Source of the DNA: Hormiphora californensis | Lineage: Eukaryota; Animalia; Ctenophora | Assembly (NCBI GenBank): GCA_020137815.1 | Contig: CM035350.1 | Span: 4,960,001-5,024,000 of the forward strand | Length of the DNA: 64,000 nt | Direction: 5' to 3' | Shown here: positions 1 through 64,000 of the stretch, piece after piece | Layout of the letters: each line of letters begins with the position of its first letter | Numbering within the stretch: the first letter of the stretch is position 1 | Notes under the pieces: generated by a model | Seen by the model: the letters and a program-made list of their open reading frames with translations, nothing else | Databases searched by the model: none | What the model was told of the DNA's origin: nothing | Translations under genes and position numbers: made by a program

Positions 1-1480
1 GCACGTGTGGGGGGGGGGGCAGGGGGTTTGTAGGGGGGGATAGAAAAAAAAACCACAAATTTGCCGGAAGGGATAAAAACATCAACTTCTTTCGGCAATG
101 GAACGGAGAAATCGATATTGAAAATTTTCTCGGAAAAAATTCAGGAGGGGAGGAGAGAGATAGAGAAGAGGGAAAGAGAGAGGGGGAGAGAGAGAGAAGA
201 GCGGAGAGAAGAGAGAGGGGGAGAAGAAAGAGGGGAAGAAATATGGAAAAGTTTTTAAAAAACCCCCCACCCCCCCGTGGTTTTCTCAAAATGGCTTCTA
301 TTTTTGTTTTAAACCTCCCCTAACTTAAGGGGAGGGAAAAAGCAGAAAAGGGTTTTAAAAAAAAAAAAAAGAGATTAGTTCAACAAAATTAAAAAAAAGA
401 GCGAGTTTTTGATGTTTTGCTAAAGTTCTGCCATGCCGTGCCAATGTGGTTGCACATATCCGTTTTAAGGGGGGGGGAAAAAAGGGAAAACAGTTAAAAA
501 AGGGGGGAAAAATTGACAACGAATCATGTTTGGGGACGGGGGAGAGAAAATCAAGACTGCAATAACATCCATGAAGATTGGTGACCCCTACACTAGCCGC
601 GCACGGGGGGCCCCAAAAACGAAGCCCGCGAAGGGGGCGATTTAAAAAAAAATAATAGGGGATGGCTCACCAAAAAGAAGAGACGCAGAGAGAAGGAAAA
701 AAATAGAGAGATAAAGAAGAAGAGATGAGATTGGGTTAGGGGGATGCTCAATTTTGATATTTGTGTCACAGAAGTGTGATCAAAAGCGGGAGATTGTTTC
801 AATTCTTCACCAGTTCCCAGCATTTAAATGGGAGAAAAGAAAAAGGAGAGAGAAGGAGAACGAGAGAGAGAAGCAGAAAAGAGGAGAAACAGAAGAGACG
901 AGTAAAAAAAGAAGAACAAAAAGGGAAAATCGGTTGAGAGTATTGAACTCCCCCCCAGACAAGAGTAGAACACGAGGTCCAACAGGTACAGCTTCACAGA
1001 GAAGCGAGAGAGACATGGCATCAGACTGAGAGAGAGAGAGAGAAGAGGCAGAGCGAGATAGAAGAGGAAGAGAGAGTGACAGAGCGGTAGAGAAGGACTG
1101 ACGAACGCTTACAGATGCAAGCTCAAGCGCATGAGCAGAAGCTGGGAGTCTCGGTAACCCCTTATCGGCAGCAGAGAACAGATATAGGGGAGAGAGAGAG
1201 AGGAAGAGAGAGGGAGACGAGAGAGAAAAGAGGAGTATCGCGACAGAGAGAGAGAAAGAGAGAGAGAGATGATACGAGAGCTGAAAAGAGAGGGGAATGA
1301 GAGACAAGAGAAGAGGATCTCGATGGTAGATTGCTGCGTAATGGGTCGATCAGCTAGCGAGAGCGCTGGGCAGCTCTCTCATCTGCAGGGAGCTCCTGCG
1401 CCTGACGGGGGATGGGCTTTCGCGATGGCATGCGATGATGACTGAGGAGAGGTGAGAGAGAGAGAGATGGAGAGAGAGAA
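1..1480. repeat. Degenerate AG-rich low-complexity / low-quality sequence
   Basis: Broken (AG)n runs and long homopolymers. The ORFs here translate as ER or SL repeats. Confidence 0.7.
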
Positions 1481-2295
1481 AGCCGTGATGCAACTGTTCT
1501 ACTGTTGATCAGAGATGCTGCTGAGAAGTTAATAACACACATCGTGCACTAGTATGATGTCAATACTATCCCTTTAAACCAACACCTTTAAACCAACACC
1601 TTAACACAATTTAATCCCTCTTACTCCAATCGAATATCCACTATGACGTAGTGAAAAACAAGCTCATCGTATATTGAACTACTCAGAAGCAACTATAGTA
1701 GCTCGAGTCTGCCTGGATATATATGTATCTCTGTTAGGTAGGACTGATACAAAGTACTACGAGATACTATCGCACTGTGATAAAATGGGAAGATTGAAAA
1801 AGATCTAACCACAACTTTAGTGCTTGTCATAAGTAGCAAGAGAAATAGTGGGAGAGAAAGATGTAAAATGTGCTTGTTTTAATCGTAGTCGTGAGTCGTG
1901 GGAGCAATCGACGCGATGGTGTAATGGGTAATTCGAGAACAAGATAGACAAAGGGGGATATAATGAGGTGGGCTATTAATTTAAAGCTTGGTCGACTCGT
2001 CCTAGATAGAATACTGTCCTGTCGCCGTCATGTACCTTTTGTGATTCTGTAATTCACTACTGCACTGGCCTGGCCTAAGAATCTGAGTGGCTGAGGTATG
2101 GGCAGTGGGCCATTAGTCAATCTACCGTGTGGGTCAGTAAGTCAATCAAGCTGCAAGTTAATTTTTTTGGTTTACTTAGCCACACGCTGAGCAAACCGCA
2201 TACCGCCCGGGTATGGGTAACTATGGCGCTAAGTCACAAGTTTTAATTCAAAGTCACTACTACTGCAAAACTGTATTACTTTGTGTCGTCATCCT

Positions 2296-2935
2296 ATTTG
2301 TCACCCACTTTGTCACCATGTTTGTTTGTCACCCACTTTGTCACCTTGTTTGTTCGTCGCCGGCCTATTTGTCACCCACTTTGCCACCCTGTTTGTCACC
2401 CACTTTGTCACCCACTTTGTCACCCTGTTTGTTTGTCACCCACTTTGTCACCTTGTTTGTTTGTCACCAGCCTATTTGTCACCCACTTTGTCACCCTGTT
2501 TGTTTGTCACCCACTTCGTCACCTTGTTTGTTTGTCACCCACTTCGTCACCTTGTTTGTTTGTCACCCACTTTGTCACCTTGTTTGTTCGTCACCGGCCT
2601 ATTTGTCACCCACTTTGTCACCCTGTTTGTCACCCACTTTGTCACCCTATTTGTTTGTCACCCACTTTGTCACCCTATTTGTTTGTCACCCACTTTGTCA
2701 CCTTGTTTGTTTGTCACCCACTTTGTCACCTTGTTTGTTTGTCACCCACTTTGTCACCCTGTTTGTTTGTCACCCACTTTGTCACCTTGTTTGTTCGTCA
2801 CCGGCCTATTTGTCACCCACTTTGTCACCCTGTTTGTCACCCACTTTGTCACCTTGTTTGTTCGTCACCGGCCTATTTGTCACCCACTTTGCCACCCTGT
2901 TTGTCACCCTATTTGTCACCATGTTTGTCACCTCA
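2296..2935. repeat. Minisatellite built from tttgtcacc(cac/ttgt/ctgt) 12-28 bp subunits
   Basis: Dozens of tttgtcaccc cores. All three plus frames are open because the unit contains no stop codon. Confidence 0.95.
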
Positions 2936-3087
2936 CCGTTTCGAAGGGTAGAGATGGTGACATTGACATCATGATAATCGAGCAGCTGAGCAGGGATTAT
3001 ATCCCTCTGTTATAATATCGAGTGTAACAGTCTCCACCAACACACACACTGCAGGCAGCTAAAACGTAGAAGGTGCAAGTCAATCAA

Positions 3088-3091
<4 letters not shown>

Positions 3092-3149
<58 letters not shown>

Positions 3150-3157
3150 AGAGAGAT

Positions 3158-3238
<81 letters not shown>

Positions 3239-3240
3239 AA
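3092..3240. repeat. (AG)n microsatellite
   Basis: Directly visible. Confidence 0.97.
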
Positions 3241-3483
3241 TAGTTGGTACACACTCTAAGTCAACCAACAATCAACCACAGACTCTCTGAGCGAGGGGTG
3301 GCAAAAAATATCAAGGTGGAAGAAATGGAGGTTGCAGAAGTCAAGTTAAAATCGAGTTCAGCCACAAAAAGTGCCGGTCCCGATCATACATACTAACATG
3401 TGTACATTGTTTTAACATCATTTAAACATTGAATACTACTCGTAAGAATAAAAAGTAAGAAGATGGAGAAAGACTAGAAAAGT

Positions 3484-3980
3484 GGGGGGGGGGGGTGCAG
3501 CCCCAAAAAAATTCAAACTTTTTCCGAAACCCAGGGTATGGTTGGTTTTTTTGGTCGTTTTTGGTCGTTTTTGGTCGTTTTTGGTTGAAATTTCTTTGAT
3601 TTTTTTGGTCGTTTTTGATTTTTTTTGGTCGTTTTTTATTTTTTTGATCGTTTTTGATTTTTTTTGATCGTTTTTGATTTTTTTTGAATTTTTTTGATCG
3701 TTTTTGATTTTTTTTATTGTTTAATGTTGAACAAAAAGTTCAAAAAAAAATCAAAAACGATCAAATAAAATCAAAAACGATCAAAAAAAATTCAAAAACG
3801 ATCAAAAACGATCAAAAAATCAAAAAAGATCAAAAAAAATCAAAAAAAATTAAAAAAAATCAAAAAAGATCAAAAAAAATCAAAAAAGATAAAAAAAAAT
3901 CAAAAACGACCAAAAAAAATCAACACTTTTGAAAATCCAGGGTATGGTTGGTTTTTTTTGGGCTGCACCCCCCCCCCCCC
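3484..3980. mobile_element. Non-autonomous foldback/MITE-like element with G-run termini
   Basis: Terminal inverted repeats G(n)tgcagccc-A(n) / T(n)-gggctgcaC(n). The left arm of tttttgatcg/tttttggtcg units is mirrored by a right arm of cgatcaaaaa units. Flanked by the direct repeat aaaagt. Confidence 0.8.
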
Positions 3981-4550
3981 AAAAGTACATGGAGTAGAAT
4001 CCGCGTCATGAATCCGTTAGTCGAAACAAATTATTTTCTACTTGTTCACAAGTAATATAAGTCGGTTTTTAGTGGTCCTTCAAGGGGAAACAAATAAATT
4101 GAAATTATAATGTCAACGAAAAAAATAATTCTTACGCACACCTTCGCTCCTTTATACAAACTGTATGTATGCACTGGATGTGGTTTAATATCCCGAGAAA
4201 GAAAGCACAACATCTGATCTTAGCTCCCTGATCCCTCACTCTCCCCAAATCAACCCGAGACAAGTGCCTGTGATGGATCAGGAGAGAGGATGAGAGAGAG
4301 GAGGAAAGTTGTGCATTAGATGATGATGAGGGTGGGTTTAGTATAAAATAGGGCTGAGAGATAGGATCACATGAAGGGAAGGATAGAAAGAAAAAGAAAC
4401 ACCCCGACACTCTTTTAACTCTCTCCCGCGAGGTACTGATCAACAGTGTCAACAACAGATGTAGTATATCGAGTCTCTGCATTTCTTTCTCTCCAATCAG
4501 CTCTCCCTCAAGGATCTACAATCTCACATCAGCCCCAAATGTCCTCAGAT

Positions 4551-7500
4551 CTAGCAAGTGTCAGATCCGGAGACGACAAGTTTCGCCTCGTCAATGTTGA
4601 TATCCCCGATGTTAGCGAAGGTCAGGGTGATCTTCTGTCCGGTGGCACCGCTGGCGCAATCAACAAGGAGAGCAGAGGTCTTGCCCTTCATGGTAACGGT
4701 GGAGCAGGTGTTCTTACCGACCTTAACCTGGGAGGGGGAGAGGGTGGTTAGTGGTGTGTGTAGAGATCAACACCTTTAGAATTAATGTAGGAGTCAGGAG
4801 AAACAACCCAGAGTTATAGCTGTACAATGTACGTAATGTACGTTATTAACGGCTTGGAGATAAAGCTACTATGCCCCGTAGTTCTCTGATTTACATAATA
4901 TATGTAATGTACATACCACAACGTTGCCGGAGTTCTTGGAGCAGCACTTGTGCTTGTTGGAGATCTCAATAGAGGTGACGGTGAAACAGTACTTCATGTC
5001 AATGGTGACAACCTTACTCTTCTTGGACGCAGAGCAGTTGCCATCACAGGGGTACTTGCGGGGATAGGCAATGTATCCTGAATGGGGAGTGTGGTTAGTA
5101 CACTTGCAAGGATAGCTGAGTAGGGAAATGGGGTTAGGGTAATATTTTGGTGGAATGTGGGATTTGAACATATAATATAGATATTGCACTATATTATGCG
5201 TGTATCAATGATGACATACCGGTAGTCTTGATGGGGGTCTTGCCCTTGCAGATTTGGTATTTCTTGGTCTTGGTAATGTAGTGGACACCATTACAGGCAG
5301 AGTTCTTCATACAAGCCTTGGTGGCCTTGGGAAGGGTGCTGTAGGTAGTCTTGCCAATGGGGTTCTTCAGCTTGTAACCGGGACGGGGGTTCCACAGGCC
5401 GGTCGTGATGGGCAGGTAGACCTTGGTGAAGTCAACAGTGGACTCTGAGAAAGAGGAGTTAATTAGATGTCATAGAATGCTAACAGTAATTCTCAAATGG
5501 ACAACACAAAACAAGGGATTATATCAAACACTTACTTCCGTACACCCAGGCATTATCTCCCTCCTTCCATGTGACCTTCTTTCCAGTCCTCAGATGGTAC
5601 TTCTTGCTGGTGTAGTGGACCGAGTTACAGATGGGGTTCCTGGCACACTTGTACATGGCCTTGTTCCTGGTGGTGTAGCTGGTGGTTCCAAATCCAATGG
5701 CACCGGTGGTCTTGTAACCCTCCTTGTAGTACCAGACAGTATCTGAAAAAAGGGGCGGATGATAAATGAAGATCTTACAAAAAGAGTTCTCTTAATCAGT
5801 CAAACCGTAGCATTTATATCCGATTCATTACTAGTGCTCTCTCAAATAACTCATCACTCTCCCTCTATCTTACTCACTCCTCTTATCTCTCAACTTACTA
5901 TCGTAGGTGAAGTAGGGAGTGTAGTCAGTTCCAAGCATCCAGCACTTGTTTCCTGAGCTAGGTGTGAGGGAGGTACCCTGGGCAGTGTAATACTTCTTGC
6001 TGACATAATTCACGCCAGTACACTTGGAGCTCTTGGTACAGGCAACCATGGCCTTCTTGTAGGTCTTGTAACTGGTCTTCTGCTGACTGGTGAGGACCAT
6101 ACCGGGGATGAGATGTCCAGATCTTGAGTCGGTAGGCGACAACCTTGCTACCACGGAAGTAAGGCTTCATACCGGTCTTCTCTTCAGCGGTGTCCTTCTT
6201 ACCCAGCCTGTACTTCTTGGTAGCGGTCTTGGTGACACCAGTACATCCAGTCTTCTTGGAACAGGCAGCCATGGCCTTGGCGAGGGTGGTGTGGGTGGTG
6301 GAGTCAAGATAATCTCCGGTGATCTTATGACCATCGTCCTCTGTAGACCAGACATATCCATCCTTAATGATTCCCTTGCCACGCTTGGTGTAGGCCCGGT
6401 CGTTACCCTCACCCAGATAGAACACCTTGGTGGTGGAGGTGTAGTACTTCTTCTTGGACTCCTTGTAGGAGCATCCCTTGCACTTGGTGCTCTTGTTACA
6501 GGCAGTCAGACACTTCTTCTTGGTAGCATAAGCGGTCTTGCCCAACTTAGAATGGATGAAGGGTCCGTCAACCTTGTAGAAGTAGGTATAGTAGATAGAG
6601 TACTCGACCTTGGTCATCTTCTTGTGGTTCCTCACAAAGGCGGTGTAGTCGGAGTCGGTGTAAAGAGTCCATCCCTTGGTCAGATAGTACTTCTTGCTCT
6701 TGAGCACGAAACCACTGCAGGTCTTCTTGGCCTTGATACAGGCGGCAGCAGCCTTGGCCTCGGTGGAGTAGGATTTCTTGGTTTGGATGCTGCTCAGCTT
6801 GGTTCCAGTCTTCTTGGTGAAGTAGTACTTGGAGTGGAGAACGAAAGGATCTTCCTGCCTCCAGGCGGTACGGCCGTTGTTGGTGCTGAAGGTACTGCCA
6901 GTGTTGGTCCTGTACTTCTTAGTTCCCTCCTTGGTGACTCCCTTACAGGAAGTGGCCTTGGCACAGGCGGCGGTGGCCTTGGCGAGAGTGGTGTATTTGG
7001 TAGAATCGTAATATCCGCTCAGGGTCTTTCCGGCCTGTTTATCCCAGAAGTATTTGTCGGAGGCGAGGATGTCACCACGACGAATCCAAGAGACAGATCC
7101 GTACTTCTCGGTGGTGGTAGAAGACTTGTAGAGGGTGTACTTTCCTCCGGTAAGGGTCATTCCCTTACAGTTAGTGTTAGCGAGACAGTGCTTGAGGGCG
7201 GTATCTCTGTCAGTGTAAGTCTTCTTATCGGCCTTGGTTCCGGAGAGAGTATAAGGTCCCTTGGCGGTGAAGATCTCGTTACCGAAGTAGATATCACGTT
7301 CAGTGTAGTCGAATCCTCCCTTGATGTAGAGTTTCTTGCCCTTTCCAGCCTTGAGGGTAGTATCAGTAGCGAGCTGGTACTTTTTCTTTGAAACATATAC
7401 GATACCAGTACAGGTGGACTTGGTGGCACAAGCCTTGGCAGCCAATGGCAGGGTCTTGTAGACGGTCTTGTCCAGAGTCTTGTAGACGTAGTTGGGGTAC

Positions 7501-10500
7501 AAGGTGTAGCTGTATCCAAGAAGTCCGTAGGTGGTGGATCCCTTAACGTAGACCTTGTAGTTGGTCTTCTTAGTCTTTCCGGACTTGCCCTTAGTGCTAA
7601 GGAAGTACTTGTTGTCAGAACGTCGGACGACGGCCTTACACTTGCTGTTCTTCTTACAGGCAGCGAGGGCCTTGGCGAGAGTGGGGTAGGTGGTCTTGCC
7701 AATCATTCCTCCGAGAGTGTAGTTGGGGTAAGTTCCCCAGGAGTAACCACTCTTGGTGACGGATTTTCCTCCCTTCACCCAGCATTTAAGGAACTTGGGT
7801 CCAGGCATAGGAGTGGATCCGGTGTTGAGACGGTAGTTCTTCTTTCCCTCCTTGGTAACTCCGTTACACTTGGAGCTCTTGGCACAAGCCTTCAGAGCCT
7901 TCTTTTTGGTGGTATATTTGGTAGTGTTAACGTATCCAGACAGTTTGTAGGGCTGCTTGAAGGCCCAGGTATAGCCGCCGTAGGTAATAGTCATGGTGTA
8001 GGTAGTGGGCTTGTCTCCACCACGAATCCAGACGTTCTCGTAGAGAGAAGGCTCGATGGTATATCCCTTGCCCATCCTGTACTTCTTGAGCTTGGAGCTG
8101 TAGGTAACACCGGAACAGTCGGCCTTTTTCTTACAGGCAGCAGCAGCCAGAGCCATGGTCTTGTACGTCTTAGTGTCGTAGTCGTGTTCAATGGCATGGC
8201 CAACAATCTTGGTGTAGTAGATGTTGTTGTGGAGCGCCCACTTGCTTCCCTTGATGTAGGCAGTCATGGTCTTTGAGGAGCTTGGAGTGTTATTGTTGTT
8301 GGTCCTGTACTTCTTGGATCCCTCCTTGGAAACCCTTACAGGGTCAGATTTGGCACAAGCAGCGGTGGCCTTGGTGAGAGTGGTGTAGGTGGTAGTGCTG
8401 TCATATCCGATCAGACGGTATTTAGATTTCATAGCCCAAATGTATCCGTTGCTCTTCACGGCCTTTCCATAATGCTTCCACACCATGGATCCAACGGTGG
8501 GGGTAACGACACTGGTGTACTTGTAGACAGTAAACTTGCCTCCGGCATAAGAGAAACCGTTACATCCCTTCTTCTTCTTTGCCATGCACAGAGCCATGGC
8601 CTTGACAATGGTCTTAGCTGTTCCAAGCTTGGTACCCTTGAAGGAGCTGGGAGAATGTGCCTTGAAGGCTTCATTGGCGAAAGTGACGACATGTTCGGTG
8701 GTGTAGTAAGATCCCTTGTTGTACATGGCAGCTCCAGTGCTGGCTTTGCAGGCACCTCCAGTGAAGAGTTTGTAAGTGCTCTTCTTTACATAAGTGACTC
8801 CGGCACACTTGGCGTTACTGGAACACTTAGCGGCAGCCTTGGGGAAAGTCTTGTAGACCTTCTTGTCCAGAAGGCTGGTAGCGACGTATCCGGAGGTCTT
8901 GGTGTACCTGTAATCGTGAGATGGCTTGATAACAGCAGATTTCTGGTAGGTATCTGTTCCAGAGGATGAAGTAGGGATCTTGCCAGTCATCAGCCTGAAC
9001 TTCTTGGTGCCCTCCTTGTTGACACCGTTACAGGTGGTGGATTTAGCACAGGCAGTCAGAGCGGCGGTCTTGGTGGTGTAGGTCTTGGTATCGGTGGTGT
9101 CATATCCAGCGAGCTTGTAGTCCTCGAACTTGGTCCAGACCTTCTGGGCCTTGAAGGCAGATCCGGCTCCGAGTTTCACCCAACACTGCTGTTTACTGCC
9201 AGGTTCAGGGGCAGATCCAGTTGCGAGGTAGAACTTCTTGCTCTTGTAGGTGACTCCCTTACACTTGCTAGCGGCGGCACAAGCCTTCAGGGCAGCGGGG
9301 AGGGTGGTCTTGGCGGAGTAGGCACCATCAAGCTTCATGGGAGCTTCGTATTGCCAACTGTATCCGGAAACATTGATCAGCATAGACTGACGCTTCACCT
9401 CCTTTCCTCCCTTGAGGTATGAAATGTAGCCGGTCTTGGAGCTGATGGTGTAACCAGTGGAGAGGTAGTAGGTCTTGCTGGCCTTCTTGACGACACCAGT
9501 ACATGTGGAGGCCTTGATACAGGCGGTCTTGGCAGCGGCAACAGTGGTGTACTTCTTGACCGAGGCTGTCCATGTTGTAGTTGGACTTCTTGGTGAAGTA
9601 GTAGCTGCTATACTTCTCAGACTCGTCTCCCTTGATCCAGCAGCGCTTGCCAGACTTCTTGGTGGGGGTACTGCCAGTGTTGGTCCTGAAGTTCTTTGAT
9701 CCCATCCTGGTGATACCCTTACAGGTAGAGCTGGAGAGACAAGTAGCCATGGCCTTGGCAGCGGACTTGTACTTGGTGTTGCTATCGTATCCAGTCAGCT
9801 TGTATCCCTTCCTGAAGTCCCACATGTATCCCTTGGCGAGAACGAACTCTCCTCCCTTGATGTAGGCGAGTTTTCCCTGGGCCTCGGTGGTGGTGGCATC
9901 GCTGTGGGTGGTGTATGAGGTGGAGCTGACACGAGTGAAACCCTTGCACTTGCTGCTTTCAGCACAAGCCTTGTAGGCAAGAGCCTCAGTCTTGTAGCTC
10001 TTCAGCTTGCCCTTGGAGAGCTTGTAGGGAGCCTTGACAGTCCAGAATTCGTCTGAAAATGAGATTCTTTGTTAACTTTCCGATAACTTAACATAAAAGA
10101 TAGATTCATGGTTTGAAAGAGAAAGAATAGAAATGAAAATTGAGACTTACTGGTGTTGTACATGGTCCTGGTGGCCTTCTTGGTGCCTCCCTTGATGTAG
10201 ACAGTGTAGCCAGACTTGGAGCTAGGAGTAGATCCACTGTGAATCCTGTACTTCTTGGTTCCCTGTTTGGTAACTCCGTTACACTTAGAGTTCTTGGCAC
10301 AAGCCTTGAGGGCGGCAGCGAGGGTCTTGTAAGTCTTCTTGTCAGCGTATCCGCTGAGAGTGTAATCGGTCTTGTAAGTCCAGGTGTAATCGTTGGAGAC
10401 AGTGACGGAGCTGCTGGCAATGTAAGCCTTGAGACCGGTAGCCTTGCTCTTGGTTGACTTGGTGGCCTTGACGTATTTGCCGTTCTTCTTCTTGACAACT

Positions 10501-13500
10501 CCCTTACAGGTGCTGGCCTTGGCACAGGCAGCAAGAGCGTAAGAGACAGTGGTGTACTCGGTGGAGTCGAGTCCTCCGAGAGTATAGCCAGAGTAGGTAG
10601 ACCAGGACTTGCCTCCTCCGATGGTGGACTTGCCTCCCTTCACGTAGATTGTGTAGGTCTTGTGAGCCTCGGGGGTGGAGCCAGTGTTCAACTTGTACTT
10701 CTTGCTTCCCTCCTTGGTAACTCCGTTACACTTGGAACTGGCGGCACAGGCCTTGAGAGCCTTCTTGAGAGTGGTGTAGGTCTTGGTACTGGCAGATCCA
10801 GTCAATTTGAAGGGTTTCTTGACAGTCCAGGTGTATTTCTGAGAAGTCATTCCAAAGAGCTGACCTTGATGTTCTTGCCACCCTTGAAGTAGACCTTCCT
10901 GGTAGCGTAGTAGCTTGGCTTGTCACCAGTGTTGATCCTGTAGGTGTTCTTCTTCTGGTAGGTGACACCATTACACTTGGAGCTCTTGGCACAAGCAGAC
11001 TTGGCCTTGTCAAGAGTCTTGTAGGTTTTCGTATCGGCGTATCCAGACAGAGTAACTCCGTCAATGGTGGTCCAGTAGTAGGACTTGTCGAGTTTGTACT
11101 CGCTTCCCTTGATGTAGGCAACCTTTCCAGACGCGGTGGCCACTGTGGTTCCAGTGTTCTCCTGGTAGTAGGTGCTGGATTGTTTGGTAACTCCGTTACA
11201 CTTGCTGTTGGACACACAAGCCTTCATGGCGGCATTCAGACTTGTGCTTGGTGGTGGAAGCAGCTCCAGAAAGTTTCTTGCCAGAGTTCTTTGCCCACAT
11301 GTATCCTCCGTAAGAAGTGTAGGTTCCGATGTGTTCAGAGGCGAAGTAGCCAACCTTGATAGACTGGCTGTTGCCCTTGTTGAGCTGATACTTTCCAGAA
11401 GAGATCCTGGTGAATCCCTTGTAGGTACCCTTGCCGGCAAGAAGAGCATCGTTGACACTGTCGAGAGTGGTGTATGTCTTCTTGGTCTGGAGACTGGACA
11501 TGGTGTATGGAGAGGAAACCTTCATAACCCAAGCTGAAAGGAACATTGATTAGGAGATATATAAGACAATCAATTATCAACAATTTTTCAGGAAGGTTTT
11601 GATCATGAATCTTGAAAATACTTACATTTCTTGGAGTTGGAATGGATGTAGGTGAAAGAGCTCTTGTAGTTAGATCCAAGAACGAACACCTTTAGCCGGT
11701 AGTGGCAGTCTTAGAGTCTCCCTTTCGAGGTAGTACTTGCCCTTTCCGGTGTAAGAAACACCAGAGCAGGTAGATGCCTTGGAGGCACAAGCAGCCAAAG
11801 CGGCAGACTCGGTCTTGTAGTTCTTAGTGCTCAGGTTGGTCTTGAATTTATATCCGGAGACCTTAGTCCAGTAGTAGTCGTTGGAGATCTTGATGGTGCT
11901 ACCCTTCTTGTAGGCAGTGCTGGCACTGTTGGTCTTGGCGGTAGTGGAAGAGTTGAGGCGATACTTCTCGCTAGCCTCCTTGGTTACTCCCTTACATCCA
12001 GCGGCCTTGGAACAAGCCTTCAGGGCCTTGGCAAGAGTCTTGTAGGTTGTGTTATTGTAGTATCCAGAGTACTTAGTCTTGGACTTCTTGGACCAGTTAA
12101 CACCGGAAGCCTTGACGTTCTTTCCTCCCTTGACCCAGACGAGCGGTCCTTGCTGTAAAGAACAGATGAAGAGCTGTTGAGCCTGAAGGTCTTGGCCTTC
12201 TCCTTGGTGACACCAAGACACTTGGTGTTGGCAGCACAAGCAGTAAGGGCGGCCTTACGGGTCTTGTAAGTGGTCTTGTCAGCGTATCCCTTGAGGGTAT
12301 GAGGATACTTGAAGGACCAGCTGTAGTGGCGTAGGTAGTGCTGTAAGTCTGGTGGTAACCTTGGCTCTCCCTTCAGGAAGGCGGTCCTGGTAGAGTACTC
12401 AGTGATGGTGTATCCAGTGTTGGTCCTGTAGTTCTTGGGTCCTTCCTTGGTAACACCATTACACTTGGAGGAGGTGAGACAAGCAGCCATGGCCTTGGAT
12501 TTGGTGGTGTACTTGGTGGTACTAACATATCCAGATAGAGTGTATCCCTCCTTCTCGGTGAAGTAGTACTTCTTGTAGAGAACGTAGGGACTTCCTTGGA
12601 TGTAAGCGTGCATTCCCTTCTTGGTGGCGGTAGTGGCACTCTTGTTGGTCCTGTACTTCTTGGATCCCTCCTTGGTGATACCCTTACAGGCGGTGGCACC
12701 GGCACATACCTTGAAGGCCTTGCTGTCACTGGTATAGGTAACACTGTCGTAGTAACCAGTCAGCTTGGAATTCTTCTGGTGATCCCACATGTATCCCTGG
12801 CTGGCGACAAAGTTACCTCCCTTGGTGTATGCGGTGTATCCGATGGCCTGGGTGGCGGTGGTTGACTTGGTCTTCTGGAAGTTGGTTCCGTCGTGGTTGA
12901 AACCAACACACTTCTTGTCACCCTCACAGGCATCAAGTCCTTGGCAAGGGTGGTGTATTTGGTTCCGTAAGCCTGTTTGAACTTGTAGGGAGCCTTGGCA
13001 TGCCACACGAGGTCACCGTAGAAGATGGTGTGGGATGTCTTGGAAACTCCTCCCCTCACGTAGGCCTTGGCACCGGTCTTCTTGGAGACATCTGATCCGG
13101 TGTTCAACTTGTATTTCTTGGCTGAGTAGTAGGTATATCCGGTACAGGTGGAAGACTTGGCACAGGCCTTGGCGGCAGCAGCCTTGGTGGTGTATACTTT
13201 ACTTCCAGCACCTCCTAGCGCGTAGTTGGCCTTGGGAGTCCACTGGTAGTTATTGGAAACACTCACGCTGTCTCCCATGATGTATCCGGTGTAACCAGAT
13301 ACACTGGATGTGGTGGATGAGGAGTTGATCTTGATATTTGTTGGTTCCCTCCTTGGTAACTCCCTTACATCCGCTGGTGGAGGCACAGGCCTTGAGGGCA
13401 GCCTTGAGGCTGGTGTAAGTCTTGGTGCTCTTGTATCCAGAAAGCTTGGTGTTAGTCTTGGTAGTCCATGTCTTACCTCCATAGCTGACAGATTTGCCAG

Positions 13501-16500
13501 ATTTGATGTAAGCGGTCTTTCCCTTACCGGGATGGGGGGTTGCGCTACTGTTCAGAGCATATTTCTTGGTCTTGCTGGTGTAAGTAACTCCCTTGCAGCC
13601 ACTGAGAGCGGCACAGGCCTTCAAAGCCTTGTCACGGCTCTTGTATGTGGTCTTGCTAGCAGATCCGGAGAGAGTGAAGGGGTTCTTGTACTTCCAGACG
13701 TATCCCTTGCTGGTGATAGACATAGAAGTGAAAGAGATGACATCTCCGGTCTTGAGGTAGGTAGTCCTGTTCTCATTAGCGACCAGTTTCACGTCCTTGT
13801 ACAGGTAGTACTTCTTGCTTCCCTCCTTGACAACTCCCTCACAAGTAGCGGCAGCAGCACATGCAACCTTGGCAGAGGAAAGATCGGTATACTTGGTGCT
13901 CTTCAGACGAGTATTCAGGCTGTAGCCAGACTTCTTGATCCAGTAGTACTTGGAAGAGGAAGCAACCTCATCTCCCTTAATGTAAGCAACCTGGCCCTTG
14001 GCCTTGGTCTTGCTGGTGGTAGATCCGAGAGTGTACTTCTTAGCAGCGGTCTTTGTGATACCCTTACAGGAAGTGGAAGAGGCACAAGCCTTCATGGCAG
14101 CGCTGTCAGAGGTATAAGTGGTAGTTCCGTACTGGGTAGACAGTTTGTATCCAGAGAACTTGGGCCAGACTCGGTTGTTGTAGATGACATAAGCGCCACG
14201 CCTGATAAAAGCGATGTTGTTGGTCTTGGCGGTAAGGGTAGTCTTGGTGTTGAGAGAGAACTTGTTAGCAGCGGTCCTGGTGAAACCCTTACATTTCTTG
14301 TTCTTGACACAAGCATCAGCGGCCTTCTGAAGACTGGTATATGTCTTCTTGTCAGCTGCTCCGGAGAGGGCATAAGGAGAGTGAATACTCCATGCCTTTC
14401 CGGCGAAGATCATGTAAGAGGTGACCTTGACACGGTCTCCAATGACCCAGGAAGTACTCTTGGAGTCAGCAGTGATGTCACTGCCCTTCATGGCGTAGTA
14501 CTTTCCACTGGTCTTGGTAACACCAGTACAGCTGGTAGATTTGGCAGCACAGGCAGCCAGAGCCTTACTCTTGGAAGTGTAGGCAGTCTTTGCCAGTTTG
14601 TTACGAACTTGTAGCCAGACTTCTCAGTCCAGTAGAAATCGTTAGAAGTAGTGACTGAAGATCCCTGAACGTATGTCTTCTTTCCCTTAGAGGTGGTAGT
14701 GGCCTTGGAAGATTTCAGCTTGTACTTTCCTGAGGCAATTTTACTGACGGCCTTGCAACCGCTGGCAGCGGCACAAGCCTTGAGGGCGGCAGAAAGGCTA
14801 GTGTAGACCTTAGAACTGTAGTCCTTGGTGACAACAGCGTTGCTCTTGACAGTCCAGACGGTGCTGGATGCAGTGTAGCTCTTTCCCTGCTTGACGTATG
14901 AGATGACTCCGTTTCCGGGTCTGGGGGTAGATCCGGAGTAAAGAGCGTATGTCTTCGTCTTTTTGGTCTTGGTGACTCCGTTACACTTGGAGTTCTTAGC
15001 GCAAGCCTTGAGGGCCTTGTTCCTGGTCTTGTAGGTGGTCTTTCCGATTTTGCCTCCGAGGTACTTGGGCTTGTACATCTTCCAGGTGTAGTTGTTGTAG
15101 GTAATGGTGACGGTGGTGTATTTGACTTCCTTGCCTCCGATGAGGTAGATAGTGTAGTCGCTGTTGGGATGAATAGTTCCGGAGGTACCGAGATAGTAAG
15201 ATTGCTTCCGTGCTTGCTACACCCAGTACACTTGGCGGGTCCAGCCTTGGCACAAGCGGTTTGGCATTGGAGAGTGTGGTGTACTCTTAGATCCGATGTA
15301 TCGAACTCGTAAGAGCTCATCTCAGACCAGTAGTAGCCGTTTGAGGTGGTGAATCCACTGCCCTTGATAGGCTTCCATTCCCTTCTTGGTACTAGGGGTA
15401 GAGCAGTGTTCAGCTTGTAGTTGCTGGTTCCTCCTTGGTAACTCCCTTACATTGGAGTTGCTAGCGCAAGCAGTGAAAGCCTTGCTATCGCTGGTGTATT
15501 TCGTCTTACTGGCGTATCCAGTCAGCTTCTGTCCCTCGTAGAGACCCCACAGACGTCCTCCGTTAGGAATGGCGGTTCCCTTCTTGATGTAGGCGACACT
15601 GCCGACCTTCTGGGTCTTGGTGGTCTTTTTGTTGAGCTTGTAGTTTCCAGACCGTATCTGGTGAAACCCTTACAGGCCTTGGCCTTCTCACAGGCAGCGA
15701 AGGCTTGGCTCGGGTGGTGAGCTTGCTTCCGTAGGGTGAGGCCAAGGAAATGGGGTGGACGAGGTACATGTGAGCGTGAGACCTGGTGGCGTTTTGCTGG
15801 TGTAGGCAGATCCCTTGACGTAGGCAGTCTTTCCAGAGGCAGAGGAAGGAGTGTATCCAGTGTTGGTCTTGTGCACTTTGGTACTCTGAAAAAGAGAGAG
15901 AGATGTTAAAAAGTTGACTTGAAACACACAAAAAGAAGTCAGTTAAAGGTTAGTCGTCAGTCTCTTACATGAGTAGTGACACCCATACACTTGGCGTTAG
16001 AGGTACAGGCAGTCATGGCAAGAGCCAGAGTTTTGTAAGACTTGATGTCTCCACTAAGTTTATAGTCACTGTATTTGGTCCAGTAGTAATCCTTCTTGGT
16101 GAACCACCTCACCTGGGTATAGTCGGTCAGTCATTCTTGCATAAATTACTGTCATATATCAGTAATTGTTGTTAAATTTCGTTAGTTTCAATTACTGTCA
16201 GTCAATTTGATTTCTATGTGAATTGTTTGTTAACTTACTTGTCTTCTTGTAGACCTTGAGTCCAGTTGATTTCTTGAAGCTACTTCCCTTTCCAAGGTAG
16301 TACTTCTTTTTCTTGTACACGACACCGGTACACTTGCTGTTAGCCTTACAGGCAGCCAGGGCCTTGGCCTTGGTGGTGTAGGCAGTTGAAGAGAGCAGAC
16401 CGCCAGACATGGTGTAGTCGCTCTTGGCGGTCCAGGTGTAGCCTCCATAGGTGGATACTGATCCATACTTGATGAAGATGGCCATGTTTTGCGGGTTTGT

Positions 16501-19500
16501 AGGCTGTACCAGATCCAAGATAGTAGGTCTTGGCTTCTCCTTGGTGACACCCTTACATTTGGAGTTCTTGGCACAAGCCTTGAGAGCGGCAGTGAGAGAG
16601 GTGTACTTGGTCTTTCCAAGCTTGGTTTTGTACTGCCAGGGGGTCTTCATCTTCCAGGTGTAGCCGCTGTTGGTCATGGTGACAGTGACCTGCTTGATCT
16701 GCTCGCCGCCCTTAGCGTACACGGTGGTGCCAGTGCTCGAGGAGAGGGAGTGGTACTTGTTCAGGTAGTACTTGCTGCCACTCTTGGTGACTCCACCACA
16801 CTTGCTGTTCGCCAGACACTTCTGCTTGGCAGTGGCCAGGGTGCTGTAGCTGGTGGTAGAGATGTAGTTCTCTCTCCTTGAATCCAGTGTTCTCAGTCCA
16901 GTAGTAGCTCTTGTAGGCGGTGGTCTTGCCTCGCTTGATCCATGCGATCTTGCCGGTAGACTTCTTGGCGGTCTTGCTGCTGTTCAACTTGAACTTCTTA
17001 GCGCCCTCATATGTGATACCCTTGCAAGCGGTGCTTGTGGAGCATGCCTTGGCGGCAGTATCGAAGGTTTTGTAGGTGGTGGAAGAAGCACTGCCAGAAA
17101 GAGCGTATCCACTCTTTTCCTGCCACATGTAACTGTTGGAGAACTTGCCCTTTCCAAGTTTGACATGGGCGATCTTGCCAGCAGTCTTGGTCTTGGTGGT
17201 TTTGCTGTTCAGGTAGTAGTTGGTGTTGGAGTTTTGGGTGAAACCGACACACTTCTTGTTCTGCATACACGCATCAAGGGCAGCAGATCGGGTCTTGTAG
17301 GTCTTTCCGTCGACCTTGCCAGACATCTTGTAGGGAGAGTAAGCTCCCCATACGAAGTCTGAAATAGAAATATGGGTCAGCAAAACATCGAAAACATGCA
17401 TAGCTAACTCTTTCACTACAGAACAAAAAGATGATGCAACATCTTGGGGGGATGGGTGCAGGATAAATGGTTCGGACATATAATATGCCTAAACCATCCC
17501 CTCCGCTTCACCCTGCAGTTATACTTACTGGCAAAGGAGTAGTAGTAGGTAGAGGAGGCGAGGCCACCTCGAGGATAGAGGGTGTACTTGCTGTTAGTCT
17601 GTACGGTAGATCCACTGTTCAGTTTGTACTTCTTGCTTCCGGTCTTGGTGACACCCTGCATTGATATATGAACCAATCAAATAAGTAAATCACCAGATGG
17701 GGTAAGGACAATGTTTATTTACAACTGCATCAACCTGTCAGGCCAAAGCTCTGACCACGGTTCTCGCGCTTGAAAGAAATGAGAGTAGGGTCAGGCAAAC
17801 ATCAGTGAACTTACGGTACACTTGGAGTTGGCGGAACAGGCGGTGAGGGCAGCACTGTAGGTGGTGTAAACCTTGCTGGATAGCCACCCACCGTAGTAGA
17901 CACCGGAGAGAGTAGTGTAAGAGTAACCACCATATGTAGCAACCTTATCTCCCTGGATGTAACAGCTTCGTCCCTTCTTGGTCTTGACTGTGGTCCCCTT
18001 CATCAGGTAGTACGCAGAGCTGGAAACCTTGTTCACACCATTACAGGCGGAAGCAGAGGCACAAGCGTAGAGAGCGCTGTACAGACTGTAATTGAAAATA
18101 TTGTTAGTAATCTATAGCTGTTCTAAATGCAATATACCAGATTCGTGTTTTTTAGAGCGAACTTACCCGGTGTATTTCTTGGTAGAAGACTTGGCTCCAG
18201 TGATATAGTATCCAGAGTAGACGGTCCAAACACGACCACCGTAGGTCTTGCTCGATCCCTTCTTCTTCCAGTATTTTCCACCCGACAGAGTCTTCTCTTT
18301 GGTGCCAGTGACACACCTAAACTTCTTGGTAGAAGGTAGGTAAATGACACCCTTACACTTGGAGGCCTTGCCACACGCAGTCAGAGCCTTGGCTTTGGTA
18401 GCGTAGTTGGTCTTGTCCAGGTATCCCCCGGACAGGATGATGTTGGTTTTGTAGGCCCAGGTGTACCCTCCGTAGACGGTGGTGTAGGAAACAGACGCTG
18501 CAAGGAGGAGAACATTCGATAAAACAGGTGTGCTAATCCATCACTCTGATAGCAGCTATGAAAAATCGTAAAGTCTTACCCTGCTTGACGGTTTTCTTAG
18601 TGGTGGTCTTCTTGGACTTGGAAGTGGTCTTCTTGGACTTTCCACCGCTGGATTTTCCACCGCTGGACTTTCCACCGCTGCCTCCGGAACCTCCCTTGCC
18701 TCCGGAACCTCCCTTGCCTCCGCCTCCTCCAACATTCTTGAAGTTTCCACGTCCAATGAACACCCAGGTGTGATGGTGAGGGTTCCTCTGTTTCCTCAGA
18801 GAGCCACCCTTACCCATACGCCAGTGCTTACCATGCTGAGACACTCCCCAACAACTGCACAGGAGCAGCAGGTTAGTAACGAGAATTCGGTTTCCTAGCG
18901 ACAAGAATTCGGTTTCCTAGCAACAAGAATTCGGTTTCCTAGCAACAAGAACTAGGTTTGTAACTAAAGTTCCGAAATGATGAAGTGTAAATGTACTATA
19001 CTTACTGAGGATCCTTGATACAGGCGTGCATGGCCTTGTGGTGATCAGGGTGAGGGGGTCCATACATGCCGGCAAAATGGAAACCCTTGATGAGACCCCA
19101 GCGGTGTCCATGGAAAGGCCGCACCTCGGAGATCCTGATCTGGACCTGACGGTGTTGCCTCCTTCCAGTCTTGATAAAGAGCCGGGTAGGGGGAGGGGCA
19201 CCCATAAGAGCAATCCCCTTCACCATCTGGAAGTTGGGTCCTGCAAGGTGTGTGATACCCCTACAGTGGGGTGTCTTGTTACATTCCGCGAACTTAGCGG
19301 GCAGAGGTCCGGGTTTTCCAAATCGGGCTGGTGGTGCGACACGGACACCACGGAACTCGCTGTATCGGATATCTGAGGAGGAGGAGGGGGATCATTGTAA
19401 GTCAATTGAGCAACAAACTGTGAAGATAAACTTTAATGCAACCTCTAGATTTTACTTACCGCCGTGCCAATGGTGTTTAACAGGTTTAAGCTGTCTGGCA

Positions 19501-19550
19501 TCAGCAACCGCCGAAAGGGCGGCTACCAAGCCAATAAGATATAAAAACAT
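4551..19550 (-). CDS. Gene A: giant secreted Lys/Thr/Tyr-rich repeat protein (~4,400 aa): signal peptide, 2 His-rich modules, G/S/K linker, 53 PAN/apple-like modules, C-terminal F-type-lectin-like domain
   Basis: Hand-assembled exons (minus strand): 19460-19550, 19006-19372, 18580-18854, 18167-18497, 17815-18085, 17529-17655, 16239-17358, 15969-16112, 11626-15885, 10151-11533, 5899-10052, 5536-5742, 5220-5444, 4917-5077, 4551-4727, all with GT..AG boundaries. Starts MFLYLIGLVAALSAVADA (signal-peptide-like) and ends ...NIGDINIDEAKLVVSGSDTC*. The long minus-strand ORFs (5958-9398, 10002-10850, 12020-13006, 13250-14491 and others) are frameshifted pieces of it. Colinear with gene B from exon 4 onward. 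Confidence 0.88.
18881..18951. repeat. 22-bp tandem repeat x3 in intron 2 of gene A
   Basis: aagaattcggtttcctagcaac repeated three times. Confidence 0.9.
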
Positions 19551-21742
19551 TTAGTTCCCTGTCCCCTTCCTGTTAAATAACTATCATGAATTGAAGTTAA
19601 AAATAATAAATAATAATACTAATTATTTATTATTATTAAATAACTGTCTTGAATTGAAGTTAAACAAAAAACAAATGCTAATAATAAGTGCATGATTTCA
19701 AAAACAAAAGCAAAAAGGGTTTTTAACGTGGGTACTAAGGCCAGAACAAGTGCACACAGACAAAGAAAAAGGTGCTCGCTTGCAAAATGTGCTTGCAGTC
19801 TGTTACAAGCCGGACAGTCTCCACCTCCAGATACTACATGGGACACGTCATCAATATATATCAAGTTTATATTATTATCAACCCGTACCCTGTCAATGTA
19901 CACCTGATATAGCTGTCACTAGAATCCGCTGGTAGAAAGATGACTAGTGAGGTTCCGGTTCTATTATTTAGAGATCAATTTGAATACAAGCAGGTATGCT
20001 AACATGGTTGCAAGAGTGTATCACGTGACTGCACTACAAACTGTGCAGTGCAGTCACGTGCACAGTCTTCACAAAGCCTTAAACATCAACTATACCTACT
20101 GTGAGTGCTACGCTTTATGGGCGTATTTCAAAGTGAATCTAAATTGGATTATGGGTACAGCCCCGATCCACTCCTGTGGGTTTCTCAGACCATGGACTAC
20201 TAAGGGGTACATGATACTCAAATACAGCCCCCTCATTTGTGTGACTCTAGCCAGTGAAATCACCTTGGACAGACCAAATAAAACACTCCTTAGTAAACGT
20301 GTGTAGTCTGTTAGATCCAATTATGATCGATTAGGGGACTTTCTTCAGCTCTAATCGCTTGCTAAAGCTGCACATAGTCAGGGCATATGATGACAAAATG
20401 AGGGCATAATTGTTATCAAGCTGATTCCACTTCTAGTAGGCTCTAATAATAACAGGTGATTCAGCGTATCAAAATTAGTCGGGTACAGTGGTTTTCGCTT
20501 ATAATATAAACTAGTTGCCTAACATTTTCAGATTTTAATATCCCAGTTTGATCAAATGACCAAACCTGATCAGTCTGTGCAATTGGTGACGCAGCCACCC
20601 CTACACTAGCAGCGTGGCTAAACGAAGCCAATCTGTGCAACTTGATCCAGATCTTGACCAAGTTTGATTATGATCAAGTTTAATCAGTCTGTGCACGTCC
20701 CAAGTGGTTAGGTATTCACTATTCAAGGTATTGTGCTATAAATCAGCGTTAATTGGCTGGGACCTGTTGATTATATGATTAATTAGACTTTCCTAATTCC
20801 ACTAGGACTTCCATAATGCTTCACTCTTTGCTTTATTTATCCACTCTATGCCTTTTATCTGTGTGACCTCAATATTCCTCATCCCTCTATCTGCTTGCAC
20901 AGCTAGCCCCCTCTAAGGTGCACTATAAAGTTGCCTCAAGATACCAAACCGCTAGCTCTGCTTGCTACACAAGCTCTGGGAAAATATTAACCAAGACATT
21001 AGACAATACATTCCTACTAGTAGTGCACCCAAAGGGTTCGCCTTAAGCAAGAGGTGAGCCGGCCATAAGTTACCGGAACCCTGTTTTACCGGGCGGATTA
21101 AGTCCAATCATGCAATCTCTATCAATTCGTGAATCGATCCGTGTCGGCTAAGGGGTGAGGAATCACATCATAACTATTAATAATGACAGCATGATCGAAT
21201 ACAACATCTACTATTAACATCGAGCAATCGGGCAATATTTTGTCCTACTTGGTGACGGTCACATCAAGTAATTCTGTTGATGGTTTTGTAATTTGTACGT
21301 ATGTGACGTGGGACTGCCCATGATCATATCACATACCGGTGGCCTTATCCTCGCGTATACATTTCCCGATGTTGTTTCGAGGATGGTGACTGAGCCCTAC
21401 GCAACGGATGGGTAGATTTGTGCGGACAGGAAGATGAGAAGAGAGCTCTTCCGTGAGCTGGTGCAGATACTGCGAACGCATACATGACTAACTGCACCAA
21501 AGCAGTAAAATTGGTAGGTGACGAGATGTTTTGGGTGCAGTTCTTGGTAATGCAGTTTCACAGAATCAAGGATGTGCGCTTCAATGAACCACCGCTACAT
21601 CCTTATCCGGCAATCCACCTACCTCTACAACTTTGCTTGCAACAGTTATAGTAACCAGAGACCAGTCACTCGGACAGGTAAATTCCTCCACTGCCGATAA
21701 TGACAGTCGTCAACCTCTATTGCGTATGCAATATCCTCTCTT

Positions 21743-21917
21743 TAGTAGGAGCGCTTAGAGCATGCACGTGCAAAAGTCGTGCGCCACACGAAATTTAGGC
21801 TACTGTCACTCCTTTGCTTTGCAACGAATCAAAAAATGGCCCTCAAGTTTTTTGTAGATCTCGACAAGAGGGGTGGTGCACGACTTTTGGCAGGAACTGA
21901 TCTAAGCGCTCCCACTA
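21743..21917. mobile_element. MITE (~175 bp) with ~45-bp imperfect terminal inverted repeats
   Basis: Left end tagtaggagcgcttagagcatgcacgtgcaaaagtcgtgcgccac; reverse complement of right end tagtgggagcgcttagatcagttcctgccaaaagtcgtgcaccac. TA at both ends. Confidence 0.8.
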
Positions 21918-22479
21918 CTTGTGGTGCCTAAAAGAGTCAAAGGGGACTGAGCGGGCGGCGTTGGTGGTGGAGTTAAAACCCCCTATCCCCCTGCACGGCA
22001 TGTGAGGTGAACCTGGGCTCGACCTGGAGAACACCAACACAAGTCCTTTGTGTGGGGACACGTGGCGAGGGGCGAGTTCCTAATAAGGGTTGGCTGTCGG
22101 CCATTATATGGCAGCTAAGTTGGTTGGAATGACGGGAGGTACTAAACACGTGCACACAAACTGGCTTCCCTGCCACCTGGTGGTGGTACTTTCCCCCCAG
22201 TTCATCACACATCGTATTTCTCTCTGTATTTCTCTCTGTTTTTCTCTCTCAAGTTTTCTCTCTGTTTCTCTCATGTGTTCCCTCTTTTCATAAATTCGAC
22301 GTTCGATATAATATGGTTAAGCTCATTTCATCGAATACATTCGTCACTTTCTACTATTCTATTTATTTTCTTGGCCATCATTTTAATGTTTTATCGATTT
22401 TTGTGATTCAAAATTGTATGCCTTTTTCACGGAAACATAACACCTCCAAGTAGCAACCTCTCCTCTAGTCTACACCACC

Positions 22480-23094
22480 ATGGAACTGGGATACTGGGCA
22501 CAACGAGGACTAGGTGAACCCAGCAGGATGTTGCTCCGATACAAGGGAGTCGAATGGAAGAATACTGCAATTCCCATGAGTAATGCTACAAAGTCGATTA
22601 GCGACCCCAACCTTCCCTACCTACTTGATGGAGATGTAAAGCTGACTGAGTCCATTGCCATTATGAGGTACCTGGGCCGCAAGTTTGATATGATGCCGGA
22701 TGACCCCGCCAAGGGCGACATGGTGGAAATGGCGATACATAGTCAGAGGTTAGAGCTCACCAAGATATCCTACAGTCCTGATTTTGAAAACCTCAAAGAG
22801 CGTTTCATCACCAAGTTGAAAGTATTTCTGGAGAAGTTTGGGGCATTCGTTGCAAAGCCTTTCATCTTCGGAAGCAAGGTCACCTATATTGATATCTTGG
22901 CGTACGAGTATCTGGACCAAATCCGGGCCCTGACTCCGGAAAGTTTCACTGGTGAGGTGAGTGAGTACATGCAGCGGATTGCAGATCTGCCCAACATCGC
23001 TGAATGGTTGAAGAGTGACGAGTGTACCAACAAAACCTACACCATCAACGCTCCCTTCGCTGCAGGCTGGCCTGGCTTCCCTAACAAGACTTAG
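22480..23094 (+). CDS. GST: Cytosolic glutathione S-transferase, mu-class-like, intronless, 204 aa
   Basis: N-terminal LGYW-x-x-RGL-x-EP-x-R-x-LL-x-Y with the catalytic Tyr, then PNLPYLLDGDVKLTES-x-AI-x-RYLGRK. C-terminal G-x-K-V-T-Y-x-D-x-L-x-Y-E-x-L-D and RI-x-x-LPNI motifs. Good initiation context (ccaccATGG). Confidence 0.93.
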   Translation: MELGYWAQRGLGEPSRMLLRYKGVEWKNTAIPMSNATKSISDPNLPYLLDGDVKLTESIAIMRYLGRKFDMMPDDPAKGDMVEMAIHSQRLELTKISYSPDFENLKERFITKLKVFLEKFGAFVAKPFIFGSKVTYIDILAYEYLDQIRALTPESFTGEVSEYMQRIADLPNIAEWLKSDECTNKTYTINAPFAAGWPGFPNKT

Positions 23095-23296
23095 AAGAGA
23101 TGTAGGATACTCTTATACTAGCTCCTGGTCAAGCTTGGAGAGAGAAAACCACCCACCGATTATTTAGTAGATCGTGAATCTGTCTACCTCTGATATTTAG
23201 GAGGTTTTAGTATTTTAATGTTTATCGCTATTTTCAGCCGATTTGAATTCTGTATGCATTATATTCATATATTTCAAGTTGCTGTATTAGTTGAAA

Positions 23297-23320
23297 GAGA
23301 GAGAGAGAGTGAAGAAACAG

Positions 23321-23394
<74 letters not shown>

Positions 23395-23410
23395 GGATAG
23401 AGAGAGAGAG
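23297..23410. repeat. (AG)n microsatellite
   Basis: Directly visible. Confidence 0.95.
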
Positions 23411-23657
23411 GGGGCGGATAATGTAGATTTGCCTAGATTTAGGATTTTAAGATAAGTAAAATCGGCCCAGTTTGCTTTGACATGTTCCTTGTCTGTCAGC
23501 TCTCACACCGTGCCGAACAGACAGACTGCGTAGCAATGCAAAGTTTGCTATAGTAGAGTTTGCTCACTTTTAGTTGACTGTAAACTAAAGCTATCCCACT
23601 ATGCCACGTTGCAAAGACATTATGTCGCAGCAAAGCAGATGCTACGCAAGTAGTAGC

Positions 23658-23659
<2 letters not shown>

Positions 23660-23751
<92 letters not shown>

Positions 23752-23790
23752 CTCTCTTTCTCTCTCTTTCTCTCTCCCTTCTCTCTTTTC
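23660..23790. repeat. (CT)n microsatellite upstream of gene B
   Basis: Directly visible. Confidence 0.95.
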
Positions 23791-23992
23791 CCTCTGCATC
23801 TTCCCCTCTATTCAATAGAGACTTTTCTTTTGCATAAAAGCTTAGCTTTGTATTCCCCTTGGTGCTTTATCGATTAAATCGGTTGGGACATATATATTTT
23901 ATGTATGCAAAAACTTTGTATTACTTTATGTTGTTTCAGTTCACAACTTAATTAAACCATCCTATATCTAGTGAAGGAGCAAGCAAGCATTT

Positions 23993-26900
23993 ATGAAACT
24001 GTTTTTGCTCCTCTTGGCTGCTGCCTTGTTGGCAGCGGCTGAGCACCCAGGAGGAGGGGGACCTGGAGGTCCTGGAGGCCCCGGAGGTCCTGGAGGTCCT
24101 GGAGGTCCTGGTGGAGATGACGGCCCCGGAGGTCCTGGTGGAGATGACGGTCCTGGAGATGACGGTCCCGGAGGTCCCCCAAGAGGAGGCCCTAAAGGCC
24201 CTGGCGGTCCCCCAAAAGGCCCCGGAGGTCCCCCAAAAGGAGGCCCTAAAGGCCCTGGCGGTCCCCCAAAAAGAGGACCTAAAGGTCCTGGAGGTCCCCC
24301 AAAAGGAGGCCCTAAAGGCCCTGGCGGTCCCCCAAAAGGAGGCCCTAAAGGCCCTGGCGGTCCCCCAAAAGGAGGTCCTAAAGGCCCTGGAGGTCCACCA
24401 AAAGGAGGTCCACCAAAAGGAGGTCCTGGTGGACCCCCTCCCCATGGACGTGGTAAGATATTTATTAGTTAAATAAAGAACTATTTTTATCCAACAAATT
24501 TTTCAGGCCCCCCTCCTCAACGAGCACTTCTTCCTAAATGGACGCGACTTCCGGGAGCTCTGACTTCTATCTCTTTTGGTCTTCGTGGTCTGTGGGGAGT
24601 AAACGCAAATGGAGAAATCTGGGAATGGAGAGGTAAGTGTACTACTATTAACTACTACTACATATATACGAAATGTATCTTGTTGTCATGAACGTTGTCG
24701 CCGTCAGCTTTTTATTTAACGACCTTTTCAGAACCTGGACATGGCAAACGTGGACCTCCTCACGGTCATGGAGGTCACAAGGGCGGACACCCTAAGGGCG
24801 GAAAGGGAGGCAAGGGCGGACACCCTAAGGGCGGAAAGGGAGGCCCTAAGGGAGGCAAGGGTGGTCCCAGAGGCCCTGGAGGTCCCGGTGGTCCTGGAGG
24901 TCCCGGTGGTCCTAGAGGTCCCGGTGGCCCTGGAGGTCCCGGAGGCCCTGGAGGTCCCGGTGGTCCTGGAGGTCCCGGTGGTCCTAGAGGTCCCGGTGGT
25001 CCTGGAGGTCCCGGTGGTCCTAGAGGTCCCGGTGGTCCTGGAGGTCCCGGTGGTCCTGGAGGTCCCGGTGGTCCTAGAGGTCCCGGTGGCCCAGGAGGCC
25101 CCAAGGGAGGCAAGGGTGGCCCCAAGGGAGGCAAAGGTGGCCCTAAGGGAGGAAAGGGAGGAAAGGGTGGTCCTGGAGGTCCCGGAGGCCCACCTCGTGG
25201 AGGTCCCGGAGGTCCTGGAGGTCCCGGTGGTCCTGGAGGTCCCGGTGGTCCTGGAGGTCCCGGTGGCCCAGGAGGTCCTGGAGGCCCACCTCGTGGAGGT
25301 CCCGGTGGTCCCGGAGGCCCCAAGGGAGGAAAGGGTGGCCCTAAGGGAGGAAAGGGTGGTCCCGGAGGCCCAGGAGGTCCCGGTGGTCCTGGAGGTCCCG
25401 GTGGCTCAGGAGGTCCTGGAGGCCCACCTCGTGGAGGTCCCGGTGGTCCTGGAGGCCCAGGAGGTCCCGGTGGTCCTAGAGGTCCCGGAGGCCCAGGAGG
25501 CCCCAAGGGAGGCAAGGGAGGCAAGGGTGGCCCTAAGGGAGGAAAGGGCGGTCCCGGAGGCCCACCTCGTGGAGGTCCCGGTGGTCCTGGATGGTCCCTG
25601 GAGGTCCTGGAGGTCCCGGTGGTCCTGGAGGCCCACCTCGTGGTGGTCCTGGAGGACCTGGTAGCAAGGGCAAATGGCACAAAGTTGCTGGTAGCCTCAT
25701 GCATGTTGCAGTGGGACGTAGTATCTGGGGAGTCAATAAGAATCACCAGATCTTCAAATACCTTGGCAACAATAAGTGGAAGCACATTGCCGGTGCCCTG
25801 ACTAACATTGACGTCAGTGATCATGACCATGTTTGGGGAGTGAACAAGCAGATGAACATTTGGAGGTGGCAGGGAGCCAAGTGGGAGAAAATTGATGGTG
25901 CTGCCATCCAGGTCAGCGTTGGAATGGCTGGAGTCTGGGTTGTCAACAAGGCCAACGATATCTATCATCGTCTTGGAACGTTCGGAGACAAGAAAGGAAA
26001 TGGAGCCAAGGTAAGTCGCTTGACGGTTTTCTCCGTTAACTTGTCATCAATATCAATCTATTACAAGTTTCTAATAATCTATAATGTTACAGTGGGCTAA
26101 AATTGATGGTAAACTGAAGTGGGTTGCCTCTGGCCACGGTATCATTGTTGGTGTTAACAAAGCCGATCTCATCTACTACCGACTGGGTATCAACCCAAAG
26201 AAACCCCTCGGAACTAAGTGGGTGAATGTACCCGGAAAACTGGCCCGTATCGACATCCACCGAGATGCGGTGTTTGGTGTGAATGCTCAGCATCATGTCT
26301 ACAAGGCCCCTGTGGCTCCCATCGGTAAACCCCAGGGAGGAGGCGGAGGAGGCGGTGGCTTTGTCGAAGGTACGTAGTTGTTATGAGACTAGAACTTCAT
26401 TATCGTGAAATCTTATCATGATAAGAAGATGAATAACACACAAGTTACTAAGTCACGCTCAGATGTCAAATTGTTGTGATACGCACCAGTAAAATAAAAT
26501 TGCGTTTCTTTTATTAGTTTCCTACGAGGAGCGTGAGGGTGTTTACCTTGCCGGATACACCTCTGGAAAGATGATTGGCTTCAAAACCCTGCCAGAAGCT
26601 CTTGCTGCCTGTGCCCCACGAAAAGGTAATGGATCGTTTAAAATTTTATATTCCTGCAACCTCTCTGCTGGTTATGAGGTTTATCAATGTCATCCGATAA
26701 TTTCAGCTTTTATTAACTAAAAAGCATATTTTGTTGAGCTAACCTAGTATCGTCACAGATTGTGGTGGAGTTACAAAGGAACCCGCCAAGGGAAACAAGT
26801 TCACTCTAAGGAAGGGAAAAGCACCTAAGAAGGCTAAAGCTGGAGAGACCTCTTGGATCAAGGGCAAGGCCCCCGCCCGCAAGGGACCTAAACCTCCCCA

Positions 26901-29900
26901 ACTGGCTATTTACGGTCGATGGGAACAGTTCCCCGGAAAATACTATCGCATTGCTATCGGTGGGGCCGGTATTTTCGCCATCACCAAAAAACACACCATC
27001 CACGAGTGGAAGGGTAAGTAACTCAGAGATTACGCGACAGTAGAGAACACTCAAGTGACTAACAGCTCATATTTTCAGGAGGTAAATGGGTGACTATCAA
27101 GGGAAGTCTCGCTCACATTTCTGTGGGTAAGACAGTCTGGGGTGTGAACAAGGCCTACGATATCTTCATGTACCAGGGCAAGAACAGATGGAAGAACATC
27201 AAGGGTAAACTAACCAATCTCGATGTCTCTGAGAAGAACCACGTCTGGGGAGTGAACACCAAAGCGAAGGGAGCCATCTTTAGGTGGACTGGAAAAGCCT
27301 GGGAGACTGTCCAGGGAGCTGCTATCCAGATTGCCGTAGGAGATTCTGGAGTGTGGTGTGTAAATGCTGCCAATAACATCTACTACAGGACTGGAACTTT
27401 CCATGACAAAAATACCAAGGGAAAATCCGTAAGTTATTAGTTCTTGTGTTTATTCATTATGTCCAATGAAAACAAGAACTATTATCGATCATGAGACTCA
27501 AGAATAGTCAAGCGATACATTGTTTGTATCCGTAAGTTGGACTGTTTTATCTGTTCATGTCTCACAAGTTCTTTATCATTAAATCCCGTTCAGTGGGTGC
27601 AAGTTCCTGGATCCCTCAAATGGGTATCCTCTGGGCGAGGACTGGTCGTTGGTGTGAACAAGAACGACCAGATCTACTTCCGTATCGGAATCTCTCCTCA
27701 AGCTCCTTATGGAACACAGTGGGCCATGGTAGGAGGAAAACTCTCCATGATCGATATCTACAGACTGACGGTGGTTGGTGCTAACAGCGCTATGATCCCC
27801 TGGAAGTCTCCCGTCGGACCCATCCGGGGCAAGATCATCGGAGGAAGCTCAACCAAGACAACCACTAAGACTGGTTAGTAAAATATAAGATAACGAGGTG
27901 GTAAAACTGACACTAATTGTATTGTTCATACTACGCAGTAAATATAAATACAGGTCAAATTCACTTCATCATGCATCTAACGAATTATCATTTTCTACAG
28001 TAACCATCTAACGAATTATCATTTTCTACAGTAACCTTCACGCAAGTGAACGGCGCCAAGCTGAACGGTTACTCCTCTGGAAAGAGGATCGCTTTCAACA
28101 CTCTAGGAGAGGCCCTTCAGGCCTGTATCCGTCGAAAGGGTGAGATTTACCAATAATGTTAGCAGTCAATACCACGTTATCCTTCCCTAGTAATAAGTTG
28201 TTGTGTGCGAAATTTTAAGAAGACAGCTCAAACAATTCTCTCCATTTAGATTGTGGAGGTGTTACCAGGGAAACTAAATCTAAGCAAAAGGCCAAGTTCA
28301 CCCTGCGAAAGGGCAAGAAACCTGTCAAGGCAACAGCTGGAGAGGTCTCCTGGACTAGCGGCAAGGTCTCTACCAAAACAACCATTACAATGGGTAAGCT
28401 TTATTATCTGCAGCTCCAGATAGAAGGGAAGAGAGAGTGAGAGAGAAAGAGAGAGAGAGGATATATCAAAAATCAATAAGCCTGAGTTAAAATCGATCTT
28501 GGTCGTCATGCTAATCGCCCATTTCAGCCTCTGTCTCCTACACCATGACATACGGTGGTTACAGTTGGGACTACAAGACCAACCAGGTGATTGCTGGGGA
28601 TTACGTTAGCAAGACCTCCTACAAGACGTACACCACTGCCCTGGATGCGTGTTACTCCAACACCAAGTGTAAGGGTGTTTCCTACTACCCTGAGAATGGG
28701 AAGTTCTGGCTGAATGCCAAGACCAAGGCAAAGTCCCACCCTGGTGGTATGTTCTGGAGGAAGAAGGGCAAGAGTTACACCTACAGTGGCCGTGTCTGGT
28801 CCATGTACTCTGGATATCAAATCAAGGGAGGAAAGTCTTCAACCAAGAAATACACCGAGTAAGTATTTTTAATATCGGTGCTGTTTTTTAATACATACAA
28901 TGTTAATTCTGAATGATTTTATTAGGCCGTTTAACACACATTTCCTTCAAATGCCCCTTTCTTTAGTCTATACGATGCCCTCTACGCTTGTGCCTCTGCT
29001 TCCGCCTGTAATGGTGTGAACAAGGTTTCCAGCTCTGAGTACTACTTGATGAAGGGGACCACAGTTGAGGTCAAAAAGGGACGAAGCTGTTACATCCAGG
29101 GAGGTACGTACATACTAGTTTACAGCCAGAGTTTACAAGCACTCCGTCCCTGATCAGACACTGCAACACTCACAATATGCTGTAACACTAAACACTAAAC
29201 ACTCACAATAGGAATACTAGTTTACAGCCAGAGTTTACAACTACAAACACTCCGTCCCTGATCAGACACTGCAACACTCACAATATGCTGACATGCTGTA
29301 ACACTAAACAAAAAAAGGAATACTACTTAGTTTAGAGCTAGAGTTTGAAACTAAAAACACTCCATTCCTCAGACATTCACAATATCAGATGCTATAGTTC
29401 ACTAAACAGTAAACAGTAAACACTCCATGTATCCCAGATTCTGTGAAGATGTATGGTGGTTACACCTACGCTGTCCTGACCGGCGTCTACTACGGAGGAT
29501 GGCTCTCCACCACCGTCTATACCACCCATGCCGATGCCCTCAAGGCTTGCTCTGCCAACGCCAAGTGTACCGTAAGTAGTTGAATTAATCATTATTTCCC
29601 CTTTTACCTCCACACAAGTGAACGGTGCCAATCTGGGTTGAAAACCACATAAACCAGCAATTTAACCGATGTAATACATCTGTAACAGGGTGTTACCAAG
29701 ATTGGAACTAAAAAGTACCGCCTCAACAGTGGAACTACCGTACAAAGTAACAGCAAATACACCCTCTACCCCAAGGGAGGCCTTGCTGACATCACCTTCT
29801 ACTACAGCTTTGCTAGTAAGTTTAAATCGCGAAGAAATGAAATCTTTACTCAGACATTCCGGTGATATGAATGTTTTCTTTATCTTTCAGACTTCGTTTG

Positions 29901-30618
29901 GGGAGCCTACTCTCCCTATGCCCTCGCTGGCAAGGTTGACGGAAAGACCTACAAGACCCGATCTGCTGCCCTTGATGCGTGTATGCAGAACAAGAAGTGT
30001 GTCGGTTTCACCCAAAACTCCGACACCAACTACTACCTAAACAGCGCCACTAAGAAGATCAAGACTGCTGGCAAGATCGCTCATCTGAAACTCGGAAAGG
30101 GCAAGTTCTCCAACAACTATCTCTTCCAAGAAAAGAACGGATATCCAGCTACAGGGTAAGTTGTGATATATGATTGGGTGACGGGGTAAGTTGTGATATA
30201 CGGAGTCACTACCAGCTGCGTGAAGCCCGGCAAACGAAGTGGATGGACATAAAATGGGATGGCATCACCAAATTGATGCTCCTAACAACTTAATGTCACT
30301 CACTGACCCATTAATTATAACAGGTACCCTGGGCAAGAAAACCTACACCTCTGTGGACACTGCAGCCAAGGCTTGTGCCACCAACTCCGCCTGCAAGGGT
30401 TTCACCTACCTGTCTTCTAAGAAATACGAACTTAATACCTCTACAACCGTCAAGGCTGTCAAGGGGAAAATCGCCTACATTAAGCGAGGTAAACGTCTAT
30501 CTGACGTCTGTTCGTTTGTTTGTTTGTCTGTGTGTGTGTGATTCAAGGAAATGCTGGGTATCTCTAGTGGTCGCATAGTCTCCTCTGCGTCTCAATATCT
30601 CTGTGTAAATCAACCTAT

Positions 30619-30685
<67 letters not shown>

Positions 30686-33600
30686 GTGGTCACTCTATAA
30701 TACACGTCAACTAACACGTGAACTGTTCCAGGCAAGACAACCGCATACAAGAGCTACTACTGGACTAAAAACACAGGTGTCAAGGGACAGGAGTACCTGT
30801 CTACCACTGCCTATAAATCCCTCACCTCTGCCAAGCAGAAGTGTCTGGCCAATGCTAAGTGTGGTGGTGTAACTGAGAGTGGTAGCAAGTACTACCTGAA
30901 CAAGTACCACACCATTGTCAGTAACGCTGGTACCTCTGTCCACGTAAAGGGAGGAGAGCAGATCAAGGAGATCACTGTCTCCCTCTCATACAATGGCTAC
31001 ACCTGGAAGATGAAGACCCCCTGGCAGTTTGCTACTAAACTCAGCAAAACCAAGTATACCTCGCTTAGCGCTGCCCTCAAAGCTTGTGCCAAGAATGCCA
31101 AGTGTATGGGTGTCACCAAAGAGAAGACGGGAGCGTACTACCTCGGTTCCGGAACTAAGTACAAGCCCGGAAAGGGAATGTCAATCTTCATCAAGTATGG
31201 AGTTCTCTCCATGTATGGAGGTTACACCTGGACTTACAAGAGTGGGTATACCATGTCTGGCGGACACCTCTCCTCCACCAAGTACTACCACCAAGGCCAA
31301 GGCCCTGGCTGCCTGTAAGGCTAACAGTAAGTGTACTGGAATCATCTTAGAGAGCAAGAAGTACTACCTTGGAAAGGGGAGCAGCTTCAAGGCCAAGAGT
31401 GGCTCTAAAGCCTGGAAGAAAACTAGTAAGTGAAAAAGTCTCCTTGACCAACGAACTAACTCATTGACGTAATATACAAACATTTTATTTGTATTGACAA
31501 AAAGACTGACATATGACTGACCAGGCGCCGTCAAGACCAAAAAAGATCACTACTGGACTTTGTACAATGACTACAAACTCAGCGGAGACATCAAGTCTTA
31601 CAAAACTCTGGCTCTTGCCATGACTGCCTGTACCTCTAACGCCAAGTGTATGGGTGTCACTACTCATGTAAGAGACTGATTTCTAGCTTAAAACTGGCTT
31701 ATTTTTGTGTGTTTCGAGTCAACTTTTTAACATCTCTCTCTCTTTTTCAGAGTACCAAAGTGCACAAGACCAACACTGGATACACTCCTTCCTCTGCCTC
31801 TGGAAAGACTGCCTACGTCAAGGGATCTGCCTACACCAGCAAATACGCCACCAGGTCTCACGCTCACATGTACCTCGTCTACCAGCCCTATTCCTTGGCC
31901 TCACCCTACGGAAGCAAGCTCACCACCCGAGCCAAGGCCTTCGCTGCCTGTGAGAAGGACAAGGCCTGTAAGGGTTTCACCAGATACGGATCTGGAAACT
32001 ACAAGCTCAACAAGAAGACCACCAAGACCCAGAAGGTCGGCAGTGTCGCCTACATCAAGAAGGGAACCGCCATTCCTAATGGAGGACGTCTGTGGGGTCT
32101 CTACGAGGGACAGAAGCTGACTGGATACGCCAGTAAGACCAAATACACCAGCGATAGCAAGGCTTTCACTGCTTGCGCCAGCAACTCCAAGTGTAAGGGA
32201 GTTACCAAGGAGGGAACCAGCAACTACAAGCTGAACACTGGCTCTACCCCTAGTACCAAGAAGGGAATGGAAGCCTATATCAAGGGCAGTGGATTCACCA
32301 CCTCAAACGGCTACTACTGGTCTGAGATGAGCTCTTACGAGTTCGATACCATCGGATCTAAGAAGTACACTACACTCTCCAATGCCAAAACCGCTTGTGC
32401 CAAGGCTGGACCCGCCAAGTGTACTGGTGTGAGCAAGCACGGAAGCAAATCTTACTATCTCGGTACCTCAGGAACTATTCATCCCAACAGCGACTACAGT
32501 ATCTACCTCATCGGAGGCAAGGAAGTCAAATACACCACCGTCACCATTACATACAGTGATTATGTCTGGAAGATGTACAAGCCCAAGTACCTCGGAGGCA
32601 AAATCGGAAAGACCACCTACAAGACCCGGAACAAAGCCCTCAAGGCTTGCGCTAAGAACTCCAAGTGTAACGGAGTCACCAAGACCAAAAAGACAAAGAC
32701 ATACGCTCTTTACTCCGGATCTACCCCCAGGCCTGGAAATGGAGTCATCTCATACGTCAAGCAAGGAAAGAGTTACACTGCATCCAGCACCGTCTGGACT
32801 GTCAAGAGCAACGCTGTTGTCAGCAAGGATTACAGTTCCAAGGTCTACACTGACCTTTCTGCCGCCCTCAAGGCTTGTGCCGCTGCCAGCGGTTGCAAGG
32901 CCGTCAGTAAAATTGCCTCAGGAAAGTACAAGCTGAAATCTTCCAAGGCCACTACCACCTCTAAGGGAAAGAAGACATACGTTCAGGGATCTTCTATCAC
33001 TACTTCCAACGATTTCTACTGGACTGAGAAGTCTGGCTACAAGTTCGATAACAAACTGGCCGCGACTGCCTACAAAACGAAAGCTAAGGCTCTGGCTGCC
33101 TGTGCTGCCAAATCTACCAGCTGTACTGGTGTTACCAAGACCAGTGGAAAGTACTACGCCATGAAGGGCAGTGACATCACTGCTGACTCCAAGAGTACTT
33201 CCTGGGTCATTGGAGACCGTGTGAAGATCACCTCTTACATGATTTTCGCCGGAAAGGCATGGAGCATACACTCCCCCTACACTCTCTCTGGAGCGGCTGA
33301 CAAGAAGACCTACACTACTATGCAGAAGGCTGCCGATGGGTGTATGAAAAACAAAAAGTGTGTTGGTTTCACCAGGACCGCTGCTAACAAGTTCTCTCTT
33401 AACACAAAGGCTACCCTTACCGCCAAGACTGGCCATGTTGCCTATGTTAGACACGGATCTTACGTGACGGTCAATAACGTTTTGTGGCCCAAGTTCTCTG
33501 GATACAAACTGTCTACCCAGTACGGAACTACCACTTATACCTCTGACAGCGCTGCCATGAAGGCTTGTGCCTCTTCCACTTCCTGTAAGGGTATCACAAA

Positions 33601-36600
33601 GACCGCTGCTAAGAAGTACATCCTCGGATCTACCACCAGCAAGACCAAGGCCAAGGGCCAGGTTGCTTACATTAAGGGAGATGAGGTTGCTTCCTCTTCC
33701 AAGTACTACTGGACCAAGAAGTCTGGCTACAGCTTGAATACCAAGCTAAAGAGCACCAAGTATAAGGATCTTTCCTCTGCCAAGGTTGCATGTGCTGCTG
33801 CCGCTACTTGTCACGGAGTTGTCAAGGAGGGAAGCAAGAAGTACTACATGTACAAGGACGTGAAACTAGTACCAAATGGTGATAGGACCACCTACCTCAA
33901 GACCGGAGGCGTAATTTCCTTCACTACCATGTCAATCACCAGTCAGGGATACGTCTGGAAGTACAAGAATCCATTCGCTCTCTCCGGATCTGCTAGCAAG
34001 ACCACATACAAGAGCCGTGACAAGGCTTTGAAGGCATGTGCCGCTCTCAGTGGCTGCAAGGGAGTTACTTACACCAGCAAGACCAAGAAATACGCCCTGA
34101 ACAGTAGCGCAACCCCCCATCCCGGCAAGGGACAGACCATCTACATCAAAGCTGGCAAGTCTGTCAACTACGCTTACCATGTTTGGACCACGAAGAGTGG
34201 CAGCAAACTGGTCGGATACAAGGATAAGAAGACTTACACTAGTAGGAAGGCAGCCATGAAGGCATGCGCCTCCACCAGTGGATGTAAGGGAGTTACCAAG
34301 GAGGGAACCAACAAGTTTAGAATCAACTCTTCCACCACCGTCAAAACAGTTTCAGGTATTTTCATATTATTTGGATAAACAAAAACAATGACATTCTTTT
34401 GACCTCTGTAAAATGTAATTTCATTGTGACATTGTAACTCGATATTAAAATAATTGCTACAATCCATCTCTCCCATGCCAGGAATGACTGCCTATATCAT
34501 GGGTGATGCCACTGAGACTTCCAACAACTACAACTGGACCCCCAAGAAAAAGTACCAGCTTGGAAGTGCTGGAAAGACAAAGTACACCACTAAAGCCAAG
34601 GCTGCTGCTGCTTGTGCCAAGTCCTCCACATGTACAGGGTAGGTGATATCAAAAAGAGTTATCACTAGATCTTGATTATAACGAAATAATACAGCTGTAT
34701 TTAGGACGCAACACATGTTTCATGGAATCCCTGACGGGAAACCAATCATCAGGCGACCTTAGATCTTAATTATATAAACACAATAAACTGTTAAATACTA
34801 CGTGTGCTATTTTCAGTTTTCCTTGATCGTTTTTCTTTGAAATCTGACAAACTAATCGATGTTTCTTTTTCAGATTCACCAAGTACGGAGACAAGAACTA
34901 CAAGATTAACACTGGCTCTGATATCACTAGCAAATCTACATCCATTGCCTACGTTCGAGGCGGATATGACAAAACTGAACACACCCTCTTCTATGCAGGT
35001 TTGTCTCTTTCACTTCTTGATGACATTATGGTAACCAGGGAATAATTTTGCTGCTATATCGCTAAATATTTTCACTTTCAGACCGTGTGTACCATGCCAA
35101 GTCTCCCTACAAGTACGCCAAGGCATATGGCTCCACCTACACTACCCTTACCGCTGCCCTCGATGCGTGCGAGAAGGACAAGGCCTGTCTCGGGTTCAAC
35201 TACAACGGCTCCAAGTTCCAGAAGACAAAGTCCACCACCGCCACTGCCACTGTCGGCTATGTGGCCTACAAGAAGGGAGGACACTTTGTTACCAGCCAGG
35301 GTTACATGTGGGATCAGCAGAAGAATACCAAGCTGACAGGTTACTACGATAAGGTCACTTATACCAGTGACAGCAAGGCCTTCAAGGTATGTGCTGGATC
35401 TACAAGCTGTAAGGGTATCACCAAGGAGGGAACCAAGAAGTACAGGGCCAATAGCAGTGCTACTGGAAAGACAAAGAAGGGGATGACCGCCTACGTCCAA
35501 GGAAGTCCCTACGTTCTCTATAACAAGTACTACTTCACCGAGAAGGATGGATACACTCTATCTGGATACGTCAGCACAAAGAAGTACAAAACCAAATCCA
35601 AGGCCATGGCTGCTTGTCTCACCTCCTCCAAGTGTAATGGTGTTACCAAGGAAGGAACCAAGAACTATAGGATCAACACTGGATACACCATTAGTTCTTA
35701 CTCTACGAGGACTGCCTACCTGAAGGGAGGAGCCAAGGTTAACTTCCAGAGCTACAAATCTACCTATGCAGGCTACAGCTGGACTTTCAAGTACCCTCAT
35801 ACCCTCAAGGGATACGCCGACAAGAAGGTTTACAAGACTCGCAAGGCCGCCCTTACTGCCTGTGCTGCCAACACCAAGTGTCTTGGTGTCACCAAGGAGA
35901 AGGCCAAGACCTTCAGGCTCAACAGCTCTTCATCTGTTTTGAAGAATAAGGATAGGTCTGTCTGGATTAAGGGAGGAAAGGTCGTCAAAGCTTCCGGTGT
36001 CAACTGGTCCAAGAAGTCCAAGACCAAGCTATCAGGATACTACAACAAAACTACATACAAGACTCTTGCCAAGGCCCTGAAGGCTTGTTCCAAGGCCGCT
36101 GGATGTAAGGGAGTAACCAAGGAGGGTAGTGAGAAGTATCGTCTCAACTCTTCCACTACCTCCAAGACCAACAGTGCCAGCACTGCCTACAAGAAGGGTA
36201 GCACCATCAAGATCTCCAACGACTACTACTGGACTAAGGTCTCCGGATATAAATACAAGACCAATCTTGAGAAGAAGAACTACAAGACCGAGTCTGCCGC
36301 TTTGGCTGCTTGTGCCTCCAAGGCATCTACCTGCTCTGGTGTTTCTTACACCGGAAAGGGCAAGTACTACCTCGGAAAGGGAGACTCTAAGACTGCCACC
36401 ACCGGAGCTAAGGTGTTCGTTCTTGGATCTAACTACAAGAGCTCTTTCACCTACATCCATGCCAACTCCAAGAAGAGTAAGTATTTTTGAGATTTATGAT
36501 CAAAACCTTCCTGAAAATTTATTGATAATTGATTGTCTTATATATTCCTAATCAACTGTTCCTTTCAGCTTGGGTTATGAAGGTTTCCTCTCCATACACC

Positions 36601-39600
36601 ATGTCCAGTCTCCAGACCAAGAAGACATACACCACTCTCGACAGTGTCAACGATGCTCTTCTTGCCGGCAAGGGTACCTACAAGGGATTCACCAGGATCT
36701 CTTCTGGAAAGTATCAGCTCAACAAGGGTAATACCCAATCTATCAAGGTTGGCTACTTTGCCTCTGAACACATTGGAACCTACACTTCTTATGGAAATTA
36801 CATGTGGGCAAAGAACTCTGGCAAGAAACTTTCTGGAGCTGCTTCCACCACCAAGCACAAGACCCTCGCTGCCGCCATGAAGGCTTGTGTGTCCAACAGC
36901 AAGTGTAACGGAGTTACCAAACAGTCCAGCACCTACTACCAGGAGAACACTGGAACCACTGCCACCACTTCATCTGGAAAGGTTGCCTACATCAAGGGAA
37001 ATAAGTACAAGTTGCAGAGCGACTACTACTGGTCTGAGCTTGATGGGGTTACTCTGTCTGGATACGCAGATAAGAAAACCTACAAGACTCTCACCACTGC
37101 AATTTCTGCTTGTGCCAAGAACAAAAAGTGTAATGGTGTCACCTATGAAAAGGCTAAGACCTACAGGATCAACACTGGTGACAAGCCCAGCTACTACGCC
37201 ACCAGGAAGGTCTACTTCAAGGGTGGTGAGAATATCAAGGTTGTGGCCTTCAGCAAGCTAAGCCAGGGATACACCTGGTCTGTGAAGAAGCCTTTCAAGC
37301 TCACCGGATCAGCTGACAAGAAAACATACACAACACTCAAGAAGGCTCTCAAGGCATGTACCAAAAACTCCAAGTGTAACGGAGTAACCAAGGAGGGAAC
37401 TAAGAAGTACAAACTGAACACCGGGGCCACTCCTGAGGCTCACAAGACCTACAAGGTCTATGTCAAGGGAGGCAAATCGGTGGTTGCCGGTGGAAAGGCT
37501 TGGAGTACCAAGAGTGACAAGACCCTCGGAGGTCTCGGATCAAAGGAGTATACCAGTGCTACTGCAGCCTTCACTGCTTGTGCCAAGACAAGTGCCTGCC
37601 AGGGCGTTGTCAAGAAGAAGACTGGAAAGTATGTCCTTGCCACCAAGTCTACCTCTAAGAAGGCTACCGGAGTTACATCTTACACCGTCGTCAGGTTAGT
37701 ATCTCAATTCTCAAAAATCATTTCGTAATCTTTAGTTCCATGCCCTTACCAATAAACTGTTTCAGTTCTGTGACGGTGGCAAATGACTATACCTGGACTT
37801 CCACATCTGATAACAAACTTACTGGATACGCTGACAAGAAGACCTACAAGACCCTCGCTGCCGCCCTCAAGGCTTGTGCCAGTAACGCCAAGTGTAACGG
37901 AGTTACCAAGGAGGGAACTAAGAAGTACAGGGCTAACACTGGTAGTGAGCCAACATCCAAGTCTGGAATGACGGCATATGTCAAGGGAGGTCTCCAGAAG
38001 TCAAGCAGGACTGTCTACCATACCAGTAAGAACATTTATAAACATTTCTTCTTCTTAGATATTTATCCAGTTTACTAACCAGACCTTTTTCAGATGGATT
38101 CTGGACCGTCAAGGCTCCATACAAGCTCTCCAAGGGCAAGCTGAAGGCCTACAAGACCGAGGCTGCTGCCTACAAGGCCTGTGCTGGGAACAAGAAGTGT
38201 AAGGGATTCACCCGTCACAGTGCCACATCCTACATCACCTACAGCGATGCCACTCTTACCGAGGCCCAGGGAATGCTCACCTACTTGAACGGTGGACCCT
38301 TCGTCCAATCCAACGGATACGCCTGGGGATACCATCCTGGCGCAAAACTCACCGGATATGCTGATACTAAGAAGTACAAGAAGGCCTCCAAGGCCATGAG
38401 TGCATGTGTCACTAGTACAACCTGTAAGGGTGTAACCCGGGAGGGATCTGGAAACTACAGGATCAACACTGGTAGCACCCCCACTACCAAGAAGGGAATG
38501 ACCTGCTGGATCAAGGGAGACAAATCTGAGAAGTACAGCAAGTACTATTTCACCAAGAAGTCAGACTACACAATGAGCAGTCTTGGTACCAAGAAGTACA
38601 CCACTGTTGCCGCTGCCAAGACCGCCTGTATCAAGTCCTCCAAATGTACTGGTGTCGTCAAGAAGGCCAGTAAGACCTACTACCTCTCCACTGGTTACAC
38701 CATCAGCACCAAGAGCGGATATCTGACCTATATCAAGGGAGGAAAGGAAATGAATCGACAGAGTCTCCTCATGAACAAGAGCGGATACAGCTGGCAATAC
38801 CTTGCTCCTGCCAAACTTAGCGGCAACTACAAGGCCCAAACTACCCTACCTGCTGCCCTCAAGGCGTGTGCTGCTGACAGCAACTGTCACGGAGTCACCT
38901 ACAAGGCTAAGAAGTACTACCTCTCCAAGGGATCTGCCCCTGAGCCTGGCAAAGGTACACAAGCCTGGGTGAAACTAGGATCTGGTTCTTCTTTCAAGGC
39001 CCAGAAAGTCTGGACTCAGTACAACGACCACAAGCTGGAGAGTTACGACAAGACCAACACCAAGGTATACACCACCAAGACCGCTGCTATGACTGCCTGT
39101 GCTAAATCCACCACCTGTAACGGTGTCTTCAAGAAGAGCTCTAAGAAGTTCAGGATCATGACCGATAAGACTCCAGTGGCATCTTCCGGGACTTCCGTCT
39201 ACCTTAAATCTGCAGTTATCAAACCTTCTCATGACTACCGGTACACCTCTACCAGTGGGTACTTGGCAACTGCTCTTCTGGACAAGAAATCTTACAAGAC
39301 CTTCCACAAAGCCGCTAAGGTTTGTTCAAGCAACGCCAAGTGTATGGGAATCACTAAGGTGAAGAAGGGAGTCTACAAGTTGTACTCCAGCGGAGCCTGC
39401 AAGGCCAGCACTGGGGCTGTTATGTACAGCAAGGGATCTTACTACAAGACCGAGCATGTTGTTTCTTTCGCTAACGAAGCCTTCAAGGCACAGTCTCCCA
39501 GCTCCTTCAAGGGCAAAAAACTCGGAACGGCCAAGACCATTGAACTGGCCATGGTTGGATGTTTGAAGAACAAGAAGAAGGGATGTAACGGCTTCGCTTA

Positions 39601-42600
39601 TGCCGGAGGAAAGTTCACTCTCTACAAGTACACCAGTGTCGTTACCCCCACCGTTGGATCCATGGTGTGGAAGCATTATGGAAAGGCCGTCAAGAGCGAC
39701 GGATACATTTGGGCTATGAAGGAAAAGTCTCGTCTAATCGGATATGACAGCAAAACATCATACACCACCCTCTCCAAGGCTACCTCTGCTTGTGCGAAAT
39801 CTGACACCTGTAAGGGAGTCACCAAGGAGGGAGCCAAGAAGTACAGGACCAACAACAATAACACTCCTAAAACTTCAAAGACCATGACTGCCTACATCAA
39901 GGGAAGCAAGTGGGCGCTCCACAACAACATCTACTACACCAAGATTGCTAGCCATGCCATTGAAGACGATTACGACAAAAAGACTTACAAGACCATGGCC
40001 TTGGCTGCTGCTGCCTGTAAGAAGAAGGCCGACTGTTCCGGTGTTACCTACAGCTCCAAGACCAAGAAGTACAGGATGGGCAAGGGATACACCTTTGAGC
40101 CTTCTCTCTACGAGAACATCTGGGTTCGTGGTGGAGTGAAACCTACTACTTATTCCATGAGCCTCAGTTACGGCGGCTATACCTGGGCCTTCAAGCAGCC
40201 CTACAAGCTGTCTGGATACGTTAACACTACCAAATATGCCACCAAGAAGAAGGCTCTGAAGGCTTGTGCCAAGAGCTCCAAGTGTAACGGAGTTACCAAG
40301 GAGGGAAAGAAGAACTACCGTCTCAACACCGGATCCACCCCTGTCCCTGGACCCAAGTTCCTTAAATGCTGGGTGAAGGGAGGAAAATCCGTCACATCTC
40401 ACTGTAAGTTATCCTATGATTTCAAATACTTTCGAATTTCCCTAGATTTTTAGGAATTTGTCTAAAAAACCTTCTTCTGATTGCAGCTTATACCTGGGGA
40501 ACCTACTCTGGGTACACACTCGGAGGACAGATTGGCAAGACGACATATGCTACCAGGTCCAAGGCCCTCACTGTGTGTACTAAGAACAGCAAGTGTAAGG
40601 CCGTCGTGCGACGTTCTGACAACAAGTACTTCCTCAGCTCCAAATCCATCTCCACCAAGGTTAGAAGCTAACTGGTTAAACTCAGAGTTTCTAACACGTC
40701 GGTTTTTTAGTTTACTTTTTATTCAATAACTTCGGTGCATTCGTGTTACCTACATTTCAAACTAACTTCAAACTAACTCTTCTCTTTCAGACCAAGAAGA
40801 GCAACTACAAGATTTACAAGAAGGGATCTAGCGCGGTTGCCAGCAGCGGTTACTCCTACTCCACCATGACAAACTACGTGTATGGAGGTCTGGACAAGAC
40901 CGTTTACAAAACAATCGATGCTGCCGGTGCTGCGTGTGCCAAGAAGTCTACCTGTACTGGTATTGTCAAGGTCAGCAAAGGCAAGTACCAGATTGCTACC
41001 GGATCCGACATCACGAAGGGAACTGGCAAGACTCTGTATGTGAAGGGAGGCAAGGATTACACCTCCAGGGATATCTACTTTGGGGCTGAGATGTGGACCG
41101 CCAAGGCCCCCTACACCCTCTCCGGGAACCAAGGCCGATACTAAGACATACAAAGACAGGGATAATGCACTGAGGCATTGTCTGGCCAACACCGCTTGTA
41201 ATGGAGTTACTCTGACCGGAGGAAAGTACACCCTCTACAAATCCTCTACCACCACCGAGAAAGATGGATCTGTCTCTTGGATTCGTCGTGGTGACATCCT
41301 CGCTTCTAATGGTTACTTCTGGGATAAACAGAAGGGTAAAACTCTCACTGGATATTTCGATTCTACCAAATACACCACTCTCGCCAAGGCCACCGCCGCC
41401 TGTTCCAAGGCCACTTCCTGTAAGGGAGTCACCAAGGAGGGAACCAAGAAGTACAGGACCAACACTGGCAGTACCTTCAGCACCAACAACGGCCGTACCG
41501 CCTGGAGGCAGGAAGATCCCTTCGTTCTCCACGGTGGAATGTACTACACCAAGTTGTCTGGTAAGAAGCTGAGCAGCATCCAGACCAAGAAGGCTTACGC
41601 CACCGAGGCCAAGGCTGCTGCCGCCTGTTTCAAGGCTGCTAAGACCTGCACTGGATTTGTTCTCAAGAGCAAGAAGTACTACCTGACCAAGGGATGGACT
41701 CTTTATACCGACTCCGACTACACAGCCTTTGTGAGGAACCACGAGTAAGTATTGACATAATTCTACCAATATTGTAAGCTAAGTACGTAACTCCCCCATA
41801 TAATTTGGTAATTAACTCCTCCCCTCTCTCTCCCAGGAAGGTTGTGAATGTAGAATACACAACTATGTACGGTGGATACTCCTACTCAGTGAAGGGGCCC
41901 TTCATGCACGAGCCCAAGAAGTTTGGAAAGACCGCCTACGCCACCCTCAACAAGTGTCTGGCTGCTTGTAACAAGAGTACCAAGTGTAAGGGATGCAGTT
42001 ACTTTGGCAAAAAGAAGAAGTACTACACTTCCACTGATAGTAAGGTGTACCTAGGAGGAGGCAAGGATAAGGCATTCAGCAAGGGAGGTAAATCTGTCGT
42101 TAACAACAGCTACATCTTCGAATCCAAGGCATCTGGTACTAAGATCAAGGGAGATTATCTTGACTCAACCACCTACACCAGCCTCGGTAAGGCCATGGAG
42201 GCCTGTGCTAAGAAGACCGGATGTACCGGGTTCACCAAGACCGGTAAAAACAAGTACAGACTGGGCAAGACCAGCACTGTTGTAACGAAGAAGGGAATGC
42301 AGGCGTATCTCAAGGGAAGTACCGTGACTGCCTACCATCTGAAACTGTGGCCACATATGTCCGATATGGTTATTACCGGACAAGGGAAGACCGCCCTGAA
42401 GACCAAGAAGAAGGCCATGATTGCGTGTTCTAAGAACGCCAAGTGTACTGGTGTGAACAAGGTGGGAGGAAAGTATTACCAGGCTACCGGTGATAGCTAC
42501 ACCGTCAAATCAGGAGGAGAGGCCTGGGTCAAGGGGTCCTCTTACACTCCTTCCTTCACATATGACAGTAAGTTGATTCAGAGAAGGAGAGGGAGAGGGA

Positions 42601-43855
42601 ACTGAGGGAGTTGAACAGGGAGGGTGAAGAGATGAGATGGGAAATATGGCGAGAGGGGATGGGTGAAAGTAGAAAGTTTAGCAATTCAGCCAATTTCTAA
42701 CAACTCTCCTAAACCCCACTAGACACTGTCTGGTACTACAAGGACGGATACAAGACTAGCGGAGACATTGGATTCGGAACCACCAGCTACACCTCTAAGG
42801 ACAAGGCTATGTACTGGTGTGTGCGTAACCCCATCTGTAACTCGGTTCACTACACAAAAAAGAAGTATCATTTGAGAAGTGGAACCAAGGTTACCGAGGC
42901 TGAAAACGACAAGGCCTGGACATACGGAAGTAAGTGTAATTAGAACTAGAAATGAATTTATTAAGTAGTTGATGAATTTAATAGGGTTAGCACTTGATGA
43001 ATTTATTCAACAGATCAATTAGTTGAATCATGGGACTGATATCAAGCCACTAATACTCGATGTTTCAGCTTCCAAGGTTGATTTCACAAAGGTTGCACTG
43101 CCTGTTGCGGGAGGAATGTGGAACCCCCGCCCTGGATATAAACTGGGTAGCAAACTTGAGAAGAAGAAGACCTACAAGACACTACCCTTGGCTGCCAAGG
43201 CCTGTTTGGCTAACCCCAAGTGTTCTGGAATCATGTATACTACCAAGACCAAAACATACACCATTCATGGGTCTGACCAGGTCTCTTCTGGAAAGGGTAG
43301 GTGATCACATTAAATCGGCAAACTACTCAGTCGAATCATTTGCCAATATTATGAGAATCGATTAAACTATGTAAATAAAATTAACCCATGGTCTTAATCT
43401 CAGGATACATTGCATACCCTAAGAAGTACGTCTGTGACGGAGCCTGTAAGGTGACAAAGAAGGGTAAGGTTCTTTCCATCGACCTCAAGTACTGCTTCAA
43501 GGTTCACAGGATGGAGATCTCCAACAAGGCAAATTGCTGCTCCAAGAATACCGGCAAAGTTGTTGTAAGTAAAAATACCCTGCAGAAAATAACACCACAG
43601 TCCACAAACCTAAAATACATCACCCCTACACTGCAGTCGTTATTAACGGGAAATATTAAAAACAAATTCTCACCTCAGATCAAGAATGGTTCCAAGACGT
43701 GTGCCAGTCTCACCATGAACGGCAAGACCTCCGCCATGAAGTTGGATTGTGCGAGTGGAGCCGTGGGTACGAAGATCACCATGACCTTCGCTAACATCGG
43801 GGATATCAACCTCGTCGGTCTTGGTCTCGTCGTTGAGGGTTCGGATGCATGCTAA
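23993..43855 (+). CDS. Gene B: giant secreted protein (~5,300 aa): signal peptide, Gly-Pro tracts, 2 x (tectonin beta-propeller + PAN-like module), 53 PAN/apple-like modules, C-terminal F-type-lectin-like domain
   Basis: Exons: 23993-24452, 24507-24632, 24732-26010, 26093-26369, 26518-26625, 26759-27013, 27079-27428, 27594-27873, 28032-28139, 28250-28393, 28528-28858, 28967-29103, 29438-29571, 29689-29815, 29891-30155, 30324-30488, 30732-31425, 31525-31667, 31751-34355, 34482-34638, 34874-34998, 35082-36476, 36569-37694, 37766-38025, 38094-40403, 40487-40659, 40791-41744, 41837-42567, 42723-42929, 43069-43296, 43404-43564, 43679-43855. Splice sites are GT..AG with compatible phases. Starts [17 protein letters not shown] and ends ...[12 protein letters not shown]. 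Apparent frameshifts near 25590, 30144, 31290 and 41125. Confidence 0.88.
24047..24445 (+). repeat. Coding Gly-Pro repeat tract 1 (GPG, GDDGP, then 11-aa [11 protein letters not shown] units of 33 bp)
   Basis: Direct translation of ORF 23993-24472. Confidence 0.9.
24537..26310 (+). other. Tectonin-type (TECPR/tachylectin-1-like) beta-propeller 1 of gene B, six repeats, interrupted by a Gly-Pro tract
   Basis: Six W-x-x-I/V-x-G-x-L-x-x-I-x-V...V-W-G-V-N-x-x-x-x-I-Y/W repeats: [48 protein letters not shown]. Confidence 0.85.
24735..25665 (+). repeat. Coding Gly-Pro-Lys repeat tract 2 ((GPG)n, [16 protein letters not shown])
   Basis: ORFs 24695-25801 and 25591-26100, joined across a probable indel error at ~25590. 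Confidence 0.9.
26915..27810 (+). other. Tectonin-type beta-propeller 2 of gene B, six repeats
   Basis: Repeats [48 protein letters not shown]. Intron positions match those of propeller 1. Confidence 0.85.
29113..29392. repeat. ~100-bp tandem repeat (2 good copies, 1 degenerate) filling a gene-B-specific intron
   Basis: tactagtttacagccagagtttacaa...cactccgtccctgatcagacactgcaacactcacaatatgctg occurs at ~29113 and ~29214, with a decayed copy at ~29325. Confidence 0.85.
30624..30681. repeat. (CT)n microsatellite in a gene B intron
   Basis: Directly visible. Confidence 0.95.
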
Positions 43856-45295
43856 AAAAATAAACAGATAAATGTTTAGCGTTCGTCAAATTGTATAAAT
43901 TGGAAGTAGTATTTTGTTATCTGCTGTGCGGAATACAATGTACATTTTAGCTTTCTGTGAAAGTAAATGTTGTATGATCTACTAACTACTTTTCTATTAA
44001 ACTGACTTTATCCGTTCTAACAACAAATCAATCGCAAAGCCAGAAGATAAGTTTTCTCGCGACGCTTGATTTCACGATTGGATTTGGGATTCAAACGCGT
44101 GACACGTGTGACTATGCAGACCAAGAGCTTTGACGTGTTCCTCGTCTATCTGTCAGCTCTCACACCGGGCCGAAGGCCAGGTGTGAGCTTACGCGAGCCC
44201 GAAGGCGCTTAAAGTGCCGAACAGACAGACTGTGTAGCATGGCAACGAGAGCTCGGAAAAAGTTCAAAACGGTTAGTTAGTCCTGGCTCACATCTAAAAT
44301 TGGCATACGTTGCAGGCCCCTGAGGGGGGCTGCAGCGCATTCCAACATCTACATGAACAGGATCGGACAGAATAAGAGCGGAGATGATGCAGGTGGCCGT
44401 AGGACGCTGTAAAGTTTAAAAAGCTTAGCAGTACCCGCGCGGCGCGAAAACTCGATATGCGCGCATCGGAATCGAAAAAAAATTTGCGATGGCCATTTTT
44501 TAAAACTTTAAAAATCCCAGATTTAAAAAAGTTGTGGGAAATTTCGCTTTTGCAGTTTGCTTTAGCAATTTATTTGAAAAGCGCTGCCTTATCCCGCGCT
44601 GCGCGTTTGCCAAGCAATTTATACGCTGGCGCCCAGCTCCGTCTCTGCTTTCAACATCATTCACAAGATTTGTCTGTTCTATTTTTGGTTCTCAAAACTC
44701 TCACGAAAAAACCGTACACTGCTACCGGACGGCGGGCATGCCCCCTGTGCAGTAGGGGGTGCTATTTGGGGGAAATTTTTTTTTTGCAACAGATATCCCA
44801 AAAGTTAAGACGGATTCTGTAGAGTAGACCCTAATTAGCAAGTGTACGAAAGGGGAAGTCTAGATCTTTGTGATCTCTGTGTTCAGGGGGTTTTTGTAGA
44901 TAAGAAAAAGTTTAGAACTTATCCCCTAAAAACGACTGTTCCCGATATCTTAGAGCTCTAAAACTTTGCAGATCGGCTTTATATGATAAAATACAAAGTT
45001 GGTAAAAATTTCAGACCTTTAGCTCAAAATTCATTTTCATGACCGGAATGAACTTTGTTCATTCTCTCAATCAGGAGTCCATTTGACTTCAGAATTTTAT
45101 TAGAAATGTTGGCAATCGATTATCTGCAAAATGCGACCAACGAGAGCCAAAACGGACCACCACAAGACACGCGGTGATCTGATCTCCAAAGTCGGTTAGG
45201 ACATTCATAATCCTTGCTAAATATGACCTAGTTTTTGCACGGTTGCCGACATCGGATAGGTCTAAAATTTAGCACAGTGGCTCTAAACAATGTGT

Positions 45296-46203
45296 AGATG
45301 AGATTAGCAAAGTTTCAGGCTTAAAGCTCAAAATTCATTTTTATGACTGGAATGAACTTCGTTCATTCTCTCAATCAGGAGGTCATTTGACTCCAGAATT
45401 TCAATAAATGTGTTTGGCAATCAATAAACTGCCAAATGGGATCGGATCACATTGGAGAATCTGACCCAGCACCCGATGGATCAGATCACATTATAGAAAT
45501 ATGGTCCACCAGCCCATGGATCAGATCACATTATAAGGATCTGGTCCACCACCCATGGATCAGATCACATTTTAGGGATCTGGTCCACCAAACCATGGAT
45601 CAGATCACATAACAGGGATGTTATCCACCACCCATGGATCAGATCACATAACAGGTATCTTATCCAACACCCCATGGATCAGATCAAATTAAAGGGATCT
45701 GATCTACCACCCATGGAATCAGATCACATTATAGATATCTGATCCACCCACCCCATGGATCAGATCATATTATAGGGATCTGGTCACCAACCCATGGATC
45801 AGATCACATAACAGGGATCTTATCCATCACCCCATGGATCAGATCACATTTTAGGGATCTGGTCCGCCAACCCATGGATCAGATCACATTATAAGGATCT
45901 GGTCCACCACCATGGATCAGATCACATTTTAGGGATCTGGTAGATGAGATTAGCAAAGTTTCAGGGCTTAAGCTCAAATTCATTTTTATGACTGGAATGA
46001 ACTTTGTTAATTCTCTCAATCAGGAGGTCATTTGACTTCAGAATTTCAATAAATGTGTTTGGCAATCAATAAACTGCCAAATGGATCGGATCACATTGGA
46101 GAATCTGACCCGGCACCCGATGGATCAGATCACATTATAGAAATCTGGTCCACCACCCATGGATCAGATCACATTTTAGGGAATCTGGTTCCACCAATCC
46201 ATG
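45296..46203. repeat. Compound repeat: ~180-bp unit followed by a 40-41-bp minisatellite (~12 copies, then 2 copies)
   Basis: The unit cccatggatcagatcacattttagggatctggtccacca is repeated across 45478-45940 and 46120-46203. The leader tagatgagattagcaaagtttcagg... occurs at 45296 and 45941. Confidence 0.92.
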
Positions 46204-46567
46204 GCTGCACAGTGTGCAGCCGTGAGGTCTGACTCATATCACTGAGTCATGGGTGGTGCGAGCTTTTTGAACCTCACCTTGCATCACAAAAAGAACATGG
46301 AACTGCACAATGGAAATTTAATGGCCAAAGAACATGGACTACATGGGTAATCGGATGAAAATTCAGCCGGTACCCTGATCAAAGTAGCAAAGCTCAGACA
46401 TGATTATTGATAATATGGCCAGAGGCCTACATCTGAGAAAGTATTAAAAATTAATACATACTAGTGACTTTCTCTCGGTGATAAATCGAATCCCCTATAT
46501 AGTTGGAATTCTGGAAAACTGTCGATGATGCATTATTCAAAAGTTCTTACATCGTCTTTTGTCTCTT

Positions 46568-46684
46568 ACTAGAGTACCCGTTTGCTGGGAACCCGTGACC
46601 TGGTAAATGGTAATTTATCCTCATACTAGAGTACCCGTTTGCTGGGAACCCGTGACCTGGTAAATGGTTAATTTATCCTCATAT
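46568..46684. repeat. 57-bp tandem duplication (also at ~61571-61686)
   Basis: tactagagtacccgtttgctgggaacccgtgacctggtaaatggtaatttatcctca occurs twice. Confidence 0.9.
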
Positions 46685-47391
46685 AACCGGGTGACATTGC
46701 ATTTGTGTTTGATTTTTTAAATATAATTTGTTTGTTCGAGTCTCTCAGTCTCACAGTAGGAGCGGTAGATCAGTACGTGCAGAAGAAAGTCGCGCGCCAC
46801 CTAATCTCAGGTTACTCTCAAGGCTTCATTTCGCAATCCAATCCAAAAGTGACCTTCATCAAACCTGTACTGTTAGATCTCCTCAAGGAGAAGCGAAAAC
46901 TTGAGGGACATTTCTTGATTGGATGCGACCTCGAGGAGCATGACAATCGCAAAAAAGGGTGGTGGCAGAGGCGTTTTTTATTTTAACCACGTGGGGGGAT
47001 CTAACTTTTTTTTTTTTTGAAAATTCACAAACCCCCAACACCGTTTGGCATCACTTTCCAACAGCCGAAGAGAAGCTCCCGAAGAGAGAAAGGGGGGTAA
47101 GCGTATAGAGTTAACGCGATGGGGGTTCCATTCAATTGGGTTCGATCTTTTGCCCCCGGTGTGGGGGTTAGTAAAAAATCTTAAATCACTACACTAAACA
47201 AAAATAATAAATTTTACAAATAAAATCTCACACACGATTCAGATATTGAAGTAAATACTCCCAAGCCTACTGGGTTGTATTTTTAATTCGACATCCCCTC
47301 AGAAAATCTCAATGTTGCGATCAGCAACAGAATCTCAGCCTCCTTCTGATAGCTGCCAACGCCTGATCTAACCAATCCTACTACATGATAC

Positions 47392-48120
47392 ACATTGGGT
47401 TTTTGAAAAAACGGGCCCTTACAATTTTGGCGAGGCGGGGGAAATCGTTTACTGTAACGCAGCGAATTTCCCCAAAAAAGCGCTGCTTTTTTACGCCCCC
47501 GCGGCCCAAACCTGAATTACGCGCGCAGTTTTAAAATTTTAAAATTCATTTGAAAATTTCCTCTCGTTCGCGTTATATGTCGCCAAAAAAAAGTCGACGA
47601 AAAATTCCAAATTCGTGAATTATAAGAACTCCGGTCAGTTCTCATCTTGCCAATCCGTTTTCCGGGAACCCCTGGCCAAAGGACATTAAAATTCACTACC
47701 GAACAAGTTTCATATCGATTGGATAAGATTTTGGGTGGCTACGGTGAAAAATATCGTATTTTTGGCATTTTTAACTTTCCCGACGCGATTTACGACCCTT
47801 AAACATTGAGTTACGGGAAATCGCGATCAAGTAAATGAAGTTCAAACGATTCTCTTTCCCCACTATCGCCGTTAGTTTTTTGATTTAGAGCCGTTTTCAG
47901 GGTCTTAGAAGCGTTTGAAAAATGTAAGTCTTTTTGTCGCAATTACGTCACCCCGTGACGTCACTGTTGTAAGATCGGATCAAAATCTGAGCCCGTACTT
48001 ACACCCGCCTTGGTCCCAAAGTACCAGTGTACAAATTTTCAGGGTCTAGCTCAAAAACTGTAGGAGGAGTAGGGAGAAAACAATTATCGGACTAACATTT
48101 TGGAAATTATATATGGAATA
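47392..48120. repeat. Dispersed repeat family (copies or fragments at 49132-49265, 56745-57170, 62381-63105)
   Basis: The start acattgggtttt(c)gaaaaaacggccattacaattttggcgaggcggg and the body ...ataagaactccggtcagttctcatcttgcc... recur. No coding capacity seen. Confidence 0.8.
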
Positions 48121-48128
48121 ACCGGTGA

Positions 48129-48669
48129 ATAAGGAAACCATATAAAGTTCAGAGCGCACCCCATCCAAGAGCGTATACTCCATTTTTTTTTTCAACTGTT
48201 CACCCCCCAAAGTTGTTGCGCGGAATGTTTTGCGCGTTTATCACATGTAACGTGTAGCGCGCGCACACAAAATTTCTAAATTCATTTTTTGGGTGAACAG
48301 TTGAATAAAACTGGACTTTACCACCTCCAAAAGACACCCACTCTAAGAGCGCACCACATCAAAGAGAGCTCCCCATCCAGAAGATACGCGAGCCAGGGGA
48401 CACCACGCGCAGAGAGACCGCACGCGCAAATACAAACGCCGCGCTGGTCCTCTTCTGCGCGTGATGTCCCCTGCGCGTGGTATCTTCGGATGGGGAGCTC
48501 TCTTTGATGTGGTGCGCTCTTGAAGTGGTGTCTTCTGGAGGGTGGTGCGCTCTTGGATTGTGGTTTTTTTTGGTATGGTGCCTCTCAGGTGTGGTCTCTT
48601 TCGTAGGGTGCGCTCTTGGAGGCTCTTGGAGGCTCTTGGAGGCTCTTGAACTTTATTATGGTTCCTTAT
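48129..48669. mobile_element. Foldback MITE (~540 bp) with a long internal hairpin
   Basis: TIR ataaggaaccataataaagttcaagagc / gctcttgaactttattatggttccttat. Internal inverted arms of ~95 bp are centred near 48430. Confidence 0.82.
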
Positions 48670-48881
48670 TTGTGTTTGATTTTTAAAATGATTAAATCGG
48701 ATTTTTTGAAGTTGTTACCCCCCTTTTCGTGCGCGGAAGTTTTTGCGCGTTACATCACATGTTAAAAGTGTGGTTGCGCGTCAAAATTGATAAATTTCAC
48801 AGCGCGGACATTTTGGGGTGACAACTTCAAAAATCCGACTTTTTAATTTGTTTGTTCCTTAGGCAATGAGTCTCATTACTA

Positions 48882-49131
48882 GTAGGAGCGGTTAGATCAG
48901 CACGTGCAGAAAGTCGCGCGACGTGCGCCACCCTATTTTAATTTTCAGGTTACTCTCACGGCTTCATTTCGCTCCAATCCCAAAAGTGACGTTCATAAAA
49001 CCTGCAGTAGATCTCCTTAAGGAGAAGCGAAAACGTGAGGGACATTTCTTGATTGGATGCGACCTCGAGCTATGACAATGCACAAAAGGGGTGGCACCGA
49101 CTTAACCACGTGGTGATCTAACCGCTCCTAC
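48882..49131. mobile_element. MITE (~250 bp), TIR gtaggagcggttagatca(g/c)cacgtg; related copies at ~46755-47004, ~61757-61995 and 63872-64000
   Basis: The left end gtaggagcggttagatcagcacgtg pairs with the right end cacgtggtgatctaaccgctcctac. The internal sequence is shared with the 46755 and 61757 copies, and the TIR is related to the 21743 element. Confidence 0.82.
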
Positions 49132-50059
49132 ACATTGGGTTTTTGAAAAAAAAGGCCATTACAAATTTTGGCGAGGCGGGTAAATATTTTTCTGTAACGC
49201 GGCGAATTTTCCCAAAAAGCGCTGCTTTTTTATGCCGCGCGCGGAACCTAAAATTACGGGGCACAGTTTGTTTGTTTGTTTGTTTGGGTTTTTCACTAAA
49301 CCATGGGTACCGGCTCAGCAAACCTCCATACCAACCCGGGTATGTGGGAAATATGGCCCCTGAGTCCTTCTCTCCCCTGGGGGAAAGAGACCCCATGGGT
49401 TTTAAATTTCTGGAATTCGAGAGGGTTTGGTCCGTTAGGGAACGTTTTGCCTTTGGGGGGTCTTGGTCGGGTAGTACATTTTTCCTTTGAGGAGGGTCTT
49501 GTCTTTAAATAGGGAACGTTTGCCCTTTGAGGGGTCTTGGTCGGGTAGGTAACGTTTTGCCTTTGAGAGGGTCTTGGTCTGGGTTGATATTTATCGTATT
49601 TGTTGGTCTGTCTGGGGCACACCCCTCAAGCATGCTTGTCTTACTCTTAATTATTGAAAAAGTCAATTACATCACAATATCAACTGTACACCCAAAAAAT
49701 GAACAAAACAATACAGACAGGTGAAACTTACGACCTTGATGATGATTGGGTAACCGTGATGTGTTTTGGTGATGAGATGAGAGGTGTAAACATTTCCAAT
49801 GGTGCCCAAAAAACGAAAACGATCAAACACAAACAAGGGGGGTTGGGCACGATTGTAGCACCACTAGAGTGTAAAAATTTCTAGAAGACGATTGGATGAG
49901 ATAGATAATAACATTGTTATTGTTACCACGCGATAGCGACTTAGTGCACCCAAAACACAAGGGTTGTTCCTGTAGTGTGGTATTTAGCAATGTCCCTATA
50001 TTGGAGAGAGGGGGGGGGTGGGGGGCGGGGGGTGGGGGGGGGGGGGTAAGTTTGGACCC

Positions 50060-53000
50060 AAAGTTGTGTTTCTGTAATTTAGTAAAGGGACCAGCCGGGC
50101 CCGAGAGAAGTTTCAGTGGTAACTGGGAGGCAGGCAGGAAGAGGGACCTAGAAGGAATTGAGGTTCATTTAATGAGAAAAATTTGCCCTTTTAAAAAGTG
50201 TGTTGAGACAAAGCAAAATGAAACGAAATGCAACGTAACGAACTAGTAATGAATAGAATCTGCTCTGTGACTTGTTAGTGCCTCCTTTCAAACCCCCGCA
50301 TGGCAAAGTACAAGTTTCCCCCAAATTAATTAAATGCGAAATTTCAAAGTTTTGGTTTGATTTTGGCCAAAATTGCTGCCCTAAACTAATTATTGGACTT
50401 GTGCCGTTTTGCCGGGGGGGGGAGACTTTCTCGCTGGGGACTGAGAGATCATATGTTCTCGAATATTGGTATTGAGGCGGATTTAGGTTGTATTTTAGTG
50501 AGGGGAAGAGTAATATTGGACAAAAAGTTTTGCTTAATTTAGTATGGGACCAGGCCAGGCCCGAAGAGAACAGTTCAGTGGTAATGGGGGGTCATTGGGC
50601 ATGGAAAGAGAACTAGAGGCAATTTGAGTTACATTTTTATTTAGGAAAATAGCCCTTTTTAGTGTCTGAGACAAGCAAAAGTGAAACGAAATGCACGTAA
50701 CGAACTAGTAATGAATAGAATTCTGCTCTGGGACTTGTTAGTGCTCCTTTACAAAACACGCAATGGCAAAGTACAAAGTTCCCAAATTTAATTTAAATGC
50801 GAAATTTCAAAAGTTTTGGTCGTTTTGGGCCAAAATTGCTGCCCTAAACTAATTGGACTGTGCGTTGCCGGGGAGACGGTGCTGGTGACTGAGAATCATA
50901 TGTCTCGAATATTGGTATTTGGGCGGTTAAGTTGTATTTTAGTGAGGGAAGAGCTAAATGGGAAAAATGTGCGTATTAGTAAAGGGACCAGGCAGGCCGG
51001 AGAGGACAGTTCAGTGTACTGGGAGGTCATGTGTCATGGAAAGAGAACTAGAGCAGATTTTGATTACATTTTATGAGGAAATAGCCCTTTTTAGTGTCTG
51101 AGACAAACAAAAGTGAAACGAAATGAACGTACGAACTAGTAATGAAAGGAATTCTGCTCTGTTACTTGTTTTTTCCTTTATCAAACACGCAATTTTGGGA
51201 AAGTAAAAGTTTTCCCAAATTAATAAATGCGAAATTTAAAGTTTGGTCCCTTGGCCAAAATTGCTGCCTAAACTAATTATTGACTGTTGCCCTTGCCGGG
51301 GGGGAGACTCTCGCTGGTGACTGGAGATCAATGTTCTCGAAAATTGGTATTTGAGGCGGATTAAGTTTAGTTTTTGTGAGGGAAGGCAATAATTGGCAAA
51401 AATGTTGGGTTAATTTAGTAATGGGACCCGGCCCAGGCCCCCGGGGAGACGTTTCAGTGGTAACTGGGAGGTCATGTGTCTGGAAATGAAACTAGAGGCA
51501 GATTTTGAGTTACATTTTATTTAGGAAAATAGCCCTTTTTAGTGTCTGACTACAAAAAAGTGAAACGAAATGCAAAGTACGAACTAGAATGAATAGATTC
51601 TGCTTGTGTGACTTGTTTGTGCTCCTTTATCAAACAGCAAGGCAAAGTTTCAAAGTTTCCCCCCCCAAATTTTAATAATGCGAAATTTAAAGTTTTGTGA
51701 TTTTGGCCAAAAATTGTGCTAAAACTAAATTATTGGACTGTGCGTTGCCGGGAGACTGCTTCGCTGGTGCGAGAACAAGTTTCTCGAAAAATTGGTATTG
51801 AGGCGGATTTTAAGTGTATTTTGAGGGGAAGAGCTATATGGACAAAAAGTTGCTGTATTTAGTAACTGGGACCAGGCAGGCCCGAAGGACAGTTCGTGGA
51901 ACTGGGAGTCATGTGTTCATGGAAATGAAACTAGAGGCAGATTTGGAGTTACATTTTAGAAAAGGGAAAAAGCCCTTTTTAGTGTCGGAGACAAGCCCAA
52001 AGGAAAAGAAATGCAACGTAACGAACTTTGTAATAAATTTTGCTCTGTGACTTGTTAGTGCTCCCTTTATCAAACACGCAATGGCAACGTAAACAAAGTT
52101 TCCCTTTAATTTTAAATGCGAAAATTTCAAAGTTTTGGTCGATTTTTTGGCCAAAATTTTGCCCTAAACTAATTATTGGACTGTGCGTTGCCGGGGAGAC
52201 TGCTCGCTGGTGACTGAGAGATCAATGTTCTCGAATATTGGATTTGAGGCGGATTTAGTTGTATTTTATGAGGGAAGAGCTAAAATTGGAAAAAAATGTT
52301 GCTTGTAATTTAGTTTAAAGGGACCAGGCCAGGCCCAGAGGGCCGTCATTGGGGAACTGGGAGGGGCATGTGTCATGGAAATGAGAACTAGAGGCAGATT
52401 TGAGTTACATTTTTTTTGAGGAAAATAGCCCTTTTTAGTGTCTGAGACAAGCAAAAGTGAAACGAATCAACGTAACGAAAATAGTAATGAATAGAATTCT
52501 GCTCTGTGGGCTTGTTAGTGCTCCTTTATCAAACACGCAATGGCAAAGTACAAAGTTTCCCAAATTAATTAAATGCGAAAATTTCAAAGTTTTGGTCGAT
52601 TTTGGCCAAAATTGCTGGGCCCCAAACTAATTATTGGACTCTGCGTTGCCGGGAGACTGCTCGCTGGTGACTGAGAGATCCCTATGTTCTCGAATATTGG
52701 TTTTGAGGCGGATTAATTTTTGTAGTTTTTTGTGGGGGAAGCTTATTGGACCCAAAATGTGGCTGTAATTGTAATGGACCAGGCCAGGCCCGAGAGGACA
52801 GTTTTAGTTGGTAACTGGGAGGTCATGTGTCATTTGGAAATGAGAACTAGAGGCATTTTTAGTTACATTTTTTTGAGGAAAATAGCCCTTTTAGTTTTCT
52901 GAGACAAGCAAAAGTGAAAACGCAAATGCACGTAACGAACTAGTTATGAATAGAATTCTGCTCTGTGACTTGTTTGTGCTCCTTTATTCAAAAACGCAAT

Positions 53001-56000
53001 GGCAAAGTACAAAGTTTCCCAAATTTAAAATTAAATGCGAAATTTTTAAAGTTTTGGTCGATTTGGCCAAATTGTGCCCTAAACTAATTATTGGACTGGC
53101 GTTTCCGGGGAGACTGCTCGCTTGGTGACTGAGAGATCATATGTTCTCGGGAAAAATTTGGGATTTGAGGCGGATTTAAGTTGTATTTTATGAGGGGGAA
53201 GAGCTAATATTGGACAAAAATGTTTCTGTTTAAATTTGTAAATGGGACCAGGCCAGGCCGAGAGACAGTTCAGTGGTAACTGGGAGGTCCTGTTGTCATG
53301 GAAAAAGAGAACTAGAGGCAGATTTTGGGTTTCATTTTTTTGAGGAAAAATAGCCTTTTTAGTGTTGAGACAAGCCAAAAGTGAAACGAAATGCAACGTA
53401 ACGAACTAGTAATGAATAGAATTCTGCTCTGAAATTGTTAGGGCTCCTTTATTTAAACACGCAATGGCAAAGTACAAAGTTTTCCCCAAATTTAATTAAA
53501 TGCGAAATTTTAAAGTTTGGTCGATTTGGCCAAAATTGCTGGCCCCAAACTAATTATTGGACTGTGCGTTGCCGGGGAGACTGCCCCCCTGTGACTGAGA
53601 GATCATATGTTCTCGAATATTGGTATTTGAGGCGGATTTAAGTTGTTTTTAGTGGGGGGGAAGAGCTAATATTGGAACAAAATGTTGCCTGATAATTTAG
53701 TAATGGGACCCAGGCCATGGCCCCCCAGAGAACAGTTCAGTGGTAACTGGGGGTCATGTGTCCCTGGAAATGAGAACTAGAGGCAGATTGGTTACATTTT
53801 ATTTAGGAAATAGCCCTTTTTTAGTGTCTGAGACAAACAAAAGTGAAACGAAATGCAAAAGTAACGAACTAGTAAAGAATAGAATTCTGCTCTGTGACTT
53901 GTTCTTGTTAGTGCTCCTTTACAAAAACCCCACAATGGCAAGTCAAAGTTTCCCCAAATTTAATTAAATGCGAAATTTCAAGTTTTGGTCGATTTGGCCA
54001 AAATTGGGGTGCCCTAAACTAATTATTGGACTGTGCGTTGCCGGGGAGGGTCGCTCGCTGGTGACTGAGAGATCATTTCTCGAATATTGGTATTTGAGGC
54101 GGATTTAAAGTTGTATTTTTAGTGAGGGGAAGAGCTAATATTGGACAAAAATGTTTTCTTTAATTTAGTAATGGGACCAGGCCAGGCCCGAGAGACAGTT
54201 TTAGTGGGACTGGGAGAGTCATGTCATGGAAATGAGAACTAGAGGCAGATTTGAGTTACATTTTATTTAGGAAAATAGCCCTTTTTAGTGTCTGGGGACA
54301 AGCAAAAGTGAAAAGAAATGCAACGTAACGAACTAGTAATGAATAGAATTTTTGCTCTGTGACTTGTTAGTGGCCTTTATCAAACACGCAATGGCAAGTA
54401 CCCAAAGTTTCCCAAATTTAATTAAATGCGAAATTTTAAAATTTTGGTCGATTTTTGGCCAAAAATTGCTTTCCCCCCAACTAATTATTGGACTGTGCGT
54501 GCCGGGGGGGGAAATGGGTTCGCTGGTGACTGAGAGATCTATGTTCTCGAAAAATTTGGGATTTGAGGCGGATTTAAGTTGTATTTTAGTGGGGGAAGAG
54601 CTAATATTGGACAAAAATGTTGCTGTAATTTAGTAATGGGACCAGGCCCGGCCCGAGAGACAGTTCAGTGGTAATGGGAGGTCATGTTCATGGAAATGAG
54701 AACTAGAGGCAGATTTTAGTTACATTTTATTGAGGAAAATAGCCCTTTTTAGTGTCTGGGACAAGCAAAAGTGAAACGAAATGCAACGTAACGAACTAGT
54801 AATGAATAGAATTCTGGCTCTGTGACTTGGGTTGTGCTCCTTATCAAACGCAATGGCCCAAAGTACAAAGTTTCCCAAATTTAATTAAATGCGAAATTTC
54901 AAAGTTTTGGTCGATTTTGGCCAAAATTTCTGCCCTAAACTAATTATTGGACTGTGCGTTTGCCGGGGAGACTGCTCGCTGGTGACTGAGAGATCATATG
55001 TTCTCGAATATTGGGGATTTGAGGCGGATTTTTTTAAATTTTTTTATTTTTAGTGAGGGGAAGAGCTAATATTGGCAAAATGTTTTTTGTAATTTGTAAT
55101 GGGGACCAGGCCAGGCCCGGGGAGGCAGTTTTCAGTGGTAACTGGGAGGTCATGTGTCATGGAAATGAGAACTAGAGGCAGATTGAGTTACATTTTAAAT
55201 TTAGGAAAATAGCCCTTTTTAGTGTCTGAGACAGCAAAAGTGAAACGAAATGCAACGTAACGAACTAGTAATGAATAATTTCGCTCTGGTGACTTTTTAG
55301 TGCTCCTTTATCAAACACCCCAATGCAAAATACAAAGTTTCCCAATTTAATTAAATGCGAAATTTCAAAGTTTTGGTCGATTTGGCCAAAATTGCTGCCC
55401 TAAACTAATTATTGGACTGTGCGTTGCCGGGGAGACTGCTCGCTGGTGACTGAGAGATCATATGTTCTCGAATATTGGTATTTGAGGCGGAATTTAAAAT
55501 TGTATTTTATGAGGGAAAGAGCTAATATTGGACAAAAAATGGTGCTGTAATTTAGTTGGGCCAGCCAGGGCCCGAAGACCGTTCATGGTAACTGGGAGGT
55601 CTGTGTCATGGAAATGAGAACTAGAGGCAGATTGAGTTTCATTTTATTGAGGAAAATGCCCTTTTGTAGTGTCTGAACAAGCAAAGTGAAACGAAATGAA
55701 CGTAAAGGGAAATAGTAATGAATTTGAAATTTTGGGTCTGTGACTGTTATGCTCCTTTTTCAAACACGCAATGGCAAAGTACAAAGTTTCCCAAATTTAA
55801 TTTAAAAGCGAAATTTCAAAGTTTTTGGGCGATTTTGGGCCAAAATTGCTGCCCTAAAACTAATTTTTGGACTGTGCGTTGCCGGGGAGGGCTGCTCGCT
55901 GGTGACTGAGAGATCATAGTTCTCGAATATTGGTATTTGAGGCGGATTTAAGTTGTTTTTAGTGAGGGGACAAAGAGCTAATATTTGGGCAAAAATGTTT

Positions 56001-56745
56001 TCTGTTTAATTTAGTAATGGGACCAGGCCAGGCCCGAGAGACAGTTTAGGGTAACTGGGAGGTCATGTTGTCATGGAAATGAGAACTAGAGGCAGATTTG
56101 AGTTACATTTTATTGAGGAAAATAGCCCTTTTAGTGTCTGAGACAAGCAAAAGTGAAACGAAAAAGCACGTAAACGAACTAGTAATGAATAGAATTCTGC
56201 TCTGTGACTTTAGTGTCCTTTATCAAACACGCAATGGCAAAGTACAAAGTTTCCCAAATTTAATTAAATGCGAAATTTCAAAGTTTTGGTCGATTTTGGC
56301 CAAAATTGCTGCCCTAAAACTAATATTGGGACTGTGCGTTGCCGGGGAGACTGGGTCGCTGGTGACTGAGAGATCATATGTTCTCGAATATTGGTATTTG
56401 GGCGGATTTTAAGTTGTATTTAGTGAGGGGAAAGAGCTAATATTGGACAAAATGTTTTCTGTAATTTAGTAATGGGACCAGGCCAGGCCCGAGAGACAGT
56501 TCAGGTGTAACTGGGAGGTCATGTGTTTATGGAAATGGAAACTAGAGGGCAGATTTGAGTTACATTTATTGAGGAAAATAGCCCTTTTTAGTGTCTGGGG
56601 ACAAGCAAAGTGAAACGAAATGCACCGTAACGAACTAGTAAAGAATAGAATTCTGCTCTGTGACTTGTTAGTGCTCCTTTATCAAACACGCAATGGCAAA
56701 GTACAAAGTTTCCCAAATTTAATTAAATGCGAAATTTCAAAATTT
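50060..56745. repeat. Tandem satellite, ~455-465 bp unit, ~15 copies
   Basis: The marker gtgaaacgaaatgcaacgtaacgaactagtaatgaatagaattctgctctgtgacttg recurs at ~50220, 50682, 51113, 51560, 52003, 52458, 52915, 53381, 53844, 54308, 54771, 55240, 55686, 56153 and 56610. Confidence 0.95.
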
Positions 56746-57173
56746 TAAATTACGCGCACAGTGTAAAATTTAAAATTCTTGAAAATTTCCTCGCGTTTTA
56801 AAGTCGCCAAAAAAAAAGTCGACCCAAAAATTCCAAATTCGTGAATTATAAGAACTCCGGTCAGTTCTCATCTTGCCAAACCTTTTCCGGGAACCCCTGG
56901 CCAAAGGACATTAAAATTCAATACCGACCAAGTTTCATATCGATTGGATAAGATTTTGGGTGGCTACGGTGAAAAATAAACGTATTTTTGGGATTTTAAA
57001 CTTCCCGACCCCGATTTACGGGCCCTTAAAAATTGAGTTAAGGGAATCCTACAAGTAAAATAAGTTCAAAAAGATTCTCTTTCCCCCTATTGCGTTAGTT
57101 TTTGATTTAGAGCCGTTTTCATCTTAGAAGGTTTGAAAAATGTTAAAGTTTCTTTTTGCGCCAAAAAGGGGTC

Positions 57174-58838
57174 GTAAGGCCATGGAGGCCTGTGCTAAGA
57201 AGACCGGATGTACCGGGTTCACCAAGACCGGTAAAAACAAGTACAGACTGGGCAAGACCAGCACTGTTGTAACGAAGAAGGGAATGCAGGCGTATCTCAA
57301 GGGAAGTACCGTGACTGCCTACCACCTGAAACTGTGGCCACATATGTCCGATATGGTTATTACCGGACAAGGAAAGACCGCCCTGAAGACCAAGAAGAAG
57401 GCCATGATTGCGTGTTCTAAGAACGCCAAGTGTACTGGTGTGAACAAGGTGGGAGGAAAGTATTACCAGGCTACCGGTGATAGCTACACCGTCAAATCAG
57501 GAGGAGAGGCCTGGGTCAAGGGGTCCTCTTACACTCCTTCCTTCACATATGACAGTAAGTTGATTCAGAGAAGGAGAGGGAGAGGGAACTGAGGGAGTTG
57601 AACAGGGAGGGTAGAAGAGATGAGATGGGGAAAATGGCGAGAGGGGATGGGTGAAAGTAGAAAGTTTAGCAATTCAGCCAATTTCTAACAACTCTCCTAA
57701 ACCCCACTAGACACTGTCTGGTACTACAAGGACGGATACAAGACTAGCGGAGACATTGGATTCGGAACCACCAGCTACACCTCTAAGGACAAGGCTATGT
57801 ACTGGTGCGTGCGTAACCCCATTTGTAACTCGGTTCACTACACCAAGAAGAAGTACCATTTGAGAAGTGGAACCAAGGTCACCGAGGCTGAAAACGACAA
57901 GGCCTGGACATACGGAAGTAAGGAAAATTAGAAATTAGAACTAGAAATGAATTTATTAAGTAGTTGATGAATTTAATAGGGTTAAACACTTGATGACTTT
58001 ATTCAACATATCAATTAATTGAATCATGGGACTAGGTCACTAATACTCGGTGTTTCAGCTTCCAAGGTTGATTTCACAAAGGTTGCACTGCCTGTTGCGG
58101 GAGGAATGTGGAACCCCCGCCCTGGATATAAACTGGGTAGCAAACTTGAGAAGAAGAAGACCTACAAGACACTACCCTTGGCTGCCAAGGCCTGTTTGGC
58201 TAACCCCAAGTGTTCTGGAATCATGTATACTACCAAGACCAAAACATACACCATTCATGGGTCTGACCAGGTCTCTTCTGGAAAGGGTAGGTGATCACAT
58301 TAAATCGGCAAACTACCCAGTCGAATCATTTGCCAATATTATAAGAATCGATTAAACTATGTAAATAAAATTAACCCATGGTCTTAATCTCAGGATACAT
58401 TGCATACCCTAAGAAGTACGTCTGTGACGGAGCCTGTAAGGTGACAAAGAAGGGTAAGGTTCTTTCCATCGACCTCAAGTACTGCTTCAAGGTTCACAGG
58501 ATGGAGATCTCCAACAAGGCAAATTGCTGCTCCAAGAATACCGGCAAAGTTGTTGTAAGTAAAAATACCCTGCAGAAAATAACACCACAAACCTAAAATA
58601 CATCACCCCTACACTGCAGTCGTTATTAACGGGAAATATTAAAAACAAATTCTCACCTCAGATCAAGAATGGTTCCAAGACGTGTGCCAGTCTCACCATG
58701 AACGGCAAGACCTCCGCCATGAAGTTGGATTGTGCGAGTGGAGCCGTGGGTACGAAGATCACCATGACCTTCGCTAACATCGGGGATATCAACCTCGTCG
58801 GTCTTGGTCTCGTCGTTGAGGGTTCGGATGCGTGCTAA
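57174..58838 (+). pseudogene. 5'-truncated second copy of the last five exons of gene B
   Basis: Matches 42187-43855 with only a few SNPs and intronic indels. It starts mid-exon ([12 protein letters not shown]...) directly after a repeat fragment, with no upstream exons or signal peptide. Confidence 0.8.
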
Positions 58839-60296
58839 AAAAATAAACAGATAAATGTTTAGCGTTCATCAAAGTGTATAAATTGGAAGTAGTATTTTGT
58901 TATCTGCTGTGCGGAATACAATGTACATTTTAGCTTTCTGTGAAAGTAAATGTTGTATGATCTACTAACTACTTTTCTATTAAACTGACTTTATCCGTTC
59001 TAACAACAAATCATTAATCAATATAGCAAAGCCAGAAGAATAGAAGATAAGTTTTCTCGCGATGCTTGTCGCTTGATTTCACGATTGGATTTGGGATTCA
59101 AACGCGTGACACGTGTGACTATGCAGACCAAGAGCTTTGACGTGTTCCTCGTCTATCTGTCAGCTCTCACACCGGGCCGAAGGCCAGGTGTGAGCTTACG
59201 CGAGCCCGAAGGGCGCTTAAAGTGCCAAACAGACAGACTGTGTAGCATGGCAACGAGAGCTCGGAAAAAGTTCAAAACCGGTTAGTTAGTCCTGGCTCAC
59301 ATCTAAAATTGGCATACGTTGCAGGCCCCTGAGGGGGCTGCAGCGCATTCCAACATCTACATGAACAGGATCGGACAGATAAGAGCGGAGATGATGCAGG
59401 TGGCCGTAGGACGCTGTAAAGTTTAAAAAGCTTAGCAGTACCGCGCGCGCGAAAACTCGATATGCGCGCATCGGAATCGAAAAAAATTTGCGAGGCCATT
59501 TTTTAAAACTTTAAAAATCCCAGATTTAAAAAAGTTGTGGAAATTTCGCTTTTGCAGTTTGCTTTAGCAATTTATTTGAAAAGCGCTGCCTTATCCCGCG
59601 CTGCGCGTTTGCCAAGCAATTTATACGTTGGCGCCCAGCTCCGTCTCTGCTTTCAACATCATTCACAGATTTGTCTGTTCTATTTTTGGTTCTCAAAACT
59701 CTCACGAAAAAACCGTACACTGCTACCGGACGGCGGGCATGCCCCCTGTGCAGTAGGGGGTGCTATTTGGGGGAAATTTTTTTTTTGCAACAGATATCCC
59801 AAAAGTTAAGACGGATTCTGGTAGAGTAGACCCTAATTAGCAAGTGTACGAAAGGGGAAGGTCTAGATCTTTGTGATCTCTGTGTTCAGGGGGTTTTTGT
59901 AGATAAGAAAAAGTTTAGAACTTATCCCCTAAAAACGACTGTTCCCGATATCTTAGAGCTCTAAAACTTTGCAGATCGGCTTTATATGATAAAATACAAA
60001 GTTGGTAAAAATTTCAGACCTTTAGCTCAAAATTCATTTTCATGACCGGAATGAACTTTGTTCATTCTCTCAATCAGGAGTCCATTTGACTTCAGAATTT
60101 TATTAGAAATGTTTGGCAATCGATTATCTGCAAAATGCGACCAACGAGAGCCAAAACGGACCACCACAAGACACGCGGTGATCTGATCTCCAAAGTCGGT
60201 TAGGACATTCATAATCCTTGCTAAATATGACCTAGTTTTGCACGGTTGCCGACATCGGATAGGTCTAAAATTTAGCACAGTGGCTCTAAACAATGT

Positions 60297-61206
60297 GTAG
60301 ATGAGATTAGCAAAGTTTCAGGCTTAAAGCTCAAAATTCATTTTTATGACTGGAATGAACTTCGTTCATTCTCTCAATCAGGAGGTCATTTGACTCCAGA
60401 ATTTCAATAAATGTGTTTGGCAATCAATAAACTGCCAAATGGGATCGGATCACATTGGAGAATCTGACCCAGCACCCGATGGATCAGATCACATTATAGA
60501 AATATGGTCCACCAGCCCATGGATCAGATCACATTATAAGGATCTGGTCCACCACCCATGGATCAGATCACATTTTAGGGATCTGGTCCACCAAACCATG
60601 GATCAGATCACATAACAGGGATGTTATCCACCAACCCATGGATCAGATCACATAACAGGTATCTTATCCAACACCCCATGGATCAGATCAAATTAAAGGG
60701 ATCTGATCTACCACCCATGGATCAGATCACATTATAGATATCTGATCCACCACCCCATGGATCAGATCATATTATAGGGATCTGGTCCACCAACCCATGG
60801 ATCAGATCACATAACAGGGATCTTATCCATCACCCCATGGATCAGATCACATTTTAGGGATCTGGTCCGCCAACCCATGGATCAGATCACATTATAAGGA
60901 TCTGGTCCACCACCCATGGATCAGATCACATTTTAGGGATCTGGTAGATGAGATTAGCAAAGTTTCAGGCTTAAAGCTCAAAATTCATTTTTATGACTGG
61001 AATGAACTTTGTTAATTCTCTCAATCAGGAGGTCATTTGACTTCAGAATTTCAATAAATGTGTTTGGCAATCAATAAACTGCCAAATGGGATCGGATCAC
61101 ATTGGAGAATCTGACCCGGCACCCGATGGATCAGATCACATTATAGAAATCTGGTCCACCACCCATGGATCAGATCACATTTTAGGGATCTGGTCCACCA
61201 ATCCAT
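60297..61206. repeat. Duplicate copy of the compound 40-bp minisatellite
   Basis: Same organisation as 45296-46203. Confidence 0.92.
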
Positions 61207-63114
61207 GGCTGCACAGTGTGCAGCCGTGAGTCTGACTCATATCACTGAGTCATGGGTGGTGCGAGCTTTTTGAACCTCACCTTGCATCACAAAAAGAACA
61301 TGGAACTGCACAATGGAAATTTAATGGCCAAAGAACATGGACTACATGGGTAATCGGATGAAAATTCAGCCGGTACCCTGATCAAAAGTAGCAAAGCTCA
61401 GACATGATTATTGATAATATGGCCAGAGGCCTACATCTGAGAAAGTATTAAAAATTAATACATACTAGTGACTTTCTCTCGGTGATAAATCGAATCCCCT
61501 ATATATGTTGGAATTCTGGAAACTGTCGATGATGCATTATTCAAAAGTTCTTACATCGTCTTTTGTCTCTTACTAGAGTACCCGTTTGCTGGGAACCCGT
61601 GACCTGGTAAATGGTAATTTATCCTCATACTAGAGTACCCGTTTGCTGGGAACCCGTGACCTGGTAAATGGTAATTTATCCTCATATAACCGGTGACATT
61701 GCATTTGTGTTTGATTTTTTAAATATAATTTGTTTGTTCGAGTCTCTCAGTCTCACAGTAGGAGCGGTTAGATCAGTACGTGCAGAAAGTCGCGCGCCAC
61801 CCTAATCTCAGGTTACTCTCAAGGCTTCATTTCGCATCCAATCCAAAAGTGACCTTCATCAAACCTGTACTTGTAGATCTCCTCAAGGAGAAGCGAAAAC
61901 TTGAGGGACATTTCTTGATTGGATGCGACCTCGAGGAGCTATGACAATGCGCAAAAAGGGGTGGCAGGCGTTTTTAACCACGTGGTGATCTAACTTTTTT
62001 TTTTTTTTGAAAATTCACTAACCCCAACACCGATTGGCATCACTTTCCAACAGCCGAAGAGAAGCTGCCGAAGAGAGAAAGGGGGTAACTGTATGAAGAG
62101 TTAATCGCGATGAGTCTCATTCACATTGGGTTCGATCATTTGCCCCCGGTGTTGGGGTTAGTAATAAATCTTAAAATCACTCACTCAAATAAATAATAAA
62201 TCTTACAAATAAAATCTCACACACGATTCAGATATTGAAGTCAATACTGCCAAGTCCTACTGGGTTGTATTTAATTCGACATCCCCTCAGAGATCTCAAT
62301 GTTGCGATCAGCAAGCAGAATCTCAGCCTCCTTCTGATAGCTGCCAACGCCTGATCTAACCAATCCTACTATCATGATACACATTGGGTTTTCGAAAAAA
62401 CGGCCATTACAATTTTGGCGAGGCGGGTAAATCGTTTACTGTAACGCGCGAATTTCCCCAAAAAAGCGCTGCTTTTTTACGCCGCGCGCGAAACCTGAAA
62501 TTACGCGCGCAGTGTAAAATTTTAAAATTCATTGAAAATTTCCTCTCGTTCGCGTTATATGTCGCCAAAAAAAAGTCGACGAAAAATTCCAAATTCGTGA
62601 ATTATAAGAACTCCGGTCAGTTCTCATCTTGCCAATCCGTTTTCCGGGAACCCCTGGCCAAAGGACATTAAAATTCACATACCGAACAAGTTTCATATCG
62701 ATTGGATAAGATTTTGGGTGGCTACGGTGAAAAATATCGTATTTTTGGCATTTTTAACTTTCCCGACGCGATTTACGACCCTTAAACATTGAGTTACGGG
62801 AAATCGCGATCAAGTAAAATGAAGTTCAAACGATTCTCTTTCCCCACTATCGCGTTAGTTTTTTGATTTAGAGCCGTTTTCAGGGTCTTAGAAGCGTTTG
62901 AAAAATGTAAGTCTTTTTGTCGCAATTACGTCACCCCGTGACGTCACTGTTGTAAAGATCGGATCAAAAATCTGAGCCCGTACTTACACCCGCCTTGGTC
63001 CAAAGTACCAGTGTACAAATTTTCAGGGGTCTAGCTCAAAAACTGTAGGAGGAGTAGGGAGAAAACAATTATCGGACTAACATTTTGGAAATTATTATAT
63101 GGATAACCGGTGAC

Positions 63115-63657
63115 ATAAGGAACCATAATAAAGTTCAAGAGCGCACCCCATCCAAGAGCGTATACTCCATTTTTTTTTCAACTGTTCACCCCCCAAAGTT
63201 GTGCGCGGAATTGTTTTGCGCGTTTATCACATGTTAACGTGTAGCGCGCGCCACAAAATTTCTAAATTTCATTTTTTGGGTGAACAGTTGAATAAAAATG
63301 GACTTTACCACCTCCAAAAGACACCACTCTAAGAGCGCACCACATCAAAGAGAGCTCCCCATCCAGAAGATACCGCGCGCAGGGGACACCACGCGCAGAA
63401 GAGACCGCACGCGCAAATACAACGCCGCGCTGGTCTCTTCTGCGCGTGATGTCCCCTGCGCGTGGTATCTTCTGGATGGGGAGCTCTCTTTGATGTGGTG
63501 CGCTCTTGAAGTGGTGTCTTCTGGAGGTGGTGCGCTCTTGGATGTGGTCTCTTTTGGGTATGGTGCGCTCTCAGGTGTGGTCTCTCTTCGATAGGGTGCG
63601 CTCTTGGAGGCTCTTGGAGGCTCTTGGAGGCTCTTGAACTTTATTATGGTTCCTTAT
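63115..63657. mobile_element. Foldback MITE, cleaner duplicate of 48129-48669
   Basis: Same TIRs. The hairpin arms 63308-63406 and 63431-63531 are reverse complements with few mismatches. Confidence 0.85.
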
Positions 63658-63680
63658 TTGTGTTTGATTTTTAAATGATT

Positions 63681-63831
63681 AAGTCGGATTTTTTGAAGTT
63701 GTCACCCCCCTTTTCGTGCGCGGAATGTTTTTGCGCGTTACATCACATGTTAACGTGTGGTGTGCGCGTCAAAATTGATAAATTTCACATGCGCGGTCAT
63801 TTTGGGGTGACAACTTCAAAAAATCCGACTT
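63681..63831. mobile_element. ~150-bp TIR element (also 48695-48841); a related element is nested at 63166-63302 / 48179-48315
   Basis: aagtcggattttttgaagttgtcacccc ... ggggtgacaacttcaaaaaatccgactt. The nested relative has tccattttt..caactgttcaccc ... gggtgaacagttg..aaaaatgga and a similar core. Confidence 0.75.
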
Positions 63832-64000
63832 TAATTTGTTTGTTCCTTAGAGCAATGAGTCTCATAGTACTAGTAGGAGCGGTTAGATCAGCACGTGCAG
63901 AAAGTCGCGCGACGTGCGCCACCCTATTTTAATCTCAGGTTACTCTCACGGCTTCATTTCGCATCCAATCCAAAAGTGACGTTCATAAAACCTGCAGTAG

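What the first reader, a model, noticed from the sequence alone, without database searches (positions are those of the whole stretch)
4551..43855. Head-to-head pair of giant secreted cationic Lys/Tyr-rich modular proteins: candidate two-component adhesive or extracellular fibre system
Seen: two divergently transcribed paralogs, each with a signal peptide and no transmembrane segment. They share 53 colinear ~70-80-aa modules dominated by K, T, Y, G, A and S, with few acidic residues and many KY/YK/KKY neighbours, plus a common Cys-rich C-terminal cap, but their N-termini are entirely different. I do not recognise this architecture as a named protein family. Established: adjacent Lys and Tyr(DOPA) drive wet adhesion in mussel foot proteins and sandcastle-worm cement, GPGGX repeats are elastomeric in flagelliform silk, and tectonin propellers are lectins. 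Inference: a ~0.5-MDa polycationic rod with lectin and elastic or His-rich heads suits a glue, prey-capture or mucus-net material in an aquatic invertebrate. If the genome is a ctenophore (my guess from general sequence style only), colloblast adhesive is an obvious candidate.
Basis: partly seen in the sequence, partly recalled or inferred. Interest (0 to 1): 0.92.

Follow-up and report, generated by a model that had tools for sequence, protein, structure and literature searches.

The report
Comb jelly giant PAN-domain chain proteins
A sea-gooseberry comb jelly carries two back-to-back genes (one shown to be spliced into RNA) for likely secreted, positively charged proteins of about half a megadalton, each predicted to be a chain of about 55 PAN/apple domains tipped with lectin-like folds, which makes them untested candidates for the still unidentified sticky secretions these animals use to catch prey.

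Summary
Two divergent paralogs (A about 4,430 aa, B about 5,335 aa, pI about 9.9) share 53 one-to-one colinear modules and a Cys-rich cap. A is spliced in RNA contigs from 3 studies; B-specific sequence occurs in those runs. The host is a Pleurobrachia-type ctenophore (92% match to a P. bachei model).

The modules are not unknown. They are predicted to fold as PAN/apple domains with one disulfide, arranged in a 3/6-module super-repeat. The cap is a galactose-binding-like (F5/8, fucolectin-type) sandwich, and B's head has two tectonin propellers and a Gly/Pro tract.

The mussel-type Lys/DOPA reading is not supported: KY/YK pairs occur at chance level, most Tyr sit in fixed fold positions, and distant colinear homologues are far less cationic.

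Best reading: a secreted multivalent glycan/polyanion-binding rod in a sticky secretion. Colloblast glue is plausible but untested, as no tissue data were available. No full-length relative or paper on the family was found. The scan had not noted this before.

The parts
4551..19550 (-). Gene A: 15 exons, about 4,430 aa, pI about 9.9; signal peptide + His-rich head with 2 degenerate PAN modules + Gly/Ser/Lys linker + 53 PAN modules + cap
   Evidence: Model; all 14 introns matched by RNA joints (the 3 head introns were taken from those joints, the other 11 were predicted independently)
19460..19550 (-). A exon 1: predicted signal peptide
   Evidence: Hydropathy; joint 19372/19460 in 3 of 4 runs laid
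18580..19372 (-). A head: His-rich (10.5%) region with two degenerate single-disulfide PAN modules, then Gly/Ser/Lys linker
   Evidence: domain E 5e-4 and 6e-9 against the module profile, 2-sequence search
5220..18497 (-). A array of 53 PAN/apple-type modules (72-83 aa) with a 3/6-module super-repeat
   Evidence: fold from the paralogous B triad
4551..5077 (-). A C-terminal cap, 8 Cys, galactose-binding-like (F5/8, fucolectin-type) beta-sandwich
   Evidence: Fold inferred from homologue P0132 (62% identical to A 4256-4431)
22480..23094 (+). Single-exon glutathione S-transferase gene between A and B (not part of the system; taxon marker)
   Evidence: Pfam GST_N/GST_C; 91% to Pleurobrachia bachei sb/3471919 over 70% of the query
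23993..43855 (+). Gene B: about 5,335 aa, pI about 9.95; signal peptide + Gly/Pro tract + 2 tectonin propellers + 2 head PAN modules + 53 PAN modules + cap
   Evidence: Model only; B-specific strings in RNA contigs; P. bachei sb/3472233 92% identical over 174 columns
23993..25665 (+). B signal peptide and GPGG/GGPKG low-complexity tract (51% Gly, 27% Pro, 69 GPGG), interrupted by one tectonin-like blade (exon 24507-24632)
25666..28393 (+). B head: tectonin propeller, PAN module, tectonin propeller, PAN module
   Evidence: Pfam PF19193 above cutoff in 4 exon pieces, best E 1.5e-26; PAN modules
28528..43296 (+). B array of 53 PAN/apple-type modules, colinear with A
   Evidence: AF2 triad 35753-36433 pLDDT 92.1, pTM 0.75
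43403..43855 (+). B C-terminal cap (two exons), galactose-binding-like sandwich
   Evidence: Pfam F5_F8_type_C_2 E 0.055; fold via homologue
57174..64000 (+). 96.6% duplicate of 42187-49010 holding B's last modules and cap without a 5' part (uncollapsed haplotype or partial duplication)
   Evidence: Self-BLAST; junction

Best explanation
These are two paralogous ctenophore genes for likely secreted half-megadalton proteins, each predicted to fold as a chain of about 55 single-disulfide PAN/apple domains, which would act as long multivalent binders of anionic glycans and sugars in a sticky extracellular secretion. Shown: gene structure, splicing of A, colinear 53-module arrays, super-repeat, cationic composition, purifying selection, Pleurobrachia-type host. 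Predicted: PAN fold of the modules, sandwich fold of the cap, tectonin propellers in B. Inferred: the protein is stored in secretory granules and released as an extended rod (roughly 150 nm if each module adds about 3 nm; an estimate, not computed). Its Lys-rich domain faces would bind sulfated or acidic glycans and prey or microbial surfaces by avidity. The cap and the propellers would add sugar-specific or self-association ends, and B's Gly/Pro tract would give stretch. Cohesion would come from charge and lectin cross-bridging, as proposed for flatworm Mlig-ap1, rather than from DOPA curing. Among sticky secretions the tentacle (colloblast) glue is the single likeliest site (about 0.25-0.3 overall), with body or pharynx mucus next.
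For: PAN fold: AF2 triad pLDDT 92.1; Foldseek 9 hits at E<=1e-3, all factor XI/prekallikrein apple domains, best 3.3e-6; VIA best Z 7.6, rmsd 2.2 over 66 residues to the sugar-bound Toxoplasma MIC4 apple 5, then lectin SML-2 and the HGF N domain; Pfam PAN_1 and PAN_4 are the families hit by most single modules (8 and 6 of 77, all weak); Atlas leads are PAN clusters (0.88-0.89). Cap of homologue P0132: Z 11.4, rmsd 2.5 over 100 residues to CBM32/F5-8 modules, fucolectin Z 9.3. Tectonin in B, and tectonin plus this PAN type recur together in P0026, P0151 and Bolinopsis XP_063680274.1. dN/dS A vs B 0.36 over 3,779 codons. Module identity is position-specific across distant homologues. The Mnemiopsis colloblast-candidate list holds a PAN-repeat protein (ML150914a) and a signal-peptide protein with TECPR and fucolectin domains (ML020113a) (PMC6278862 supplement rows and Table 1).
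Against: No tissue, cell-type or protein-level evidence. A shared fold shows no function, and many PAN domains bind proteins, not sugars. VIA Z for the modules is under 8. The cap model is weak (pLDDT 62.7) and lacks the recalled fucose-binding motif. The two Mnemiopsis candidates have other architectures (EGF repeats; 87-aa PAN spacing) and are not shown to be orthologues. Distant colinear homologues are only mildly cationic, so strong charge is not the conserved core. Rod geometry was not measured. Lysine-coated probes detached sooner than plain ones, but so did copepod carcass (bioRxiv 2020.06.27.175059 section 10), which does not discriminate.
Confidence: 0.5

Rival explanations
1. Internal or envelope structural fibre: the rods are ruler-like components of mesoglea, basement membrane, tentacle core or egg coat, assembling by PAN-PAN contacts rather than sticking to foreign surfaces.
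For: Fixed module order conserved at 25-50% module identity in distant homologues, and a 3/6-module super-repeat (identity peaks at lags 6 and 12; permutation p 0.0005), suggest register-dependent assembly. Charge is not conserved.
Against: Tectonin heads are swapped or inserted at different places among homologues, which fits ligand-binding accessories. No collagen, ZP or vWD polymerisation module was found by Pfam in the 18 window pieces scanned.
Confidence: 0.22
2. Innate-defence net: a polycationic multi-lectin that agglutinates bacteria on the body surface or in the gut.
For: Tectonin and fucolectin-type folds are recognition lectins in other animals (recalled). High pI. Smaller secreted PAN+tectonin relatives exist (P0151).
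Against: A strictly ordered 53-module array held across species is more than agglutination needs. No lytic domain was detected.
Confidence: 0.15
3. Mussel-type catechol glue: Tyr is converted to DOPA and cooperates with neighbouring Lys in a two-component wet adhesive.
For: Y 7-8.5% and K 15%. Some Tyr columns vary and may be exposed. A report of catechol-like compounds in colloblasts is recalled (Townsend and Sweeney 2019; not among the 7 papers listed, not read).
Against: KY/YK at chance. Two-thirds of Tyr lie in 8 columns, with the most conserved ones exchanging with F/W. The chain is predicted folded, unlike disordered mussel foot proteins. Distant homologues have Y 5-7%, K 7-11%.
Confidence: 0.1
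4. Artefact or pseudogene pair: the frameshifts are real and no giant protein is made.
For: 22 breaks in A and 4 in B in this assembly. No full-length homologue in the protein collections.
Against: RNA contigs differ from the window by indels at 5 of the 22 modelled break sites in the 12 rows shown (67 rows not shown). All 14 A introns are spliced. dN/dS is 0.36.
Confidence: 0.03

Closest known systems
Tandem PAN/apple proteins: Toxoplasma MIC4, Sarcocystis SML-2, Eimeria MIC5, factor XI/prekallikrein heavy chain, HGF N domain
   Same: Predicted module fold; secreted; tandem arrangement; several of these bind sugars or heparin (PDB titles).
   Different: About 55 modules against 4-11 (numbers recalled). 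About 2 Cys per module against 4-6 (recalled). Below Pfam cutoff. The inter-domain arrangement does not superpose on the FXI disc (TM 0.27, rmsd 13.5). pI about 9.9; 3/6 super-repeat.
Macrostomum lignano Mlig-ap1/Mlig-ap2 (PMC6410801; passages read)
   Same: Pair of giant secreted proteins (5,407 and 14,794 aa); ap1 is strongly cationic with lectin domains and proposed to be cohesive, and polyanions block it.
   Different: ap1's charge lies in K/R-rich regions and its domains are C-type lectin, vWD and EGF. The two flatworm proteins differ in architecture, whereas A and B are 78% identical paralogs. No homology was seen; function here is untested.
Mnemiopsis colloblast candidates ML020113a and ML150914a (PMC6278862; sections 6 and 8 and supplement rows read)
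   Same: Same phylum; same domain kit (TECPR + fucolectin; PAN repeats).
   Different: Different architectures and sizes (2,242 and 1,374 aa).
Bolinopsis microptera XP_063680274.1 (uncharacterized LOC134815646) and Pleurobrachia bachei sb/3472233, sb/3461833
   Same: Same single-disulfide PAN type. The Bolinopsis protein also has tectonin propellers and a GGPP tract; sb/3472233 is a 92% identical fragment of B.
   Different: All are uncharacterised. The Bolinopsis protein has kringles and only 4 PAN modules; the P. bachei models are fragments.
Mussel foot proteins and sandcastle-worm cement (recalled)
   Same: Lys- and Tyr-rich, basic, secreted.
   Different: Those are short, disordered and DOPA-modified; these are predicted folded domain chains with no excess of Lys-Tyr adjacency.

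Membership tests
PAN/apple domain superfamily | PAN/apple fold (helix packed on a curved antiparallel sheet) | tested here: met
   Predicted model pLDDT 92.1; Foldseek E 3.3e-6 to FXI/prekallikrein apples; VIA Z 7.6, rmsd 2.2, 66 aligned to MIC4 A5, with PAN-type rows filling the top of the list
PAN/apple domain superfamily | Pfam PAN_1/PAN_4 score above gathering cutoff | tested here: not met
   Best 20.6 bits vs 27 (PAN_4) and 18.6 vs 21.4 (PAN_1) on the window pieces. Some homologues pass (P0024, P0045, P0191).
Canonical PAN/apple (2-3 disulfides; pattern recalled) | 4-6 conserved Cys per domain | tested here: not met
   Two Cys columns (rows were picked by a Cys pattern, so invariance is partly by construction). 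Independently, 126 and 124 Cys for about 55 modules plus an 8-Cys cap.
PAN lectins (MIC4, SML-2) | Carbohydrate binding | not testable with these tools
   Needs glycan array
Galactose-binding-like (F5/8 type C, CBM32) fold | Beta-sandwich fold | tested here: met
   Homologue P0132 cap, low-confidence model (pLDDT 62.7): VIA Z 11.4, rmsd 2.5, 100 aligned; 49 chains at Z>=8; Foldseek best E 1.8e-3
F-type lectin (fucolectin) | His...Arg-x-Asp-x4-Arg/Lys fucose-binding motif (recalled) | tested here: not met
   By eye, the loop before the Cys-Cys pair lacks the Arg, Asp and final Arg, and the domain is about 105 aa (sequences printed); the motif itself comes from no call
Tectonin (TECPR) beta-propeller | Pfam PF19193 above cutoff | tested here: met
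   Four B exon pieces at 52-94 bits vs cutoff 30
DOPA-based wet adhesives | Lys-Tyr adjacency above chance in a disordered chain | tested here: not met
DOPA-based wet adhesives | Tyr hydroxylation and a co-expressed tyrosinase | not testable with these tools
   No genome held; no proteomics
Colloblast genes (sensu PMC6278862) | Absent in Beroe and Haeckelia; tentacle-bulb or C52/C53 expression | not testable with these tools
   No ctenophore genome or transcriptome search by species was available

The most novel reading that the evidence does not exclude
A and B are the main structural proteins of the Pleurobrachia colloblast glue: titin-like super-repeat chains of about 55 PAN domains that stick instantly and reversibly by charge and lectin avidity, with no curing. 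That would be the first molecular identity for the phylum-defining ctenophore adhesive and a folded-domain glue design unlike mussel, barnacle or flatworm systems.
Probability: 0.25. Interest if true: 0.88.

Novelty: new variant of a known kind. Interest (0 to 1): 0.62.

Why it matters
The colloblast adhesive is described as an unknown proteinaceous glue (bioRxiv 2020.06.27.175059, abstract). This pair gives concrete, testable candidates with exon coordinates and a domain map. Even if it serves another matrix, it is an undescribed ctenophore family with a far longer PAN/apple chain than any I recall. It uses a single-disulfide PAN variant that falls below Pfam cutoffs, so it would be invisible in earlier domain screens, and its module order is conserved like a molecular ruler.

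Tried and rejected
Sequence search of PDB with the module profile gave no hit under E 0.1 and the cap gave none; the folds were found only by structure. Searches for long relatives found one P. bachei model at 815-2,325 aa and none at 2,238-5,000 aa (weak evidence, and B's length exceeds that range). The profile search found 387 proteins at E<=1e-3; the best of the 150 listed were fragments. Names were looked up for 30 proteins (28 array homologues, 2 GSTs), and most are unnamed. The metagenome scan with the cap gave 1 locus from 189 candidates. No host genome is held, so a tyrosinase, copy number and the reality of the downstream duplicate are open. No reads were laid on gene B, so its introns are predictions. 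No prokaryote-genome control was obtained (one search gave no result). Alignment A2 was staggered by overlapping rows and not used. Earlier-findings look-ups by sequence, words and place gave nothing on this family. Literature, 10 searches: ctenophore+tectonin 0 papers; colloblast+eosinophilic 0; none of the 25 listed of 323 contains 'PAN domain'; the accession search hit only PMC6278862. Subscription papers and bioRxiv supplements could not be seen and may mention these genes. Rejected: A and B as two haplotypes (different heads and intron sets, dS 0.46); a transmembrane or GPI anchor (the weak hydrophobic stretch at B's end is part of the cap); Pfam's weak Vip3A_N, NTP_transf_6 and similar hits (below cutoff). 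Run depth was not used to rank expression.
Full report
Observation. Six-frame translation and a frameshift- and intron-aware parse give two divergent genes. A is on the minus strand, 19550 to 4551, 15 exons, 4,431 aa with 22 breaks read as X. B is on the plus strand, 23993 to 43855, 5,335 aa with 4 breaks. Computed masses are 480 and 567 kDa, pI 9.92 and 9.95. Both start with a hydrophobic segment and have no convincing membrane span (hydropathy only). A GST gene lies in the 4.4 kb between the start codons. A module profile built from 77 intact modules finds 54 and 55 copies. The 53 array modules of A each best match the same-numbered module of B. Each head holds two further modules (one of A's is weak).

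Expression and assembly quality. Of 21 runs listed, 4 from 3 studies were laid on 4200-23200. Of the 15 joints shown (17 not shown), 12 have GT-AG ends on the minus strand, and two more intron sites appear with a few letters between the sides. Together these match all 14 introns of A, 11 of which had been predicted without the RNA. The bins 20050-21317 have no cover in any run, so the signal is RNA, including in the two runs whose type was a guess. RNA contigs carry indels at 5 of the 22 modelled break sites among the 12 rows shown (67 not shown), so the breaks are likely assembly errors; the others were not checked one by one. No reads were laid on B. Three contig ends that did not fit A match B: two exactly (also matching the downstream duplicate) and one with one mismatch only in B at 39357-39394. 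B-type RNA is therefore present in the same plankton runs, which does not show co-expression in one cell. dN/dS between A and B is 0.36 over 3,779 codons, with dS ranging 0.16-0.83 along the gene, which suggests patchy gene conversion.

Host. The GST is 91% identical to Pleurobrachia bachei sb/3471919, and P. bachei sb/3472233 is 92% identical to B residues 2294-2467.

What the modules are. An AlphaFold2 model of a three-module unit of B (25-row alignment from the window) has pLDDT 92.1 and pTM 0.75, with long strands running between modules. Foldseek's 9 hits at E<=1e-3 are all factor XI/prekallikrein apple domains. VIA-align ranks Toxoplasma MIC4 apple 5 first (Z 7.6, rmsd 2.2, 66 aligned), followed by other PAN-type chains (SML-2, HGF N, leech antiplatelet protein, AMA1; class of some rows recalled), with unrelated rows at Z 3.4 or less. 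Z is under 8, but three methods agree, with weak Pfam PAN hits and Atlas leads. The variant keeps one Cys pair (about 2 Cys per module) and scores below Pfam cutoffs. Modules are only 33% identical to each other on average, with peaks at lags 6 and 12 (0.37-0.39) and a smaller one at 3 (permutation p 0.0005 in both genes): a super-repeat, not a homogenised tandem repeat. The cap was folded from homologue P0132 (pLDDT 62.7) and matches CBM32/F5-8/fucolectin sandwiches (best Z 11.4), without the recalled fucose-binding motif. B's head has two tectonin propellers and a tract of 51% Gly and 27% Pro. By eye, the first blade of propeller 1 is separated from the rest by about 290 residues of that tract.

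Relatives. The profile search gave 387 proteins at E<=1e-3. Among 24 homologues I chose from these, their cluster members and L001, many keep consecutive module identity (for example modules 47-51 in P0020 and 10-16 with one exception in P0169) at 25-50% module identity; others map less cleanly. The more distant ones have net charge +3 to +5 per 100 residues against +12 to +13 here. Tectonin and this PAN type are combined differently in P0026, P0151 and Bolinopsis microptera XP_063680274.1, which adds kringles and a GGPP tract. The same PAN type also scores in uncharacterised reptile C-type-lectin mosaics, so the module is widespread, while the 53-module array was seen only in named ctenophore and unnamed records. 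No full-length relative was found (weak evidence).

Testing the DOPA idea. KY and YK are at shuffle level, and only KKY is enriched, as part of a conserved strand. Of 488 Tyr in the 77 modules, 327 lie in 8 columns, and three columns that are 99-100% aromatic exchange among Y, F and W. Exposure was not computed, so some Tyr could still be modified. The mussel analogy is not supported by sequence.

Mechanism. The best reading (0.5) is a secreted, extended, multivalent binder of anionic glycans and sugars in a sticky secretion, cross-bridged by charge and lectin ends, with B adding propellers and an elastic tract. The fold is predicted; binding, shape and site are inferred. The closest working analogy is flatworm Mlig-ap1 (PMC6410801, passages). 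Circumstantial support for the tentacle: among 189 Mnemiopsis colloblast candidates are a PAN-repeat protein and a TECPR+fucolectin protein (PMC6278862, sections 6 and 8 and supplement rows), but they differ in architecture and are not shown to be orthologues. The preprint on Pleurobrachia colloblasts (abstract, passages and section 10 read) calls the glue unknown and gives no discriminating chemistry. From PMC11184263 I saw passages only: Beroe lacks the 354 tentacle-associated genes, which makes it the natural test. Rivals are an internal or egg-coat ruler fibre (0.22), an immune lectin net (0.15), catechol glue (0.10) and artefact (0.03).

Verdict. This is a real, expressed, undescribed ctenophore family. 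It is a new variant of a known kind (tandem PAN/apple protein) in an extreme architecture. No paper on it was found in 10 searches of the open library. Interest 0.62; 0.88 if it proves to be the colloblast glue (probability 0.25).

Noticed in passing
window 22480-23094 (+): The GST between the genes is about 11 residues shorter near its N-terminus than its closest homologues, and an RNA contig has a loose end at 22606 that appears to encode the missing segment: a deletion allele, a paralog or an assembly error.
   Followed up: partly
window 57174-64000 vs 42187-49010: 96.6% duplicate carrying B's 3' end, starting abruptly inside a module, just after a 463-bp satellite (50067-56746, 14.6 copies). 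Uncollapsed haplotype or partial duplication.
   Followed up: partly
window A vs B arrays: dS varies from 0.16 to 0.83 in blocks along the inverted paralogs, suggesting gene conversion between the arms.
   Followed up: partly
window 24507-25665: A single tectonin-like blade exon is separated from the rest of propeller 1 by about 290 aa of GPGG repeats, as if an elastic tract were inserted in a propeller loop.
   Followed up: no
P0026 (686 aa): Homologue with a tectonin propeller inserted inside the array after about the fourth module, showing domain shuffling.
   Followed up: partly
P0024 (697 aa, 11.6-kb contig): Single-ORF protein with a hydrophobic N-terminus and 9 single-disulfide PAN modules, source organism unknown.
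   Followed up: no
P0052, P0053, P0102: Large proteins (two named from reptiles) alternating C-type lectin domains with unannotated single-disulfide PAN-like modules.
   Followed up: no
L001 2050-2052: Intronless contig of a related gene (modules 44-53 plus cap) with an in-frame stop inside module 52: error or broken copy.
   Followed up: no
window 2297-2932, 45439-45941, 60442-60943: 28-bp and 40-bp minisatellites flanking the locus.
   Followed up: no
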